Shown here: positions 1 to 64,000 of the stretch, piece after piece | Layout of the letters: the number at the start of each line of letters is the position of its first letter | Numbering within the stretch: the first letter of the stretch is position 1 | IMG/VR virus record: IMGVR_UViG_3300021295_000003 | Location: 1 to 64,000 of that record | Reading direction: 5' to 3' (one strand) | Length of the DNA stretch: 64,000 nucleotides | DNA from: a virus | Lineage: Duplodnaviria; Caudoviricetes | Position numbers and translations under genes: made by a program | Notes under the pieces: generated by a model | What the model was told of the DNA's origin: nothing | Databases searched by the model: none | Seen by the model: the letters and a program-made list of their open reading frames with translations, nothing else

Positions 1-315
1 TATGATGCATTCCAAGGTGAATTGGAAGAAATGGAAAATATTGCTGAAGACACTAGTAGTAATTTGCCTAAAACTATTCGTGGAATTGGTAGTAATATTG
101 TTGATGAGTTTGGAGAACCTACATTTAATTTAGGTTATGAGGATACTGCTAATGCTGGAATCAGTAACATCAGCAATAATTCAAATACTCAAGGAATGCG
201 TGATTTAATTATTAATATTGATAGTGTTGACAGTAGAGACCGTGTTCAAGAGTTAGTGGATGAAATTATTAGACAATTACGTTTCGATAATAAAACTGCT
301 GGAAGGAGTGTATAA
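1..315 (+). CDS. Tape measure protein C-terminus, module A (5' truncated)
   Basis: Frame is open from base 1 and directly precedes the tail hub/baseplate genes; assignment is mainly positional. Confidence 0.55.
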   Translation, partial: YDAFQGELEEMENIAEDTSSNLPKTIRGIGSNIVDEFGEPTFNLGYEDTANAGISNISNNSNTQGMRDLIINIDSVDSRDRVQELVDEIIRQLRFDNKTAGRSV

Positions 316-317
316 TC

Positions 318-1145
318 GTGAGTTTCATTGGTTTAATTGATTATAAAAGTAAGGATAATTTGAATAGTGATAATTATCTTCATTTGAATGTTGATGCTGA
401 CAGTGGTGTTGATGTTACTCCTAACATGGAGATTACGGTTACTGATTTGAATAAGTCAGGAAGTAGTTTGTATAAGCATTTTTTCAATAATGGTTATGGT
501 GGAATTACTTTTAAAATTGATGTATTGATTAAGCAAACCGATACTTGGAACGGCAAACGTGTAACTGATGTGGTTAATGGTTGGTTTATTAACATGACTC
601 CATTAGCAATTGTTACTGAAGCAATTGATGTACCTGATGGAAGGTATATTATTACAGATAATAGTTCACGTAAACAAACCTTCAAAGGCAGTACGCTATG
701 GAGCATGGAATTCACAACCTACGCACCATTACAATTATACAGATACAAAAATGATAACGCTGCAGTATTAAAAGCAATCAAGAAAGCTAAAAAAGCAAAT
801 AGTAAAAGTAAAAAGAAATCCACAACCAATACCAAATTCGCAAAATGTTTTTGGGGCATTATGGTTTACAGTAAAAAGAAAAAGGTTGTTAAATGTGTTA
901 AATACTTACAGAAAGTATTATACAAACAGAAACTACTAAAAAAGAATCAGATTGACGGATGGTACGGACCAGCTACAAAAAAGGCAGTGAAAAAATTTCA
1001 AAAGAATTACAATAAGAAAAACAAAATCACTATCAATGTTAAAAATGGACAATCATTACCAACAGGTAAAAAACTATTAAGTAAAAGATTGCCAGTAACT
1101 GGAAAAATGGATTTCGAAACATTCAAAGCATTAAGAGATGCGTGA
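318..1145 (+). CDS. Tail/baseplate protein with C-terminal peptidoglycan-binding-like (PG_binding_1) domain
   Basis: VKYLQKVL..IDGWYGPATKKAVKKFQ..LPVTGKMDFET motif; follows the TMP. Confidence 0.6.
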   Translation: MSFIGLIDYKSKDNLNSDNYLHLNVDADSGVDVTPNMEITVTDLNKSGSSLYKHFFNNGYGGITFKIDVLIKQTDTWNGKRVTDVVNGWFINMTPLAIVTEAIDVPDGRYIITDNSSRKQTFKGSTLWSMEFTTYAPLQLYRYKNDNAAVLKAIKKAKKANSKSKKKSTTNTKFAKCFWGIMVYSKKKKVVKCVKYLQKVLYKQKLLKKNQIDGWYGPATKKAVKKFQKNYNKKNKITINVKNGQSLPTGKKLLSKRLPVTGKMDFETFKALRDA

Positions 1146-2620
1146 TAACCATGACTGCTATTAAAAAAACAAGCAACATAATAGCTGAAGCTAACTACGC
1201 ACCTAACAATGCAAAAGTACTCATATGCCGTAAAGCAGATGCCAGGAACTTGTGGGTGGATTGGAAACACTATAATAACATTCATTGGAGTCACTATCAA
1301 ATCAAAGAATCAGATTTCCGTACTAAAACAGCAACATTCACAAGTCCACAGTATGTTGACCTGACAACAGGAACATTTGCAGTAATGATAACATCTCCAA
1401 TGCATGAGGATTTCGGTGGAATTGTCCTGGATGTGAAGTATGATCATAAAACAGGATTATATGAATATCAATGTCAAGACCATAGTAGAAACTACCAGGG
1501 CAAATTTGAATTGATAAACACTAACCGTAATTTACATCGTGTTTTACAATATCTGATTACTCAAGGTGGAATTTCAACCATTGGAGCATTATCAAAGACA
1601 AAATTGAAACAATGGAAAAAAGTATTGTCAGGTTTAAGACCAGCATATCAATATGAGCAGAAATATTATGGCAGCACTTTTAACTTTAATCCGATGACAC
1701 AGAAAACAAAGATGATTATTCGTAATCAATCTTGGATTGAAGCAATTAAAACTTTAATATTGGGAAGTGGAGCATATATAGATGTTTATTTCGATAAGTA
1801 TGGGATTATACATATTGAACCGTATACTAAAGATGATTTCTATAATACTGGTTTATATTTGACTACTCCTGAGATTGCTGAAGCAACTCAGGAATTCGAT
1901 ACCACCAATATTATTACTGGTGTGGTGGTGCATAGTAGTGATAAAACAAAAATAGGTTCTGCATATGGTTCTAGCAACCTGGTTAACTTAAATCTTACTG
2001 CAATATTTGGAAGCCTTTACACTAGTATTGACAATCCAAACCAGGAAACAAGCACATCTTCAGATAAAACCAGTACTACGAATAAACAATCAGTTACTAA
2101 AACTAAAACTGATAATCCGTACAATACTAAGAAAAAAGTAGTATGGTTGAATAGTGATAACATCCTGGGGAAATCTATTGATAGGAAATTCATGGAAGAT
2201 GTGGCAAAGATACTACGAAAGCATGGATGGAAAACTAAAATCATTGGTGTTGGTCCGAATTATCACACAGAGACATACATGGGTCCGAAAAATGGCGTAT
2301 GGTTCTGTATATATGGTGGAGCAGATGGAGCAGTATTTAGAGAGGCAAGCCGTAACAACAGTTACACTAACAAACTGAAACGTTTAGGGTCTCGTACTGT
2401 TATTGGAATGCATGGAGGAGGAGACATCCGTAAAGGTGGGAAATACTATAAGTTCCTTCCTAGAGCATGGGATGACAATTACAGTCCATCAGGTTATACT
2501 GGAATCAAATATCCATTAGACATGTTAACCAAAGCCAAAGTTCCAATAATGTATGCAAGTAATGCTAAACAAATGGCAGCGAAATTCCTAGCTGGTGGAG
2601 ACAATCCGAAAGCCTGTTGA
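1142..2620 (+). CDS. Baseplate hub-like protein with extra C-terminal domain of unknown activity
   Basis: Position; Thr/Ser/Lys linker followed by a separate domain (VWLNSDNI..GVGPNYH..YGGADG). Confidence 0.45.
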   Translation: MITMTAIKKTSNIIAEANYAPNNAKVLICRKADARNLWVDWKHYNNIHWSHYQIKESDFRTKTATFTSPQYVDLTTGTFAVMITSPMHEDFGGIVLDVKYDHKTGLYEYQCQDHSRNYQGKFELINTNRNLHRVLQYLITQGGISTIGALSKTKLKQWKKVLSGLRPAYQYEQKYYGSTFNFNPMTQKTKMIIRNQSWIEAIKTLILGSGAYIDVYFDKYGIIHIEPYTKDDFYNTGLYLTTPEIAEATQEFDTTNIITGVVVHSSDKTKIGSAYGSSNLVNLNLTAIFGSLYTSIDNPNQETSTSSDKTSTTNKQSVTKTKTDNPYNTKKKVVWLNSDNILGKSIDRKFMEDVAKILRKHGWKTKIIGVGPNYHTETYMGPKNGVWFCIYGGADGAVFREASRNNSYTNKLKRLGSRTVIGMHGGGDIRKGGKYYKFLPRAWDDNYSPSGYTGIKYPLDMLTKAKVPIMYASNAKQMAAKFLAGGDNPKAC

Positions 2621-2637
2621 ACCTGGAGGTACTAATA

Positions 2638-3492
2638 ATGAGTAATGCGTTAGAAAAAGCAAAAGCTAAAGAACAATTAATTGATAGTATACGTGATTTA
2701 TACAATGCTAAAATTTCATTGCCTCTTGGAAATCCGAATTTGAAATTAGTACACACCAATCAATTCCTATTCACTGAATTACCTACAGATGTATTCGAAC
2801 TGGCAAACATGGATGTAATCGCAACTGCTTTAAACAGTACATACTCCAGGTATAGTGGTTATACATTGAATCGTTGGTATATTGAAGGAATTACAATAAC
2901 TAACGATGGACACACTGCAAAGATGGATTTAGAGTTAAATCCATTTGCCAGTAATGTATTGAAATTCAGAGATGACAAACAAAGTTTCGGAAAAGCATAT
3001 ACCGATGCCACAACATCCAATACCACAACATCCACATCTAATAAGACAAAGGTTAAATCAGTACAAACTGGAAACACTACCTTGAAAGGTGGACAGGGTA
3101 CTTTCATTGACAACCTGGTTAAAAAACTGATTGGAAAAGAAACTAATGATCTGAAAAAAGCAAAAATAATCCACAGTCACTTATGCAGCCACTTATCATA
3201 CTCCAGGTATTGCTGTGGAAAATATGGTAAGAATGCTGAAAAAGCCTACAAAGCAAGAAAGTTAAACTGTGGTGATACTTCCATGCTAACAACAAGCATG
3301 ATGCGAAGTGCTGGATTAACTGCAGATGTAGTTCATGGTCCAAATCACTTTTGGACAAGAATAAAAATCAACGGCAAAGAATATTTCAGTGATGCTACTA
3401 GCAGTTCAAGGTCATTCAATAGTGTATGGAACAATCTTAAGTATTATGCTGCACCTGGTACTTGGTGTGGTTGTGAGGCATATTCATGTTAA
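2638..3492 (+). CDS. Virion protein with transglutaminase-like (PeiW/PeiP-type) cysteine peptidase domain
   Basis: LNCGD...HGPNHFW...YFSDAT Cys-His-Asp triad; ATG 2638 follows a GGAGGT RBS. Confidence 0.65.
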   Translation: MSNALEKAKAKEQLIDSIRDLYNAKISLPLGNPNLKLVHTNQFLFTELPTDVFELANMDVIATALNSTYSRYSGYTLNRWYIEGITITNDGHTAKMDLELNPFASNVLKFRDDKQSFGKAYTDATTSNTTTSTSNKTKVKSVQTGNTTLKGGQGTFIDNLVKKLIGKETNDLKKAKIIHSHLCSHLSYSRYCCGKYGKNAEKAYKARKLNCGDTSMLTTSMMRSAGLTADVVHGPNHFWTRIKINGKEYFSDATSSSRSFNSVWNNLKYYAAPGTWCGCEAYSC

Positions 3493-3511
3493 AAAAAGGG
3501 TGTGGTATTTT

Positions 3512-3904
3512 ATGAGTGTTATTAAGGAATTAGGTACTGATGTTAAAAGTACATGGAAATTCAAAGATGGAGATTTAATACTTGTTGAAAATGATACGAA
3601 TCTTATCCAGGCAGTTCATAATCGTTTGAATACACGATTGGATACGATGGAAGATTACTACACAGAATATGGTAGTCTCTTACATCGATACCTTGGTTGG
3701 CGTAAGAATGAAACAACATTAAAATTTATGCAAATTGAATTAGAAGACACATTACGGCAAGACCCTCGTTTCGTAGATTTCAGTGTAAAACTGGATTACA
3801 TTACAAAGGGCATTCAAATCAATATTCATTTGAATCTTGATGAAGAAACGGAAATAGATATGAATTACGTTTTAAGTGATAGTGGAACTGTGGAGGAATA
3901 CTAA
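3512..3904 (+). CDS. Baseplate wedge protein, gp25/gpW-like
   Basis: GDLILV..NLIQAV..RLNT..EYGS..L..DPR pattern; immediately upstream of baseplate J. Confidence 0.7.
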   Translation: MSVIKELGTDVKSTWKFKDGDLILVENDTNLIQAVHNRLNTRLDTMEDYYTEYGSLLHRYLGWRKNETTLKFMQIELEDTLRQDPRFVDFSVKLDYITKGIQINIHLNLDEETEIDMNYVLSDSGTVEEY

Positions 3905-3906
3905 AA

Positions 3907-5076
3907 ATGGCTATTGAAGAAGAATCATTCTATAACATTGTTGGAGAGGAAATAAACCGTACAAACCTTGTTCAACAAATGATTAACTATTATGCCTTGA
4001 AATTAGAAGTCGGTGAAACAAGGATAACAGATTTCAATGAAGGCAGTGAAATACGAAACTTACTTGAAAGTATTGCAGTTGACTTATACTATCTGATGGA
4101 AGACCAAAACGAATTATCAAAAATCGCATTTGTAGATACAGCTGAAGGGGAATGGTTAGACAAGCATGGTGCAAATCCATTCATAAACTTACCACGTGAT
4201 ACTGGAAGCATGGCTACAGGTTATGTGGTTTTCAGCATACCTGAAGTTCAAACTACAGATATTGTAATTCCTGAAGAAACAATTGTAGTATGTGAAGAAA
4301 CAGGGCTTGAATACAGTACTGATAATGAGATTATCATTCCTGTCGGAGATGTGGAAGCTACAGCAAGTGTTACATGCTTAACTGAAGGTGTTGATGGAAA
4401 TTGTAGTAGTGGATCTATCACCTTGATTGATGATGATTACCTTGATATTCCTGAGTTAAGTGTTACTAACTTGGATGCGTTAACTGGTGGTACTGATTAT
4501 GAAGAGGATGATGAGTACCGTGAAAGGCTACTTGCATTCTTAAGGAAAGATGATTTTGGAAGCATTGGTTATTACCAGGAGTTAGGAGATAATGTGGATG
4601 GTGTGCATGATGTAGCATTATTCGATGCTACAGGATATACTAAGAAAGTATTGGTTAATGGTGACAGTAAACCAACTCCTGATGAGGTGTTAGCAGATGT
4701 CCTGGAAGTATACACCAGTAGTGAAAATATTGTTATTGGACATAATTTCACTGTAGATACTCCTGAGTATATAACTGTTAGTTTAACTGTTAATCTTGGC
4801 GTTGAAGTTGCATTAAGCACTACTGAAATAACTAATGTAATGTATGCAGTATTTGATGGTGGCAGTCCTGTAGTTGGAATGGATTTCGATGGTCTTGGAA
4901 TTGGAGAAACCTTGTTTAAATCAAGTCTTGTTTCTGCATTGGAATTATTCGATGCTGTAGTTAGTGTTAATATCATTGATAATGATACTGAGGAGGAATT
5001 CACAGACCTTAGTGTTAACAGTGATGAAGTATTGCAGTTAACTGACTTAACTATTAACCAAACAATCATAGAATAA
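3907..5076 (+). CDS. Baseplate J-like protein
   Basis: TAEGEWLDKHG..R..ATG.V.F and GGTDYEEDDEYRER motifs. Confidence 0.85.
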   Translation: MAIEEESFYNIVGEEINRTNLVQQMINYYALKLEVGETRITDFNEGSEIRNLLESIAVDLYYLMEDQNELSKIAFVDTAEGEWLDKHGANPFINLPRDTGSMATGYVVFSIPEVQTTDIVIPEETIVVCEETGLEYSTDNEIIIPVGDVEATASVTCLTEGVDGNCSSGSITLIDDDYLDIPELSVTNLDALTGGTDYEEDDEYRERLLAFLRKDDFGSIGYYQELGDNVDGVHDVALFDATGYTKKVLVNGDSKPTPDEVLADVLEVYTSSENIVIGHNFTVDTPEYITVSLTVNLGVEVALSTTEITNVMYAVFDGGSPVVGMDFDGLGIGETLFKSSLVSALELFDAVVSVNIIDNDTEEEFTDLSVNSDEVLQLTDLTINQTIIE

Positions 5077-5080
5077 AAGG

Positions 5081-5557
5081 GTGGTTATATTGTCTGATTT
5101 TGGTGAGGAAATAATAAACCGTTTACCTGATACTTCAAGTCTACATATTACTACTAATCCTGGAAGGAAAGTGATTGATACTACTATTGGAGAGTGGTTA
5201 ACTGCTTTTGATGATGAAGATTGGTTTAATCAATTTTTCCTGGATTCAGCTACAGGACCATATTTAGATGTTCATGGTAAAGATTTCAATGTGAAACGTA
5301 AGCTTGATGAAACTGATGAGGATTACAGGCAGCGTATTATCTATGAAACTATTGGACATTTAACCATTAATTTCCTCAAGGAAGTTTATGGTGTGGAATT
5401 GTATACTTATGTGCCTGGTTTCGATGCTACTGAAAACACTTTAATTAGTGATAATCCTTACATCTGCAGTAATGGTTTTTTAGGTGTAGCTGACTCAGTA
5501 ACTAGGAATGTCCTGGATAAAAAATTTGTTGTTGGAAGTGAAGTAACATGGCTATAA
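5081..5557 (+). CDS. Baseplate wedge protein (gpI-like)
   Basis: ATGPYLDVHG..VKR..ETDEDYRQRI; follows J. Confidence 0.6.
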   Translation: MVILSDFGEEIINRLPDTSSLHITTNPGRKVIDTTIGEWLTAFDDEDWFNQFFLDSATGPYLDVHGKDFNVKRKLDETDEDYRQRIIYETIGHLTINFLKEVYGVELYTYVPGFDATENTLISDNPYICSNGFLGVADSVTRNVLDKKFVVGSEVTWL

Positions 5558-5754
5558 GTGAAAATTTCACTGATGAGGAATTAGAAGCTCAGCTACGTTC
5601 ACAGTTTGAGGAGGATGAGCAATGGGATATGGATTTCACTACTATTTTTACTTTTATTGTTGATCGTGGTGTTGATTTATACCTGGAGTTCCGTGGTCGG
5701 AAATTCGTTATTGATAAATTAACTGGTAATGTTAGTGAGGGGGGTATAGAATGA
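5548..5754 (+). CDS. Hypothetical acidic protein
   Basis: Overlaps both neighbouring genes. Confidence 0.5.
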   Translation: MAISENFTDEELEAQLRSQFEEDEQWDMDFTTIFTFIVDRGVDLYLEFRGRKFVIDKLTGNVSEGGIE

Positions 5755-7448
5755 GTAGTTTTTTAACGTTGGAAGATGTTAATAGTGTTGTTGGTGGTTT
5801 CGGTGCTTCTACTTTGTATCATGAGATAGATACTGGTAGTGTGGGCAGTGAAACTTTTGATAATGTTAAGATTGATTTCTGCATTGTTTCAAAGTCAGCT
5901 AATACTGTTAGTGTAACTGTTGAAAATGATGCGTGGATTGGTGCTTATTACACATTGGATAGTAATGGGGATTACCTGGGATTGACTGGAAATTATAATA
6001 GCAGTACTAAAACTCTTACATTCAATACTAATACTCATATTATAATCGGTTTTGTGTGTAATATGAGTGTGCCTAGTTTTAATGTTGCTAAAACTAAGTA
6101 TAAATTGGTTGAGGGTTATCCATTAGTGTTAGATTTCACTGAATTAGCTACATCTCAGGATATTCAGTACTTGGATTTAAGCACTGGAGATGTGAATACT
6201 GTCAGCAAGGTTTTAGCTGAAGGTGTTAATCAGGTTAGTAGTGGTGATTTCACTGATTATATTTATGTTTATTTGAAAAAGCATGATTTCGATTTCAATT
6301 TAACTACTAATGTATTGATTAATGGGAAACGGAATACTGTTAGTTTCGTTGCTCCAATGGTTGAGGAATTTGATACTTGGTGTAAAGTTTCTTATTTAGA
6401 TAAGAGTAGTAACTTTTATTTGAGTGATGGTAGTTTTATTGTTGATTTAACTGATTATAATAGTGACCGTAAGGTTGAATTAACTGTTGAATTGTTGGAA
6501 TCTGATTTGATTATTGGAAAAACATTAACCTTCAGGTTGAATGTGGATTATATTATGGTGGATAATTTCAGTGATCTCTATAATGAAGTGGTTAATGGTA
6601 CTGAAATATTGGAGTTGGGAGCTGATATTACTTGTCTGTCACGTATTCCAGTAACTCATGACCTTATTATCTATGGTAACGAGTATCTACTTGATTTAAA
6701 CGAGCATGGATTCAATATAAATGAAGATGTTATATTCAAGTTAGAAAAAGTCACATGCAATAATGGTGACACTGCTATTAAACAAGGATTAAATTCAAAA
6801 ACCGAGATAACCGATTGCACATTCACAAACTGCAAGTCCAGTAACTACAATAACCTAGGCAGCATAATCTACTGTGATGTAAACCTGGAAAGTTTAAGTG
6901 TAGAAACAGATTTCACAACAATCATAACAGATACCACATTCATAAACAACCATAACTGCATATTACATGGTGGAGAGTTAACAATTTCAGGCATTGAATA
7001 TCATAACACCAATCCTGAATGTGTAGATAACAACAATCCAGCATTCCTATATCAAACAGATGGAACTGCAGACATCAGAAACAGTGTATTTGACATAGAT
7101 TACGATACTAACATATTATGCAGTGATGAAATAAATCTAGGTTTCGCACAATGCCTTGTAATGTGTGGTGAAACTGCAATCATAAACACTGCCGATAGAG
7201 ATTACCTAGTGAATAATACATTACCATTCTTTGATTCCAATTTCTTAAACCGTAGTCATGTATTTGCAAGGTATTATTATCCAGCAATAAGTGCATGTGT
7301 AGTGACAAGTCCTGAAAGAGGCAAGGAAGATAAAAGCTTATGTTACTGTGTAAGTGGTAATGATTGGGTATTCAAGGAAAACGCAGTAATCAGTAGATTA
7401 GATGCTGGAGACATCAACACTATCCGTAAAATTACATGGGAGGAATAA
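5751..7448 (+). CDS. Tail-associated adhesin-like protein with beta-helix-like region
   Basis: ITDCTFTNC/ITDTTFINN repeats like those of methanogen adhesin-like proteins. Confidence 0.5.
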   Translation: MSSFLTLEDVNSVVGGFGASTLYHEIDTGSVGSETFDNVKIDFCIVSKSANTVSVTVENDAWIGAYYTLDSNGDYLGLTGNYNSSTKTLTFNTNTHIIIGFVCNMSVPSFNVAKTKYKLVEGYPLVLDFTELATSQDIQYLDLSTGDVNTVSKVLAEGVNQVSSGDFTDYIYVYLKKHDFDFNLTTNVLINGKRNTVSFVAPMVEEFDTWCKVSYLDKSSNFYLSDGSFIVDLTDYNSDRKVELTVELLESDLIIGKTLTFRLNVDYIMVDNFSDLYNEVVNGTEILELGADITCLSRIPVTHDLIIYGNEYLLDLNEHGFNINEDVIFKLEKVTCNNGDTAIKQGLNSKTEITDCTFTNCKSSNYNNLGSIIYCDVNLESLSVETDFTTIITDTTFINNHNCILHGGELTISGIEYHNTNPECVDNNNPAFLYQTDGTADIRNSVFDIDYDTNILCSDEINLGFAQCLVMCGETAIINTADRDYLVNNTLPFFDSNFLNRSHVFARYYYPAISACVVTSPERGKEDKSLCYCVSGNDWVFKENAVISRLDAGDINTIRKITWEE

Positions 7449-7453
7449 AAAAT

Positions 7454-9607
7454 ATGTATTTCACGAATATTAGTAACCCGGAATTACAACAATTCCATGA
7501 TTTAAGGTTTAGGAATTTCAGCATTAGTTTAACTGAAATACTATCCTCAAGTTTATTCCAGGTAGAAACCATCATACCTGAAAAATTATTCAAAATTTAT
7601 CCTTTATTCTACAGTAACGAAATCAAATGTAGCAATACTAATGATAAAATATTAGATAATAGATGCATTATTGCTAATAAGAATAGTAATGAAAGTTATT
7701 ATAGTTTCATTAGTGATGATACTGCTCCTATTGTAAGGTATAATGGTAATATTGGTTTCTTTGGTATTGGTGATGAGTTAAGTGTGGATGAGTTTAACAG
7801 TATCGTTCAACTTTATAGATCTAAAAATTTCACTGAAGAAATCATGATCAGGAATAGTCTTGTTAATGGACAGTTTGGTGATTATAGTTTTAACCTGGAA
7901 TCTACTACTATTGTTGATAATGGTGTTTTGATTACTAAAGAGACATTGGAGAATATTGGTACGGTCCGATTGTTAAATCCTGTGTTTCCGAATAGTAATT
8001 ACTTGTTGTCTTTGAAGGTGTATAGTGTTGAAGATTTCAACTTGGATTTAAGTGATAATGATAATATTATTGTTACTCCATTGGAGATACCGTTAGAGCA
8101 TAATGTTGATGTTAGTATTCCTTTTGAGACATTGGATTTGAATAATATTGTTGGTTTTGATGGTAGTATTAGTATTGACCATAACAGGAATATTGTACAA
8201 TATCCATTAAGTTTAACCGTGTCCAGCAGTACTCTTACTCCATCAGTGAATAAGGCTTTTGAATTATCTTGTTTGTACTTGGATGATGCTGGCGAACCTT
8301 TAACTGATGAGAATATTACGTTTAAGTTAACTGATGAAACGGTGCTTGGTACTGCGAGAACTGATAGTGAGGGTGTTGCTGTATTGGAGTATACACCAGG
8401 TAGTTTGGGAAACCTGGTGGTGTATTGTGTTGATAATCATAGTAATAAGTCAAGTAGTATTAGTTTAGAGGTTGTTAAGCAATCAAGTAATGTTACATTA
8501 ACATCTGATAAGTCATTAGTTTATATTCCTGGAAGTTTCACAGTAACTGGTAGTTTAACTGTTGAAGATGAGGCTTATACTGGTAGTGTTAAGTTAATGA
8601 ATAATGGTGTATTATTGGATACATTAGAAACTAACCGTTATGGTGTATTCAGTAAAACTATTAATGCTGATAGTGTTAGTAATTATCAGTTGCAAGTAGT
8701 GTTTGATGGGGATAATGTAGTTCAAGGTTCTACCAGTAGTTATGTTAATATAGTGGCTAGGAAATTGAATACTAACTTGTCTATTAATGTTAATAGGACT
8801 ACAGTTTATTTCGTTAGTCAAAATGTTACAATTAATGGTGTTTTAACTGATGAATTAGGTAATGGGATTAGTGGTGCTACAATCACATTGAACGGTGAAT
8901 CCTCAGCAGTTACTACTACAACAAACAGTAGTGGAGCATACAGTTTCACTAGAAGCCACAGTGAAGTTGTATCCTATTCATATAATACTAGTTATGCTGG
9001 AGATAGTACTCACAACAGTAAAACCTCAGCATCTAAAACAGTTAATTACAGAAAAGCACCAACAAGTGTTACTATACTCAATCCTCAAAGCGAATACGAA
9101 CCTGGGGATACTGTATTAATTAAAGTTTCATCAAATTATGGAACTTTTAATCCTAGTAGTGTAACTGTCTATTTATCTGCCCTTTATTCATGGGATACTT
9201 CTACAAAAGATGGTAATGGAAACTTTATATTTACAATTCCAACTGGTTTTAATGGGCAATACACATTAAGAGCAGTATACTATGGGGATACTTACTATGG
9301 TAGTAATGATGTTTCCATAGATATTAATATTGTTTATACTCCTGTTGATACGCTAACATTATCTAAAAGTGGGAATAACTTTATATTAAATTATAAGAAA
9401 AATGGAGTTAATGTTACAGGGTTAGATATTAGAGGAACAATATTATCTTTATCAAATCCTGTCTCTCAATTCCCATCTCAAGAGGGTACTCACACAGATA
9501 ATAGGGGAAATGTACCATGGGATATTAGTGCAATTATTTCAATGGGATTCCATGGTACTGCTAAATTCACATTTGCAGGAGTAACCAGTAACACACTAAC
9601 ATACTAA
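7454..9607 (+). CDS. Tail adhesin with tandem Ig-like (Big) domains
   Basis: Repeated G..TD.G..I.GA.ITL..TTNSSG.YSF and Y.GD..Y..S motifs. Confidence 0.65.
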   Translation: MYFTNISNPELQQFHDLRFRNFSISLTEILSSSLFQVETIIPEKLFKIYPLFYSNEIKCSNTNDKILDNRCIIANKNSNESYYSFISDDTAPIVRYNGNIGFFGIGDELSVDEFNSIVQLYRSKNFTEEIMIRNSLVNGQFGDYSFNLESTTIVDNGVLITKETLENIGTVRLLNPVFPNSNYLLSLKVYSVEDFNLDLSDNDNIIVTPLEIPLEHNVDVSIPFETLDLNNIVGFDGSISIDHNRNIVQYPLSLTVSSSTLTPSVNKAFELSCLYLDDAGEPLTDENITFKLTDETVLGTARTDSEGVAVLEYTPGSLGNLVVYCVDNHSNKSSSISLEVVKQSSNVTLTSDKSLVYIPGSFTVTGSLTVEDEAYTGSVKLMNNGVLLDTLETNRYGVFSKTINADSVSNYQLQVVFDGDNVVQGSTSSYVNIVARKLNTNLSINVNRTTVYFVSQNVTINGVLTDELGNGISGATITLNGESSAVTTTTNSSGAYSFTRSHSEVVSYSYNTSYAGDSTHNSKTSASKTVNYRKAPTSVTILNPQSEYEPGDTVLIKVSSNYGTFNPSSVTVYLSALYSWDTSTKDGNGNFIFTIPTGFNGQYTLRAVYYGDTYYGSNDVSIDINIVYTPVDTLTLSKSGNNFILNYKKNGVNVTGLDIRGTILSLSNPVSQFPSQEGTHTDNRGNVPWDISAIISMGFHGTAKFTFAGVTSNTLTY

Positions 9608-9621
9608 AGGTGGTAATAATT

Positions 9622-10080
9622 ATGGCTGAACATACATTAGCAGATGAAATAATAACCATCATAAAATCAGAATCCAATAACAACGAAGCACCACAAACAG
9701 GAACAGTAAACCACATCTACACTAACGGCTACGTAGACATACAACTAACCAATAATGGAGACATCATAAAATACATACAATGCATAGGAGAACCCAAAAC
9801 CAATAAAAACGGAGTAATAGTGTTCCTAAACGGAACACTAGACAATCCAATATTCATAGTAGACCATGACACAACCGAACAAACAATCCTAGCACTAGGC
9901 TTAGGATTATTCACAATCGGCAGTGATGGTGACTTATACGTGGAACTACCTAACGGTATCTCCAACCCATTCAGCATTAATGAAGATGGAGATTTATTAG
10001 TAGAAATTCCTGATGGTGCAACCAATGATTACGAAATAAACAGTGATGGAGACATAACATACGATAGGTGGGATATATAA
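9622..10080 (+). CDS. Putative baseplate spike/OB-fold protein with short C-terminal repeats
   Basis: GTV..VDI..GEPK..GVIVFLNG pattern; three F.I..DGDL-like repeats. Confidence 0.35.
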   Translation: MAEHTLADEIITIIKSESNNNEAPQTGTVNHIYTNGYVDIQLTNNGDIIKYIQCIGEPKTNKNGVIVFLNGTLDNPIFIVDHDTTEQTILALGLGLFTIGSDGDLYVELPNGISNPFSINEDGDLLVEIPDGATNDYEINSDGDITYDRWDI

Positions 10081-10523
10081 TGACAACATATAACTTAGGA
10101 CATGTAGTAGGAAGCGATGGAAGACCAGGAGACAAAGGAGACAAGGGAGATAAAGGAGATAAAGGAGACAAGGGAGACCCAGGCACTATAACAATAGACA
10201 CCAGCCTCTCCACAACATCAACTAATGCAGTGCAAAACAAAGCAATAGCAACAGCAGTAAACGGCAAAGCAAACACAACCCATACACACAGCATTAGTGA
10301 TGTAACCACATTGCAGACAGCATTGAATGGAAAAGCTGAAACCTCACATACTCATACGATTAGTGATGTTACTAATTTACAGACATCATTAGATGCTAAA
10401 ATCAACACATCTGACATTGCTAATAACCTGACAACAACAACATCAGGAAAAGTATTAGATGCAAGACAAGGAAAAATACTGGCAGACCTCATAGGTGATG
10501 CTATTGATTATATCAACTTATAA
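10080..10523 (+). CDS. Short tail fibre protein with collagen-like and HxH fibre repeats
   Basis: (GDK)5; two HTH.ISDVT.LQT.L repeats. Confidence 0.7.
   Translation: MTTYNLGHVVGSDGRPGDKGDKGDKGDKGDKGDPGTITIDTSLSTTSTNAVQNKAIATAVNGKANTTHTHSISDVTTLQTALNGKAETSHTHTISDVTNLQTSLDAKINTSDIANNLTTTTSGKVLDARQGKILADLIGDAIDYINL
10128..10178 (+). repeat. 9-bp tandem repeat encoding collagen-like GDK
   Basis: ggagacaaa ggagacaag ggagataaa ggagataaa ggagacaag ggagac. Confidence 0.85.
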
Positions 10524-10538
10524 AGGGAGTGTTAGATT

Positions 10539-11465
10539 ATGCCTAATGATACAACTACATTGAATGGAGCATTAAGACAACTTGGAGAAACAATGGCTGC
10601 CAACCTAACCACACAGGGCGTACCATCTACTTATGATGAGGGATTGACTACATTAGCTGGAAAAATCCTAGACATTCAAGGTGGAGGAGGCACTAGGACC
10701 TTAACCTTAACTGCTGATAAAAGTATATTGTCTTATTATGATGGTGATGAGGCTATACTTAGTGCTACCCTCTTGGAAGATGGTGTAGCAGTATCAGGGG
10801 CTACTGTAGAGTTCTTCAACGGTAGTACAAGTATGGGTACGGCTCAAACTGACAGTAATGGTGTAGCAACAAAAACCTACACTTCAACTGGTGCGGGTGA
10901 TGTGTCATTGAAAGCAGAGGCAGATAATGGTATGTTAGTATCAGAAACATACACTATTGAAGATTGTGTTTATTATAATGATGGTAGTAGGACAACTGGA
11001 ATGCAAAAAACAAGTAGTGCATCAATCAGTACAAATGGAGAGTATGTTGTGCTTGGTTCGACTGGAAGTAGTGAACAACACATTGGATATGGATTATCTT
11101 ATCAATCAAGTGATAATTTTGAAATCAGTTGTGTTTTAGATTATACCAATGCACAATCATATGCTTACTCATTCCTATTATGTGCAAGTAACTCTCTTGG
11201 TGGTTCAAGTTGTTATATGAATGTTAATAAATCTAATGGAAGATTAACTGACCATCTTGGTTCAAGTTCAAAAACTTACACTCTAACATTCGCTACTGGT
11301 GATAAAATCACTATTCGTAGATTAAATGGGAATTGGGTAATCTTACTTAATGATACAGTAATTTCAACAACTGCTTATACTTGGACTGGTGAGAGAATGA
11401 TTGGGCATTATACTTATCGTGAATACTCAATCTATATGAAAGATATAATCATCAAACCATTATAA
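10539..11465 (+). CDS. Receptor-binding adhesin: Ig-like domain plus switchable C-terminal domain (expressed variant)
   Basis: Big-like VSGATVEF..GTAQTDSNGVAT; C-domain starts SETYTIEDC and ends KDIIIKPL. Confidence 0.7.
   Translation: MPNDTTTLNGALRQLGETMAANLTTQGVPSTYDEGLTTLAGKILDIQGGGGTRTLTLTADKSILSYYDGDEAILSATLLEDGVAVSGATVEFFNGSTSMGTAQTDSNGVATKTYTSTGAGDVSLKAEADNGMLVSETYTIEDCVYYNDGSRTTGMQKTSSASISTNGEYVVLGSTGSSEQHIGYGLSYQSSDNFEISCVLDYTNAQSYAYSFLLCASNSLGGSSCYMNVNKSNGRLTDHLGSSSKTYTLTFATGDKITIRRLNGNWVILLNDTVISTTAYTWTGERMIGHYTYREYSIYMKDIIIKPL
10932..10967 (+). repeat. Left inversion site (inverted repeat of 11934-11971)
   Basis: ATCAGAAACATACACTATTGAAGATTGT (10940-10967) matches the reverse complement of 11934-11961 at 24/28; overlaps the dyad GTATGTT-N9-AACATAC. 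Confidence 0.7.
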
Positions 11466-11972
11466 TGGTTTGATTTTAATATTTTTGATGGATATACTGT
11501 TTGCTCTCCATTGAGTAAACTTGAAAGTTTCTGTACTATAATTGGATAACCAAGTAGTGGAATAATCAGAGGTATCAACTACATTGCCTTGATATTGGAA
11601 TTCTACATCAGTTCCCTCTTTTTTGACTTGAACTGGATAGAATGTTCCGTTATCCATATTCACATTACTTGATTTCAATTCCTCACCAGTACCAGTTTTC
11701 CCAATATAACATCTGAAATAATTGTTGACGGTTGATTTACCGAAACCAAGATGATGGGCTAAACTTTCAGATGGTGGGACGATGTCTATCCGTTGACCCA
11801 TTCCACTTACACTTAATTCACAAGTGAATATCCAGTCATCTGTGTTATCCCAACTGAAACCATCGATTACAGTATTTGAAACTGCACTTGATGAACTATG
11901 AGTCCTTGAATGAGTAGTAGTATCATACAGGAAACAATCTTCAACACTGCATATTTCTGATGAAAATATACG
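11460..11972 (-). CDS. Silent alternative adhesin C-terminal cassette
   Basis: Frame opens after an in-frame TAA (11975-11973): RIFSSEICSVEDCFLYD...ISIKNIKIKPL; paralogous to the C-domain of 10539..11465; the ORF-track start at 11801 is internal. Confidence 0.75.
   Translation of the reverse strand, partial: RIFSSEICSVEDCFLYDTTTHSRTHSSSSAVSNTVIDGFSWDNTDDWIFTCELSVSGMGQRIDIVPPSESLAHHLGFGKSTVNNYFRCYIGKTGTGEELKSSNVNMDNGTFYPVQVKKEGTDVEFQYQGNVVDTSDYSTTWLSNYSTETFKFTQWRANSISIKNIKIKPL
11934..11971 (-). repeat. Right inversion site
   Basis: Minus strand GTATATTTTCATCAGAAATATGCAGTGTTGAAGATTGT with dyad GTATATTT-N7-AAATATGC. Confidence 0.7.
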
Positions 11973-12032
11973 TTACAGGAACAATGAAAACATACACCCA
12001 AAACCATTCACATCGAAAAGGAGGCATGATAA

Positions 12033-12164
12033 ATGAAAAAAGAAAACCCACATCAAGGTTGCCCATACAGGCACACCTGCAAAAAAGATGAAACCCAATG
12101 CTGCTACCTACTCAGCAACAGGGAATGCTACCTAAACACAAACAAAAGCAAAAGATTCATATGA
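12033..12164 (+). CDS. Small Cys-rich protein upstream of endolysin
   Basis: MKKENPHQGCPYRHTCKKDETQCCYLLSNRECYLN..; GGAGG upstream; homologue at 31282..31434. Confidence 0.6.
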   Translation: MKKENPHQGCPYRHTCKKDETQCCYLLSNRECYLNTNKSKRFI

Positions 12165-12331
12165 ACCCTGAAAACCGAAGACTAAAAGAAATCCAATCTG
12201 AAAAACTAGTATGGCAAGACCAACTAGACAAAGCAGACACTATAAGCGATTGCCTAACATTCAAAGGCAAAATCGAAATAATAGAAAACGAAGAAAAAGA
12301 AATCCTAAAAAGAAACGATGTGATAATATGA
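12161..12331 (+). CDS. Small helical protein (MNPENRRLKEIQ...)
   Basis: ATGA overlaps with both neighbours. Confidence 0.55.
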   Translation: MNPENRRLKEIQSEKLVWQDQLDKADTISDCLTFKGKIEIIENEEKEILKRNDVII

Positions 12332-13005
12332 CTAGATTCAGCAAAGCTGAAATGAACGCAGCAGCAAAAACAATAAGAAAACAACTAAAAAATATGAAAG
12401 GATACCCTGCAAGTATCAACATGGTAGACATGAATAAAAAAGTGCATAAAATCTCTAAAGCATATTATATGGGATTATTCGAAGCACAAAACATATTCAT
12501 AATGAAAAACGGCAGATACCCAAACTATGTAACATTAAACTCAAAAGCAAACAATCCATTAGTAATGGATTATCAAGATAACGGTTACACATGTGGACCA
12601 ACTAGTTTAAGCATGGCAATTCAAATGCTATTCAGTTACAAAAGTGAAAAAACCTGTGCAAAAGAATGTGGAACAATCATAGGCTCAGGCACCACACCTG
12701 ACAAACTTATAGCAGGTGCAAAAAAACTAGGATACAAAGTAACCAAAATAAACAGAAACAGTAACGCAGTAAAAAACAGCACCAGTAAAGGATTTCCAGT
12801 AATAGCGCATATTCAAACCAAACCAGCAACATGTCTAGGTTACGTTGGAGATTATGGACACTACATACTAATCTATGGAATGACCAATGATGGATTATAC
12901 AAAATCGCAGACCCAACCAAAGGAATCAAAAAATGCAAACCAAGCATACTAGACAAAGCAACCAACGGCAGAAGCATACACTACTACAAGGTGGAAATCA
13001 TATGA
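12328..13005 (+). CDS. Endolysin: pseudomurein-binding repeat plus peptidase C39 (PeiR-like)
   Basis: NGRYPNYVT PMBR-like motif; QDNGYTCGPTSLSMA..GHY..ADP; 225 aa from ATG 12328, the same length as its paralogue at 30603. Confidence 0.8.
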   Translation: MTRFSKAEMNAAAKTIRKQLKNMKGYPASINMVDMNKKVHKISKAYYMGLFEAQNIFIMKNGRYPNYVTLNSKANNPLVMDYQDNGYTCGPTSLSMAIQMLFSYKSEKTCAKECGTIIGSGTTPDKLIAGAKKLGYKVTKINRNSNAVKNSTSKGFPVIAHIQTKPATCLGYVGDYGHYILIYGMTNDGLYKIADPTKGIKKCKPSILDKATNGRSIHYYKVEII

Positions 13006-13289
13006 AACTAATACCAGGACAAACCCAAAAAGAAAAACAATACTACCTTAAAATTCAAAAAAAGAACGCTGAAAGAGAAAGATTACCACGTGGAATATAC
13101 CAACCAAAAAACTAAACATATTATTTCGATGACATAGACCTAACCCATCTGTCAAGTAATGGAGAACACGAAAGACAGATGTAAAAACCAAATTATACAA
13201 AATTAATTTTCCAAGTTAATTAGAATAGTTTTATTATCCACACTTGTTAGATCTATCGAGAAAACAATATTGGTATTTCACTTGTTAAT

Positions 13290-13330
13290 GGACCAGGAGC
13301 ATATTATAGTTCCTGGTCCTATTTTTTTTT
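13290..13330 (+). terminator. Hairpin plus T-tract after the late operon
   Basis: GGACCAGGAGC-atattata-GTTCCTGGTCC followed by T9. Confidence 0.65.
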
Positions 13331-13366
13331 AAAAATTTTTATGTGATGTGGATGTAATAGTTTATT

Positions 13367-13504
13367 ATGAATGTTGAAACCTTGAAATGCTTACTTGAAA
13401 ATGTGCCTGGTGATTTCGATGTCCTGGTGGATAGTGTGAATATGGAAATTCCAGTTGATGCTGTTGAAATTGATGTTGAAAATAAGAAGATTATTATCAA
13501 ATAA
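13367..13504 (+). CDS. Small hypothetical protein (45 aa)
   Basis: MNVETLKCLLENVPGDFDVLVD..IEIDVENKKIIIK-like; below the ORF-track cutoff. Confidence 0.45.
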   Translation: MNVETLKCLLENVPGDFDVLVDSVNMEIPVDAVEIDVENKKIIIK

Positions 13505-14013
13505 TTTTGTTCGTTTCTATAATATCGAACGTTTTTATGAACCAAAAATTATATCGAATCCAAATAATAAAAAAAATAAAAGAGAGAGTAGAATAAGTTT
13601 AGGATATTCACAAGCCTATTCTACATTTACTCAACCGAATAACCTAAACTAACCAAATGCTCTCTATGTTATCACTTATATTATATGTGAAATATAAAAA
13701 TCTATTGTAAAACAAAGTTTTATTAATCCATAAAAACAGAACTTTATACTGTAACAATTCGTGAAATGAAGTGTGGTCTACGGTGTTGCAGCACCTCTCT
13801 ATCTTACTTCACTGGTTATTAAAAAACAAGTTACCTACAAGGATAAAATGATTGTTATAACCAATAGATATTTATGTTTGAAATGTTATTTAAGTTTATC
13901 TAAAATAGTCCTAGAAGAAATAGGAAGTTTTTAAACATAGTGAGAACTATCAACGATTATTTACTTGTTTTTTTGGAAAATGGTTCAGTATAAAAAGAGT
14001 TATCGGATGACAT

Positions 14014-14178
14014 TTATAATATTAGTTTCTCTACTATTATAGTGTTATCTTCTTTTATTGTCCATTTCAAAGTATCATTCGCAGTTAAACCTAATGTTTC
14101 TGCGATTTCAGATGGAATAACCGCTTTTAATGTAGTGTTATTCTTATTTGCATAATTTACTTTACTAGTGTATTTCAT
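14014..14178 (-). CDS. AbrB/MazE/SpoVT-family DNA-binding protein (candidate repressor)
   Basis: MKYTSKVNYANKNNTTLKAVIPSEIAETLGLTANDTLKWTIKEDNTIIVEKL; divergent from the early operon. Confidence 0.75.
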   Translation of the reverse strand: MKYTSKVNYANKNNTTLKAVIPSEIAETLGLTANDTLKWTIKEDNTIIVEKLIL

Positions 14179-14179
14179 G

Positions 14180-14300
14180 ATGTTATATTTGTATATCGTT
14201 GCTATTATAGTTATGGTAACTATTGTAGTTACATTTATATACTACGATAACCAATATTAAATTGAAGCACATGTAATTTCCCAGATTACAATGCTTCATC
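14180..14300. promoter_or_regulatory. Divergent promoter region with TATA box, dyad and leader hairpin
   Basis: TTTATATA at about 14234; ATAGTTA-tgg-TAACTAT dyad; TGAAGCA..TGTAAT/ATTACA..TGCTTCA hairpin. Confidence 0.5.
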
Positions 14301-14322
14301 AAAACCTACAAGGTGAAAAGAG

Positions 14323-14712
14323 ATGAAAGATAACAGAGATGAATTAATTTTAATCAATGGCGAATACTACAGCCAAAAAGAACTGGAAGGATTCATAGAA
14401 TCCAGTACCGAATTAGCACAGAAAGGTGAAAGGCAAACTCGTTTTATCAAAGCCCTTAAATTGAATTTAAGTAAAACCACACTTGAACGCAACCAATTCT
14501 GTGACAAAGCAACCCGCTTAAACAAAGAACTCCAAGACATCAAACAAATGAGCATGTTTGAATTCGGTAACACTTACTGCAGCAGTGAATCACTCGAAGC
14601 AGACGGTCACGCATTAGCAAGAAGCCTCGGAGTTGGAACAATGACTCCTGAAGAAATTGCAATCGAAAAAGCAGAAAATGCTTACATACCATACACTGCG
14701 GAGGACTTCTAA
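14323..14712 (+). CDS. Hypothetical coiled-coil protein, first early gene
   Basis: AGGTGA RBS. Confidence 0.6.
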   Translation: MKDNRDELILINGEYYSQKELEGFIESSTELAQKGERQTRFIKALKLNLSKTTLERNQFCDKATRLNKELQDIKQMSMFEFGNTYCSSESLEADGHALARSLGVGTMTPEEIAIEKAENAYIPYTAEDF

Positions 14713-14861
14713 TGAAATCCTCTCAACCTATTTTTTTAAAAGGCGACAACACCGTAGTGAACATTGACGGGTACGAAACCACCATAGGGGAACTCAAAGA
14801 ACATGTAATCGATAGCGTAATGTACAGGAAACATCTCAAAGAATTAAGAGGTGATGACTAA
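14712..14861 (+). CDS. Small hypothetical protein
   Basis: MKSSQPIFLKGDN...; TAATG coupling at both ends. Confidence 0.45.
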   Translation: MKSSQPIFLKGDNTVVNIDGYETTIGELKEHVIDSVMYRKHLKELRGDD

Positions 14862-14980
14862 TGTTCCATAGTGTCTATGATACTCCTTCAGATTTAGATT
14901 ACTCAAACTGGGAGTATTTCGAATGCCCTTACAACCATGAATGCAGTACCTGTGAATACGATTGTGAGGTGGAAGAATGA
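14861..14980 (+). CDS. Small Cys-rich protein
   Basis: ..ECPYNHECSTCEYDCE..; GAGGTGA RBS. Confidence 0.45.
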   Translation: MFHSVYDTPSDLDYSNWEYFECPYNHECSTCEYDCEVEE

Positions 14981-15198
14981 TTGATGAAATCTACGAACTC
15001 AAAAAACAACTCGACTTTGAACACGAAATCATCTTGCAGATGGTCAGACCTGATTACCAAACACGTATCAGAAAAGATGATGTTCTCAAGAAAGTTGACA
15101 GTTGGATATTAAAAGTAATCAGACCAAATGGGGAAATCTGCATCATCAACGTTGAATATGTGATGATAGCATACCTTGGTAAAAAAATGGAGTGGTAA
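14977..15198 (+). CDS. Hypothetical protein
   Basis: Coupled ORF with RBS. Confidence 0.5.
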   Translation: MIDEIYELKKQLDFEHEIILQMVRPDYQTRIRKDDVLKKVDSWILKVIRPNGEICIINVEYVMIAYLGKKMEW

Positions 15199-15200
15199 TT

Positions 15201-15407
15201 ATGAGTTGGATGAAATGCTTACATGTCGGAAATGGAACTGCTCTCGTACAATCCAATCGTACAGGCAGAAGCTTTCCAGTAACTGTGAAACATGACATCA
15301 AATACCTCATCAATCAAGGTGACTATTTGAAAGTAATCAAATCACAAGTCAGTGGCGAATGGACAGCAATAGATTACAATGCTATCATTGGAGGCGATTT
15401 ACAATGA
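15201..15407 (+). CDS. Hypothetical protein
   Basis: Coupled ORF. Confidence 0.5.
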   Translation: MSWMKCLHVGNGTALVQSNRTGRSFPVTVKHDIKYLINQGDYLKVIKSQVSGEWTAIDYNAIIGGDLQ

Positions 15408-15649
15408 AATCACTTTTAATTTTATTATTCGGCAATAAGAATGTGCCTAAACACGATTTAAGGAAGAAACCTACATCAGATGATGCCATTAAATCACTTA
15501 ACAATTTCGTTGAAAGGAACTTTTACATTATTTGCCTATTAGCAATCATCTTCCTTTTAATCGTGTTTGTAATTGTCTGTTATGCAATTGTCGGAGTATC
15601 CGCAACAGAAAGCGGAATCCAATATAATCAATTCCATAACATCGTATAA
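15404..15649 (+). CDS. Small membrane protein
   Basis: One hydrophobic helix FYIICLLAIIFLLIVFVIVCYAIVGV. Confidence 0.55.
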   Translation: MKSLLILLFGNKNVPKHDLRKKPTSDDAIKSLNNFVERNFYIICLLAIIFLLIVFVIVCYAIVGVSATESGIQYNQFHNIV

Positions 15650-15778
15650 AGGTCATTTAACCATGACAATAGGAGCATACTACACTTAAACTAATTCCTA
15701 CGTTTATGCGTTTCCCTAAATAATTTTACCCAATAATGGTATGCTCCTTTCCCAATATTATCAAGGAGGATTAAACTT

Positions 15779-16096
15779 ATGAAATTCATTATCAGCACAT
15801 TAAGCCCAAAAATGTTCCTCGAATCAGACTTCGATTTGAGATGGCACACATTAACCGAAGAGGAATTCCAAGCACTAATCCTAGATGCTTACTCCTGTGT
15901 AGGTTATGAAGATGTGGCTTTAATGTTAAACGTGGCTCACAATAAAGAGCCAGTCAAAGCAAGAGCAGGAGACATCCTACTACTTGCTGATTTGTCTAAT
16001 GGAAACCTTGAATACTACTGTATCCAAGTATGCCCATCAGAAACTCCATTAGTAAGGGCAGAAGAACTAGAATATTTAGAAGAAGAGATGATATAG
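15779..16096 (+). CDS. Hypothetical protein
   Basis: GGAGGA RBS. Confidence 0.55.
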   Translation: MKFIISTLSPKMFLESDFDLRWHTLTEEEFQALILDAYSCVGYEDVALMLNVAHNKEPVKARAGDILLLADLSNGNLEYYCIQVCPSETPLVRAEELEYLEEEMI

Positions 16097-16732
16097 ATGG
16101 CATTAAAAAGTAAACAAGACACTATCAAAGCAGAAATAGTGGAAGAAGAATTACCATTCCCAGTACCTGGAGTGGATGAAGACGATCAAGAACAAGTGAC
16201 TGACATTGTCGAAGTACAATCACAGTCTTTACCTGACACTGCAATCCTTGACCCAAGCATACCAATGAGTACAAAAATTGGTGTTGCGACTAATGTTGCA
16301 AACTGCCTAAAAGATTTAGTGGTAAGTCAAGGTTTGGTGGTTACTGGTTTGAATCCGAAACAACCTGAAGCAGAATATGTGACAGTGGAAGGTTGGGAAG
16401 TGCTCGGAACAATGTTAGGTATTGTTCCAGATACCAAGATTGTTGAAGAGATGAAAAACGATAAGGGCCGTACAATTGGATTCAAAGCAAGAGCAACATT
16501 ATACCAAAACCCAATAATCGATGACGGTAAAATCGTAGGAGGCACAGTCCTCTCCACTGCAGAAGCCTATTGCACACGTGACGATTTCCAAAAGAAATTC
16601 TTCAGTATGGCAAGTATGGCACAGACCAGAGCACTTGGTAAAGCCTACCGTATGGCTTTATCATGGATTGTTAAAATGGCAGGGTTCGAAGCAACCTATG
16701 CTGAAGACATGCAAGGATTCAGGGGAAAGTAA
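16097..16732 (+). CDS. Putative single-strand annealing/recombination protein
   Basis: YVTVEGW..KARATL..AEAY..SMAQTRALGKAYR resembles Rad52/Sak-type annealases; lies in the replication module. Confidence 0.4.
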   Translation: MALKSKQDTIKAEIVEEELPFPVPGVDEDDQEQVTDIVEVQSQSLPDTAILDPSIPMSTKIGVATNVANCLKDLVVSQGLVVTGLNPKQPEAEYVTVEGWEVLGTMLGIVPDTKIVEEMKNDKGRTIGFKARATLYQNPIIDDGKIVGGTVLSTAEAYCTRDDFQKKFFSMASMAQTRALGKAYRMALSWIVKMAGFEATYAEDMQGFRGK

Positions 16733-16762
16733 ATCCCCTTACTTTTTGAAGATGGTGAGATT

Positions 16763-17251
16763 ATGGAATTTATAGAAAAAAACTTCAAACACAGCGACTG
16801 TGGAGAATTGAACGAAGAACTTGACAATTTAATTTCTGATTTATCTTTCCACCGCGAAGGATTAACAGAAAACTTCATGGACATTATATTAGATCATTCC
16901 AACCAAAAAGAAAAAGAATGGGCAGAATTATATGATGCTCCACTTGACTGGTTAGAATCAATATTAATCAAAACTCAAAAAGACCTTTTAGAAGGAGTTA
17001 TTGATAAATTAGAAGACATCGTATACACTGAAAAACCAAAAAGACAACCAAATATGGATGCTAATCAATCCCGTGAATGGTTAATTGATGAAGTAAAACC
17101 ATTAATCCTTACAGGGATTACTTCACAAACAGAAATTGCTAAACAAGTAGGTGTTGACCCACGAAATGGAGTAATGACTGTTAGAGTAAAAAGAGCATAT
17201 GGCTGTAACTGGAAACAGTATGTAGATGGAGTTCTACATGGAAGATATTAA
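16763..17251 (+). CDS. Hypothetical protein with possible C-terminal HTH
   Basis: SQTEIAKQVGVD. Confidence 0.45.
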   Translation: MEFIEKNFKHSDCGELNEELDNLISDLSFHREGLTENFMDIILDHSNQKEKEWAELYDAPLDWLESILIKTQKDLLEGVIDKLEDIVYTEKPKRQPNMDANQSREWLIDEVKPLILTGITSQTEIAKQVGVDPRNGVMTVRVKRAYGCNWKQYVDGVLHGRY

Positions 17252-17304
17252 GGAGACAACTAAGAATGTCTCCAGCAATTATTTTTACAACAAGAGGTGA
17301 AATT

Positions 17305-17889
17305 ATGGCATTAAGCAAAAGCAATATTCCTGAAGAAAGCATTGAAGAAGTAAGTAACGGACAGGTCACATGGGATGACCTTGAATTTGAAGCAGTATTT
17401 GTAGATGAAGAAACTGAAACCAAAAAGTTCTACACCATCAGTGGTAAGGAATCCATATTCGAACCAACATGGGAAAAATTCGGAATGGGAGACCTTGATG
17501 TTGGAGACACATTCGAAGGCAGACCTGAAATAACCCTCTTTGAAAACAAGGACAAAAGTTATGATGCTGCCAGGTTAAGATTAGCTGATGATGGTGAAAT
17601 TGTAGACATCTACATTAACTATCCAAAAAAAGATTTCCCATACGTAACTGGAATCAACAAATCATTTGACTTCTACCGTAAATGTTTCGATTTCATATAC
17701 GGTGTCCTCAGATGGAAAGATGAAACCAATGTTGTAGACAGTAACGGTGAGGAAATCAACAAATTCAATAAAGTCAACCTGGAAAACTTCCTGAAATTCG
17801 TAGACAACATGAACCGTGTAGGAATCAAAATCACTGAAGGTAACCCTGACAGTGACTACAATTCCTTTATAATCTACAAATTGGAGTAA
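17305..17889 (+). CDS. Acidic hypothetical protein (possible ssDNA-binding)
   Basis: GAGGTGA RBS; lies just before the helicase; function is positional inference. Confidence 0.4.
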   Translation: MALSKSNIPEESIEEVSNGQVTWDDLEFEAVFVDEETETKKFYTISGKESIFEPTWEKFGMGDLDVGDTFEGRPEITLFENKDKSYDAARLRLADDGEIVDIYINYPKKDFPYVTGINKSFDFYRKCFDFIYGVLRWKDETNVVDSNGEEINKFNKVNLENFLKFVDNMNRVGIKITEGNPDSDYNSFIIYKLE

Positions 17890-17893
17890 ACCT

Positions 17894-19900
17894 ATGAGTA
17901 GCGATACCACTACAAAACAATTAAAAGAAACCTTAACTCCAGTGTACAAACCTTCATTGGAAAAGGACATTTACACAGGTTTAATAAGTGAATTCTATCT
18001 CCAAAACACCGATGACATTGAAGTTGAAAAAATACTCACTGAATTACATAACAACTTTGATGATCATGAGGTTAATCTTGGTGACATCATAGCATTAAAA
18101 GACAAGATGTATAATGGAGAGGTAGAACCTAATAGTGGCGTAGATGGTATCAGCAAACTTTTAACTGTAAACTATGATAAGAAAATTTCTAAAAAGACTG
18201 TGAAAGGCATTAAACATGCATTACAGAAACATGATGCTCATAATGTCCTTTCATTGAACTTATCTAAAACTAGAAGTTTAAGATTAGATGAAGGGAAATG
18301 TGAAGTAATCATACTGTCTATTAGTTTCAACACTAAAGGAGAGGACAACACCGATTACTTACGTGTATTATCCTGTTATCCAAAACGTATAATTATACAT
18401 GATAACCCAATAAGTGATGCTGGAAGGACCTTTACTATATACTGGGTAACCAAAAAAGGCACAAGTTTCAAAACAGAAACCATGATGATTCCTGAAATTG
18501 AAAACTATCTTGAAAACCATGCATACGTATTATCTCCAAAAACACTACGTGGAACTGTAGCAGGAATAATTCAAATAGCAATCGACAATGAAATTGCCAT
18601 CCTGAAAAATGAAATTGAAACACCAGGATTCTATTGGAATCCTGAAACTGAAAAAATAGACATCATTGATTACAAATACACACCACCAACTACTAGTGAG
18701 TTGGAAAAATCTTTGAAATTGATTGAAGATTTAGCTGCTGATTTCAAAGACCATGAGGATAAACTAGCAACAATCTTGAAATGGAATCTAGTATCTGCAT
18801 TTGGATTTGCAAAGAAACAAATGGGATTACCATTAGAGCAATTAATCCCTTACCTCTACCATTATGGGAAAGCTGGAAGTGGTAAAACCACCATCTCCAG
18901 GATAGGTTTATACTTTTGGAGCGAACCCTCCACCGAAAATGACATAGGTGGAAGCGAAGCAGACACCATCGCAAGACTAGGAGAGCAAATCAGCAAATCT
19001 ACATTTCCCAAAATCATTAACGAACCTGACACTATATTCAAAAAGAAAACATTAACAGAAACAATGAAAACTTCAGTGGAACGGACCAATGCCAGGCGTA
19101 GATTTGAAGGAAAAGTATTCCAAACAATACTTGCTTTAGCTACAGTACAATTCACATCCAATCATGCATTACCTAACAATGAAGGTTTATCCAGGAGATT
19201 CTTACAAATACTTTATTCTCATAGTGAGAAAAAAACTGATGCTGAAAAAGAAGCATTCATGAAAAAGTACCGTATGGATCAACCAAGCGAATGTAAATTC
19301 CATGACTTGAAACCATTAGCTAATTTTTCATTGGAGTATATAGTTAATCGACCTGAAGTTTTAAGATTGGATTGGCAGACTTTATCTAATAAACTAATCA
19401 TGCAAGCATATATTCGTTGTCAACGTAATGTGCCTGAATGGTTGCTTACTTTTGTTGAATCTGTCACTGATGATGACCTGGATGAAGAGGAAACTGAAGA
19501 GTTAAGAATGTTTTTCATTGATGAAATCAACAGCAAAATTGGTAAAGTCAACAGTGATGTATGGGAATCACCTTCAGATAAACCAAAGAGTGTTAAAAGT
19601 GCTGAAGATTTCCATAAACGAGTATTTGATGTTATCAATGAAAGATTAATCCCATATATGGGAATACATCACAGTAGAAAAAACAATACTGATTATGTTT
19701 TTTTCACTAGTGGTTTGAAAAAAGCATTGCATGGTGCAAATCAGATTTGTTATGATGTTAAAAGTATTGCTGAATTATTAGGTTGGCATTATGAACCTGT
19801 GAAAATTGATGGGAAAACTGCACGTGTTATGCGTGTAAGATTTGAGAAATTTATCAGGTTTTTATATCCTGATTATAGTAACATGGAGGGCAATTGGTAA
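17894..19900 (+). CDS. P-loop replicative helicase/initiator-like protein
   Basis: Walker A GKAGSGKTT, IINEP, FTSNH, arginine finger LSRRF; iterons immediately downstream. Confidence 0.7.
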   Translation: MSSDTTTKQLKETLTPVYKPSLEKDIYTGLISEFYLQNTDDIEVEKILTELHNNFDDHEVNLGDIIALKDKMYNGEVEPNSGVDGISKLLTVNYDKKISKKTVKGIKHALQKHDAHNVLSLNLSKTRSLRLDEGKCEVIILSISFNTKGEDNTDYLRVLSCYPKRIIIHDNPISDAGRTFTIYWVTKKGTSFKTETMMIPEIENYLENHAYVLSPKTLRGTVAGIIQIAIDNEIAILKNEIETPGFYWNPETEKIDIIDYKYTPPTTSELEKSLKLIEDLAADFKDHEDKLATILKWNLVSAFGFAKKQMGLPLEQLIPYLYHYGKAGSGKTTISRIGLYFWSEPSTENDIGGSEADTIARLGEQISKSTFPKIINEPDTIFKKKTLTETMKTSVERTNARRRFEGKVFQTILALATVQFTSNHALPNNEGLSRRFLQILYSHSEKKTDAEKEAFMKKYRMDQPSECKFHDLKPLANFSLEYIVNRPEVLRLDWQTLSNKLIMQAYIRCQRNVPEWLLTFVESVTDDDLDEEETEELRMFFIDEINSKIGKVNSDVWESPSDKPKSVKSAEDFHKRVFDVINERLIPYMGIHHSRKNNTDYVFFTSGLKKALHGANQICYDVKSIAELLGWHYEPVKIDGKTARVMRVRFEKFIRFLYPDYSNMEGNW

Positions 19901-20157
19901 AGGTTACATGAAATTTCGGAAAGGTTACATTTCGTTAATGTTACTATTTTCAAAATCGTAAAAAGGAGTATAATGGTTTGTTTCGTGATTTGGAGCATTT
20001 TTTGCCATGTAACTTTTTATGATTTTTGAGGTTACATTTGGTGGAATGAGACACCCCCCTATAGTACCAAAATAGTATACTATAGTGATGTAACCATGTA
20101 ACCATGTAACCTTAACACCTATGAAAAATAGCCATGTAACCATGTAACCATGTAACT
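19901..20157. repeat. Iteron cluster, putative replication origin
   Basis: About 10 ATGTAAC/GTTACAT copies, including two tandem triplets with 8-bp period. Confidence 0.7.
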
Positions 20158-20181
20158 TTTAGAAAAAGAGGTAAAAGTATT

Positions 20182-20538
20182 ATGTTAAACTGCAATCAAC
20201 CAAACTGCAAAAACCACCGAACCTGCAATCTAAAAGAACCAACAACCAAGTACACAACCGAAATACAATACTGGTTAAAAGAACTAAAAAAAGCCAAAAA
20301 GAGAATCTATGACTACAGAGAAACTGTAAAAGAAATTCAACAACACAAATATTCCATTCCAATAAACGTATACGGTCACATAGAATACGCACCACAACAA
20401 AATGCATTCGGAGTATTCATAAAAAGACCTGAACATGTCTACTACGGATGGAACTTAAACAACTTAAACAAGATCGTTGAAGAAATCACTGAAAGAATAA
20501 GAGAACTAAAAATGAAAGAACTGAGGACAGAATCATGA
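20182..20538 (+). CDS. Hypothetical protein with N-terminal Cys cluster
   Basis: CNQPNCKNHRTC; GAGGT RBS. Confidence 0.5.
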   Translation: MLNCNQPNCKNHRTCNLKEPTTKYTTEIQYWLKELKKAKKRIYDYRETVKEIQQHKYSIPINVYGHIEYAPQQNAFGVFIKRPEHVYYGWNLNNLNKIVEEITERIRELKMKELRTES

Positions 20539-20713
20539 AATCACATGAATTACTTGAAATGAAATTAGCAGATGTCAGCGACACACTACTGCAGCGTAAA
20601 TGCGAAACACAACAACCAATAGTAAAAGTAGATATCCCAGGATACGATACCACTACTGGAAAAAGAATGCTCCTGACAATCACATTAAGAGAATGCAATG
20701 GAGATGAGTAACA

Positions 20714-20932
20714 TTGCAAAATCATGAACTACAACAAGCACTACAAAACTATGATAATGATAGTCAAGTAGTACTATTAGTCAAATATAACGGAGCATAT
20801 GGATTATTCACAGATATAAAAGTTGGAGAAGCCAAAACCAAAGGAATCACATACGTAATATTCAACAGTGAAGAATTAGATGGAGATTACGAAGCAATAT
20901 TAGATGGCAAGGAGTGTGTATTCAATGACTAA
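20714..20932 (+). CDS. Hypothetical protein
   Basis: ORF within the operon. Confidence 0.45.
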   Translation: MQNHELQQALQNYDNDSQVVLLVKYNGAYGLFTDIKVGEAKTKGITYVIFNSEELDGDYEAILDGKECVFND

Positions 20933-21302
20933 ATTCAAAGTAAACGGAAAAGAAATGGATTACGTTCACATTCAAAAAAACATTGATGGATCTATCGAAG
21001 TCACATATAGTGAAAAATTCGATATTGTCACAGCACACATGAGTGACATTATGCAGAAAATACGCAACAATGGATTAACTGCACAGGTATTCCGAGCTAA
21101 TGCTAAAAAGTATGGTTATATTACAATCGTATTGAATAGACCTGAGGATTTAACTGGAGTATTATTTAGTTTGGATATTCCATTGGATGCATGTGACTGG
21201 TTAGATAAAGAGAATGGTTATGTAATTGTTGAAGTTGATAAGCTTCCAGGACATAAACCAGTATCTGAAATGAATCATATAAACGATGGAGTGAAAGCAT
21301 GA
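20925..21302 (+). CDS. Hypothetical protein
   Basis: Coupled ORF. Confidence 0.5.
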   Translation: MTKFKVNGKEMDYVHIQKNIDGSIEVTYSEKFDIVTAHMSDIMQKIRNNGLTAQVFRANAKKYGYITIVLNRPEDLTGVLFSLDIPLDACDWLDKENGYVIVEVDKLPGHKPVSEMNHINDGVKA

Positions 21303-21487
21303 CAATAAAAGCAATAGATGAGTTAAAGAAATCTCATGCCAGGATGACAACAGTATTGAATGAATTGGCAATCCTGGAAGATGGAGTAGATGCTGACTAT
21401 TCAGATGTAGTGATTGATTACAAATGGATAGTCCGTATGTTGGAAAATCGTAGAGAATCATTACAAAAAAGGGGGCGTACCTTATGA
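21299..21487 (+). CDS. Hypothetical protein
   Basis: ATGA overlaps. Confidence 0.5.
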   Translation: MTIKAIDELKKSHARMTTVLNELAILEDGVDADYSDVVIDYKWIVRMLENRRESLQKRGRTL

Positions 21488-21870
21488 GTAATTTGAACGA
21501 AGAAGACATTGCTAAAATGTTAGATATGGAAAATGCCGAAATAACCTATGAAGTTGAAATTAAAGGATTAATGGATAATTTGGAGGAATGGGAAACCTTG
21601 ATTGAAGAATTAAGCAGTAAGGAAAAAGCATTATTGGAGTGGAAGGAGTTATATCAATCTCATAGTGAGATGATTATTGCTGAAACTGACTTTAAAAGTC
21701 TTTATGGAGCAAACAATCAGAAAGTCAGAGATAATCATGTGAAAAAAGAATTAGGGACTTGGTATGATACTATTAAGGATTTAGAATTTAGTATTGATTG
21801 GATTGGTCGTAGGATTAGTTTTTTAAGGGAGTTAATCCGAGTGAAAAGAACAATAATGGAAAGTAAGTAG
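21484..21870 (+). CDS. Coiled-coil protein ('X')
   Basis: C-terminal half is paralogous to 22608..23090. Confidence 0.6.
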   Translation: MSNLNEEDIAKMLDMENAEITYEVEIKGLMDNLEEWETLIEELSSKEKALLEWKELYQSHSEMIIAETDFKSLYGANNQKVRDNHVKKELGTWYDTIKDLEFSIDWIGRRISFLRELIRVKRTIMESK

Positions 21871-21911
21871 AGCGAGTGAATAATAGTTTACAAGTATACT
21901 AAAATGATAAT

Positions 21912-22601
21912 ATGAGTAAATGTAGATTAATACATGGTGATTGTTTAGAGGAAATGGATAAACTCATTGATGAGGGTGTAAGAGTTGATATGATATTAAC
22001 TGACCCTCCATACCTTATGAATTATCATACGGGGCGGATAAAAGATAAATCCCACGATTTCAGAACTCCTATTGCCAATGACACTAACTTTGAATTGATA
22101 AAAGATGTTATGCCTTTACTTTACCGATTACTCAAAATGGGGGGGGGAATTTATATGTTCTGCAATAGTAACCATATAGATTATTTCAAACAACAAATCC
22201 AAGAATACTTTGATTTTAAGAATATACTGATTTGGATTAAGAATAATCATAGTGCAGGAGATTTAGTCGGAGCATATGGTAAGAAAACAGAGTTTATAAT
22301 CTATGCAAGTAAAGGAAAACATATTTTAAATGGAAATCGTGATGTAGACACTTTGTTTTATGATAGAGTTGTTGGAAATAAACAAGTACATCAAAATCAG
22401 AAACCAGTTAAGTTATTGGAATATCTTATAGGGAAGTCCAGTAACTTCGGTGAAACTGTACTCGATTGTTTTATGGGTAGTGGTTCGACTGGTGTTGCTT
22501 GTCTGCAAACCAATCGTAACTTTATAGGAATTGAATTAGATGAGAAATATTACAACATTGCTAAAAAGCGATGCAGTAACTATCAAAGTAAATTGATGTG
22601 A
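21912..22601 (+). CDS. DNA N6-adenine/N4-cytosine methyltransferase (beta class)
   Basis: LTDPPY, HQNQKP, VLDCFMGSGSTG, FIGIELD. Confidence 0.9.
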   Translation: MSKCRLIHGDCLEEMDKLIDEGVRVDMILTDPPYLMNYHTGRIKDKSHDFRTPIANDTNFELIKDVMPLLYRLLKMGGGIYMFCNSNHIDYFKQQIQEYFDFKNILIWIKNNHSAGDLVGAYGKKTEFIIYASKGKHILNGNRDVDTLFYDRVVGNKQVHQNQKPVKLLEYLIGKSSNFGETVLDCFMGSGSTGVACLQTNRNFIGIELDEKYYNIAKKRCSNYQSKLM

Positions 22602-22607
22602 TTAATT

Positions 22608-23090
22608 ATGGAATTTAAGGATTGTGAGTATAGATATACGGAAGATGATATTCTTTACTGTGATAACAAATATGATAAAGACAACCGTTGTGATAACTGC
22701 AAACAGAACATTCACTTGAATTGTACTAACTATAATCCTAAAAAGGATTTCTGTTTGAAATTCTTTGAACCTGAAGTGAGTCTAATGGCAGATTGTAAAG
22801 AGAAATCTGTATTTAATGATAAGGAGTTGAGCCGTAAGGAAGTGTTATTGTATAGGAAGAAAGAAGCTTATCAAGTGATGTCTGATAAAATTATTGGTGA
22901 AACTGACTTTAAGGCATTGTTTGGTAAGAATAATGCTGATGTAAGAAAACAGTATGTTAAGGAACAGTTACGCACTGAACATGAAACTATTAAGGCTTTG
23001 GAGTTCAGTATTGACTGGATTGGTCGTAGAATATCATTCCTCCGTGAGTTGGTGAAAACCAAAAGAGGTTTAATGGAAGTGAAATCTTGA
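22608..23090 (+). CDS. Hybrid ORF: Cys-rich 'Y' N-terminal half fused to 'X' C-terminal half
   Basis: N-half aligns with 24836..25090; C-half aligns with 21484..21870. Confidence 0.65.
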   Translation: MEFKDCEYRYTEDDILYCDNKYDKDNRCDNCKQNIHLNCTNYNPKKDFCLKFFEPEVSLMADCKEKSVFNDKELSRKEVLLYRKKEAYQVMSDKIIGETDFKALFGKNNADVRKQYVKEQLRTEHETIKALEFSIDWIGRRISFLRELVKTKRGLMEVKS

Positions 23091-23287
23091 TGCAGATGGG
23101 TTTAGGGTTAGCGTGTAACTTATGTGGTGAGTGTGTTAGTGTCTGTTCTGGTAAGGCACTAACCATTACCAGTGATGAGTTGGTCTTTGATGGCAGTAAG
23201 TGTACTTACTGTGAGTCTTGTATGGACGTCTGCCCAGAATGTGCGATTAGAATATATGAAAGGAGATGGAATAATGCCCTTAATTAG
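23087..23287 (+). CDS. 2[4Fe-4S] ferredoxin
   Basis: CNLCGECVSVC and CTYCESCMDVCP. Confidence 0.85.
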   Translation: MMQMGLGLACNLCGECVSVCSGKALTITSDELVFDGSKCTYCESCMDVCPECAIRIYERRWNNALN

Positions 23288-24260
23288 ATTTCTATTCAAA
23301 GAAGATGAAAAAATAATAGAAGACATCGTATCTGAAAGAAATGTCAAACCTAAAACAGCACAAACTTATTATCAAACCGTTTCTCATTATTCCGAATATT
23401 TCAACAAACCATTTACTAAATTAATCAAAATTTATCAGAAAGAAGAGGAATCAAAGGTCTGGAAAAAAAGAACCTTAAAAAAACATTTGGTAGCATTCCG
23501 CAATCATTTGTACAACACATATTTACAAAAAACTGCTAAAATTTATTTTTCAAAACTACTGACCATTTTTAGACATTTGGAAATCGAATTAAGTTATCTT
23601 CCAAAATTGAATAATAAAAACATCAATGAACTTCCACCGATAACTTATGAAGATTTACTGACTAAACAAGACTTGCAAAGGGCTTATGATATCGCAAATC
23701 CTACAATGAAAGCAGTTATATTGTTCCAGTCTTCAAGCGGTTGTGCAAGAAGAGAAACTTTGAACTTAACTGTGGAAGATTATATTTTAGCAAATAATGT
23801 TCAGATTGAAGACATTCCACTTAAAACTTTATTGTTAAAGATAGATACAAATGGAATCCCCTCATTTAAGCTTTTAAGACAAAAAACAAACAAGTATTAT
23901 TTCACATATTGCAGTCCAAGAGCAAATAGAGAGATATTTGAATTGTTAATAAATAGAGATAATCTTACATTGCAAAGCCCTTTATTTGATTTGAATTTAT
24001 ACTATTGGAACAAATATTACGCCGAAATCAATGAGGAATTAGGATTGGGTAAAGTAAGAACTTTTAACAAGTTCAGAAGCCATATGATTCGTAAGTTTCA
24101 TGCCAGTACATTGTATAACAATGGTTTAAGTATGGATGATGTAGATAGTCTTCAAGGTAGAGGTAAAGACAGTACACATCAAGCATACTTTATGGAAGAC
24201 CCTAAACTTCTTAAAAAGAAGTATATCGATCATATGGATTGTTTGTTATTGGAGGTTTAA
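23274..24260 (+). CDS. Tyrosine recombinase
   Basis: SSGCARRE, HMIRKFH, LQGR, AYF; the ATG at 23274 follows an AGGAGA RBS. Confidence 0.85.
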   Translation: MPLIRFLFKEDEKIIEDIVSERNVKPKTAQTYYQTVSHYSEYFNKPFTKLIKIYQKEEESKVWKKRTLKKHLVAFRNHLYNTYLQKTAKIYFSKLLTIFRHLEIELSYLPKLNNKNINELPPITYEDLLTKQDLQRAYDIANPTMKAVILFQSSSGCARRETLNLTVEDYILANNVQIEDIPLKTLLLKIDTNGIPSFKLLRQKTNKYYFTYCSPRANREIFELLINRDNLTLQSPLFDLNLYYWNKYYAEINEELGLGKVRTFNKFRSHMIRKFHASTLYNNGLSMDDVDSLQGRGKDSTHQAYFMEDPKLLKKKYIDHMDCLLLEV

Positions 24261-24261
24261 T

Positions 24262-24630
24262 ATGAAATCAATTCCAGGAACAAAATATATTACTTCTGCA
24301 GTAATGAATGGTCGTCGTTATTTCCCTGTTTATAAATGTGTTGATGGCAGGTCTCGTTTCTTTGGACAAGGACGTACATTGATTGAAGCATTAATGATTA
24401 GAGATTGGTGTATTGCAAATAACTGGGAAAAAAGGTATTCTAAACATTCTACTGGTGAGAAGTATATTTGCATAGTAAATGGGGATTATCGAGTTGCTAA
24501 ACACATTGATGGGGTATGTGAAAACTTTGGTTCATTTAAAAATTTAGAAGAGGCAATAAAAGAAAGAGACTTATGTATTGCTTGTAATTGGGATTGGGAT
24601 GAAATATGTGAATGTATTGATGAAGAGTGA
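24262..24630 (+). CDS. AP2-like DNA-binding repeat protein
   Basis: Two YI..FG..LEEA..RD.C...NW units. Confidence 0.5.
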   Translation: MKSIPGTKYITSAVMNGRRYFPVYKCVDGRSRFFGQGRTLIEALMIRDWCIANNWEKRYSKHSTGEKYICIVNGDYRVAKHIDGVCENFGSFKNLEEAIKERDLCIACNWDWDEICECIDEE

Positions 24631-24839
24631 GTTTTATGAGTAAAGATATTTCAAAATATGCTCCTCCAAGTGATGAATTATTAGATGTTTTAGGAATGAG
24701 ATTAATTGATATCCAAAACAAGTTAATGCTTCAGATGGAAGCGAAAGGAGTCAAACAAGATTGGATTGGATTCAAAGCGATGAATGGATTTAATAATAAA
24801 CAATATGAATTAAGAATTTGCATGAGGGAGTTAGAATGA
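24627..24839 (+). CDS. Hypothetical protein
   Basis: Coupled ORF. Confidence 0.45.
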   Translation: MSFMSKDISKYAPPSDELLDVLGMRLIDIQNKLMLQMEAKGVKQDWIGFKAMNGFNNKQYELRICMRELE

Positions 24840-25090
24840 ATGAGTTTAAAGATTGTGAGTATCGTTATGAGGAAGATAACATGCTCTATTGTAAGAATAA
24901 GTTAGACAAGGACGATAGATGTGATAATTGCAAAAACAATGTGCATTTGAATTGTGACAATTATGTTCCAAAGAATGATATGTGTTTATTGTTCTTTGAA
25001 TTAGGAGTCAGTGAAGTCAGCCAGTATGATACTTGTGCGGAAAAGGTGATTTACAATGACAAAAACTTGCAGAGAAAATGGTCAAACTGA
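24836..25090 (+). CDS. Cys-rich protein ('Y')
   Basis: EFKDCEYRY..LYC..RCDNCK..HLNC. Confidence 0.6.
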   Translation: MNEFKDCEYRYEEDNMLYCKNKLDKDDRCDNCKNNVHLNCDNYVPKNDMCLLFFELGVSEVSQYDTCAEKVIYNDKNLQRKWSN

Positions 25091-25175
25091 ATGTAAGCAT
25101 TGCACCCATGATGGTTACTGTACTGTCTTTGAATGTATCTGCGACACTACTGGTTACTGTGGAGTGAAATCATGA
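25056..25175 (+). CDS. Cys-rich microprotein
   Basis: MTKTCRENGQTECKHCTHDGYCTVFECICDTTGYCGVKS; AGGTGA RBS. Confidence 0.45.
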   Translation: MTKTCRENGQTECKHCTHDGYCTVFECICDTTGYCGVKS

Positions 25176-25390
25176 TTACTGTAATCAGCCAAACTACAAA
25201 GGAACGTGAAGAAGAAACAAGACAATTATTCCTACAATTAAAACCATTATTAGACCAAGGTTACACACTAAGCAAAGCAGTAAAACAAGAACTCAATATT
25301 AAACATGGAGCATTCTACAATCAAGCATGGTACAAAGACTTGAAAAAAGAATGCATCAAGCAGGGAGTGAAACCCAATGGAAACTATTAA
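25172..25390 (+). CDS. Hypothetical protein, possible HTH
   Basis: LLDQGYTLSKAVK; ATGA coupling. Confidence 0.45.
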   Translation: MITVISQTTKEREEETRQLFLQLKPLLDQGYTLSKAVKQELNIKHGAFYNQAWYKDLKKECIKQGVKPNGNY

Positions 25391-25670
25391 CAAGGAATAC
25401 TTGATAAGAGTAGCTGACTACATGAAACTACCACGACCAAAACACCGTAGCAGATTCATAGTGAACTACGGTGAAATTTTACCAATTATTTTGGTGGAGA
25501 GTGGTGAAGTGTGAAAACTTGCAGTAACTGCAAACATGCAAACTTACACATCCCATATTGGACTTTTCCCTGGAGTGATCCATACTGCAGTAAAGGGCAT
25601 GGGAAATGTGAAGTTGATAAGAGTTGTGATGATTTTGAATTAATTGGAAGATTAAGCAGGTGATGTGTGA

Positions 25671-25961
25671 ATGACTGAAAAACGATTTGTTGATGATGGA
25701 TTTGAAGCGATTGATGAACAGAGTTTTACAGATACTGAAACCGATAAAACTTATTATGTTGATTACTTTGATGAAATTATTGATTTATGTAATGAGTTAA
25801 ACGATGAAAATCAAAGACTCAAAAAGGAACTGGAAGAATGCAAGAATAATAAATTATTCAGTCGCAGAGAACTTGAAAGAGAAAACAAGGAACTCAAATA
25901 TCATTTAAACAGAACAGAAAAAGAATTAAAAGAATATAAAGAATTTATGAGTTTAGGGTGA
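25671..25961 (+). CDS. MTEKRF-family protein 1
   Basis: Shared N-terminus; NELNDENQRLK. Confidence 0.65.
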   Translation: MTEKRFVDDGFEAIDEQSFTDTETDKTYYVDYFDEIIDLCNELNDENQRLKKELEECKNNKLFSRRELERENKELKYHLNRTEKELKEYKEFMSLG

Positions 25962-25967
25962 TTTTGA

Positions 25968-26147
25968 ATGACTGAATTTACTATTGGTAATATTTGTAAA
26001 GAAGTGCAAAGAATAAGGTTTGATTTGGAAAATGAAGATGTTGCAAGTGCAATTAAAAGATGTGATAATCTTGATGAGTTATTATGTGAAATTGAAGATG
26101 GAAAACATACATTAGTTATAGGAGATACTGTAATTACAATAAATTAA
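25968..26147 (+). CDS. MTE-leader small protein
   Basis: GGTGA RBS, GAATGACTGAA start. Confidence 0.5.
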   Translation: MTEFTIGNICKEVQRIRFDLENEDVASAIKRCDNLDELLCEIEDGKHTLVIGDTVITIN

Positions 26148-26161
26148 AATGGTGATGTGGA

Positions 26162-26380
26162 ATGACTGAAAATCAATTAACTTACTATAAAGGTCGGCAT
26201 AAAAATCCACGATGGATACATTACAATAAAAAATCTAAAAAATATACTATTAATCGTGTTGTTCATAATTTCAGAACTTATTTCGGAAGTTATGATACAT
26301 TAGAAGAAGCCGAACGAGTTGTTGAATTTTTGAACAAAAATAATTAGGATAAAAATAAATTAAAGGAGATTGAGAAATGA
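26162..26380 (+). pseudogene. MTE-leader AP2-like protein with in-frame TAG near the C-terminus
   Basis: FGSYDTLEEAERVV..NN*DKNKLKEIEK; the extended frame ends in an ATGA overlap with the next gene. Confidence 0.45.
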
Positions 26381-26706
26381 CTGAAAAACGATTTACATTT
26401 GATATTGACAATGAAAATGGAACTGATGAACCATATTTCAACAATGGAACTGATAGTTTTTATGTGAATGATGCAGATGAAATGGAATTATTTCTTAAAG
26501 AAGTAAATGAATTACACAAAGAAAATCAAATTAAATTAGAGATTGTAGATGCTTTTATTCGGGGATTAGAAGATGAAAAAGGAATTGCTCCTGGAAATAA
26601 AGAGTTTCAATGCAAAATGAATTTTACTATTAAAATATTAAAGAAATTAAAAAAAGATATGCTTGACCCAACAGACTTTAAACGAGTAAAGGAGTTATCA
26701 GAATGA
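26377..26706 (+). CDS. MTEKRF-family protein 2
   Basis: Shared N-terminus; NELHKENQIK. Confidence 0.65.
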   Translation: MTEKRFTFDIDNENGTDEPYFNNGTDSFYVNDADEMELFLKEVNELHKENQIKLEIVDAFIRGLEDEKGIAPGNKEFQCKMNFTIKILKKLKKDMLDPTDFKRVKELSE

Positions 26707-27221
26707 CTGAAAAACGATTTCAATATAATGTGAATAAGAACACTATTGAAGAAAATGGGGAATTTGTAGCATATGTTAATAGTGTTGATGGTTTTAGGAT
26801 TGCAAACAAATTAACTACTCTTGCAAAAGAGAATGAGCAGTTAAAACAATCCTATAAGGAATTTGAAGATGAATGTCAATCTACTTTTAATGCAATGAGC
26901 AGAAAGCAAAATGATTTGTATCGTAAAAATTTTAAATTAAAAGAAGAGAATGAGCAGTTAAAATCTTCTGATACAATCACAGACCTTGAAACAGAAATAA
27001 TGAAACTTAAACAAGAGAATGAGCAGTTAAAACAACAATTCATATTATTATTAAAAAAATTAGGTAAGAAAAATGTTCAATGTAGTTTTTGTGAACATGG
27101 AGAGCATTATAGTGAATTAGTTGATGGATATTATGAACCACGATTTATTTGTCATAAAAAAGGGCAAGAGTACACACAAAGAAGTTTTTGTGAAGATTGG
27201 AAAATAATGGTGAAAGAATGA
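26703..27221 (+). CDS. MTEKRF-family protein 3 (coiled coil plus Cys cluster)
   Basis: Three ENEQLK repeats; CSFCEH..C..C. Confidence 0.65.
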   Translation: MTEKRFQYNVNKNTIEENGEFVAYVNSVDGFRIANKLTTLAKENEQLKQSYKEFEDECQSTFNAMSRKQNDLYRKNFKLKEENEQLKSSDTITDLETEIMKLKQENEQLKQQFILLLKKLGKKNVQCSFCEHGEHYSELVDGYYEPRFICHKKGQEYTQRSFCEDWKIMVKE

Positions 27222-27457
27222 CTGAAAAACGATTTTATGTTGCAGAAAGTAAGTCGATTGATGGATATTGTGTATTTGACGGAGAAAAGAAATATGCCTT
27301 TTCTCCAAGACCACGAAAAGCAGATTGCTTAAATGATGCTCATATATTGAATGAGTTAGCAGAAGAAAATCAACAATTGAGAGAACTTCTTGAATATGGA
27401 TTAGAAGTGAGTCAAGTTGAAATTGATGAGGAATTAAGGAGAAGAAAAAGGAGTTAA
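27218..27457 (+). CDS. MTEKRF-family protein 4
   Basis: Shared N-terminus; NELAEENQQLR. Confidence 0.65.
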   Translation: MTEKRFYVAESKSIDGYCVFDGEKKYAFSPRPRKADCLNDAHILNELAEENQQLRELLEYGLEVSQVEIDEELRRRKRS

Positions 27458-27819
27458 TCTAAATGAACGATTTAAGAACAAAATTAGTATTAATCGATTT
27501 TGAAATAGAAAGAGCATTCCTAAAAAAGAAACAATTAGAATACTACCTTGCCGAATTATACGAATTAAGAGAAGATACATTCGTTGATTATGAAAATAGC
27601 GAAAAACATTGTTGTGGAGGTTTCCTTGATGATTAGCGTTGAAATAACTGATGAATATTTATTTTTATTTGTGGAGTTGTTATTAAATGCTTGAATATGG
27701 ATTTACAATAGATAATGAACCTTTAATCTATGTTAATTGCACTTCAAATTCAAAAGAACTGTTAGAACAAGTAGAAAAAGCAATAAACAATGTTTTAAAA
27801 GAGAATTATCCATATTGGA

Positions 27820-28005
27820 ATGATGAAAATGACGGAATATGAAATAGTCTTCATAACCTCTATTAATGCAGAGTCCACAGAAGAACTCAACAAACAAGCA
27901 GAAACCATCGGAGAACTATTCACAAAAGCACTACACAAAAAAGTAGAAGCCATCGGCTACCAAAAAAAGAAAGAAATCGTTGATTATCAACAGAGGTTAA
28001 TATAA
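27820..28005 (+). CDS. Hypothetical protein
   Basis: ORF within the operon. Confidence 0.4.
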   Translation: MMKMTEYEIVFITSINAESTEELNKQAETIGELFTKALHKKVEAIGYQKKKEIVDYQQRLI

Positions 28006-28006
28006 G

Positions 28007-28552
28007 ATGTTAGAAAAAGTAAATACTAAATTTGGAACTGCCAAATTACTTAAAAATGGGTATTATACTATTACCTCTCGAAAAGAAGGAAATAATGGGA
28101 AAAGACTTCATAGATTAATTTATGAAGATTTCCATAAGGTTACTTTGCTCTCTTGGACTGTTATCCATCATATAGATAATAATTCTGCAAATAATTGTAT
28201 TCTTAATTTAAAAGCAATGATTTGGAAAACTCACGCTCAACATCATCATAAAGGGAAACCTTTTTCAGAAGAGCATAAACGGAAAATTGGTGAAGCTCAC
28301 AAAGGTGAGAATAACCATAGGTGGAATATAGATGTTTCAGAGCAAGAGAGGATCAGGAGAAGCCAAAGTACAAATACCACAGGATATTATCACGTATATC
28401 TTAAAAAATGTAAAACGTGTAAACAAGGATTTATTTATATTTATCAATATGCTGAAAAAAGGAAGAAAAAGAGTATTAGTAGCACAGATATTAAAAAATT
28501 AGAGCAGAAGGTTAAATCAAAAGGTTTGACTTGGTTGAAATTAAAGGAGTGA
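28007..28552 (+). CDS. HNH homing-endonuclease-like protein with NUMOD3 motif
   Basis: LHRLI..IHHIDNNSANNCILNL..H; HKGKPFSEEHKRKIGEA. Confidence 0.8.
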   Translation: MLEKVNTKFGTAKLLKNGYYTITSRKEGNNGKRLHRLIYEDFHKVTLLSWTVIHHIDNNSANNCILNLKAMIWKTHAQHHHKGKPFSEEHKRKIGEAHKGENNHRWNIDVSEQERIRRSQSTNTTGYYHVYLKKCKTCKQGFIYIYQYAEKRKKKSISSTDIKKLEQKVKSKGLTWLKLKE

Positions 28553-28682
28553 TTAAAATTATCACAATTTATGGAAAAGAAGCAGTATTATTAGAAAAAG
28601 GGGAACACAAGACATTATCTGTTCTCCAAATCGGTGAAAAAATAATATTCATAAAAGATGAGGAAATACAAGAGGCAATAGA

Positions 28683-28889
28683 ATGAATAAAAAACAAATA
28701 ACAACAGTAGGAGAAGATTATATTAATTTTATAATCATTACTCCCTTGTATACAAGTAGAACATTAAATATGGACGATATTGAGTTCATAAGTGATGGTT
28801 TCCTTAAAATAAAAGGAAAACAAGCAGACCACGATGTATTTTTACAAACAAAAGATATTAAAATCCTACGAGGAGTTGGAAAGAAATGA
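28683..28889 (+). CDS. Hypothetical protein
   Basis: Coupled ORF. Confidence 0.45.
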   Translation: MNKKQITTVGEDYINFIIITPLYTSRTLNMDDIEFISDGFLKIKGKQADHDVFLQTKDIKILRGVGKK

Positions 28890-29086
28890 GCATACAAATA
28901 AACAGATTTGAAGTAATAAGTTTAGACAGAGTAGACAAAAACGTATTAGCAGTAAAAGACCACAAAACCGACGAAACAATAATAACAATCAAAGTAAGCA
29001 ACTATGAAGACAATAAAAAGATTGGCGAAGGCATAATCGAATTATTAGAAGAACTAATACAAAATAAGGACATTAAATATGAATAA
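28886..29086 (+). CDS. Hypothetical protein
   Basis: Coupled ORF. Confidence 0.45.
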   Translation: MSIQINRFEVISLDRVDKNVLAVKDHKTDETIITIKVSNYEDNKKIGEGIIELLEELIQNKDIKYE

Positions 29087-29795
29087 AATCAATACAAAGA
29101 AATATGAAGGAGTAATCACTTCTGTCTTGATTGATGACCGTGAGGGAGTCCGAAAGGATTACGCAATGGAGCAATACGCTCCATTCAATCCTTTAATCAA
29201 TCATTTATACATAGGGGATTATATTTTCGTAGGGGACAATGGAAAAATAGTTGTATTTGAGTACAAGACCGGATCAGACTTCCTGAACAGTATAACACAG
29301 GATAACCATTTACATAACCAAGTTTATAATATGATTACTAATTTTAAGTATACTTTTGTTATTGTTGAAAGTGAGGATTTACGAAGGGAATGTGATGAGT
29401 TATATTATAGTAGTGGCGTGTCTGTGAATATGCAACAAATAAACGGTGCTATTTCAACATTCTGTACTAATTCGACTGTTTTATTCGCTCAAACTACTTA
29501 TCAAGCTTTTGACCTGATGATGAGAATGGCAGGGAAAATAATCATTGACGAACCTATTGCATACAAATATGGAAAAAAGACTACAAATAGTGCTTTAAAT
29601 TATTTGAGCAGTATTAAGGGTTTGGATAGTAAAGCACGTATTATATGTAGAGAATTAGATTTAAGAACCTTGAATGATTTGTTAAATCTACGTAAAGAGG
29701 ATTTAACAACAGTTAAAGGGGTGGGTGACAAATTGGCTGAAAAGATTTTAGCTGAAATAGGAGTTGCCCAAAATGGATTACAAACAAAAGATTAA
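29079..29795 (+). CDS. ERCC4/XPF-family nuclease with HhH (resolvase-like)
   Basis: IDDRE, GDY, EYKT..DF..SI; HhH IKGLD and VKGVGDKLA. Confidence 0.8.
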   Translation: MNKINTKKYEGVITSVLIDDREGVRKDYAMEQYAPFNPLINHLYIGDYIFVGDNGKIVVFEYKTGSDFLNSITQDNHLHNQVYNMITNFKYTFVIVESEDLRRECDELYYSSGVSVNMQQINGAISTFCTNSTVLFAQTTYQAFDLMMRMAGKIIIDEPIAYKYGKKTTNSALNYLSSIKGLDSKARIICRELDLRTLNDLLNLRKEDLTTVKGVGDKLAEKILAEIGVAQNGLQTKD

Positions 29796-30222
29796 AATTC
29801 TTGAAAAAAGGTTCTCGGAAACCAACGTTGATAAAGACGAGTGCCTCTCAAAAGAAACAAGAAAACAAATAAATCGAACCTACTACCAAAATCAACAGAA
29901 AAGGATTGTTGATGGTATATTGAATGATGTAAAAAACAGAAACTCAATCAAAGAAGAAGTTCATAGCATAGTCGAAGACACAAAAATAAAAACATTATGT
30001 CAGAACTGCAAAGAAGAAGTAATAATAGCAACAATCATCGTATACTGCTTAAAACTACGAAACACCAGTTACCAAGTAGAAACCAGTACCATATGGAAAA
30101 AATATGGCTTAACGTGGAAAAAATACGGTTTAATCATCAGCAGATTACTCCAACAAACACGTGAAAAACAAAAAGTCAAAAACAAATACTACGTAGACAA
30201 TGAAGACTTTATCAGATGGTAA
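29773..30222 (+). CDS. Basic hypothetical protein, last gene of the early operon
   Basis: ORF ends just before the convergent hairpins. Confidence 0.55.
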   Translation: MDYKQKIKILEKRFSETNVDKDECLSKETRKQINRTYYQNQQKRIVDGILNDVKNRNSIKEEVHSIVEDTKIKTLCQNCKEEVIIATIIVYCLKLRNTSYQVETSTIWKKYGLTWKKYGLIISRLLQQTREKQKVKNKYYVDNEDFIRW

Positions 30223-30290
30223 AAAAATAAAAAAAAGCCCCAACCTCCCACAATGGGGAAGCTGGGGCTAAAAAAAACTTTTTTTTATTG
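30223..30290. terminator. Bidirectional terminator-like hairpin between the convergent units
   Basis: A-tract, AGCCCCA..TCCCCA-caa-TGGGGA..TGGGGCT, then A and T tracts. Confidence 0.6.
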
Positions 30291-30412
30291 AAAACTAACA
30301 GAGAAAAAAACTATTGATTTAAGAAGAATTAATAGTCTTATGAGTTACAAGCAAAGGGGGTGGGTTTAAACCTTGCTGTAACTCATATTTTATTATCTGT
30401 TTGTTGTAGTTT

Positions 30413-30593
30413 ATTAATATGTTAAGTTTTTAATATCTTGCTTAACTTGCTGGATTTCTTTCATTGTTTGTAGTATTGTTTTCTCGTCTGCTCCTTGCTT
30501 TTTTTGTAATTGTAGTTCACATTCTTTTTGCTTTAATTTCGCTCTTTTAATATTTCGGATACGTGTGCGAGTATAAACATCTTTTGTAGTCAT
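30413..30593 (-). CDS. Small basic helical protein downstream of endolysin B (end approximate)
   Basis: MTTKDVYTRTRIRNIKRAKLKQKE..; GGGAG RBS. Confidence 0.45.
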
Positions 30594-30602
30594 ATTTCTC
30601 CC

Positions 30603-31280
30603 CTATTTTGGTTTGATTGAATAGTAGTGTATGTCCCTTCCATTGGTAGCTTTGTCTAATATTTTTGGACTGCACTTTTTGATACCCTTTGTTGGGTCTG
30701 CTATTTTATAATAACCATTCTTATCGTATCCATATATTAAGATATAATGCCCGTAGTCACCGCTATATCCTAAACAAGTAGCAGGGCGTGTTTGGATATG
30801 GGCGATTACGGGGAAACCTTTGTCTATGCTTTTTTTGACTGCGGAGTAGTTTCTGTTTATTTGTGTGGCTTTGAAGCCGAGTTTTGGAGCGTTAGCGACG
30901 AGGTTGCTTGGGCTTGTTCCGCTGCCGATTACTGTGCCTAACACTTTGGCACATTTAGCTTCGCTTTTATAGTCGAATAACATTTGACTTGCCATACTTA
31001 AAGAAGTGGGACAGCAAGTATACGCATTGTCTTGGTAATCAATTACTAATGGGTTGTTAGCAGTTGAATTATAGGTTGTGTAGTTTGGGTAGCGTCCGTG
31101 TTTGATTATGAACACGTTTTGTGCCTCAAACAATCCCATATATTCTTTTTTTTCGAGTTTGTGGGTTTTCCCATTCATATCTTTCATTGTGACATTTTTT
31201 GGGTATCCTTTTTCTTCTTTAAGTGCTTTGTTGATTGTTTTTGCAGTAGTTTGCATTACTGCTTTACTATATCTTGCCAT
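30603..31280 (-). CDS. Endolysin: PMBR plus peptidase C39 (PeiR-like)
   Basis: HGRYPNYT; QDNAYTCCPTSLSMA..GHY..ADP; colinear paralogue of 12328..13005. Confidence 0.8.
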   Translation of the reverse strand: MARYSKAVMQTTAKTINKALKEEKGYPKNVTMKDMNGKTHKLEKKEYMGLFEAQNVFIIKHGRYPNYTTYNSTANNPLVIDYQDNAYTCCPTSLSMASQMLFDYKSEAKCAKVLGTVIGSGTSPSNLVANAPKLGFKATQINRNYSAVKKSIDKGFPVIAHIQTRPATCLGYSGDYGHYILIYGYDKNGYYKIADPTKGIKKCSPKILDKATNGRDIHYYSIKPK

Positions 31281-31281
31281 A

Positions 31282-31434
31282 TTAGTTCCTCCTTTTTTCT
31301 TTGAACATATAATTGGTTTCGTATTCGTTTATTAGACATCGGTTTTGTGAGAGGTAGTTGCATTTACTGACATCGCCATCGTGCCATTGTCGGTAGCAAC
31401 AGCCATCGCATTGGTTTTGTTTTTCTTTTTTCAT
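31282..31434 (-). CDS. Small Cys-rich protein upstream of endolysin
   Basis: MKKEKQNQCDGCCYRQWHDGDVSKCNYLSQNRCLIN..; homologue of 12033..12164. Confidence 0.6.
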   Translation of the reverse strand: MKKEKQNQCDGCCYRQWHDGDVSKCNYLSQNRCLINEYETNYMFKEKRRN

Positions 31435-31454
31435 AAAAACTTATTCCTTGATTT

Positions 31455-32105
31455 TTAATAATTCCAGTCTATTTGTGCAGCTAAGGTTACATTAGTCTGT
31501 GTTGATGAAGTAAGGTTCGCTACACCAACTCTACCATCATAAAAGATATAAAACAAGTTATTGTTTCCTCTATGACCTTGAATAAACTTCTGTGAATGTG
31601 GTCTGTATTGTGATGGTATCCAACCAGTCATTTCGTAATTGCTTATTCCCGAAGCAATGTTTTTTTGGGTTATATTGTAGACAAGTGTTGCATTGCGATT
31701 GGCTTCATCAACATAAAGAGTATAAGTTACTCCACTCCAATTACTGCCTTCCTTGACTTTTTTCTGACCAGTAACATTTATTTGTGTACTGTATGAGTTT
31801 ACAGAGAACCTACATACTCCCCAAGTGGAGCAAGTATATGAATATGTCACTACACCATTACTGTTTGTTGTCAAGGAAACATTTGTACCATTAGCATTCA
31901 AAGTAAAAGAATGATTAGGGACAGTATTATCTGACTGGTCAGTTACTGTAATGGTTATTGTTACATTAGAGCCTATATTCGGATTATAATCGCTTGAAAT
32001 AATATTATATGAAAAAATAGGGGTAGGAGTACCTCCTTTTAATTCGTAAATATCATCAAACCAACTTCGCAACCAAGAAATTAATCCAATTACATCTTGA
32101 CTCAT
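31455..32105 (-). CDS. Tail fibre/adhesin with Ig-like domain
   Basis: VTDQ..VPN..TTNSNGVVT; C-terminal IPSQYRP fibre-tip motif. Confidence 0.6.
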   Translation of the reverse strand: MSQDVIGLISWLRSWFDDIYELKGGTPTPIFSYNIISSDYNPNIGSNVTITITVTDQSDNTVPNHSFTLNANGTNVSLTTNSNGVVTYSYTCSTWGVCRFSVNSYSTQINVTGQKKVKEGSNWSGVTYTLYVDEANRNATLVYNITQKNIASGISNYEMTGWIPSQYRPHSQKFIQGHRGNNNLFYIFYDGRVGVANLTSSTQTNVTLAAQIDWNY

Positions 32106-33235
32106 TGTTCATCTCCATAATAAAGTCTTATAGCACCAGTAGAGTCATCTGATTTAGGTACAAGTTCAATACTTGTAATACTATCCCCTTTTTGAGATAA
32201 TGTAATATATTTAAAATCAAAATGGAAATAAGGAGAAGAAACCTCTTTCCAATAATATAATCTCCATTCATTGCCATAATTGACAATATACATTTCTTCA
32301 TATCCCCAATCACTTGTACCTTGTGGCAAATCAATATAATCAACATAAAATACTTTTCTTTTTGCTAATTCAACAGTTTCAATATTATCAATTGCTTCTT
32401 CGATTTTTGTATTAATTGTTGTTTGTGTTGAATTTACATATGTTCCAATTGAAGTATGTGCATTTGGGTCTGTTAATTCGTTAGTATTATGAGTATGTGA
32501 GAAATCAGTTATTTGTGATTTTGTATGATTATGTGTTGCATTTGCAAAATCTGATGGTTGTTTGTTACTAAATGGATTATTATCTATATCAGACCAGTCA
32601 ATGCTCAAATCATCAAGAATATCAGAGTCCATTTTATGCCATTCAAAATTATTCCCATCGGTTATGGTATAATAAACATTAATCTTACTATTTTCTGAAA
32701 TAATATATAATCTTCCCATTGTACTGCTACTTGCAGTCGGTAAGGTTGAAACCACTTCAATCGCTTTAATACTACTTAAATTACCAATCGCAGTATCAAT
32801 AGCCAAGTTAATTGTAGTTTGACTATCTCCTAAACTTGTTCCAATATTATTTAACACATTAACCTCATAAACCTCATCAGTCTTATGAGTATGTGTTTTA
32901 TTTGCTTTTTTAGCCAGTTCAGTATTTATTACCTTATTCTGTAAAGGATTAGTGCTTGTACTTGACAATGCACTATCCACAACAGTCTTATTCGCCTCTG
33001 CCTCAATATTCGCCAATTTAGACTTCTCTGCACTTGTATAATCCTCTGTGGACAAACCTTTACCAGTAACCTTATCAACCTTATTATCAACAGTTGATTG
33101 CAAAGCAGATAAATTACTATTAGTTGTCTGCAAATCACTAACATTCGCCTTATTATTCAAAAAACCAGTTACTTCGGTCTTATCATAAAACCAACCCTTC
33201 AACCAAGTTATAATCCCATTTAAATCAACACTCAT
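32102..33235 (-). CDS. Tail fibre protein with HxH repeats
   Basis: KVDKVTGKGLSTEDYT..EKSKL, THTH/HNHT repeats. Confidence 0.7.
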   Translation of the reverse strand: MSVDLNGIITWLKGWFYDKTEVTGFLNNKANVSDLQTTNSNLSALQSTVDNKVDKVTGKGLSTEDYTSAEKSKLANIEAEANKTVVDSALSSTSTNPLQNKVINTELAKKANKTHTHKTDEVYEVNVLNNIGTSLGDSQTTINLAIDTAIGNLSSIKAIEVVSTLPTASSSTMGRLYIISENSKINVYYTITDGNNFEWHKMDSDILDDLSIDWSDIDNNPFSNKQPSDFANATHNHTKSQITDFSHTHNTNELTDPNAHTSIGTYVNSTQTTINTKIEEAIDNIETVELAKRKVFYVDYIDLPQGTSDWGYEEMYIVNYGNEWRLYYWKEVSSPYFHFDFKYITLSQKGDSITSIELVPKSDDSTGAIRLYYGDEQ

Positions 33236-33237
33236 AC

Positions 33238-33621
33238 TTAATCACCATTTATATTAATCTGTTTAACACTTAACAACTTTTCAACAATCGCAGTATTTAT
33301 TCTGATAGTATCATCTTGCCCACTTAACCCAAATTGGAAATCCAAATCCACATCATAATCCTCTGTTAATTCGGATTTCTTCACATAATCAGATAAATCA
33401 ATACCCTCTCCTGTGATAGCGTCAAGGATTTTCTCATCAATTTCTCCACTATCATAATAAATAGAAAGGATTTCGTCGATAGTTTGGAGGTTTCCTGCAC
33501 TATCGACAAATTTGGTATCCTCATTGTATTTCACTACGTTTGCAGTTTTCCCATCGATACGATATAAATCGTGGAATAATTTATCTATGTCTTTACGGTC
33601 TTGGAACTCACCGTTCATCAC
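33238..33621 (-). CDS. Hypothetical tail protein
   Basis: IDLSDYVKKSEL; position. Confidence 0.5.
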   Translation of the reverse strand: MMNGEFQDRKDIDKLFHDLYRIDGKTANVVKYNEDTKFVDSAGNLQTIDEILSIYYDSGEIDEKILDAITGEGIDLSDYVKKSELTEDYDVDLDFQFGLSGQDDTIRINTAIVEKLLSVKQININGD

Positions 33622-33745
33622 TCACCACCTCTAAAATGGTTTTGCAAGAGTCATCGTGCCTTGCTTGACAATTATACCTTATACAATAACCGAAAAACTC
33701 ATCGTGCTTAATATAACTTCTGCATTTTCTACAAAACTTATCCAT
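33608..33745 (-). CDS. Cys-rich microprotein
   Basis: MDKFCRKCRSY..YC..NC..SC; GGAGGA RBS. Confidence 0.5.
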   Translation of the reverse strand: MDKFCRKCRSYIKHDEFFGYCIRYNCQARHDDSCKTILEVVSDER

Positions 33746-33761
33746 AATTGATTTTCCTCCT

Positions 33762-36700
33762 TTATGCGTCCCAAATATAAATATCAGGGTCTTCAATAGG
33801 TGAAGCGGTTCTACCAAAGTAAGTCTTATCGCTTCTTGCTTGTTTACGTAACGCCTCTTGCTCCTTACGAATACGAAGATAAGGTTCTATCTCATCTAAA
33901 CCAATTTCAGTTTGAATTTTAGGTATCTGACTATTCTTATAAGTTATCTTAATACTTTCAACAGTTTTTACATCATTCAACTTCCTATAATTAGAAACCA
34001 CTTGTACCAAATCCCCCAATTCTAATTTAGGAGCATACGGTACAACAATTGTATAAGTATACTGCTGTTCAGGATTATAATCCGCAGTATTCCTTGCATT
34101 GAAATACGCTTCCTTACTACCCGTCTGCTCACTAATAGTCTGTAAAGTAGTCTTCTCACCATAATTCAACATACTACCAATATCCGCAGTATCAACATAC
34201 TTATACTTATTCGCAGTATCCTTAAACACACAAATACTCTTATTCCTTAAAGTAGACACAGGAGTATACGTAATATTCGACCAGTTCAAAATATTATTAT
34301 TGTCCCCTTCCGTTGCCTCAAATTTAATTCTATTATCATTATCAACACGGAAATGGATACGGTCATCGCACCTATGTTGCTCATAAGTCATACTAACCAA
34401 ATACTTTGACTGCTCCACAACAGTACCCAGCATATCAATAACAGTCTTACCACAGCTTTGCAAATCAGTAGGGTTTAACGGTTGTCTATCATCAAAAATA
34501 ATCTGATATAAATTCATTTTACAACTACTATTATCCTTTGTAGACTTATCACTTGTATACCAAGTAGTTTTATCTTCTTCGGTTTTTGTCTTTATTTTCG
34601 GAGCTATGATTTTAATACCTTGCAGGTATATACGCTGATTAGGTTCGTTATCTGCAAACCAGTTTTTCAAGTCTACACTTGTTTGGCGTGTTGCATTGTT
34701 CACCCAAACCGCAGACAATCCACTTACATCATTGTTAGTTCCTGCTTTTTGTGTAAAGTTCAAATTAACAGTCTTGGTTTTTGCTTTAAAGGATTGAGTA
34801 GTGGAATAAATGATTTGAATGTAACCTTGAAGAGGAGCGTCTTTATCGTATCCATAAGTAGATGTTGTAGTGGTGGTATTTGTTGATGTGTTACTTCCTT
34901 TTGTTGTTACATTTGCGATATTTCCTCCTTTATACTCTTTGTAAGGTCTATCTTTCAAGTTCGCTCCTTTGGTGGTGTATAACATATGATTTAAGTTATA
35001 TTTAGCATAAGGAAACCTACTCCACCCATTTTGAGCGTTTTTATAGTATACTTCTTGATGTGTACTGCTTTGACTTGTTGAAAACTCATAAATTCTACAA
35101 GCAACTTTATATTTCTTTAATTCTGTGAAAATCAAATCAGAAAAAGCGTGACAATCCCCTTTACCTGATTTCTTCATTGAAGAGTAAGTAGCACTTGTTC
35201 CTCTTTCGTATTTGTATTTTTTAGCAATCTTTGCAACTGATTTTAATACGTCATCACTACTTACTTTTACTCCGGATTTTGCTACTCCTGACATTTCGCC
35301 ATTATGGAGTTTATTCTGTTCGGCTTTACTTGATTTAACAGGTCTTTTAACATATTTTAAACGTTTACTGTAATGTCCGTCCTTATCCCAACCTGTAACA
35401 GAACAGAAATCGGCACAACAGTTACTACAAGTAATCTCTGTTTCACTTATGTTACCCCATTCACGTTTACTATGCTTGTAATGTCCGCAATGAACACAAT
35501 CTGTGTCTTTACGTCCACTATCCCAAACGAGCTTACCTCCACAATGAGGACACTTGTTCTCAAAGACTGTACGATAAATCTGATGGTAAGGATAAGTGTT
35601 TTTACCTTTCCCAACACTTCTTTGACCAATAGCCATCAAATACTTACCGTCTTGGCTTCTTCCACATTTACCAAACTTCTGACTTCCCGCAGCGTTTTCA
35701 GAATTATCTACTTGTTCAATGGTAGTGTTTTTCTTTTCTGATTTGGTCGCACCTAAACCATAGGTCATATGGAATGTTAAGTGATTTGTAATGTCTATTG
35801 GTTTTTTAACGTGTTTTTCTGCATTGTATAGTTCAAAGACTTGTTTTTTCTTTCCACTTGCATTGTTACGTAGCATTATACTGTTTTTATTAACTTTGCT
35901 TGTACAATTTGTAGTTTTGATTTTTTTAATGTCTTTGTTTTTACCGAATTTAATTGCTTTTGCAGTAGAATACTTTTCCCCTGCTACAAGATAGTTTTTA
36001 CTAATGTTACTGTCTAATGTTACTTCAAATACATCGCAAATGTATTTTAATGCTTGTCCGTAGTTTTGGAAGTTGATTGGATTGTAGTATTCCCATTCTG
36101 TATCGGCAACAGTTCCTTTTAAGATTAAAAGACTATCCAAGATGTATTTATTCTCGCCATCTTGTAAACGGTCAGCACAACTAAATTGCAAAGTTGTACG
36201 GTCATCATCAAGTTTAACAGTAGAAATATAACCTCCAAAACGCCTAACAACTTCACCATTAAGTTTATCATTGACACGGTAATAAACATTGACTTCGTCC
36301 ATATAATCCATATAAAAACCGCTACGGGACAATGGATTGTCGAAAGTTTGGCTATATGAAACGGTGAAAGAAGCTTCACTTGGTTTAACCATATCAGAAT
36401 GGGTCACAGAGCATTCAGTAAGTGACAAGTTTGTCCCTGCACTATCAACATTATCACCTGTGAATAGTTTTATTTTACGTATAATCACGCCGACGAAATA
36501 ACAATTAACAGGAACATCAATAGCAAGTTTATGATTACCCTTTTCACCCATATTCACGTATAGTGTTGTACGTTTTAGGATATTTGGTTCACCATCAAAG
36601 TTTAACCTGTCCCCTGCTAAACGTGGAGTTTTAACAATCTTATTTTTTAATTTGGTTATTAAATCTTTGACTTTTTGAACTTCTGCTTTACTTAATCTTT

Positions 36701-37241
36701 TTGCTTTCTTAACAGCGTCATCATACGCTTTTTTATCGGCTTTTGTTTTTTTAGATTTGTTATAAACCTCTTTTGCTTTTTTAAGTTTCTTTTTATAAGT
36801 TAAGTCTGACGCTTCTTGAACTTCTTTTAATTTTTTATTGTAAGCAGTTAAATCTTTTAATGATTTACTAATTGTTGCAGAGTTCTTATAAGTTACTTTT
36901 GAAGTAGTATGAGTGAGAGTGTATGCTCCCACGTAATCACTACTGTTTTTATTCTCATAGAGAATGTCTATACGATAATCCCCACTTTCAAGACAATTAT
37001 AATCCATCTCCATAGTGAAATGACTTTGTTTATCTTTTGACTCAAAACAAGTTAAGTGTCTATGACTTACTTTTGAATGGTTCTCCCCTTTAAAGTCATA
37101 ATTACCGTTATGATAAGTTTTAGTGAGCTTATGCTCATAACTAAATATTTCTACTCCGCAATATTCGTGTAGAGGTCGAAACACTTCTTCTTTGTGTCCT
37201 GTCCAATCACGATATATATGTTCTGATACCACAAAAATCAC
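33762..37241 (-). CDS. Tail tip/hub protein with Zn-ribbon and transglutaminase-like domain
   Basis: CPHCGG..CVHC..CSNCCADFC; GDCHAFSD..STHQEV. Confidence 0.6.
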   Translation of the reverse strand: MIFVVSEHIYRDWTGHKEEVFRPLHEYCGVEIFSYEHKLTKTYHNGNYDFKGENHSKVSHRHLTCFESKDKQSHFTMEMDYNCLESGDYRIDILYENKNSSDYVGAYTLTHTTSKVTYKNSATISKSLKDLTAYNKKLKEVQEASDLTYKKKLKKAKEVYNKSKKTKADKKAYDDAVKKAKRLSKAEVQKVKDLITKLKNKIVKTPRLAGDRLNFDGEPNILKRTTLYVNMGEKGNHKLAIDVPVNCYFVGVIIRKIKLFTGDNVDSAGTNLSLTECSVTHSDMVKPSEASFTVSYSQTFDNPLSRSGFYMDYMDEVNVYYRVNDKLNGEVVRRFGGYISTVKLDDDRTTLQFSCADRLQDGENKYILDSLLILKGTVADTEWEYYNPINFQNYGQALKYICDVFEVTLDSNISKNYLVAGEKYSTAKAIKFGKNKDIKKIKTTNCTSKVNKNSIMLRNNASGKKKQVFELYNAEKHVKKPIDITNHLTFHMTYGLGATKSEKKNTTIEQVDNSENAAGSQKFGKCGRSQDGKYLMAIGQRSVGKGKNTYPYHQIYRTVFENKCPHCGGKLVWDSGRKDTDCVHCGHYKHSKREWGNISETEITCSNCCADFCSVTGWDKDGHYSKRLKYVKRPVKSSKAEQNKLHNGEMSGVAKSGVKVSSDDVLKSVAKIAKKYKYERGTSATYSSMKKSGKGDCHAFSDLIFTELKKYKVACRIYEFSTSQSSTHQEVYYKNAQNGWSRFPYAKYNLNHMLYTTKGANLKDRPYKEYKGGNIANVTTKGSNTSTNTTTTTSTYGYDKDAPLQGYIQIIYSTTQSFKAKTKTVNLNFTQKAGTNNDVSGLSAVWVNNATRQTSVDLKNWFADNEPNQRIYLQGIKIIAPKIKTKTEEDKTTWYTSDKSTKDNSSCKMNLYQIIFDDRQPLNPTDLQSCGKTVIDMLGTVVEQSKYLVSMTYEQHRCDDRIHFRVDNDNRIKFEATEGDNNNILNWSNITYTPVSTLRNKSICVFKDTANKYKYVDTADIGSMLNYGEKTTLQTISEQTGSKEAYFNARNTADYNPEQQYTYTIVVPYAPKLELGDLVQVVSNYRKLNDVKTVESIKITYKNSQIPKIQTEIGLDEIEPYLRIRKEQEALRKQARSDKTYFGRTASPIEDPDIYIWDA

Positions 37242-37850
37242 CTATATTGGTTTAATATTTGTTGTTTGTTCTGTTTGATAAATAAATTCGACAAATAAGT
37301 TCTCTGGTTTATCGGTTAAAGGTTCGCCCTCAATGTGAGGTGCTAAAACAGTTAAATCAGTTGCAGACAATACATTAGAAGTGAATGGCTTACGTTTCGG
37401 TCTAATAATCTGCAAATAATTACCATTAGCAGTATAAACATTCACATAACTATTATTAACAAAACCAATGTCCGCTTCTACTAAATCATCATTAACATAA
37501 TGGTAATCCTCAAATTCTCCATTTTGGAACATCATCTCGGTGAAATAACACGGATTATCATCATCAACATTAATCAAGACTAATTCTAACTGTATTTGAT
37601 AAATCTCTTCTAAATCGGCTTCGGATAACTCGAAACTATCGTGATAACTACTCCAAGTTTCATCAATAGCCCACCTACTTCCAGTATAGAAAGGGTTATT
37701 GATTTCGTTCCCCTCGTAATCAAAGCAATGGAGAATATAATACATTACAGCGACTGTTCTACATTTTAAATAGTTCACAGAGAATGTTATTGTCCCTGCT
37801 TCCATCTCGTGATTTTGTTTTGGGAATAAAATATGTATCTCATCTTGCAT
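37242..37850 (-). CDS. Tail protein (possible carbohydrate-binding fold)
   Basis: Position; beta-rich sequence. Confidence 0.45.
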   Translation of the reverse strand: MQDEIHILFPKQNHEMEAGTITFSVNYLKCRTVAVMYYILHCFDYEGNEINNPFYTGSRWAIDETWSSYHDSFELSEADLEEIYQIQLELVLINVDDDNPCYFTEMMFQNGEFEDYHYVNDDLVEADIGFVNNSYVNVYTANGNYLQIIRPKRKPFTSNVLSATDLTVLAPHIEGEPLTDKPENLFVEFIYQTEQTTNIKPI

Positions 37851-37853
37851 AGT

Positions 37854-39560
37854 TTACAACCTCTTGATTTTCAAATAATTAAATGTTACAAAACTGGAAA
37901 CGAACTTTTTGTCCACTGCGGAGTTTTGAGCAGGTTCAGCCATCAAGAAAGAAGTTACCCCACTTATATCCCCTGAAAAAGATGTAATTAATACACTATT
38001 ACGATAGATGTAATATGTACCATTCTGATGTCTAAACCTTACCACATCATTCGCTTTTACAGAAAACCCATCTCCCATAAAGATAGAAAGTAAAGCATTC
38101 TGATAAGTAACATTTTCCCAATAATAACCTTGACCCTTTGTTTTTTTCTCATTAAATACAGATTGGGCTTGAACAACACTTAAAGACACTTCAAAATCAA
38201 TACTCAAATCCAAAGCAACACTAATAGAAGACCCATTCGTTAATTTATAACCTGTACTCAAACTCTGCAACGAACCATTAACATTAGTATACTCTTGATT
38301 ATAAGAAACACCACTTGCTCTCCAATACTGCAAAACATCTTCAATAGTCAAACTGCTTGAACTACCTGTAATTGCTGCGGAAACATTCACATCACCTGCC
38401 CCTGATCCGTTATATTGTTTGACTATTAAACCATCTTCACTTGTAGTATATGTTCCACTTATCGCTCCTGTGAAATTCACAGGGATTGGAGTTTCTGCTC
38501 CTTGTACAGTTGCAGTAATAGTTGATTGATAGTTTTGAGAAGTAATCAAAGTATCAGCGGTTAATGAAACAGTAACATCAGGGTATAATACAATAGTAAT
38601 ATAATCTGAATAATAAGTCACATCATCAATAGTTGTAGGTAATCTAAATGTCCATCTCCTTTCAGAAACAACAGATGCAGGTTCGTGAGGGTATGGACGA
38701 GATATATTTACTTCTCCATTGCTATCAGTAGTAACGTCCCATATTGTTTGGTTTGCTATACCTTGTCCAAGATAATTCTCCAATCTTGCACGGATATTCA
38801 CATTTTCAAAATTAACAGAATAAGGAGAATAAGATAATATTTGTATAAGGTATCCTACACTTATATTGAAAGTTAATTCACTTGCTCCGCTGTGTTCGTC
38901 ACCTTCAAAATTAATTCTAATGGTATGACTGCCATCAGTTAATCCATTAACTTCAAGAGTTGTATTCCCTCTATCGGTATTAGCTGGGAGAGTAATATTA
39001 GTTGTACCTTGGCTTACATCATCAATAAACCATTCAACAGATTTAACTTCTGCCTTAACAAAAGATTGTCCACTTACAAATTCAATAGGTAATGAGAAAG
39101 CTGAATTTGGAGTATAATTAACGGTTGAGTCATTATATCTTCTAATAGTGGAAGAATAAGCGTCAGGAGTTGGTTCAGTAATAGTTATAAGTCTTGATTT
39201 ACTTCCAAGACAACGGTCATTGCCTTTAAACCTTGCACGGAGATTATGCTCAACATCATAATTCAAATGAACATTAAACGTAAGTTCAGGGTCTTCTTCG
39301 CTCCAATCAATCATATCTGTTTGTAATCCTCCAACGAAAATAGGTATAGGTTCGTCATTATCGTAAACAATAATGTTACTTGTTCCTTTTTCCCCTACCA
39401 CATCAACGGTGAAAGTTTGAACCCCATACTCAATCCTACTATTAGAAAAAGAAACAGGAGTTAAAGTAATGTCAGTTGATTTCGTATAACCAACATCACC
39501 TAAAACCTCAAAAGCTTCTTTTTTTATTTCATAATCGTAGTAAGTTTTTATTCTTGCCAT
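37854..39560 (-). CDS. Ig-like adhesin with C-domain related to the switchable domain of module A
   Basis: GSGAGDVNVSA..SLTIEDVLQY..YLKIKRL. Confidence 0.6.
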   Translation of the reverse strand: MARIKTYYDYEIKKEAFEVLGDVGYTKSTDITLTPVSFSNSRIEYGVQTFTVDVVGEKGTSNIIVYDNDEPIPIFVGGLQTDMIDWSEEDPELTFNVHLNYDVEHNLRARFKGNDRCLGSKSRLITITEPTPDAYSSTIRRYNDSTVNYTPNSAFSLPIEFVSGQSFVKAEVKSVEWFIDDVSQGTTNITLPANTDRGNTTLEVNGLTDGSHTIRINFEGDEHSGASELTFNISVGYLIQILSYSPYSVNFENVNIRARLENYLGQGIANQTIWDVTTDSNGEVNISRPYPHEPASVVSERRWTFRLPTTIDDVTYYSDYITIVLYPDVTVSLTADTLITSQNYQSTITATVQGAETPIPVNFTGAISGTYTTSEDGLIVKQYNGSGAGDVNVSAAITGSSSSLTIEDVLQYWRASGVSYNQEYTNVNGSLQSLSTGYKLTNGSSISVALDLSIDFEVSLSVVQAQSVFNEKKTKGQGYYWENVTYQNALLSIFMGDGFSVKANDVVRFRHQNGTYYIYRNSVLITSFSGDISGVTSFLMAEPAQNSAVDKKFVSSFVTFNYLKIKRL

Positions 39561-39564
39561 ATTA

Positions 39565-42500
39565 TCACTTCTTCGCTACTGTTTCGTGGAAAGTCCAAGT
39601 TTTCTTTTTCAAATTCTTATCTCCGGCATAGGTTACTTTGTATGTCTTATATCCTGCTTTGTTAATCAAGAGATAAGCATTTCCGTTATCATTTGTTGTT
39701 TTTGTGTAACGTTTTCCCCCGTGACTGATAACAACTTTCTTCTTTGCTAATGGATAACCCTGTGGGTCTTGCAATTTAAATTTTGCTTTTGCTCCTTTCT
39801 TTCCTGCTCCGGTGAAAGTCATTTTAGGTGTGCCTTTGGATATAGTTATGTCACGTGACACGGAAGTGAGCATAGGCAAAGTAGGGTCATCGTATTGATG
39901 AAATCTTGCTCTAACGGTATGTTTTCCAACAGTCCAACGTCTAAACTGGTCTAATCGCACCTCATTGTTTAAATTCAAGTCTTTCAAGTAGATTTTACCA
40001 TCTTTATCGGTTGTAGCAGTCCAAACTCCTCCGTGAGGTAAATCTCTTTGAATGAGTTTCCCTTGTACGGGTTGTCCTCCTTTGGTTAATCTCCAACTCC
40101 AATTTGGCATTTCCATATATGTGGATTTTGTTGGGAGATTTAGGATTTCCAATTTATATGCTCCTTGCGGATCAGTAGAAGAGGAATTGTCTTTGTATTG
40201 TTCTGGTATGACGGTTATTTTGTCGGTGTATGCTATTCCTTTGTTTCCGTTTCCTGTGTAGACTGCTCTGACTGTGTGTTCTTTGTTGTCTGGGAATATT
40301 ATTCCGAATTTTGGTGTTGTTACCAAATCCGTCATAATATATTTGCCATTTTCATCTGTTTGAGGTGTATTGTTTAATACAGAAATGACTTCGGATACTT
40401 CTCCATCGATTAGAATGATTACTCCATCGTTTATTATATCATTTGACCCATCAAGTGTCCAAATACTTACTTGGTTATTGTATATTTTAGCACTTGGGGG
40501 AGTCAATGATAATGTCGGGTTGATAGTAACATCAGGATTACCTGTATCATCAATGACAAGACAATTACTATTAATATCTCTACTACCCACACAATCAGGC
40601 AGCATATTTTGATGGTTAAGCAAATCCCAAAAGATTGGAATGTCTTCGGCTTCACCATTCACGCTTTCAGCCCAAATTTGTGTCCATTTAGTATGGAATT
40701 TCAAATCTTCATTTGGGTGTTTGATTAACACGTAAGGGTGTCCTCTATACATTGTATAAACAGTTGTATCTGCTACAATCTCTATTTTATCATCAGAAAA
40801 TGCTCCAATACTGAAATCAGTATGAATACCTTGTAATTCTGCAACATTAATATAACTGTTAGATTGCACATCATATTTAGACAAGTACAATTCACCATTT
40901 AAACGATTAAAACCAAGTCTAACCAATCCATTATCTAAATAGAAAGTAGAATAACTATTATCAAGACTAAATAATGAACTTCCAACTTGATTTTCAATAT
41001 CTACGCCACAGAAATACATATAGAACGGTTCTTGTATATATGTGAAGTTATTACTGCCATCATCTTTGAAATAATAGATAGTTCCTTCATTACATTGACG
41101 TGTAAATAAAACCTTTTTATCAGGAATAGGGAATGATGAGATGTACATTCCTGCATAATCGTTCGCATAATCACTTGTAATCATTGACTCTGCCACTTCA
41201 AAGTTAAAGAAGTGTAAAACGTCAGCAGTATCTCCATCGGTGTTTAAGTTTTGGAATTGTAAGTCATAATAATAGTTTTTAGGAAGTAATTCTGTACTGA
41301 AAGTTATGGATTTACCGTTATAACCCTCATCAGTAACTGTTAAGTTGTTTTTGTTGATATAGAAACGTACTGATGACCCATACACGTAATCGTTGAATGC
41401 GAAGATTTCCCCATCATCAGTATCATCGTCATCATCAACATATAAATCTTCTTCGTCTTCTTGTACAACCTCATATTTACCAGTTTCTTCATTAAAGACT
41501 GTTTTTAACTGTAAACTTTCAACATCAACAGATAATAACAGTTCTTTATCAATAACTTCTTCCCAAGACCCATCTTCCAACAAGCGACTTGCTTTAACCA
41601 TACAAGTGAAATACTCTGTATCAGTATCAAACTCATAATTGTAATATTGATATTTAAATAATGGAGTTCCCTTATCATCGGTGATGTAGATTATTCTTTC
41701 GATATTATTTTCTTTATTTTCTTCAATCTTTGAACTGTTCCAAGTTAAATGAATATCTGCTTGTTCAGGTAAAGTTTCATTAGATTTAATACGGATATGT
41801 TGCTTATTATCCATTGTGATAATTGTACGAAGGTTCTCATCGATTTCTTCCGGTTCTTCGTCCTCTTCAACATCAGCGTATTTGTCATAAATGTAAACTC
41901 CATCGGTATCTACATCAAAATAACCGCTACTGGTGACTGGTTCTCCGTCTTCGTCAAGATAAGTGTATGTGGCAAATTCTTCTCCACTTTCAAGAACGTT
42001 AATAGTCATTTGAGGCATTTCCGCAGGAGTAGAGTCTTTTGATTTCTCAATACTAAATCTTGTATTGATATTATGAGTCAAGTAACTGACCTCTAATTCC
42101 CCATCATAGTATAAAGGATTAGTTTTACTTACTCCTTTAACTCCATAAAGTTCAACCCAACCCCTATGGTTCAATACGTCCCCTTCAAACGCTTTCGGAA
42201 CAAGATTAACAGGCACAGGCTTATCCACTTTGGTTAAACCTTGCAAAGTAGTCCAATCACGTGGAGGCAGTTTGATTTGAAGACTAATGTCCTCATCAAT
42301 TTCACCTTTTTTACCCATATAGGTTTTGTTTTTATAACTTTCACGTAATAAATCGTTACTGTAATCAGATTTAGGTTCATAATGACTTGTATGTACTGGA
42401 ACACACCCAATATAAGCAACTTCGTCCCATTTATGAGCTTTAAGAGTACAATCCCCTTCAATCATCACACTATCATACGGATTAACCGCAATAGGCAAAA

Positions 42501-44016
42501 TATGCCCCAAAGCGTCCACTTCAACCAATACACGATGGTCGAACCAAATAATAGGGTCAATCTGAAAAGCAATCTCGGTATTTTCACTATCCAAAGCAGT
42601 ATAAGGGTCAGTATACCTATGTGTAACACTTCCATCTTGCCTTGTAACAATCAAAGTGTTATCACCATCAATTAAAGGAATAAAACAACCTCTCCATTTG
42701 ATAACTGCATTATCAATATGCTCACCGCCATCATTAATTAAATCAAAAGTAACACTATTATTAGTATAATCCACAATACTAATACCTTCGGCAGCACTTG
42801 AAGGGTCAAGCTCCCAATTAACTAACACATTAGTATTATCAGTTGATAAATCCAAACCATACTGCTCAATAACCGCAGAAGACACTTTTGAGTAATCTAC
42901 ACGGTCTTGACCGTCCACATCAACATAATAAGTAACAGTATTTGCAGAAGTTGAAGTACGTATACTGAAATACCAACAAGACTCCTTATTCGCTTGTATT
43001 GTACCGTGTTGAATAGTAATGTCCTCTGATGGACGAGGGTCAATATAATAAGGATAATCCGCATTACCAAGCTTTGAATGTAACGTTTTCAAACCAAACG
43101 CAGACAAACGCAAACACAAACGATTAGTTGTAGACGCTAAACCTGCACCACTACAAACCCAAGAATACTCACCATTACCAAGATTAGTCATTGGTTTAGT
43201 ATTCGATACCAACGTAGTATCAGGAGGCAAACTAATCTTAACAGTCTGATTACCCCCATTCGCTTTCGTAGTATTCCTTAAAGTAACATCAACACAAACA
43301 GTATCATTAACACTACAAGAATGAGGATTATCCTTACTTGTAGCCCTACCATAAGTTAAAACATAATTAGGAATTTCATAATCAACAATAACATAAGCGT
43401 GTTTCAAATAAACATTCGCAGAGTTATCAGTCATAGAGTCAATGTCTTGAAACTTCAAATCAATACCAAACGCAGGTTTATGTAACTGCCCTGTTGGATA
43501 CGCCATTTTATTCCATTCTTCTCCACTAATGGTATAAGCAATATCCTGATTTGAAGTTGTTAATTTTGTTGATGGATATACACGGTAAGTATTATTATAC
43601 CAACCGGTTTTACCATCTTTGGAATGTTGAGTAACCTTACCTTTACCATTATAAATCATAAAAGAACCGACAGGAGCTTTCACCTTCAATCCTTTCTCAC
43701 AAGACAAACCTACGTAAATTGTAACTTTATTAATATACGCATTTTTGGGAATGTCTTCTGTGCTGATCCGAAAATCTGCTATTGCAATAGTTTGAGGATT
43801 TACCATATAGGAAGTTCCTGCTTTTGCATTTTTAAAAGCCGAAGAGTCGCTTCCTTTTGAGGTGTATTTTATTTTCCGTGTATATTTTCCAGTTGCAACA
43901 GTTTCTGTATTCCCATTTGCGTTTTGGATATTAATCCATTTGTTGTAGGGGGTTGTTACGTTTGGGTTCGGTTGTTCGTTTGTGGTTTTAGAGTATATTT
44001 TTTTAGTTTTAGTCAT
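39565..44016 (-). CDS. Large minor tail/adhesin protein
   Basis: 1483 aa; Ig-like C-terminus (TTNDNGNA..YAGD) like methanogen adhesins. Confidence 0.55.
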   Translation of the reverse strand: MTKTKKIYSKTTNEQPNPNVTTPYNKWINIQNANGNTETVATGKYTRKIKYTSKGSDSSAFKNAKAGTSYMVNPQTIAIADFRISTEDIPKNAYINKVTIYVGLSCEKGLKVKAPVGSFMIYNGKGKVTQHSKDGKTGWYNNTYRVYPSTKLTTSNQDIAYTISGEEWNKMAYPTGQLHKPAFGIDLKFQDIDSMTDNSANVYLKHAYVIVDYEIPNYVLTYGRATSKDNPHSCSVNDTVCVDVTLRNTTKANGGNQTVKISLPPDTTLVSNTKPMTNLGNGEYSWVCSGAGLASTTNRLCLRLSAFGLKTLHSKLGNADYPYYIDPRPSEDITIQHGTIQANKESCWYFSIRTSTSANTVTYYVDVDGQDRVDYSKVSSAVIEQYGLDLSTDNTNVLVNWELDPSSAAEGISIVDYTNNSVTFDLINDGGEHIDNAVIKWRGCFIPLIDGDNTLIVTRQDGSVTHRYTDPYTALDSENTEIAFQIDPIIWFDHRVLVEVDALGHILPIAVNPYDSVMIEGDCTLKAHKWDEVAYIGCVPVHTSHYEPKSDYSNDLLRESYKNKTYMGKKGEIDEDISLQIKLPPRDWTTLQGLTKVDKPVPVNLVPKAFEGDVLNHRGWVELYGVKGVSKTNPLYYDGELEVSYLTHNINTRFSIEKSKDSTPAEMPQMTINVLESGEEFATYTYLDEDGEPVTSSGYFDVDTDGVYIYDKYADVEEDEEPEEIDENLRTIITMDNKQHIRIKSNETLPEQADIHLTWNSSKIEENKENNIERIIYITDDKGTPLFKYQYYNYEFDTDTEYFTCMVKASRLLEDGSWEEVIDKELLLSVDVESLQLKTVFNEETGKYEVVQEDEEDLYVDDDDDTDDGEIFAFNDYVYGSSVRFYINKNNLTVTDEGYNGKSITFSTELLPKNYYYDLQFQNLNTDGDTADVLHFFNFEVAESMITSDYANDYAGMYISSFPIPDKKVLFTRQCNEGTIYYFKDDGSNNFTYIQEPFYMYFCGVDIENQVGSSLFSLDNSYSTFYLDNGLVRLGFNRLNGELYLSKYDVQSNSYINVAELQGIHTDFSIGAFSDDKIEIVADTTVYTMYRGHPYVLIKHPNEDLKFHTKWTQIWAESVNGEAEDIPIFWDLLNHQNMLPDCVGSRDINSNCLVIDDTGNPDVTINPTLSLTPPSAKIYNNQVSIWTLDGSNDIINDGVIILIDGEVSEVISVLNNTPQTDENGKYIMTDLVTTPKFGIIFPDNKEHTVRAVYTGNGNKGIAYTDKITVIPEQYKDNSSSTDPQGAYKLEILNLPTKSTYMEMPNWSWRLTKGGQPVQGKLIQRDLPHGGVWTATTDKDGKIYLKDLNLNNEVRLDQFRRWTVGKHTVRARFHQYDDPTLPMLTSVSRDITISKGTPKMTFTGAGKKGAKAKFKLQDPQGYPLAKKKVVISHGGKRYTKTTNDNGNAYLLINKAGYKTYKVTYAGDKNLKKKTWTFHETVAKK

Positions 44017-44037
44017 TATACTCTTACCTCCATTTGT

Positions 44038-44517
44038 TTAAATTTGTCCTTCGTACGCTTGACTGTAAATAGACCATATCATACCATCAATAGGCATAAT
44101 AACCTCCTTTTGGATAGTCATAGGAGCATTGTTAATAGAATACGCTAAAACAGTTCCACTCGCATTACCAGTCGCTACAATCAAAAACGCTCCTTTAAGT
44201 AAGTGAGTTTCATCGTTCAAGTCATAACTAATACTATTACTTGCAATACTAATAGTACGATTAGCATTAACAGATTTCTGCCATAACAAAGCACATAAAC
44301 CATCTTCACTATCAGTATTAATTAAAGTAACCTCATCATTCAAACAACCATTCTCATCAAGACATTCCTCGATATTGGCTGGACAAGCTTCTACAAGTAC
44401 AACACGGAAATTCTTTGTAGTTCCATCGAACATTGATGTTTTCAAGTCATCAGTATCGATTAAAGTTTCCATAAAATCGTCTATCTTCGTAAAACTAAAC
44501 AAAATACTATCTGCCAT
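44038..44517 (-). CDS. Tail protein downstream of the TMP
   Basis: Position; GGTGA RBS. Confidence 0.45.
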   Translation of the reverse strand: MADSILFSFTKIDDFMETLIDTDDLKTSMFDGTTKNFRVVLVEACPANIEECLDENGCLNDEVTLINTDSEDGLCALLWQKSVNANRTISIASNSISYDLNDETHLLKGAFLIVATGNASGTVLAYSINNAPMTIQKEVIMPIDGMIWSIYSQAYEGQI

Positions 44518-44551
44518 ATTTAATCACCATAAAAAAAAGATAAAAAGGGGA

Positions 44552-47500
44552 TTAATTACCAGTAGCTGGATTAATACCCAAAATATCAAGAATTTGTTTT
44601 CCACTTCTTTCGTCAATCCTTTTATTATTCACTTCAACATCGTTTCCGTGAACATTAATTTCAATATTAGTATTGTAAGTATCTCCACCGTTTGTAGGTA
44701 CATCGCCTTTTGTTGCGTATCTACGAGGCATACTACCTGCGTTATAACCTTTAACAGCACTACTTGTGAAACTACCTCTGTTCTGTATAGCAGTAGGGTC
44801 AATAATACCAAGACCCGGAATATTAGCCCATACGTGACCTATACCGTTCCAAGTACCGTGTCCACGTGAACCTTCAAATCCAAATGCTCTTGCAATTGCA
44901 AGGACAATATTAGTACCGTCCCAACAATTAAATGCTCCCGCTCTCAAAGCAGCAACAGGGTCATCACCGAAATTACTATCAAAGTATTTATCATAATCAG
45001 TAGCACGAATAACATCGAAAATATACTGTTTCGCAACATCAGCTCTACCTTTAACAGGGAAATTACTATTTTCAAACTTACCTACATTTAGGAAATCGTC
45101 AAGGTGATATGCTCCGAAATGAGTATTCCAACCTTTAAACTTCTTACTAATCTTATTAGTCCAGTTAAAGTTCCAACCACCTGCATAGCAAGGTTTACCT
45201 GTTTCCATCATACATTTTAAGTATTCTAACATACTATTATCAGAAGGTTGTCCGCTACTACGTCTTCCTTTGAAGAGTGATTGACTTCTACTGATTGTAC
45301 CTCCTGCGTAATGCCCATTCGCACGTCCACCTGTAAACCTGCGTCTAATAGACCCAGTATGCCCTCCTTGACTACCAATCAACTGGTCTGGGTGTTTAAT
45401 CTTATTCCAAAACTCTCCAAGATTAGATTTCAATTTATTAATCTTCTGACCTGTTTGAGTCTTGATATGGTCGGCACTTGCAATTAATGCGTCTTGCATT
45501 CCTCTCCAAGATGTTTTAATGTTTCCAATATTACCAATTGTGGCTGCTTTCATATTTGACAAGCTTGAACGTGTTTTCGCTACAATGTTGGTGAAACTTG
45601 ATTGTATACCTGTCTTCATAGCATTAAAGTTTGTAACAACTTGTGATTTCATACCAGTTACAGTAGGTAGAATAGTAGAAATTGACTGTTTGAATTGGTC
45701 GAGGTTAGGAAGTTGAATATTGCCTAAACCAAATGTAGGGTTGAAGTTAGTAGTTAATGATTGAGCTAACTGTGAAGCCATTTGAGGTAAGTTCAAACCC
45801 CCTGTGTTAGTCAAAGCTTGACCGATGTAACCCATCTCATCAGATACCGCCCTTGCCATTTTACCTGGACTGTGCTGATCCAATCCATTGTTATCTTTGA
45901 AACCATTAGACAAGGAAGTACCCAAAGCAGCCCCTCTGTCATAGAAATCTTGTTTACGCTCATCAAGATATTGTAAAGCATATCCTACTTCGGTTTCAAC
46001 GGTGCTTTTGATTTTAGCATTGTCCTTAAAACCATTGGATAATTTTTCTCCGAGTCCTTTTCCTTTACTACTCATTGTGTCAGATAACCCTGTAAGAGCA
46101 GAAGAAACGTCGCTATTTAAGGAGGTTAATCCTTCTTTGACTCCACTTACGATAGCAGTACCCATATTCTTTGCAGTTGCCTTAACAGTAGGGATTGCTC
46201 CTGTCAGGGTAGTTTTGGTATTATTGATTTGGGTTTGCAATGCAGACACAACATTACTTGCATTAGTCACTCCACTTGTATCCCCACTTCCAGTAGCAGT
46301 TAAACCATTAATTTTAGTATTGAAGTTCATTATGTCTTTAACAGACATATATAACTCATCTAATCCGCTTTTAAGACCACTTGCTTGTGGGTTTCCATCT
46401 CCAATTAAGTAACCAACTGCTGCTCCAAGAATACCCCCACTTGCCATATTTCCTTGCCAAGAAGCGTCCACAGCACTTCCCATAGCATTTTTAACAGCGT
46501 CAATAGCGGTTTGAATAGCACTAATACCATTAGCACTATTTTGAAGGGCAGCGACTTTATCAGGATTAATCGGTTCAACAGTAATGTTTTCATTGAAGTT
46601 TTTAACAAACTCGTTTAACTGGTCTATTGGTTGTTTTAATTGTTCAAAGTAGTTAGTTACACCATTAGTGTCTGCTGTGGCTGCTCCACTTACTGCGTCT
46701 TGGTATTTTTCGTTTGGTGAACGAGTATCTGTTTCAAAGTTTGGTAAATCTTTTAAGGCTTCTTTTACAGTTACTAATGCAGTTTTAACACTATCTATAC
46801 CAGTAGCAGACTCTGACAAAGTAGTAACTTTCGCAGAGTCAATTTGGGTAATTTCTAATTTATTAAAATCAGTTATGAAAGTTTCTAATTGAGAGAAGAA
46901 ACCTCCTTCACCAGTTAATTGAGTTAAATCCGCACCAATCTTAACTCCAATTAAATTAGCAACAGCAGTAGCAAGACTATCCCAAGCAATCAAAGCAAAA
47001 GCACTCATAGCTTGTTCAACATAACCTAACGCTTCGGCAGTTAATTTAATAGCCTCTGCACCTTGTTGAACATTACTTAAATCAGTAAACTTATCCCCCA
47101 ATGCTCCTATTTGTTGCAATGGATATTCAAGACTCCAAATAGTTTCGGCAACCCATAACATACCGATAGGAATGCCTAATGTAATTGCAGTTCCCATAAT
47201 CGCTCCAAGAATTGGATTAGCAAATGCAATCGCAACAGTAGCAATCGCCAAAGCCAAAGCAGGGATAAATGGTGCAAGATACATTAAAGAGTCAGACACA
47301 ATCTTCATAGCTTGTGTTCCTTTTTGCACTTGTGCTTGAATACCACTATACTGGTCGCCTAATGCTCCAATCGCCCAAATACTTGGAATAATCATTACAA
47401 TAGTTTCTGCTACAAGCAACATACCTGCTACAATACCAATCGCTGCTTTAAGAGTTCCTGTAACAATTTGAGTATAAGATGGAGCATATTTATCCATAAT

Positions 47501-50500
47501 CAAAGATAACCCTACAACAGCAGGGAGTAACACCGCTAAAACAGGGGAAATCATTTTCAAACCTTCAATTCCTGCTTGGATTTCAGGTTCTTGTGCTTTA
47601 AATTGTTTACCAACTTCGGCTAACCCCCACATAGGTGCTTTAAGCAATATAATCGCTTCTGTGATTAAAAGCATACCTGCTACAATACCTATGGCGGCTC
47701 TTGCATAATTTTGAGCGTCAGATTTCAAAGTTTCTTTAAATGGTGTTTTTGCTTTGGTTTTATCCACATCACCATTTATCCCACCAGTAGAAGTTGATGT
47801 ACTGCCTCCTGTTTTTTCAATAGCGTCTTCGGCATTGTCTTTAACATCTTTCCAACCTTTTGCAACATCTTTAAGTTTACCACCAACTTTCTTCAAGACC
47901 TCAAAGACAGAGTCAGAACCTGAAACCCATTTACCAATCTTTAAACCAATAAGTCCCAAACCAGTTCCTAATGCACCAATTGCAAAGACCCATCGACCGC
48001 TTTCAGTACCAAAGAAGTTCAATAACGCTTCTCCAATGCCTACAAGAGCGTCTTTAATTGCATAAGCAGTAGGTTTTAAATCGTCCCAAGTCTTTTGAAC
48101 AGCTTTCCAAAAGTTAAGGAATGCGTCATTATTCCAAATGTCAATCCAAAGTAATTTAAGGTTATCAATAGCAAAGTAAGCCCCTGCCATTAAATCTCCT
48201 TGATAGAACTGTTTTAAATGCTCTCCGGCTTCCTCTGCAACAGTAGAATACTCCATTATGTACTTATCCATATCCTTTTGAGTACGATTAGTTTCATTCA
48301 TATGCTCCAAGTTTTCGCTAATATGTTTACTTGAAGCTTCTAACCAATCGTACTGTTTGTTATATGAATTAGTAATCTCATATTGGGCTTGATTGATTTT
48401 ATCAACCCAAAATGCTTGTTTTTCAGTCGCTTCGGTTTCAGAGTGTCCTGCTGCCATTAAATTTTGTTTACGGAAACTTGATTGAGCCAACTTAATGGAT
48501 TTTTCCCTTTCATCATTTTGGGCTTTATAACTTTTCGCTAACTTATTCGCAGTTTCTAATTCTTTTACATTACCATCTACAATGGCTTTGTTAGCTTTTG
48601 CTTGTGCATATTTATTTTTATCTTCTTTTGAAGTAGCATTAGCATACTTATCCATTATTTTCTGATAACTTGCAGACTCTTCTTTTGCCTCTTTGAGTTT
48701 GTCTGATCCGGTTTCAACAATTTCGTTGAACGCTTCAACTCGTTTTTTGACAAGGTCTGCTTGAACTGCCATTGAAGATAACCAAGCAACTATACCAATA
48801 GCCATTACTCCACGGATTGCCAAACCAAGCACTTTCCAAGAAGTAGCAGTTTTAAGAATGGCTTTTCCTCTACTTAATTCAGCAGCTTCACTTAATTTAA
48901 TATTATTTGTTAGATATGCTAATCTTTGAGAGCGAGTTAATTCTAATTTACTTAACTTTCCAGTTAATTTACCATTTTTATCCCGTTCCAAGAAAGATAT
49001 ACGCTCAATATCAATACCCTCTTTTAATAAAGCTTTATTATGTAACAATGCTTTTCCATATCCTTTTTCGGCAAGAACTGTTTGATTAACTCCTAATAAT
49101 CTTCCCATTATGGATTTAGTCCAACGGGTGTTTGCTACTTCACTTGCTTTTGTTCCGCTGATAACTGCGGCTAATGCTCTACGGAAACCATACTGTGCTA
49201 CTTCGGCTTTATTCAAGTTCAAAGCAGCAGTAGCAATTGATTTGCTCCAACCGATAGTTGCAATATCTGCAAGACCCATTCCTTTGGTTACCATTGGTAA
49301 AGCGGTGAGTATTCCTCCGAATAATGCTCCTCCTCCACCAATCCAAAGGAAACTTCTCCAAAATGAATTTAAACTATTAAATGAAGTAGAAACACTATCA
49401 ATTGCTCCAATAATCATATTAAATGCTTCTACAATCATTGGAGAGGCAGAGTCAAGTAAATCAGCACCAGTTTCCTCAAACCTTGATTGAGTAATAGTCA
49501 ATACATCATTTAAGGAAGTTGCTTTTTTAGCAAAAACGTCCCAATGCCTATCAAGGGCTGCTTTTTTCAATGCTTTGAGTAAACCATCGATGTTGGTTTT
49601 ATCTTCGTCCCAACCATATGCGACTAATTCTTCTTTACCTACACCAGTTTCTCTGGATAATCTTTGGAACTCTCCTTGAAGAATATCTTTAACTGCAAGT
49701 GCTGCTTCTTCTGATTTACGCCCTGCACGGACATATTCAGATTGTATCATAGTAACAATCGGTAGAGCATCTTTCATCTGTTTAGCAGTTAAATCAAATT
49801 CCAAACCAATGCTTGATACAGTTTCTCCTATACTGTACTTATTAACTTTTTTATAGGTTTTTGTGAGTTTATCAAGTTCCTTACGGAAATACTTTATTCC
49901 CCCTTCTCCAACCTTATCATTTTGTTTTAGTTGAGCTTCCATTTCGTTTTTAGCAGTTACGGTGGTTTTTATGCCTTCTGCAATTTGAGAAGCGAACCCC
50001 CAAAGAGCCATACCCCCCATTGCTGTGAAAATCATTTTAAGAGATAATAATGCCCCCCTAATTTGATAAAGAGTATTGGAAAGTATTCTACCACTATGGG
50101 CAGTTTGAGTCACGCCATTGTTGAAAGAAGTTAAACCTCTTCCAGTATTACGTGCATTAACTCCTGTTTTAGTTAATTCACTATTTCCAAGAGATAATTC
50201 TCTAATTGCTTGTTGAGAAGAACTTCCAAGTAATTTTAACTTATTTGCTAATTTAGTAAGTTCACTTTCATAAGTTTGAGCTGTGATTTCGCCTTTTTTA
50301 AATGCAGTTTCCAATACATTTAATTTATCACGGTAAATTGTTGTTTGTTGGCTTAATTTAGCAAGAGCAGATTTATTCTTACTACTTATACTTGAAAAAT
50401 GACTCAACTCCCTACTAATACGGGATAATTTACCTGCAAGTTCATTAGACATACCCATAGAGTCCATAGAAGACATTACCATATGTGCTTTATTAGAAAA

Positions 50501-53287
50501 AGCATTCATCTCCGCCCCAGTCTTTTTCAAAGCTTCGGCTAATGCTACCATTTGCTCTTTAAACTTTTCAGTTGAAGCATTATTTAATTTCTCTAATGCC
50601 TCTTGAACTTTTGTTATTTGGGAAAGATAATTACTGTATCCTCCAACGGTTTGTCTTCCTTGGTATTCGGTGGCTGATCCTCTTGTTCCAACACCACTAT
50701 TTAATTTCCACATTGCAGACGCTAAATGAGTAGTACGTTGATAGAATATACTTTCACGGTCTATTCCTTCAAGTAATTTAAAGTTAAATGTATTTAAAAC
50801 TTGTGTAGTTCTAACCATTGAGTCTGTTAGTTTATTATATCCTTGTGTTACATAATTAAGGCGTTCTTGTGTTTTTTGGAATGTATTATTAATTTTAGTC
50901 CAGTTTTCGTTGATTTCAGCAGTTCTTGTCATTCTACTAATAATCTCATTAGTTTCTGACTCAAAACGATTAAATTCAGTATTAACCTCTTTAATGGTAT
51001 TAGAAATCCCTCTTAACGCCCATACAAACTCTTGGGTAGCAGAAACACTTCTTCCAGTATCAGAGAATTTAGCAATTGCTTTATCAATCTCGGAAGCGGT
51101 TCTTTTAACAGTAATCTCTGCCTCCGCCCATACTTTTAAATAATTCTGAATATTCTGTGTTTTAATTTGTTTATTAGCAATTTCTTCTATAACATTGCCC
51201 CATTGCCTATAAAAATTTATAACTTCTGCATTTGGCATTCCAAATGGGTTAAGAGCGTCCGCTGCTTTTGTACCTTTAATGTTACGTTTAACCATCATAG
51301 CGTCAAGGACATACCCTTCGGCTCGTTGGGCTTCTCGTATTGCTTTTAACTGTTTTCCAGTTTCTGTGAAGTGTCTTCCTTGTGTACCTTTGTTTAACTC
51401 GTTATTTAACTTTTTAGCTTCGGTTGTGGCTTTTTTTTCTTCGTTAGTTAATTCTTCCAAAGGTTCAACAAGTTTAGGAATATTATTTTTATCTCCTATG
51501 TTTTCCACTTCTTTATCAAGTTTAGCGGTTTCTTTTACGGCTTTTTCTTCTTCTTCGGTTAATTCAATAATAGGCTCAACAAGACGAGGGATATTATTCT
51601 TATCTCCAAGTTCAGAAACTTCCTTGTCTAATTTAGCTGCTGCTTTACCTGCTTTTTCTTCTTCATTAGATAATTGTTTTATGGAGTTTACTCTTTGTTG
51701 GATTTCTTTGAAGTTACTTACACGGTCACTTAAAGTTCCACGATTATTAACTCCTACATTACTCATTCGGAGTTTTTTAAGTTGATTAGATAATTTAGCA
51801 GTTTCCTTTTCTGCATTCTTTTCAGAGGAGGTTAATTCTTTTACTTCTTGTGATACGGTTTTAACTTCATTACCTTTCCCCACTTTTTTAACTTCATTAT
51901 TGAGTTTTGTAGCTTCTACGGTTGCTTTACTTTCTTCTTTGGAAACCTCTTGAAAACTCTTCTTAACTTCTTCAACAGACTTTAAAGCAGATTTATCAAT
52001 ATATCCGAAATTTCGTCCAGCAATTTTAACAAATTTTTCAGGGTCACGTGAAGGGTACAATGAAGCCCCCATTCTCATAAGTGCATCTGACCATAACTTA
52101 TCAAATTCTCCTCTACTTTTAACTAATGGTTTAAATTGACTTTTTAATTGTTCATAAACCGGTTTTAATTCTACTGACCTTCCACTCATTGGAGCAATTG
52201 TTTTATACAACTCTTTTGTGAAACTTTTGTTTAAATCTGTTCCCACCTTACGATATTGAGCAGAAGTTTTCTTTGCTTGGGCTTCGGTTTTTTTCAAAGA
52301 CTCATTCAGTTTTTCAGTAGACTTAACCTCTGCGTCCAAACCTTTATCTTTACCCACTTTTGACAATTCACTATTTAACTTTGAAACTTCCCCTGCGGCT
52401 TTACGTGGAACAATCTCCATCTGCTCCAATTCTTTCAAAGTATTATGTAAATCCCATTTTTCAATTCTTTGGAAATTTGCGGCTCCCCCATTGAAATCTA
52501 ATGCACTTTTACGTGACCCGAACATTTTCTCCAATTTTTCAAGGTTATGAATGTTCTTTTTAAGCTCCTTGTCTATATCTCCCGGCATTACCAACTTTCT
52601 GAGAGGACTTTCATCAAGAATAGGTATCTGTTTACCCCACGCTTTTAACCCCTCTCCTATTTCATCTGTTAATCCATAGCTTAACCTTTTTATATCCCTA
52701 TATAGAGTCCTATCAATCCCTTCAAGAGCGGTTTGGTATTTTTTAGGTAATTGGTCGAAATTATCCCATAATTCTTCGTAGGAATATTTGGTTTTTCCGC
52801 TTAAATCTAATTTTTGTGTTTTTTTCTTTGAGGCAGCGAGTTTTTCGTTGGCTTTGGTTTCTTGGTTGATTATTTTTATATTGTCTTGTACTGCTTTGGT
52901 TTCTGTTTTTATTGCGTCTGCATTGGATTTATGAGATTTAACAGTATTATCTACACTTTTTTTAACATTATCAAGGGTAGTTTGGCTTTTCTTTAATTCA
53001 TTATTAGCGTTTTTAATTTCTTTTGTTAAAGATTTGTTTTCATCACGGAGATTATTTAATTGTTTCTTATAATCTTTACACTTGGTTTCTAAATCTTCTA
53101 TTTTAGTAGTGGACTGTTTTAACTGTTCTTGAACTTCTTTTAACTGTTTATTAACGTCCATTAATCCATTATTCTGTAACTGTGCTTTCAAAGAGTCCAC
53201 TTTACTCTGCAATTGTTTAACCTTATTATCAAAGTCCGAAGTGTCTAACTCAATCTTTGCACTTACGCTTCCAGCTGTATATGGCAA
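44552..53287 (-). CDS. Tape measure protein with C-terminal transglutaminase-like peptidase
   Basis: 2911 aa; AGSVSAKIELDTSDF N-terminus, coiled coils, hydrophobic segments; NCWDG..GHVWA..IIDP triad. Confidence 0.85.
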   Translation of the reverse strand: MPYTAGSVSAKIELDTSDFDNKVKQLQSKVDSLKAQLQNNGLMDVNKQLKEVQEQLKQSTTKIEDLETKCKDYKKQLNNLRDENKSLTKEIKNANNELKKSQTTLDNVKKSVDNTVKSHKSNADAIKTETKAVQDNIKIINQETKANEKLAASKKKTQKLDLSGKTKYSYEELWDNFDQLPKKYQTALEGIDRTLYRDIKRLSYGLTDEIGEGLKAWGKQIPILDESPLRKLVMPGDIDKELKKNIHNLEKLEKMFGSRKSALDFNGGAANFQRIEKWDLHNTLKELEQMEIVPRKAAGEVSKLNSELSKVGKDKGLDAEVKSTEKLNESLKKTEAQAKKTSAQYRKVGTDLNKSFTKELYKTIAPMSGRSVELKPVYEQLKSQFKPLVKSRGEFDKLWSDALMRMGASLYPSRDPEKFVKIAGRNFGYIDKSALKSVEEVKKSFQEVSKEESKATVEATKLNNEVKKVGKGNEVKTVSQEVKELTSSEKNAEKETAKLSNQLKKLRMSNVGVNNRGTLSDRVSNFKEIQQRVNSIKQLSNEEEKAGKAAAKLDKEVSELGDKNNIPRLVEPIIELTEEEEKAVKETAKLDKEVENIGDKNNIPKLVEPLEELTNEEKKATTEAKKLNNELNKGTQGRHFTETGKQLKAIREAQRAEGYVLDAMMVKRNIKGTKAADALNPFGMPNAEVINFYRQWGNVIEEIANKQIKTQNIQNYLKVWAEAEITVKRTASEIDKAIAKFSDTGRSVSATQEFVWALRGISNTIKEVNTEFNRFESETNEIISRMTRTAEINENWTKINNTFQKTQERLNYVTQGYNKLTDSMVRTTQVLNTFNFKLLEGIDRESIFYQRTTHLASAMWKLNSGVGTRGSATEYQGRQTVGGYSNYLSQITKVQEALEKLNNASTEKFKEQMVALAEALKKTGAEMNAFSNKAHMVMSSMDSMGMSNELAGKLSRISRELSHFSSISSKNKSALAKLSQQTTIYRDKLNVLETAFKKGEITAQTYESELTKLANKLKLLGSSSQQAIRELSLGNSELTKTGVNARNTGRGLTSFNNGVTQTAHSGRILSNTLYQIRGALLSLKMIFTAMGGMALWGFASQIAEGIKTTVTAKNEMEAQLKQNDKVGEGGIKYFRKELDKLTKTYKKVNKYSIGETVSSIGLEFDLTAKQMKDALPIVTMIQSEYVRAGRKSEEAALAVKDILQGEFQRLSRETGVGKEELVAYGWDEDKTNIDGLLKALKKAALDRHWDVFAKKATSLNDVLTITQSRFEETGADLLDSASPMIVEAFNMIIGAIDSVSTSFNSLNSFWRSFLWIGGGGALFGGILTALPMVTKGMGLADIATIGWSKSIATAALNLNKAEVAQYGFRRALAAVISGTKASEVANTRWTKSIMGRLLGVNQTVLAEKGYGKALLHNKALLKEGIDIERISFLERDKNGKLTGKLSKLELTRSQRLAYLTNNIKLSEAAELSRGKAILKTATSWKVLGLAIRGVMAIGIVAWLSSMAVQADLVKKRVEAFNEIVETGSDKLKEAKEESASYQKIMDKYANATSKEDKNKYAQAKANKAIVDGNVKELETANKLAKSYKAQNDEREKSIKLAQSSFRKQNLMAAGHSETEATEKQAFWVDKINQAQYEITNSYNKQYDWLEASSKHISENLEHMNETNRTQKDMDKYIMEYSTVAEEAGEHLKQFYQGDLMAGAYFAIDNLKLLWIDIWNNDAFLNFWKAVQKTWDDLKPTAYAIKDALVGIGEALLNFFGTESGRWVFAIGALGTGLGLIGLKIGKWVSGSDSVFEVLKKVGGKLKDVAKGWKDVKDNAEDAIEKTGGSTSTSTGGINGDVDKTKAKTPFKETLKSDAQNYARAAIGIVAGMLLITEAIILLKAPMWGLAEVGKQFKAQEPEIQAGIEGLKMISPVLAVLLPAVVGLSLIMDKYAPSYTQIVTGTLKAAIGIVAGMLLVAETIVMIIPSIWAIGALGDQYSGIQAQVQKGTQAMKIVSDSLMYLAPFIPALALAIATVAIAFANPILGAIMGTAITLGIPIGMLWVAETIWSLEYPLQQIGALGDKFTDLSNVQQGAEAIKLTAEALGYVEQAMSAFALIAWDSLATAVANLIGVKIGADLTQLTGEGGFFSQLETFITDFNKLEITQIDSAKVTTLSESATGIDSVKTALVTVKEALKDLPNFETDTRSPNEKYQDAVSGAATADTNGVTNYFEQLKQPIDQLNEFVKNFNENITVEPINPDKVAALQNSANGISAIQTAIDAVKNAMGSAVDASWQGNMASGGILGAAVGYLIGDGNPQASGLKSGLDELYMSVKDIMNFNTKINGLTATGSGDTSGVTNASNVVSALQTQINNTKTTLTGAIPTVKATAKNMGTAIVSGVKEGLTSLNSDVSSALTGLSDTMSSKGKGLGEKLSNGFKDNAKIKSTVETEVGYALQYLDERKQDFYDRGAALGTSLSNGFKDNNGLDQHSPGKMARAVSDEMGYIGQALTNTGGLNLPQMASQLAQSLTTNFNPTFGLGNIQLPNLDQFKQSISTILPTVTGMKSQVVTNFNAMKTGIQSSFTNIVAKTRSSLSNMKAATIGNIGNIKTSWRGMQDALIASADHIKTQTGQKINKLKSNLGEFWNKIKHPDQLIGSQGGHTGSIRRRFTGGRANGHYAGGTISRSQSLFKGRRSSGQPSDNSMLEYLKCMMETGKPCYAGGWNFNWTNKISKKFKGWNTHFGAYHLDDFLNVGKFENSNFPVKGRADVAKQYIFDVIRATDYDKYFDSNFGDDPVAALRAGAFNCWDGTNIVLAIARAFGFEGSRGHGTWNGIGHVWANIPGLGIIDPTAIQNRGSFTSSAVKGYNAGSMPRRYATKGDVPTNGGDTYNTNIEINVHGNDVEVNNKRIDERSGKQILDILGINPATGN

Positions 53288-53317
53288 TTTTATAATCCCC
53301 CGTTTAATTTAATTAGT

Positions 53318-53558
53318 TAAAATCCTGATCCGTAGGTAAGCGGTAGGATTTTCACCTACCTGTCCGAATAAAAAAAATTAGTAGTTCAATTTCACCTACC
53401 TACGGCGAAAGGTGAAAATATGAACATAAGTATAGGTACTGCCTCCAAAATGGTTTATTGGAGGAAGTCCTAAAATATCGTATCTTAACCATTAGAGGCA
53501 GATACCTAAATAAAGTAAAAGAGGATTTGCACCTCTTCAAAGAATACTATTTTTACTT
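53318..53558 (-). ncRNA. Candidate structured RNA with two T-loop-like hairpins
   Basis: Several long stems; GAGGTGCAAATCCTC and GGTAGGTGAAAATCCTACC; strand assumed from the operon. Confidence 0.5.
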
Positions 53559-54086
53559 TTAAATGAGTTTTGGAGGTATATCCCCTCCTCCACGTTTTAT
53601 AATACTTTCCAAGTATTTTGTGGAATGGTCTAATAATTCTCGTCCAGACATATATACTCCACGTTCAATAGCATATTTATGCCTTGCTCCACTTGGAGTA
53701 GCCCATTTATCTACCCCTGTTTCTTGATAGAACGCATAATCTCTTTCGATTATTCCCATTTCTTTATCCCCAAATTCAAACCATACTTTGGAGTCCGGAC
53801 TATGAGGTAATCGCATACCAGTATAAATGGCTTCTAATGTTGTTATTTCCCCATTAGAGAGTATTTGCCAATATTCTTCTTCTTGCCCACTTATATACAA
53901 GTTTGGGTTAAATTCAGTAGACATTCTTGGAGCAATATACCCATCTTCCTCTCCTTCGTGTCCTACCATTAATCGAGCCATTTTCTTTATCTCTTTTTCA
54001 GTAGTTTGGTGGAGAGTATTATAGATGTAGTCAAAGTATTCACTTATGGTGTCTTCTTTGATTGTTATTTTAGCATTAGTCTTCAT
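53559..54086 (-). CDS. Putative neck/tail-completion protein (HK97 gp10-like)
   Basis: DYAFYQETG motif; size. Confidence 0.4.
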   Translation of the reverse strand: MKTNAKITIKEDTISEYFDYIYNTLHQTTEKEIKKMARLMVGHEGEEDGYIAPRMSTEFNPNLYISGQEEEYWQILSNGEITTLEAIYTGMRLPHSPDSKVWFEFGDKEMGIIERDYAFYQETGVDKWATPSGARHKYAIERGVYMSGRELLDHSTKYLESIIKRGGGDIPPKLI

Positions 54087-54402
54087 TGAACATTTCCTCG
54101 TATAAGTCTTCGACTTCTGGGTTGTTTTGGCTTTCTGGTTTGTCTTTGTTTAATTCTCGGTTTTCCTCATCGATTACATCTAATTCCATACAGTATAATT
54201 TAGATGTAGTCCAAGTGTCAGCTTTCCAAAAATCATCAAGACTCCAACCTAACCCTTTTATTCTATGTGCTAATAAAAAATACATCTCCAATAAACCCTG
54301 TTCAATAGCCCAAGCCATTGAGGTGTTCATTGGAGTTAATCGTATTTCTTCATCGTTATTTTCTGTTTTAGAGTTGTTTTTGTCTTTCACGAAAACTGGC
54401 AA
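54076..54402 (-). CDS. Tail assembly chaperone, frameshift extension (gpT-like)
   Basis: Overlaps the chaperone in the +1 frame; no clear RBS; LGWSLDDFW. Confidence 0.6.
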   Translation of the reverse strand: MPVFVKDKNNSKTENNDEEIRLTPMNTSMAWAIEQGLLEMYFLLAHRIKGLGWSLDDFWKADTWTTSKLYCMELDVIDEENRELNKDKPESQNNPEVEDLYEEMFNED

Positions 54403-54946
54403 TGTCTTCCCTTATTTCGTTTTGGATTTTAGACTCTCTTTCACCGACCATACACATCTCGTAGTATTTGCTGATATTGGCAGCGATACGGTTGTCGATT
54501 GCGTCGGCTTTTTCGAGGAACTCTTTTGCGGTTATTCCATCGAGAATGGCTTCCATTTTACGTGCCATTATATCGTTTAATTCAGAGTCTAATTTGCTTG
54601 TTAAGTCTTCGTTTTCTTTGTTGAATTGTTTAACTTTATCTAAATGTTTTTCTTGTTTTTCCAAGAGTTTATCAAGTTCATCTTGCAATTTGAGGATTGT
54701 GTCGATGTCTTCTTCATCACCTTTATCTTCAAGTAATCTTATTCTTCTTTCTTTACTTTCGATTTGGCGGTCGATTTTTTCTCCTTCACGGTTAATGAGT
54801 TCAGACTCATCGGTTAAAGGTTCGATTTCTTTGATTTTTGCTTCCATTTCTTCGTCGAATGATTTTAAGACTTCATTCGGACATCTTTTGAAGTAATATT
54901 CGCCACCACAAATTGCTATACTTGTTTGAGTAAATTCTCTTGCCAT
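54368..54946 (-). CDS. Tail assembly chaperone (gpG-like)
   Basis: Between tail tube and TMP; GGAGGA RBS. Confidence 0.65.
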   Translation of the reverse strand: MAREFTQTSIAICGGEYYFKRCPNEVLKSFDEEMEAKIKEIEPLTDESELINREGEKIDRQIESKERRIRLLEDKGDEEDIDTILKLQDELDKLLEKQEKHLDKVKQFNKENEDLTSKLDSELNDIMARKMEAILDGITAKEFLEKADAIDNRIAANISKYYEMCMVGERESKIQNEIREDIASFRERQKQL

Positions 54947-54971
54947 AATTAACTTCCTCCTATGTGTTATG

Positions 54972-55043
54972 TGGGAACAGACGGATTTGAACCGTCATCA
55001 ATGGGTTTGGAGTCCATTATGATAGCCATTACACTATGCTCCC
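54972..55043 (-). tRNA. trnW: tRNA-Trp (CCA), intronless, no encoded CCA end
   Basis: Acceptor GGGAGCA/TGTTCCC-A; anticodon loop CT-CCA-AA; T arm GACGG-TTCAAAT-CCGTC; 72 nt. Confidence 0.85.
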
Positions 55044-55044
55044 C

Positions 55045-55084
55045 TAAAAAATAAAAAAAATAAACTTCTCCATTTATGGAGAAG
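55045..55084 (-). terminator. Hairpin plus T-tract after the tail tube gene
   Basis: CTTCTCCA-taaa-TGGAGAAG followed by T-rich run on the minus strand. Confidence 0.55.
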
Positions 55085-55089
55085 CTGGT

Positions 55090-56319
55090 TTATTCACCTG
55101 TAATTTGGGCTTCACTTGCTTTTAAAGCGTCTAATGTAGTTCCTTCGTTGTCAATGTGTAAATCTTCAAGGAAGGTAGTCATATCTACGGATAAGTAGGA
55201 TTGTTCAGGTTTTTCCAAGATTTTAAACTCCATAGTTAAATCTTTGGCTTCGTCACCTGATTTTGGGGACTCTACATTAGTTAATTCACAAACAGGACAT
55301 TTGATTAAACATTCAAATGGAATACCAGTATCAATAGTGTAGGTAGTAACTTCTTGACCGTCTACTGTGGTGGTATTGGTTTCGATGATTTTTTCTCCTT
55401 CCGCAATGGTGTTGGAATTAGACCATCTTGGTATAGAACCTCCGTATGCTCTAAACCATACTTGTTTGTGGGTAATTTCTTCGCTAACTACGTGTCCGTA
55501 CTTATTGAACGCTTCGTACTCAGGTTCAAAGAGTTTAGTTCCATCTACCCAAGGCATAGTAATACTACCTTCGGCTTCTCTTGCTCCCATAATCTTTGTG
55601 TTTTTACCAAATTCGTCAGCGTGACAAGATTGTGACTCTGCGTTATGGTTAATAGTAATAGAAGCTTCGGTGAAACAGTCAATAGGCACTTGTAACATTT
55701 CTTCTGCACTTGCTCCAACAGCTCCAACGTACACTTGGGTGTGTACTGCTTTTGCAAAGTAACTATTGGTTGGGAAACTCCTTGTAGGGTTTAATAAGTT
55801 GAAGTTGTTATAATCTGAAACGAAAGTTGGGTTAATTGTAGGTGCTTCGTCTGCACTAAAATTAATTTCTAATTCGTTTAAGAGTGCGTGGTTGAATACT
55901 CTTGCGTCGGTTTGGGTTTTAGCGAAACCATTGTAGATGGTTGCTAATGGTAATTCTTTATCGACGTCCGGTGGCATTTCAAAGTGGAAATCGTAGACAT
56001 CAGTACCGGTAGCGTGAGCTTGTTTGGTATAAGTACCTAATAAGAGGTAGAAGTAGTCTTCTAATCCTTCACCGTATCTGAATTTGTCTTCCCAAGATGG
56101 GCTTGACTCTGCGGTGGTACGGTATGAACCCATATCTAAATTAGATACACCGGTGTGTCCTTCGTCTGTTTCGGTTTCAATTTCGTTTCCGTCTTCAAAT
56201 CCAGTTTGTCTGATAGAAACGAGGTCTTTTGCATATTTGGTGGAGTCTTTTGCTAACTCTTCACTCAAAATTCCCATTTTAGTATAATGGAAACTTGCAT
56301 TTGGTGCTATATCAGCCAT
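55090..56319 (-). CDS. Major tail tube protein
   Basis: Acidic 409 aa, upstream of the chaperones and followed by a terminator. Confidence 0.7.
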   Translation of the reverse strand: MADIAPNASFHYTKMGILSEELAKDSTKYAKDLVSIRQTGFEDGNEIETETDEGHTGVSNLDMGSYRTTAESSPSWEDKFRYGEGLEDYFYLLLGTYTKQAHATGTDVYDFHFEMPPDVDKELPLATIYNGFAKTQTDARVFNHALLNELEINFSADEAPTINPTFVSDYNNFNLLNPTRSFPTNSYFAKAVHTQVYVGAVGASAEEMLQVPIDCFTEASITINHNAESQSCHADEFGKNTKIMGAREAEGSITMPWVDGTKLFEPEYEAFNKYGHVVSEEITHKQVWFRAYGGSIPRWSNSNTIAEGEKIIETNTTTVDGQEVTTYTIDTGIPFECLIKCPVCELTNVESPKSGDEAKDLTMEFKILEKPEQSYLSVDMTTFLEDLHIDNEGTTLDALKASEAQITGE

Positions 56320-56553
56320 CTATTTTTCCTCCTTTTTGTCTTTTTTTTCCTTTTTAGGTTTAATTACTTTTTTAGGTTCATTATAAACCTCGTAATTTCC
56401 ATTAATTTTAATACGATTGATTAAATACTCGTTGGAGTCAGGTACATCAATTATCATTCCATTGAATAATTGTTGCTGTGGTTTCATTACTTTATTTAAT
56501 ACAAGGTCTATGTCTTTGTACCCATTTCCTCCAATCCATTTAAATTTAGCCAT
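56320..56553 (-). CDS. Small hypothetical virion protein
   Basis: Position in the operon. Confidence 0.5.
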   Translation of the reverse strand: MAKFKWIGGNGYKDIDLVLNKVMKPQQQLFNGMIIDVPDSNEYLINRIKINGNYEVYNEPKKVIKPKKEKKDKKEEK

Positions 56554-56554
56554 T

Positions 56555-57001
56555 TTAATACCTCAATAAATAACTTAAAACAATCATAGATGAGTATAAA
56601 GTCTTACTTCCTTTATAGGACTCTGCGTCCTCACGGTTATTCCTCATTGCACGTATTTCAGATGTTTGTAAGAATGTTAAGTCAAGATTTGATGTTAATA
56701 ATAAATTATCAATTATTTCTTTCATTGACTCTGCATACTTGGTTAATCGTAGAGTTATACTACGTGGGTGGTTTGTATTATGTATAATGATTATATCGAG
56801 TTGCCTTTCATAAACACAACCAGTAGCGTCCAATTGATAAGGTTTCCCTTGCAATACTATTTCGGTTGTAGTCATATTATCAGGGATCAGCTCAATCATA
56901 TCCCATCTGACAGGAACTTTATTAAAATCTGTGTCATCAGTTATGGCTTTCCCTAATTGTTCTAATACTACTGCATACCTTGACATATTCTCGGTATCCA
57001 T
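56555..57001 (-). CDS. Putative tail terminator/completion protein
   Basis: Position and size. Confidence 0.45.
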   Translation of the reverse strand: MDTENMSRYAVVLEQLGKAITDDTDFNKVPVRWDMIELIPDNMTTTEIVLQGKPYQLDATGCVYERQLDIIIIHNTNHPRSITLRLTKYAESMKEIIDNLLLTSNLDLTFLQTSEIRAMRNNREDAESYKGSKTLYSSMIVLSYLLRY

Positions 57002-57004
57002 AGT

Positions 57005-57811
57005 TTACCACTTCCTGCGTCCTACTCTGAATAATTGCATTTGAATGTATTCTTCGTTTCGATTATTCTCGATGTTGGATAGGTAATTGGCAATTGCGGA
57101 GTCTACTTTTCCGAATAATCTGTCTGCATAGTTGTTAGACTCTGATTTAGGTTCTTTCATTGGTTTGGCTTCGTATTCCCAACGTGTTAGCCAAGCGAAT
57201 GCTCCTGCTGCCATATAAACGTATCTTTGAAGAGTTTTCGGTATTTCTATTGTACCTGTTTTCTCTTTTTTCATATCGTTAAGTCCACGAAATACGTAGT
57301 CTTCTCCGCTGTAACAGGCTTTTTCTATATCGGTTAAGGTATAGGTGTAGTCTAAACTTTTTATTATGAGGTTGAGTATTTCTACACCTGTTACATCTGT
57401 TCCGAAATCGATTTTTATACTTTCGAGTCCTGTGAGTTCACGGGTGAGGTCTACTGCGGTATTGTTTCGGTCTATCTCAAATAAAAGAATGTCTTCTTTA
57501 TCTGATGATATTTCGGTGTTCTTTGGTTTTACTGATAGGACACTTGCATTTCCGTTAAGTAGTGGACTAAAACTTAAAGTAATATTAGATACATCTACCT
57601 CAACTTGGTGACAATTGATAAAAACTTGCACATAATCAGTACCCTCAAACTCCGCATAGATTAATGGCAAGACAATACTATCTCCTTCAACAAAAGTTTC
57701 TTCTGTAAAGCAGACTGGTTCTTGTCTATCTACACGTGCTTTTGGTAAATATTCCAAGACTTTATAATAATCTTTCATTGTGAATTTAGAGGTCTTATCC
57801 TCTGTTATCAT
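57005..57811 (-). CDS. Putative head-tail adaptor
   Basis: Position after the MCP; helical C-terminus. Confidence 0.45.
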   Translation of the reverse strand: MITEDKTSKFTMKDYYKVLEYLPKARVDRQEPVCFTEETFVEGDSIVLPLIYAEFEGTDYVQVFINCHQVEVDVSNITLSFSPLLNGNASVLSVKPKNTEISSDKEDILLFEIDRNNTAVDLTRELTGLESIKIDFGTDVTGVEILNLIIKSLDYTYTLTDIEKACYSGEDYVFRGLNDMKKEKTGTIEIPKTLQRYVYMAAGAFAWLTRWEYEAKPMKEPKSESNNYADRLFGKVDSAIANYLSNIENNRNEEYIQMQLFRVGRRKW

Positions 57812-57839
57812 AGGTTAAAAACCTCCATTTATAATTTTT

Positions 57840-58301
57840 TTAGTCTAATGTTATATCGAAATGATTATTAGTTTTACTAACTTCAATAGGAGTCCAACGT
57901 GAAGAAAGTTCTACATCACCAGTTGGGTTCCCAGTAGCCATTACTCTATAACTGCCTGTTGGAATGTCCCTTATTGTGCAACCTCCTTGACTACCAGTAG
58001 TTCCAGTTCCTATTGTAGTAGGCGTTTCCTCATCTGTACCTATGGTTACAGTAGCATTATTAACAGGGTTTCCATTAGCAGTTACTGTAAAACTAACCTC
58101 TATTGAGCCAGTAGTAGGTTCAGATGTGCTACTTTGAGAGTCAGTAGAGGAAGAGTCATTAGACTCTCCTCCACTACCATTAGCATTCTCTAATGCCTCT
58201 AATCTATCCTCAAAATCCTGTAAAAGAGAGAATAACCTAACCTTTTGGATTTTACCCCTTTTCAACAATTTAACTTTGATACCTTGAAACATCAGTATCA
58301 A
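57840..58301 (-). CDS. Ig-like capsid-associated protein
   Basis: GNPVNNATVTIG..GTTGSQG..IPTGSYRV. Confidence 0.55.
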   Translation of the reverse strand: MILMFQGIKVKLLKRGKIQKVRLFSLLQDFEDRLEALENANGSGGESNDSSSTDSQSSTSEPTTGSIEVSFTVTANGNPVNNATVTIGTDEETPTTIGTGTTGSQGGCTIRDIPTGSYRVMATGNPTGDVELSSRWTPIEVSKTNNHFDITLD

Positions 58302-58308
58302 CTCCTAT

Positions 58309-59202
58309 TTAGATACCTTCTTGGAAGACTACTGCTTTTGGTTCAAGAACTGCAAATCCATATTCAACATACATTTGGATTTTAACACTACGAGGGATTT
58401 CATCTAATTTATCAACACGATTAATGTGGATAAAAGTACCGAAATCATCGTGTAAAAGGTTATCAGTTGGATATACATTGTAATACCATTTAGCAGGTTT
58501 AAGGTTCATATCAATACCAAGTAAACCGCTTTCTAATTCGCCAATACCTTTAAGGGTTGCACCACGTACGTTAGCAGGGTTGAAACCATCATCATTCACA
58601 ACTTCGTAGTAATCTTCTGCTCCCCAATAGGAAGCTTTGGAAGTGAACATATCAGTTAATTTGTAATCGTAACCTTCCTGATTTTCAAAAGCACGTATTA
58701 AGTGTTTCACGTCATCATCAATGTACTCATTACCTTCGGTAGCCCAAGAACCTCCACCAAGAGTAATGGTTGGAGCTTCTGCTGCTTGGGTGAGTACAAC
58801 ATAAGCGTGTCTGTTAAGGGTTCTTGCCATAGCATAACCCATCATATCAGTAGTTAATTGGATTTTATCAGCGTTAATTGGGTCACGGAGTGCTTCTTCG
58901 GTGAACTCTGCTTCAAAACCAATTCTACGCATTTTACCGATGTTACGGCTAATTCCAGTAATTTTAACTTGTGGAAGTTGTGCTGCTTCCATAATTTCAA
59001 CTGGTTCGTGTAAAATACCGTTTACGATTTGTTGTTCTGCGTTAGACTCGTTTCTTGCGAATGCAAAACTATCTCTACCTTCATTGTTCTTTTTCTCGAA
59101 CATTCCAAGCATATTTAAAGTTGGGTTCATCTTTTCAAAGGTAGTGAGTTCGATATTTTCTGGTTGTAATATCTCATCAATTTCTTGTACGATAAGTGAC
59201 AT
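58309..59202 (-). CDS. Major capsid protein (HK97 fold)
   Basis: Position, size, IGFEAEFTEEAL and GFAVLEPKAV motifs. Confidence 0.75.
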   Translation of the reverse strand: MSLIVQEIDEILQPENIELTTFEKMNPTLNMLGMFEKKNNEGRDSFAFARNESNAEQQIVNGILHEPVEIMEAAQLPQVKITGISRNIGKMRRIGFEAEFTEEALRDPINADKIQLTTDMMGYAMARTLNRHAYVVLTQAAEAPTITLGGGSWATEGNEYIDDDVKHLIRAFENQEGYDYKLTDMFTSKASYWGAEDYYEVVNDDGFNPANVRGATLKGIGELESGLLGIDMNLKPAKWYYNVYPTDNLLHDDFGTFIHINRVDKLDEIPRSVKIQMYVEYGFAVLEPKAVVFQEGI

Positions 59203-59216
59203 AAAAATAATCCTCC

Positions 59217-59768
59217 TTATTTAATTGCTAATGCAGGAACGAAACCTGCTTTTAAAGCTTCTACACTTGCAAGGGAAATCCAATTAGTTTCACTATTAGA
59301 TGTTTCAAATTCCTCATTTGCTGTGGAGTCTAAAAAGTCCCCTGCGGTAATTGCAGCATTTGCGGATTTGATTTTTAGTTCGTCTACTGTTGCTCCGAAA
59401 AATTCGACAGTTGCTCCTCTTGGGATAAATTCTCCCCATTCTTTGCTTTCTCTTGGTAAAATGTTTTGTTCATCTTCTGTCCAACCCATACCATCTCTTA
59501 ATTGTGGGTTGTTGATGATTTTACCAATGGCTTGACTTGCTTTTGGAGCTGGTTTTACAATAATATCTCTTGCAGTTGAGTCTTGGTGTAAAATAACGTA
59601 CTGTCCAATGTGCATAGGTGCAGCAAAAGTCCAATCAGGGTTTGGTCTACCAAATTCATCAAATCCTGTGTTCTTAAAAGTCATATCCCCTTCATACAGT
59701 CTTACTGCTAATCTTGGTCTATGATTTCCGTAATCCCTTGCAGGGATACCTGCGTCAATAACTCCCAT
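59217..59768 (-). CDS. Putative capsid cement/decoration protein
   Basis: Between scaffold and MCP; AITAGD motif. Confidence 0.5.
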   Translation of the reverse strand: MGVIDAGIPARDYGNHRPRLAVRLYEGDMTFKNTGFDEFGRPNPDWTFAAPMHIGQYVILHQDSTARDIIVKPAPKASQAIGKIINNPQLRDGMGWTEDEQNILPRESKEWGEFIPRGATVEFFGATVDELKIKSANAAITAGDFLDSTANEEFETSNSETNWISLASVEALKAGFVPALAIK

Positions 59769-59769
59769 T

Positions 59770-60681
59770 CTATTCTCCTCCTTGTTTTATAAAAGATGGT
59801 TCTTTACCATCGTGGGTTTTTTTGTAAAATTCTAATGCTTTTTCAGCTTTTGACGGTTCGTTACCCTCGTTTCCTTCACCTACACCTTCGGCGTTTTGTG
59901 AGCCGATACCTTGTGCTTTTTTAGTGATTTCACGGTGGTTTGCAAGACTTTCAAGTTGTTCCATTGAAGCGTCTTTCCACGCTTTTTTGGCTTCTTCGTC
60001 TTCGCCAAATGCCTTGTTAAGCAATTCTGTTTTCTTGGCTTCTTCTATTTTAGAATAAGCCTCTGCTCTTGGTTTTAAACCATCTATTTGAGCTTGATAA
60101 TCTTCGTTTGAAGATTTTAAAGTAGTAATTTCTTGTTCTAATTCAGTAATCCTATTGTTTAAATCATCGACTTCGCCTAATTTTTTCTTATTAGCTTCAA
60201 TAATCGCTTCTTTTTGTGCGACTTGTTTGTTTAAGTCTTTGATTTGTCCATTTAAGGTATTAATTAGTTCTTCGTTCATTTTACTTCCTCCTTCGACACT
60301 ATTACATAAAATATGGCTTCTTGGTTTATCAGTCAAAATTACTTTTAATAATTCCCCATCAATAGCTTCGTAATAATCGCCTTTATCAATAAAATTAACA
60401 GAGAACTCTGGACTGAACCCTAAACCATCTAATTTCTCGTTAGTAGTTACTTCGGCTACTAATTCATTGTTATTAAAACCATAATTGTTAGTATAACCTA
60501 TCACATCAATTTTATTGTCCCCGTGTGAAGCTTCTAATGTTGAGCCACCAGTCTTTGAGGCAATCTCCTTTAAGAAACCATCAGTATAATTAACAGGTTT
60601 AACATCAAGTCCCTGTTTAATATACCATTCCTTATCATAAGTGATAGTACCAGTTTTAAATATAGTAAATTTATCAGTCAA
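59770..60681 (-). CDS. Prohead protease/scaffold protein
   Basis: N-domain (H..GFSPEF) plus acidic coiled coil. Confidence 0.6.
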   Translation of the reverse strand: MTDKFTIFKTGTITYDKEWYIKQGLDVKPVNYTDGFLKEIASKTGGSTLEASHGDNKIDVIGYTNNYGFNNNELVAEVTTNEKLDGLGFSPEFSVNFIDKGDYYEAIDGELLKVILTDKPRSHILCNSVEGGSKMNEELINTLNGQIKDLNKQVAQKEAIIEANKKKLGEVDDLNNRITELEQEITTLKSSNEDYQAQIDGLKPRAEAYSKIEEAKKTELLNKAFGEDEEAKKAWKDASMEQLESLANHREITKKAQGIGSQNAEGVGEGNEGNEPSKAEKALEFYKKTHDGKEPSFIKQGGE

Positions 60682-60687
60682 TATACA

Positions 60688-61461
60688 TCACCAACCCCTT
60701 AATTCCATATACTCATCAGAATAAACATCAGGCAACACCGGAACAAGAACACACATACCATTCGGGTGGTCTACTGGCCACCAAGACAATGGCATTGCTC
60801 CCATCGCTTCCAATTCATAACACCACGCACAAGTATTAATTCCACTCACACGCCAATAGAACAACGCTTCCTGCCCATAAATAAAAGTCTGATATTCACG
60901 TACAATCCTATTCCTTGCATACTGGGCATTATAATCAATATGATTAACCAAACGCCTCATAGCTCTACGGAAATTACTATGCAAACTAAACATACCAGTT
61001 GTAATAGCAACGTCCTTGTAAAAAGTTGCTTTATTCTTCAAATCAGTATATAATGTATCAGTAACTGTATCAACAGCAGAGTCAATAATAGACTCCAAAT
61101 CAACATCAGTAGAAACAGTTCCAGTTGGAATAGTGTATTCTACATCGAAATCAGCTTGAACATCAGCAATATAAGTCGCAAACAATGACATTAACAAATC
61201 TTTCATATCTGTATTGAAATCAGCGAGTTCCTCCTCAAAGGTTTCAGACAAGATATAAAATTCAGAGTCATACTTATGCAACAAATAAAACTCTTGAAGA
61301 AGACTTAAAGCAATTGCAATGAGTTTTTTAATTTTCTCATCACGTTCCTTCTCTTCTTCTTCCTCAAATTCTTCATCAGAGATTTCATTATCTAATAAAC
61401 CAAAAAACTCCTCATAATTTGGGGCTTCACGAACTGACTTCGGCAAGTCTACCAGCTCCAT
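60688..61461 (-). CDS. Head morphogenesis protein (Mu gpF/SPP1 gp7-like)
   Basis: TCAWC..PVDHPNGMC. Confidence 0.7.
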   Translation of the reverse strand: MELVDLPKSVREAPNYEEFFGLLDNEISDEEFEEEEEKERDEKIKKLIAIALSLLQEFYLLHKYDSEFYILSETFEEELADFNTDMKDLLMSLFATYIADVQADFDVEYTIPTGTVSTDVDLESIIDSAVDTVTDTLYTDLKNKATFYKDVAITTGMFSLHSNFRRAMRRLVNHIDYNAQYARNRIVREYQTFIYGQEALFYWRVSGINTCAWCYELEAMGAMPLSWWPVDHPNGMCVLVPVLPDVYSDEYMELRGW

Positions 61462-62722
61462 TGTTGATATTATTATAATTCATACCATCGGTTGGTTTTG
61501 AAGTTGAAATATTACCATTCTCATTGGTTATTGTATCGTCACCGTTTCCTGATCCTTCTTCGTTTTCAAGATATGTTCCCTCATTGATTTCAGGGTTGAA
61601 ATTAATCCAAACTTTTCCAGTCATACCTTTTAATTCAAGCATTGTTTGGAATAGTTTTTCCATATAACGTGATAACTTCTCTTGAATATATTCTTGGACT
61701 AATACTCTTCCGCTTTTGTCAGAGTCTAATTGTACTACCGCAGTAGAACGATTAGAGCTACTTGAAGAGTAAATCGCTTCCGGTGTGAATAATCCAACGA
61801 AAATACAATGTTCTAAATAATTTAAGTAATCTTGAACGTCAGGTAAGTTTGTATCTCCAATGAGTTGCGGTTCAATACCGAACGGTAAAGCAGTAACACC
61901 TAAATTATGATAATCTGATAACGCTTCGACCATTGCGTCCACTTCGTCATCTTCTATATTAACTTCCTTACGGTCTTTGTTACCTATTTGTAAAAATAAA
62001 GTGTTTGCTTGTTTAAAAACAATTTGGGGCATCATCTTTGTGAGCATTAAGTGCATATAAGCAAAATCCAAGACATTAGCCACTATTCCTTGTGGTTTAT
62101 CGTGTCTACGGAAAAATGCGGACACCATTAAATCATCAGGTTCAAAATCAAACTCCATTTGCTCATTATTCTTCACAATTTCGTTGAAACGTTTTCTAAA
62201 CCAACCTTTGTTAGTATTTTGGTTTACTTCAACGATTTGTTTGTAACCTATGATTTCTGCTCCGGTTTCATCATCGTAGATTTCTTTTATACGATAATTT
62301 TCCCCATCAAACGCTAATTCACGTAGAGTAACTTCGTTTTTATCTATAACTATCTCACGGAAGTCCACTCCATCAACACAATTATTCCATACAAGATTGT
62401 GCATTAAGGTTGAATAATCTAATCTTTCGTCTTCTTTGATGATGAAATCAATCGCTTCTTGATTATCGCCCTCAATAACCCAACCGCTAATAGATTTAAT
62501 TACTAAATCTTCTAAAATACCATTAACAATTGGGGATTTCTCTGCACATAATCGTAAATTCTTTATTGATGGAATAACAAGGTCTGGGAGTTTCTCTCCC
62601 CAATTAACACTTTCTTGATTTATATTCCCTCTTACATCATCAAAGCCAACATCTGTAATATCAGATTTTTCGCTATTGAATAATCTTGAACCGACTTTGA
62701 TAATTGGGTCAAATATTCCCAT
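61427..62722 (-). CDS. Portal protein
   Basis: Directly after TerL; size 431 aa. Confidence 0.75.
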   Translation of the reverse strand: MGIFDPIIKVGSRLFNSEKSDITDVGFDDVRGNINQESVNWGEKLPDLVIPSIKNLRLCAEKSPIVNGILEDLVIKSISGWVIEGDNQEAIDFIIKEDERLDYSTLMHNLVWNNCVDGVDFREIVIDKNEVTLRELAFDGENYRIKEIYDDETGAEIIGYKQIVEVNQNTNKGWFRKRFNEIVKNNEQMEFDFEPDDLMVSAFFRRHDKPQGIVANVLDFAYMHLMLTKMMPQIVFKQANTLFLQIGNKDRKEVNIEDDEVDAMVEALSDYHNLGVTALPFGIEPQLIGDTNLPDVQDYLNYLEHCIFVGLFTPEAIYSSSSSNRSTAVVQLDSDKSGRVLVQEYIQEKLSRYMEKLFQTMLELKGMTGKVWINFNPEINEGTYLENEEGSGNGDDTITNENGNISTSKPTDGMNYNNINNGAGRLAEVSS

Positions 62723-62723
62723 C

Positions 62724-64000
62724 TTAATACACTCTCACTTTTCTGTAAAAATCTTTTCCCATAGGACGATTTGGTGATAAACTTCCCCTTACACCATACA
62801 CTCCATAAGCCAATGCGTCCATAGCGTGGTCATTAACCTTTACTGGCTCATCAAGAGTCACTCCTTCACGGTTTTTACGATATTTATAACCTTTAATCTC
62901 ACGTATTGTATTAACGCAACGTGGGTGAATATGAATACGAGTCTGCTTTGTAGTAGTGATTTTCGCCTTAACGTCCTTAATTCCTTTCTCCATTGGAAAA
63001 CCATTCTGTACAAACTCTTCAATACGGTCAGGTTCGGCAGCGTCACCGTAACCTGTGTTTAAATGCTCCGGCAGTAATTTATGCTTGAATAACATATCTT
63101 TACACTCTTGAATTAATTCACGGTTTAATAATTTCGCTTTATAAACCTCATCAAGCACATACACTTCATTATCATACCAAGCAAGTAATAAAAAACAACT
63201 TGGATTGTTAAAACCGAAGTCTGCTCCGAAACTGTAAAAATCAAAATTATCACGGACAACAACTGTATCATAGTTCGGATAAATCACATCTGTTAATTTA
63301 CCCCATTGTCCGGCACTATAACGAAGCCATAGCTCGTAATCTTCGTTTTTCAAGTTATCATAATAATCACGCTGAAATTTCGGTAATTTCAAATTCTCAC
63401 TATAATGGAAATGTGCTGATTTCCTCCTTTTCTGAATATTAGCCAAAATTTCCTCATAACTTGGATAAGGTTTGCCCTCTGCGATGGCTTCTTGTTTTTT
63501 AGTTTCAAATTCAGTAGTAGCGTCCGCAAATTCGTGATAACGTTTATAAATCCAATGCTCCTCACTTTCAGGTTGAACTACAAGTAACATTTGCGAATAT
63601 CCTCCTTCACGTTTACTTGCCTCGCCCCTACCAAGACGTAACATTAGTTCAATATAAAACTCGGGACTATTAAGTTCCTCCGCTTGTTCAATGTATATCA
63701 TATCTGCGTTGATTGAACGCACCTTCGAGAGCTCGTCTAACGCACCAAAATACAATTTACTATTGTTACTAAACGTAATAACTCCCTCTGACTTGTTTTC
63801 CTCATAAGGAATACCCAAATCATACAAAATATTACGAATTTCCTTCCAAGAAGTACGCTTCAAAGACGGTAAAGTCTTACGATAAATATAAATTGAAGCG
63901 TCAGGATACTTTAACGCATAAAAAATGACTTTATAACAAGCAAAGATAGTCTTACCTGATCCCGCACTACCCTCTATGAGTAATTCACGTGTACGGTCAT
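62724..64000 (-). CDS. terL: Terminase large subunit (5' end outside window)
   Basis: Walker A EGSAGSGKT near 63950-63975; nuclease motifs DFGFNNP and DHAMDAL. Confidence 0.9.
   Translation of the reverse strand, partial: DRTRELLIEGSAGSGKTIFACYKVIFYALKYPDASIYIYRKTLPSLKRTSWKEIRNILYDLGIPYEENKSEGVITFSNNSKLYFGALDELSKVRSINADMIYIEQAEELNSPEFYIELMLRLGRGEASKREGGYSQMLLVVQPESEEHWIYKRYHEFADATTEFETKKQEAIAEGKPYPSYEEILANIQKRRKSAHFHYSENLKLPKFQRDYYDNLKNEDYELWLRYSAGQWGKLTDVIYPNYDTVVVRDNFDFYSFGADFGFNNPSCFLLLAWYDNEVYVLDEVYKAKLLNRELIQECKDMLFKHKLLPEHLNTGYGDAAEPDRIEEFVQNGFPMEKGIKDVKAKITTTKQTRIHIHPRCVNTIREIKGYKYRKNREGVTLDEPVKVNDHAMDALAYGVYGVRGSLSPNRPMGKDFYRKVRVY

Follow-up and report, generated by a model that had tools for sequence, protein, structure and literature searches.

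Within the literature searchable, fibre inversion in archaeal viruses is documented only for the phiCh1 group. Members of this group (phiCh1, phiH1, and ChaoS9) carry an invertible tail-fibre module with the Int1 tyrosine recombinase, and in the accounts of the module given in these articles the phiCh1 recombinase gene lies between the two fibre genes (Klein et al., 2012, cited through PMC6471424 and PMC8371274). Comparable arrangements are the G segment of phage Mu and the C segment of P1, inverted by the serine invertases Gin and Cin, and the R64/IncI1 shufflon, in which the tyrosine recombinase Rci acts on sfx sites to exchange PilV tips. Crossover in phiCh1 takes place in clusters of 30-bp repeats. 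A literature search found no published description of a tip switch in a methanogen virus; MSTV1 was considered as a published inversion precedent and set aside, as the MSTV1 paper describes no inversion. To our knowledge, very little is known about host recognition by methanogen viruses. Methanobrevibacter, the genus concerned here, is the dominant methane producer in the guts of ruminants and humans.

We analyzed a window of 64,000 nucleotides, corresponding to positions 1 to 64,000 of the 104.7-kb IMG/VR virus record IMGVR_UViG_3300021295_000003, for which the methanogen-virus origin proposed in a first-pass annotation is supported. In our judgment it is fairly likely that the locus at 10539-11975 acts as an inversion switch with two cassettes, governing which receptor-binding tip the tail adhesin of a Methanobrevibacter virus carries; it is probably a real host-range inversion switch. 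As in the phiCh1 group, a tailed virus of archaea here carries two fibre coding regions in opposite orientation and has an enzyme of the tyrosine recombinase class available, and inversion would swap the C-terminal parts and so the adhesion specificity, although this is only proposed for the locus described here. In contrast to phiCh1, the tips abut, with stop codons overlapping at 11460-11465 and no recombinase embedded; the second copy is a start-less tip of approximately 166 aa, placed stop-to-stop with the first; a repeat search of positions 10300-12300 yielded one short, imperfect repeat pair and no repeat clusters; and the hosts are methanogens with pseudomurein walls, the tips having a predicted lectin fold.

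With Mu G and P1 C the locus shares a constant N-terminal part, opposed alternative C-terminal parts, repeats at the boundary between constant and variable sequence and, as proposed, host-range phase variation as the outcome. It differs from them in lacking a U/U' chaperone-type second gene inside the segment and a recognisable gix-like sequence at the site. Moreover, no serine invertase (Resolvase, PF00239) was found in the whole 104.7-kb record or in four relatives (G001, G003, G004, and G005), whereas control genomes were matched. The R64 shufflon is similar in its in-frame swapping of adhesin C-termini and in its short sites, which pair a conserved arm with a 7-base centre, and the three or more cassettes of relatives G003 and G004 recall its organization. 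The present locus departs from it in that a six-frame scan of the full record recovered only two cassettes with junction and end motifs, no rci-like gene is adjacent, and the carrier is a virus and not a plasmid pilus locus. A published counterpart of the layout is found in vir075 (BK068243.1), a Methanobrevibacter gottschalkii virus that carries the PeiR endolysin. Its CDS_00051 and CDS_00052 are annotated just as two hypothetical proteins, but share with our locus the junction motif (SETYNITDC), the tail-to-tail arrangement of an active gene and an inverted silent tip, and a boundary repeat, here of 78 nt; the constant part of vir075 is very short (approximately 25 aa).

The adhesin gene (10539-11465, plus strand) encodes 308 aa, with a helical N-terminus followed by an Ig domain and a ConA-like lectin tip, and ends in KDIIIKPL. 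In the AF2 model, the constant part of this tail adhesin or fibre gene (10539..10929, plus strand) consists of a pair of N-terminal helices (aa 6-46) followed by an Ig-like domain (aa 53-129); it has a Pfam Big_1/Big_3_5 match at aa 69-139 and is 87-98% identical in relatives bearing unrelated C-domains. The expressed tip cassette A (10968..11465, plus strand, through the stop codon after KDIIIKPL) is predicted by AF2 and Foldseek to be a ConA-like lectin/carbohydrate-binding β-sandwich. For the AF2 model of the whole active protein, Foldseek returned the galectin-like 1oq1, SPRY domains, CBMs, and the Douge baseplate protein (8zdo). In other assemblies, A-like cassettes occur as unfused short ORFs, namely P0001 (94%), which begins MFSSETY, and P0128 (93%).

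The silent tip cassette B (11460..11933, minus strand) encodes a second lectin-fold domain of the same fold class as tip A. Its frame, 11960->11463, stands tail-to-tail with the adhesin ORF and reads ...L*RIFSSEICSVEDC...KNIKIKPL*. The AF2 model of tip B has a pLDDT of 80, and Foldseek matched it with probability 1.00 to CBM66 (4b1m), galectins, and the CBM2 of the phage J-1 Dit (5ly8). These models support a glycan-binding type for both tips, as predicted ConA-like lectin/CBM sandwiches. The two tips, previously described as paralogues, are so in fold and conserved end motifs; overall sequence paralogy was rejected, as BLASTP finds only the final 16 residues in common. Because the two frames end on overlapping stop codons within TTATAA (11460-11465), the convergent C-terminal codon strings (..IKPL*) form a palindrome (11436..11489), followed by T-runs on either strand. 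Tip B is also in use in relatives: it is fused in frame as the C-terminal end of the full-length fibre P0121 (89% identity over 100% of the cassette) and of fibres P0122-P0127 (60-65% identity), behind the same SETYxxxD junction in all of them.

At the boundary of each cassette lies one arm of an inverted repeat. The first-pass annotation had described 28 bp (10940-10967 vs. 11961-11934, 24/28 identical, with the identical ending TTGAAGATTGT) in the same reading frame, overlapping two dyads; this was found again on re-reading, and a repeat search lengthened the arms to 38 nt (10930-10967 and 11934-11971, 30/38 or 79% identical), making them the longest separated inverted repeat in 2 kb. The left arm (10930..10967, plus strand) is situated at the constant/variable boundary and reads G-MLVSETYTIEDC, with the dyad GTATGTTA-gtatcag-AAACATAC. 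The right arm (11934..11971, minus strand), in the same reading frame, reads R-IFSSEICSVEDC, with the dyad GTATATTT-tcatcag-AAATATGC. Two stretches are identical between the arms, ATCAGAAA and TTGAAGATTGT, and both arms occupy the same codon position of a conserved junction strand, S-E-x-[YC]-x-[IV]-E-D-C. The ungapped repeat score is 16, above all of 100 codon-block shuffles (mean 10.9, sd 1.1, max 14). Inverting the segment of approximately 1 kb in silico, which had been predicted to fuse the other domain in frame, gave an intact open reading frame of 300 aa, ...NGMLVSEICSVEDCFLYD...KNIKIKPL.

Based on these features, we propose that a constant part, consisting of the anchor helices and the Ig domain, is joined to a variable lectin-like tip, while a second tip is kept downstream, inverted and with neither promoter nor start codon. 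Recombination between the 38-nt arms would turn over the approximately 1 kb between them, join tip B to the constant part in a protein of 300 aa and silence tip A, so that the population would show one of two glycan-binding specificities. Exchange would take place inside the identical ATCAGAAA or TTGAAGATTGT, beside the GTATnTTn...AAAnATnC dyad, and the enzyme would be a tyrosine recombinase acting in trans, either the viral Xer-like protein or one of the host. The locus would still flip, and the flip would alter which cells are bound. The same junction acts in addition as the joint for whole-tip exchange between viruses. Against flipping, the arms are only 79% identical and, if the dyad is an 8-7-8 core site, its 7-base centres differ at two positions (GTATCAG vs. 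TCATCAG); unequal centres of a core site usually hamper tyrosine recombinases.

Comparison with relatives, suggested earlier as a search for flipped or extra cassettes, revealed extra cassettes and, between two of the relatives, an inversion at the equivalent boundary. At least five distinct viruses combine an active gene with an inverted silent tip and a boundary repeat. In G001 the repeat measures 35 nt and has the TTGAAGATTGT core, with a recombinase gene lying 88 bp away from the silent tip; the same combination is also present in G004 and in a Methanobrevibacter MAG. The silent arms of other viruses have a stop codon 1-2 codons ahead of the GTAT motif, and in several viruses arm homology ends exactly at the dyad edge, beside this stop. 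The Methanobrevibacter proviruses G002 and G003, of which G003 has Methanobrevibacter chromosomal DNA at its flanks, share 99.98% identity over 27.5 kb, after which their orientations are opposed from a 55-nt imperfect repeat inside the fibre gene onward. This inversion puts tip X in the place of tip Z in frame and has its crossover within 13 identical bases. The three or more cassettes of G003 and G004 need successive inversions.

Other searches were less productive. A related-locus search of metagenome contigs gave 25 loci, mostly distant, among which only L003 is arranged tail-to-tail and is cut by the contig end; no related loci were found with either tip in viral contigs or with the N-terminal alignment in genome contigs. 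A back-translated pattern of tip B matched no IMG/VR contig, and the CMNLQETYS-type junction pattern matched only G004.

The strongest alternative is a static locus, a relic or reservoir in which the inverted tip is left from past, unprogrammed recombination between related viruses and no longer flips at a useful rate; tip diversity would then come chiefly from whole cassettes being traded between co-infecting viruses or proviruses, with the conserved junction and the ..K-I-K-P-L end as exchange points. We regard this as possible, if rather unlikely. At least six unrelated tips occur on the N-terminal module, in near-identical relatives and within single samples, which implies that cassette replacement, beyond a two-state flip, acts at the junction. 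With six or more tips on N-termini that are 87-98% identical, replacement by other recombination must be frequent and could by itself account for the layout, with no programmed flipping. The diverged arms with their unequal centres agree with a relic, as do three details of the silent side. Where several relatives keep an ATG three codons ahead of the junction of the silent tip, the present sequence has ATA, which counts against a switch. A possible scar (11972..11999, minus strand; GTATGTTTTCA|TTGTTCCTGTAA) lies upstream and looks like the repeat's outer edge fused straight onto the opening codons of cassette B. Finally, the residues 'TFSSE' found beyond the silent arm correspond to the end of the long fibre of G001 type, suggesting capture from another gene. 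Against a relic, the silent frame has stayed open over 170 codons with a confidently predicted fold, tip B is 89% identical to a working copy, and the inverted layout has been kept in at least five distinct viruses. Near-identical proviruses differing by an inversion at such a boundary, and the end of arm homology at the dyad edge beside a stop codon in several viruses, also speak for a switch.

Assembly graphs of metagenomes bear on both readings. In three animal-gut metagenome graphs, positions 10924-11980 form a separate node of 1057 nt with a depth of 66, 121, and 44, respectively, shallower than the flanks on the left (approximately 107, 329-380, and 202) and on the right (90, 307-373, and 153-188). 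These flanks also connect to other tips, with several variants within one sample, as the relic reading would have it. The right flank is also joined to AGTGTATG, 8 bases that are the reverse complement of the inner bases of the left arm. As a sequence, this is precisely what a flip with exchange in ATCAGAAA would leave at the right-hand junction; it could also come from a co-resident variant with a silent tip starting SSETYT. On the left, the reciprocal junction would be a branch at 10948, but the graph has none, node 10903-10953 being unbranched. No contig connects the left and right arms on opposite strands; the only joint between opposite strands (10967->11477) was considered as a flip and rejected, as the conserved end of a different tip matches the palindrome there. 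The flipped arrangement of the A/B pair is absent from the contigs of four metagenome runs, and none of 5.8 billion database proteins combines this N-terminus with tip B, in line with a relic. Contigs drop rare variants, so the missing flipped form is weak evidence. For the receptor-binding switch put forward in the first-pass annotation, the architecture and the glycan-binding-type fold stand, while the flipped form of this very locus was not recovered from contigs or proteins.

It is improbable that the minus frame is instead an independent gene, starting at 11801 or at a non-canonical codon near 11969 and giving a free lectin protein. An ATG-initiated ORF of 113 aa does exist, and the silent tips of relatives often begin M-F-[SQ]-S-E and are called as proteins (P0001; vir075 CDS_00052). 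Yet the frame is closed by a TAA (11973..11975, minus strand) directly outside the repeat and four codons ahead of SEICS, and no ATG, GTG, or TTG is present between this stop and 11801, in agreement with the start-less, tail-to-tail frame described earlier. The codon at 11801 corresponds to residue 54 of the 166-aa domain, and starting there would remove the model strands at residues 11-52, the first four of the predicted β-sandwich, so that refutation of a switch by independent translation from 11801 is unlikely. Neighbouring real genes have AGGGAG or AGGAGG, whereas no Shine-Dalgarno sequence or other ribosome-binding site was found upstream of the silent tip or, in relatives, ahead of the ATGs of silent tips. 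It is also the sole unopposed minus-strand frame within a 30-kb block of plus-strand genes, as the silent tip of vir075 is the only minus-strand CDS among 58 genes, and a free tip would have no part to anchor it to the virion. Chance similarity or an assembly artefact is most improbable: the record is a metagenome assembly and the repeat is short and imperfect, but the 1057-nt node was assembled independently with the same ends in several runs, the repeat score exceeds every shuffle, and the layout recurs in independent assemblies and a published genome.

More tentatively, the inversion switch may be one instance of a shared 'plug' for tail tips in Methanobrevibacter viruses, in which a junction strand with the dyad site and the ..KIKPL end delimit the tip, one trans-acting tyrosine recombinase (viral Xer-like or of the host) flips spare tips, and tips move between fibre genes and viruses. 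If so, a gut population would have a shared pool of lectin tips at its disposal, its genomes otherwise staying clonal. A built-in tip switch, if real, would account for the way in which these viruses keep pace with variable glycans of the cell wall. Host prediction from genomes would become harder as well, silent tips being currently listed as hypothetical genes of their own (vir075 is a case), and the tips would represent ready-made, swappable binding modules for methanogen surfaces.

The arms could in principle mimic one conserved host dif site. The present data do not support this: the dyad pattern GTATNTTNNNATCAGAAANATNC (≤1 mismatch) is present in only 12 out of 81 Methanobrevibacter genomes, the only non-proviral match in G006 lies within a coding frame, and the matches to the pattern across the genus (L065-L075) have no recognisable tip cassettes. 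A generic dif-core pattern (ACATAA-N6-TTATGT), which may not be the dif of this genus, matched no more often than its reversed control.

As noted before, no recombinase gene is adjacent to the cassettes. Together with the inversion of G003, a provirus with no detectable recombinase, this counts against a switch, and the lack of a dedicated invertase raises the question which tyrosine recombinase works in trans. The candidate is the nearest recombinase gene, at 23274..24260 (plus strand), earlier named as a recombinase and of the Xer-like tyrosine type (PF00589), for which a role as trans-acting invertase is conceivable. Its product scores 29 bits against the NCBIfam XerA model, far under the cut-off of 220, and is 34% identical to the G001 recombinase encoded 88 bp outside the silent cassette. 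A paralogue is encoded at 77265-78275 of the full record. In vir075, the integrase is the only recombinase. Xer-like tyrosine recombinases are found approximately 11 kb from the putative switch locus.

The window covers the initial 64 kb of a 104.7-kb virus record in IMG/VR, and all its genes between 1 and 30 kb are carried on the plus strand. They comprise a tail and baseplate module with baseplate J (3907–5076), a 723-aa Ig-repeat fibre (7436–9607), a collagen/PTR-repeat fibre protein (10068–10523), the 308-aa adhesin under study (10539–11465) and a PeiR-like C39 endolysin (12211–13005). The assignment of Methanobrevibacter as the host is sound, based on the match of the endolysin DNA (69% identical) to the Methanobrevibacter gottschalkii virus vir075 and on related fibre loci in a Methanobrevibacter MAG. 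The small fibre protein encoded at 10068–10523 combines collagen-like G-D-K triplets with fibre-repeat and phage tail repeat (PTR) motifs; its collagen-like stretch draws metagenome contigs of many other organisms, with a depth spike at 10085–10201. In the full record, a further virion module lies on the minus strand (31–54 kb of the window) and has an endolysin region of its own; the record may represent one large genome or a junction of two related ones.

The first-pass annotation had proposed an invertible receptor-binding switch, in which the expressed C-domain of the adhesin (tip A) would be exchanged by a trans-acting recombinase for a silent, inverted alternative on the minus strand (tip B, cassette 11460–11933). 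Its statements on the sequence itself all hold upon re-examination of frames, stops, starts and repeat. The minus-strand frame is open over 170 codons (11972 to 11463) and is closed upstream by TAA at 11975–11973; it contains no ATG, GTG or TTG before 11801, and the stops of both frames overlap in TTATAA (11460–11465). The inverted repeat reaches 38 nt (10930–10967 and 11934–11971, 30/38 identical) and is the best separated inverted repeat within the 2 kb, with a score of 16 versus a mean of 10.9 and a maximum of 14 in 100 codon-block shuffles. The motif S-E-x-[YC]-x-[IV]-E-D-C has an identical codon register in both arms, and in silico inversion of 10948–11953 yields an open 300-aa ORF (...NGMLVSEICSVEDCFLYD...KNIKIKPL). 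Minus-strand positions 11972–11999 (GTATGTTTTCA followed by TTGTTCCTGTAA) resemble the outer repeat edge running straight into the opening codons of tip B (..TTGTTTCCTGTA..), and could be a collapsed junction copy or scar.

Comparison with database proteins shows that silent tip B is a real module. A search of longer proteins identified it C-terminally on full-length Ig-repeat fibres with the same junction (P0121, 89% identity to the cassette at 100% coverage; P0122–P0127, 60–65%). Tip A, conversely, occurs in other assemblies as a short ORF of its own, as in P0001 (177 aa, starting MFSSETY...) and P0128. The 73-kb contig with P0001 encodes a fibre, P0039, that bears another tip. Each tip type thus occurs naturally both fused and unfused. 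The N-terminal 143 residues of the adhesin are 87–98% identical across many database proteins, which diverge completely directly after ..LVSETYxIEDC and converge again at ..K[ND][IL]K[IV]KPL, and this module bears at least six unrelated tips. At the junction, several viruses share a recurrent DNA dyad (GTATG-N13-CATAC), present in their active as well as their silent arms; its GT bases are constant although the residue preceding ATG differs (G, C or R), and one or two codons outwards of GTAT the silent arms carry a stop codon. This pattern points to, but does not prove, selection on the DNA, as for a recombinase site.

No lectin tip is present at the end of the 723-aa Ig-repeat fibre of the window, unlike its 756-aa homologue in the related virus G001 (IMGVR_UViG_3300028454_000233; locus L032, 1590–3875), which bears one after ..GFYAFSGTFSSERYIVEDC. 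In one sequencing run (X5) a contig end connects a G001-type fibre end to the junction sequence of the window, so that the same tips apparently serve two distinct fibre genes. Protein P0036 (505 aa, ENA) contains two complete units of Ig, junction and lectin tip in tandem in one ORF (..LKDIKIKPF-ESINLVAS..LKIKAL), and looks like the product of deletion or direct-orientation recombination between junctions.

The tail-to-tail layout is found in several relatives. The G001 genome (54 kb) is complete and has terminal repeats; in it, the 756-aa fibre with its own tip faces a silent tip, and the 35-nt repeat has the TTGAAGATTGT core in common with the window. The related record G004 and a MAG locus (L059) contain two fibre genes apiece, every one with an inverted spare tip. 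The published vir075 genome has a pair of this kind in CDS_00051 and CDS_00052, with an inverted repeat of 78 nt; CDS_00052 is the sole minus-strand gene among 58. This inverted tip (BK068243.1, 28945–29433; L052, 8773–9369) is annotated as an ordinary hypothetical protein from an internal Met; its frame stays open 36 codons further upstream, into the repeat.

Within the family, inversion is directly evident between G002 and G003, IMG/VR records from different metagenomes. These are 99.98% identical over 27.5 kb, and the final 1.2 kb of G002 matches G003 reversed. Orientation changes at an imperfect repeat of 55 nt within the fibre gene, located at the final Ig strand and shortly before the junction motif; the inversion exchanges tip Z in frame for tip X, a third tip (Y) lying between the two. 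The exchange is confined to 13 identical bases, too few for ordinary homologous recombination; more likely is a process that is site-specific or depends on microhomology. The end of G003 matches Methanobrevibacter chromosomes (75–95% identity, 78/81 genomes), which identifies both as Methanobrevibacter proviruses. Within G003 (37275–39264; L038, 4310–6299) Z is active, Y direct and X inverted, so that, as in a shufflon, one inversion must take place before Y can be reached. The silent X arm of G003 has an outer edge (GTATATTTTGAT) resembling that of the silent arm of the window (GTATATTTTCAT), but in a different reading frame.

The stretch is contained, as contigs, in 24 runs, all animal gut or faecal metagenomes, and the assembly graph was inspected in three of them. 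In these three, the left flank is a long contig without branches, the graph branches at 10932/10953 and 11954/11980, and 10924–11980 forms a separate 1057-nt node at 66/121/44x, compared to 107/329–380/202x for the left and 90/307–373/153–188x for the right flank. In other contigs the same flanks are joined to other tips, such as the P0004-type VPYYDGATSD, and in some both tips are replaced with the central palindrome retained. The tip region is therefore hypervariable within samples. One contig end links the right flank to AGTGTATG, the exact junction predicted for a flip exchanging in ATCAGAAA, over eight bases only; the reciprocal left junction is absent from the graph of the three runs.

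AlphaFold models, built from small alignments, predict for the active protein two helices (residues 6–46, low confidence), an Ig domain (53–129, high confidence), a junction-motif strand (133–143) and a beta-sandwich (145–307). The silent cassette modelled alone is likewise a beta-sandwich (pLDDT 80). Foldseek places both among ConA-like lectins and carbohydrate-binding modules, with matches including CBM66, galectins, SPRY domains, and phage baseplate and Dit carbohydrate-binding modules. The earlier description of tip B as a paralogue of tip A stands for the fold class, but sequence likeness is limited to the last 16 residues; the tips are alternatives within one fold class, not recent duplicates.

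We consider a functional inversion switch reasonably probable: the silent tip is intact and predicted to fold well, the layout is conserved in at least five viruses, homology between the arms ends at the dyad edge, and near-identical relatives differ by a natural inversion. Against this, the arms have diverged, their putative 7-base centres are unequal at two positions, no flipped form of this tip pair was found in the assembled contigs of four runs, no recombinase lies near the pair, as already remarked in the first-pass annotation, and cassette replacement is abundantly evidenced. A mostly static relic serving cassette exchange is a possible, though distinctly less likely, explanation. Independent expression of the minus-strand frame is improbable: the start at 11801 corresponds to residue 54 of tip B, and its use would cost the domain four predicted strands. 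An artefact is highly implausible.

For the inversion switch, Mu G and P1 C are alike in way of working, but their defining serine invertase is missing, as neither the 104.7-kb record nor any of four relatives encodes a serine recombinase. The phiCh1 group is similarly alike, but its embedded Int1 and repeat clusters are missing here; with only two cassettes, the window itself is not a shufflon. In full-text literature searches, fibre inversion was nowhere described for viruses of methanogens; the main methanogen-virus survey (Medvedeva et al., 2023) was outside their reach and may mention it. No universal chromosomal site of repeat-arm form was found across 81 Methanobrevibacter genomes. No recombinase is detectable in the inverted relative G003, and vir075 has an integrase only. 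The record of the window encodes two paralogous Xer-like tyrosine recombinases (23274–24260 and 77265–78275), which are 34% identical to the one adjoining the silent tip of G001. G001 itself has two tyrosine recombinases, one at the genome end (3–980), 88 bp past the silent tip, and a second at a distance of 45 kb (approximately 44965–45486), and lends itself to the question whether one of the two is an invertase and the other the integrase.

Follow-up and report, generated by a model that had tools for sequence, protein, structure and literature searches.

In a temperate virus of Methanobrevibacter, GATC has been removed almost completely, and most surviving copies (20 of 24) are embedded in one asymmetric word, GGATCAG, which is itself over-represented and more evenly spaced than chance predicts. 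GATC nucleases are encoded in the host genus. The sequence analysed (the window) is 64,000 nucleotides long and corresponds to positions 1-64,000 of IMG/VR record IMGVR_UViG_3300021295_000003. We give about an even chance to the explanation that restriction avoidance has acted together with a candidate site-specific reader, which may be a DNA modification or a protein bound there, and by which (C)GGATCAG is both exempted and favoured.

Two viruses in one record

The 104.7-kb record is composed of two viruses fused via a 739-bp common repeat. The initial annotation regarded 'module B' as part of one genome; it is instead a separate virus, wrongly fused to virus A. Virus B closes on itself in public assemblies, and its depth differs from that of A. 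The components are:

1..25664, continuing at 87639-104717 of the record: virus A, myo-like, 43 kb
25665..26403, + strand: repeat R1, 739 bp, 99.3% identity to 86900-87638; the false A/B join
26404..64000 in the window, on to 87638: virus B, sipho-like, temperate, 61.2 kb, Methanobrevibacter

None of the motifs purged from virus B is present in repeat R1. In virus A, GATC is depleted 4-fold and CATG and CTAG are present; the varied GATC contexts remarked on initially for the first part of the window are seen across 1-26 kb.

GATC survives in a single extended context

An exact scan of the window finds 28 GATC in total. Ten lie in 30600-64000, all within CTGATCC/GGATCAG and all where the initial annotation had placed them, with none missed; on the + strand, GGATCAG is read at two of them (40170 and 56885) and CTGATCC at the other eight. 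The additional sites it gave at 28351 and 29272 are both GGATCAG. It put the expected GATC in 30600-64000 at roughly 100; the values calculated here are 106 (order 0) and 84 (orders 1 and 2). The GGATCAG sites of virus B in the window are:

28350..28356, + strand: sense, frame 2 (AGG ATC AGG), HNH/NUMOD3 gene
29271..29277, + strand (CCGGATCAG): sense, GGA-TCA-G, ERCC4-HhH nuclease gene
38402..38408, - strand: sense, GGA-TCA-G, 568-aa tail protein gene
40169..40175, + strand: antisense to the 1483-aa gene (ACT GAT CCG), retained amid a polymorphic stretch
43763..43769, - strand: sense (CGG ATC AGC), 1483-aa gene
45875..45881, - strand: sense (TTG GAT CAG), tape-measure gene
48703..48709, - strand: sense, GGA-TCA-G, tape-measure gene
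50674..50680, - strand: sense, GGA-TCA-G, tape-measure gene
53325..53331, - strand: intergenic, 38 nt upstream of the tape-measure start codon
56884..56890, + strand: antisense to gene 56555-57001 (CTG ATC CCT)
61549..61555, - strand: sense, GGA-TCA-G, gene 61427-62722 (431 aa), retained in the 99%-identical fragment L004
63956..63962, - strand: sense, terminase Walker A motif (GGA-TCA-GGT-AAG)

The gene at 61427-62722 would be the portal by its position beside the terminase gene; it is without a family match. At the terminase Walker A motif, 11 relatives encode Gly-Ser without GATC and GGA-TCA-G is present in virus B alone. The Walker A heptamer is a derived state.

Across the whole of virus B (26404-87638), 24 GATC are observed against 174-199 expected: 20 in GGATCAG, three in AGATCAG and one in CGGATCCG. 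The exceptions to the heptamer lie outside the window:

68295, 68334 and 72232: AGATCAG
68258: CGGATCCG

Two AAAAGATCAG sites and one CGGATCCG adjoin replication-origin iterons; searches of this exception zone (65-69.5 kb) gave no tRNA and no convincing Rfam family. NGATCN classes other than the favoured one are represented by 0-1 copies each in virus B, against 2-25 expected, and GGATCAH is absent against an expectation of 21.6. Codon bias, raised at the outset as a possible cause, does not account for the deficit, as 500 synonymous-codon shuffles give 121 +/- 9 GATC against 20 observed in ORFs. Only an exemption in which a 7-9 bp asymmetric word is recognized accounts economically for RGATCAG in 23 of the 24 survivors.

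The heptamer is enriched and dispersed

GGATCAG is present 20 times in virus B, against 4.3 expected from an order-2 Markov model, and 19 times in coding DNA, against 4.0 in codon shuffles. The octamer CGGATCAG occurs 11 times against 0.6 and is the top-enriched octamer of B coding DNA, where 10 copies compare with a mean of 0.5 (maximum 4) in codon shuffles. The heptamer thus lies ~5-fold, and the octamer ~18-fold, over neutral expectation. Codon bias and composition were considered as a cause and are ruled out by the Markov and codon-shuffle nulls.

The enrichment signal acts at the DNA level. All three reading frames are used, with 14 sites in sense orientation, five antisense and one intergenic; the sense share (14/19) compares with ~65% expected from composition. 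Gly-Ser pairs are encoded by GGA-TCA in 8 of 19 cases when the next codon starts with G (1.6 expected) and in none of 48 before other codons. The preference for flanking bases stops at -1 (C in 11 of 20) and at +8 (G or C in 15 of 20), and the 25 nt on either side of the heptamers contain no longer repeat or bipartite motif. A likeness to a Shine-Dalgarno sequence or the 16S end (GGAUCA) was considered and dropped; most heptamers are sense and deep in ORFs, so that they do not pair with the 16S 3' end.

Spacing between heptamers has a coefficient of variation of 0.65 against 0.93 for random placement (P=0.03) and is therefore evener than chance. One pair lies just 45 bp apart, a point against the preferred reading; with that pair merged, evenness reaches P=0.011, and no gap is shorter than 921 bp (P=0.002). 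Strand polarity is not seen: the - strand has 13 sites and the + strand 7, and the two arms have 8:2 and 5:5 when the origin is taken to lie at the iterons (68.4-68.8 kb). Four heptamers in 20 kb compared across four runs are unchanged, where only ~0.1 changes would be expected.

Motif purge and host restriction

Virus B has been purged of at least 14 families of restriction-type motifs, GATC among them: CATG, CTAG, GATC, GGCC, GCGC, CGCG, GAWTC, CTNAG, GGATG, CASTG, GTCTC, ACGAC, GGWCC and CTGRAG. CATG is present once against 197 expected and CTAG is absent against 146. The other purged motifs retain 0-8 copies, and their survivors share no common context; survival in a single context is confined to GATC. 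The under-representation is strong against both composition-based and codon-aware nulls, as in restriction-site avoidance.

Nucleases of the Sau3AI family are encoded in 13 of 81 Methanobrevibacter genomes and those of the DpnII family in 5 of 81, so that 18 of the 81 have one or the other. The Sau3AI-family ORF lies beside a C5 methyltransferase in all four genomes checked, and one such Methanobrevibacter ORF matches PDB 4PXG at 6e-48. A predicted m5C GATC methylase is listed for Methanobrevibacter sp. YE315 in a table citing REBASE (PMC11033074). The suggestion in the initial annotation of strong selection by a GATC-targeting defence is supported by these nucleases and by the place of GATC among the purged motifs. 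Of 103 Methanobrevibacter genomes, 9 encode the BREX marker PglZ. In 389 kb taken from two Methanobrevibacter genomes, GGATCAG occurs 15 times against 16.7 expected and 18 times against 19.8 (sum, 33 against 36.6). The list of purged motifs may be taken as a readout of the restriction repertoire met by viruses in rumen and gut Methanobrevibacter.

The pattern has been seen in a single lineage, consisting of virus B and the 4.1-kb fragment L004 (99% identity), which counts against the preferred reading. Relatives at ~74% nucleotide identity have varied GATC contexts, and the motif is absent from them. Searches for closer relatives with three queries (terminase, tape-measure protein and methylase module ORF) against contigs from viruses, genomes and metagenomes recovered only the 4.1-kb fragment. 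DNA comparison across 103 Methanobrevibacter genomes gave nothing closer, everything else being at or below ~75% identity and without the pattern, and no provirus exceeds 73% identity to B in these genomes.

A candidate reader

Virus B carries a split multi-module C5 methyltransferase (74040-75672), the sole candidate gene found for the reader. The N-terminal half matches PF00145 at 74067-74561 (243 bits), and the C-terminal motifs lie at 75227-75484. Its translations contain at least three module-like segments, in separate ORFs. The recognition modules have no similarity to the recognition region of a host methylase that partners Sau3AI, and the module ORF has no close relatives in viral contigs. 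A search of the record gave no Dam-type or N6 methylase in virus B. An asymmetric 7-bp target would be unusual for a C5 enzyme. When the literature was searched for methylation at GGATCAG/CTGATCC, the sole hits were primers and the GATCAG motif of Salmonella methylome papers. The GGATCAG-specific methylase or factor predicted initially was thus not found as such, the multi-module C5 methyltransferase being all that B offers, and for this reason the shield is something that we infer.

In the mechanism that we propose, B has been stripped of GATC, which Sau3AI/DpnII-family nucleases of the host genus cut, along with the targets of many other host restriction enzymes. A reader with an asymmetric 7-9 bp footprint would mark or occupy (C)GGATCAG(G/C), leaving the inner GATC uncut. 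Reading of the word would also benefit the virus, such that sites are created and retained at about one per 3 kb. If the C5 methyltransferase were the reader, it would yield GGAT(m5C)AG, which would block Sau3AI-type enzymes; DpnII-type enzymes are not blocked by m5C. The purge, the exclusive context, the enrichment, the spacing and the GATC nucleases of the host genus are observed, whereas the protection, its agent and its benefit are inferred. The earlier idea of a single shielded context stands in part: an exempt word is economical, but the heptamer has multiplied beyond mere survival. A shield alone gives no ground for enrichment or even spacing. More tentatively, and at somewhat less than even likelihood, (C)GGATCAG may be the target of a putative new 7-9 bp-specific modification or DNA-binding factor that hides an otherwise lethal site and is positively selected as an evenly dispersed genome mark.

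Alternative explanations

Some of the surplus could arise from the purge itself. If the word were shielded but conferred no benefit, extra copies would be by-products, formed as forbidden neighbours (GAATCAG, GGATCAA and GGATCTG) mutated into the allowed word. Escape of this kind lifts the simulated number of heptamers from 3.7 to ~7; rare Arg codons are chosen in AGG/CGG-ATC-AG, at places where the purged GAATC would result from AGA-ATC, and G-GAT-CAG is found where GAC would make the purged GGACC. However, 1200 simulated purges, in which protein sequences were fixed and only synonymous single steps allowed, gave 7.0 +/- 2.3 heptamers (maximum 17) and ~1 octamer (maximum 5), and the 19 heptamers and 10 octamers of virus B were never reached. 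Eight of the 14 sense sites are GGA-TCA-G, in which the required flank change is nonsynonymous and three synonymous exits stand open, and the spacing is evener than random; we consider a shield without benefit unlikely. We are similarly doubtful that the heptamer is a functional cis-element in which GATC is coincidental, such as a site bound by a viral protein of replication, recombination or genome organisation, or an uptake-like self-marker, kept in spite of restriction and with protection only a side effect of occupancy. The enrichment, the even spacing, the 7-9 bp logo with soft edges and the orientation independence all agree with such an element, as do the AAAAGATCAG and CGGATCCG sites beside the origin iterons, and by a rough estimate ~15% of random heptamers hold one of B's purged words. 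Against it, no protein emerged as a candidate to bind the word, the sites lie within ORFs without a common neighbourhood, the motif is absent in relatives, and twenty cuttable GATC would cancel much of the gain from purging ~150.

Several nucleases with longer GATC-containing targets (such as RGATCY, TGATCA, GGATCC and CGATCG) might also remove every context but one with no need of a shield. Many specificities are clearly present in the hosts of B, and in two Methanobrevibacter genomes depletion affects GATC in other contexts but spares G-flanked GATC (~0.8-1.0 of expected). These nucleases would nevertheless have to cover nine of the ten NGATCN classes and GGATCAH yet spare GGATCAG, plain GATC nucleases exist in the genus, and the enrichment would be left unexplained, making this account very improbable. 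A repair or conversion bias that turns near-cognate words into GGATCAG has as a model the very-short-patch repair of E. coli, which is tied to an m5C methylase, enriches CCWGG and depletes CTAG. Although m5C-type GATC systems occur in the genus, the record has no Vsr match (PF03852), the donor word GGATTAG is not depleted in B (11 against 5.6 expected) and the Walker A heptamer arose by a T-to-A transversion, so that we hold such a bias to be highly implausible. The record is a chimeric assembly, which might suggest an artefact of assembly or sequencing, or else chance or codon usage. The same B sequence is nevertheless found in four other public assemblies, chimerism touches the A/B joins alone, and both nulls, Markov and codon-shuffle, fail by many orders of magnitude; the probability of an explanation of this kind is negligible.

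Relation to known systems

Restriction avoidance is textbook; a purged motif left in one extended word, and multiplied there, is not. We know of no described case of a purged motif with one exempt, over-represented context. In Bacillus phages SPR, phi3T and rho11s, multispecific C5 methyltransferases protect phage DNA at several targets, and M.AquI is composed of two subunits. Virus B likewise has the catalytic N-terminal part of its enzyme in one ORF and several tandem recognition modules in others, but known C5 modules read 4-6 bp, mostly palindromic sites, whereas GGATCAG is a 7-bp asymmetric word. Two-site nucleases spare sparse, wide-spaced sites, as seen for the EcoRII-refractory sites of T3/T7 and Type IIE Sau3AI. 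The heptamers of B are at least 921 bp apart save for the 45-bp pair, but spacing alone accounts for neither the strict context nor the enrichment.

As with Chi, KOPS and uptake sequences, B has an asymmetric 7-8-mer enriched in coding DNA in all frames, and even spacing is common to uptake sequences and the B heptamer. Unlike Chi and KOPS, the heptamer is no more strand-polar than composition predicts (13:7 over all sites; 5:5 on one replication arm), and the host over-representation that marks Chi or an uptake-type self-marker is not seen in the two host-genus genomes. The Salmonella StySA BREX system has an asymmetric adenine methylase that reads GATCAG, with the methylated A outside the GATC core. 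Viruses should avoid BREX sites, yet B enriches the motif, which argues against a BREX or Type IIG target. A published survey treats the avoidance of restriction sites by phages and archaeal viruses (PMC6286503). Short palindromic and Type IIS-like targets are likewise near-absent in B, with matching nuclease families in the host genus; B differs in showing at least 14 families in one genome and a single exempt, over-represented extended context.

If the more tentative reading, that of a hidden and positively selected genome mark, is correct, archaeal viruses would have in GGATCAG a type of self-marker or anti-restriction element not known from them. A modified word would point to a specificity not yet described, perhaps that of a phase-variable multispecific methylase, and to a route to keeping a needed site under restriction; a bound word would be a cis-element new to archaeal tailed viruses. 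Virus B is plentiful in public faecal metagenomes and present in roughly 12 public runs, and its word depth of 120-250x in two runs makes methylome work practical.

GATC sites and the identity of the record

An exact scan finds 28 GATC sites in the window. Only ten lie between 30600 and 64000, against a computed expectation of 84–106 (the initial annotation had proposed about 100); their start positions are identical to those it gave, and all ten, like the sites at 28351 and 29272, sit within CTGATCC/GGATCAG. GATC is depleted across 1–26 kb too, where its contexts are varied, as had been described for the early kilobases. The restriction of GATC to GGATCAG is confirmed, and is stronger than first stated.

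The record is a single 104,717-bp IMG/VR assembly whose ends overlap by 151 bp. It contains two complete virion gene sets, one sipho-like and one myo-like, and a direct repeat:

62724–64043, minus strand, sipho-like terminase
58309–59202, minus strand, sipho-like capsid
55090–56319, minus strand, sipho-like tail tube
44552–53287, minus strand, sipho-like tape measure (2911 aa)
92.8–102 kb, running on into 1–11 kb, myo-like set (terminase, XkdF protease, sheath)
25665–26403 and 86900–87638, direct repeat of 739 bp, copies 99.3% identical

The repeat copies coincide with both composition boundaries. In public faecal metagenome assemblies, word depth on the sipho-like side is flat (249 in run X5, 120 in X7), that on the myo-like side is lower and patchy (contigs at 13–94 and 10–52, respectively), and that at the repeat is summed (331 and 131). 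In other assemblies, the sipho-like virus has 2.5–20 times the depth of its partner. The contig spanning the repeat in the public assemblies continues leftwards into sequence identical to 86873–86902, so the sipho-like virus closes on itself. Judging from the separate depths, the summed repeat depth and this self-closure, two viruses are falsely joined in this record, or at most form a rare co-integrate: virus B (26404–87638; 61,235 bp) and virus A (the other ~43 kb).

Methanobrevibacter genomes contain relatives of the virus B terminase (84% and 71% identity). Virus B also codes for an integrase, RecT, an ArdC-like protein, HNH and ERCC4 nucleases and a PeiW-like lysis peptidase. The repeat is B-like in composition, which suggests recent exchange between the two co-occurring viruses. 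The terminal overlap (window 1–151, record 104567–104717) has one mismatch and falls inside a long virus A ORF across the record ends, probably the tape-measure gene. In runs X7 and X12, a divergent allele with >20 differences in ~775 bp occupies window 40105–40879, in the gene for a 1483-aa tail protein; the rest of the 20 kb compared across runs is nearly invariant.

Motif purge in virus B

At least 14 motif families have been purged from virus B.

Motifs purged from virus B (observed/expected, order-1 Markov)
CATG, 1/197
CTAG, 0/146
GATC, 24/176
GGCC, 2/58
GCGC, 2/32
CGCG, 6/29
GAATC/GATTC, 1/132
CTAAG and CTCAG combined, 4/175
GGATG, 0/72
CACTG, 1/71
GTCTC, 0/63
ACGAC, 0/52
GCATC, 8/56
GGWCC, 6/43
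CTGAAG and CTGGAG, 0/37

Relatives of B share the depletion of GATC, GGCC, GCGC and CGCG and do not share the CATG purge. Virus A retains most of these motifs and purges mainly GATC (partially, 30 vs 133 expected), GGCC, CCGG and GACGC; the avoidance profiles of these co-occurring Methanobrevibacter viruses are very different. Virus A has an N4/N6 methyltransferase at 21912–22601.

The few non-GATC survivors in B have no common context, and several cluster at 66.2–68.4 kb, adjoining the iterons of the probable replication origin. This zone (66200–68400) holds most of the residual GCGC, CGCG, GGCC and GGWCC, with CATG and CTAG still at zero; a search of it for tRNA or Rfam families found none, and its ORF 66611–67276 had no family match. 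The iterons, ~11 copies of TTTAAGTTATGGTAGATA spaced by 37–50 bp (68430–68810), probably form the origin of B. Just upstream are three non-heptamer GATC sites, one in CGGGATCCG and two in AAAAGATCAG, spaced by 37 and 39 bp. Other enriched words resemble escape products of the purge, with GAC-TCN or GAG-TCN in place of GAT-TC or GAA-TC (GAGTC/GACTC, 95 vs 63 expected) and GAC-GCN in place of GAT-GC (GACGC, 54 vs 24).

GATC-targeting enzymes in the host genus

The purge of many motifs and the presence of GATC nucleases in Methanobrevibacter bear out the earlier proposal of strong selection by a GATC-targeting defence. ORFs of the Sau3AI/MutH family (443–489 aa) occur in 13 of 81 sampled species genomes, one matching Sau3AI (PDB 4PXG) at 6e-48, and in 4/4 genomes checked a C5 methyltransferase of 424–425 aa directly adjoins the ORF; DpnII-family enzymes occur in five of the 81. 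A table citing REBASE includes a predicted m5C GATC methylase for Methanobrevibacter sp. YE315, and also GGATG and GGNCC enzymes (PMC11033074), which correspond to other words purged from B. A defence-driven purge in B is well supported.

Across 389 kb sampled from two Methanobrevibacter genomes, GATC reaches 0.47 of its expected count, and G-flanked GATC is close to expectation, including GGATCAG (33 vs 36.6). Surviving GATC sites in relatives of B also favour GGATCA. Together, these indicate that a weaker, genus-wide tolerance of GGATC underlies the strict rule in B. In the same two genomes GGATC/GATCC is near expectation, with CGATC and AGATCG contexts depleted 5–15 fold.

Enrichment and placement of GGATCAG

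The 24 GATC sites of virus B comprise GGATCAG (20/24), AGATCAG (3/24) and CGGATCCG (1/24); two AGATCAG copies and CGGATCCG adjoin the origin, and the third AGATCAG is at 72232. All remaining contexts are empty (GGATCAA, GGATCAC and GGATCAT together 0 vs 21.6 expected). Under an order-2 Markov null, GGATCAG occurs 20 times vs 4.3 expected and the octamer CGGATCAG, which contains it, 11 times vs 0.6. Codon bias, named at the outset as a possible explanation, does not produce these counts: 500 synonymous-codon shuffles gave 4.0 heptamers vs 19 observed and 0.5 octamers vs 10. In coding DNA, CGGATCAG ranks first among all octamers and the heptamer fifth among heptamers. The word is positively favoured in B, and the pattern is a new form of restriction avoidance, so far seen in one virus lineage only.

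Heptamers lie in sense (14), antisense (5) and intergenic (1) positions and use all three frames; C precedes 11/20 and G or C follows 15/20, with no further conservation. Codon choice at Gly-Ser is switch-like: GGA-TCA is used in 8/19 pairs before a G-starting codon (1.6 expected), and GGA-TCN in 0/48 before other codons. In the terminase Walker A motif, 11 relatives encode Gly-Ser without GATC, and GGA-TCA-G is found only in B and a 99% identical fragment (L004). At Asp-Gln, GAT-CAG is used in 2/2 cases after a codon ending in G, and otherwise GAC-CAG (5) or GAC-CAA (2); CAG thus appears in 7/9 vs 22% genome-wide, perhaps a remnant of earlier GATCAG sites.

Heptamers are more evenly spaced than chance (CV 0.65 vs 0.93 random, P=0.03); merging the pair 45 bp apart gives P=0.011 and a minimum gap of 921 bp (P=0.002). 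That pair, the only close one, is inverted (75885–75936) and lies within a 54-aa ORF ~160 bp 3′ of the last methyltransferase ORF.

Candidate readers of the word

It is sound to infer from this pattern that GATC within GGATCAG would be shielded. The effect of a shield alone was modelled by purging a simulated ancestor, unpurged but with the proteins and codon usage of B, through random single synonymous changes that permitted GATC only within the heptamer. With proteins fixed and synonymous steps only, heptamers rose from 3.7 to ~7.0 ± 2.3 (maximum 17 in 1200 runs) and octamers reached ~1 (maximum 5); none of the simulated purges attained the observed 19 and 10. Given this rise, escape into the allowed word contributes, and a few sites resemble escapes; the excess is not explained by it.

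The only DNA-modifying gene in B is a split C5 methyltransferase, with a catalytic N-terminal ORF (74040–74564) followed by a G-run and several segments resembling recognition modules (74625–75672); searches of B for an N6 methylase and for Vsr found none. Because m5C at GATC blocks Sau3AI-type enzymes, this methyltransferase is the leading candidate reader of GGATCAG. Its modules are unlike the recognition region of one host Sau3AI-partner methylase, and no close relatives were found for correlating the gene with the pattern. Equally compatible is a bound protein, which would be the better explanation of the enrichment and spacing. Models of a polar sequence of the Chi/KOPS type fail on strand counts (13:7, and 5:5 along one replication arm) and on the absence of enrichment in the two Methanobrevibacter genomes. 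GATCAG is a known BREX motif in Salmonella, and PglZ, of BREX in Methanobrevibacter, is present in 9/103 genomes; the predicted effect of BREX on a virus is motif avoidance, whereas virus B shows enrichment.
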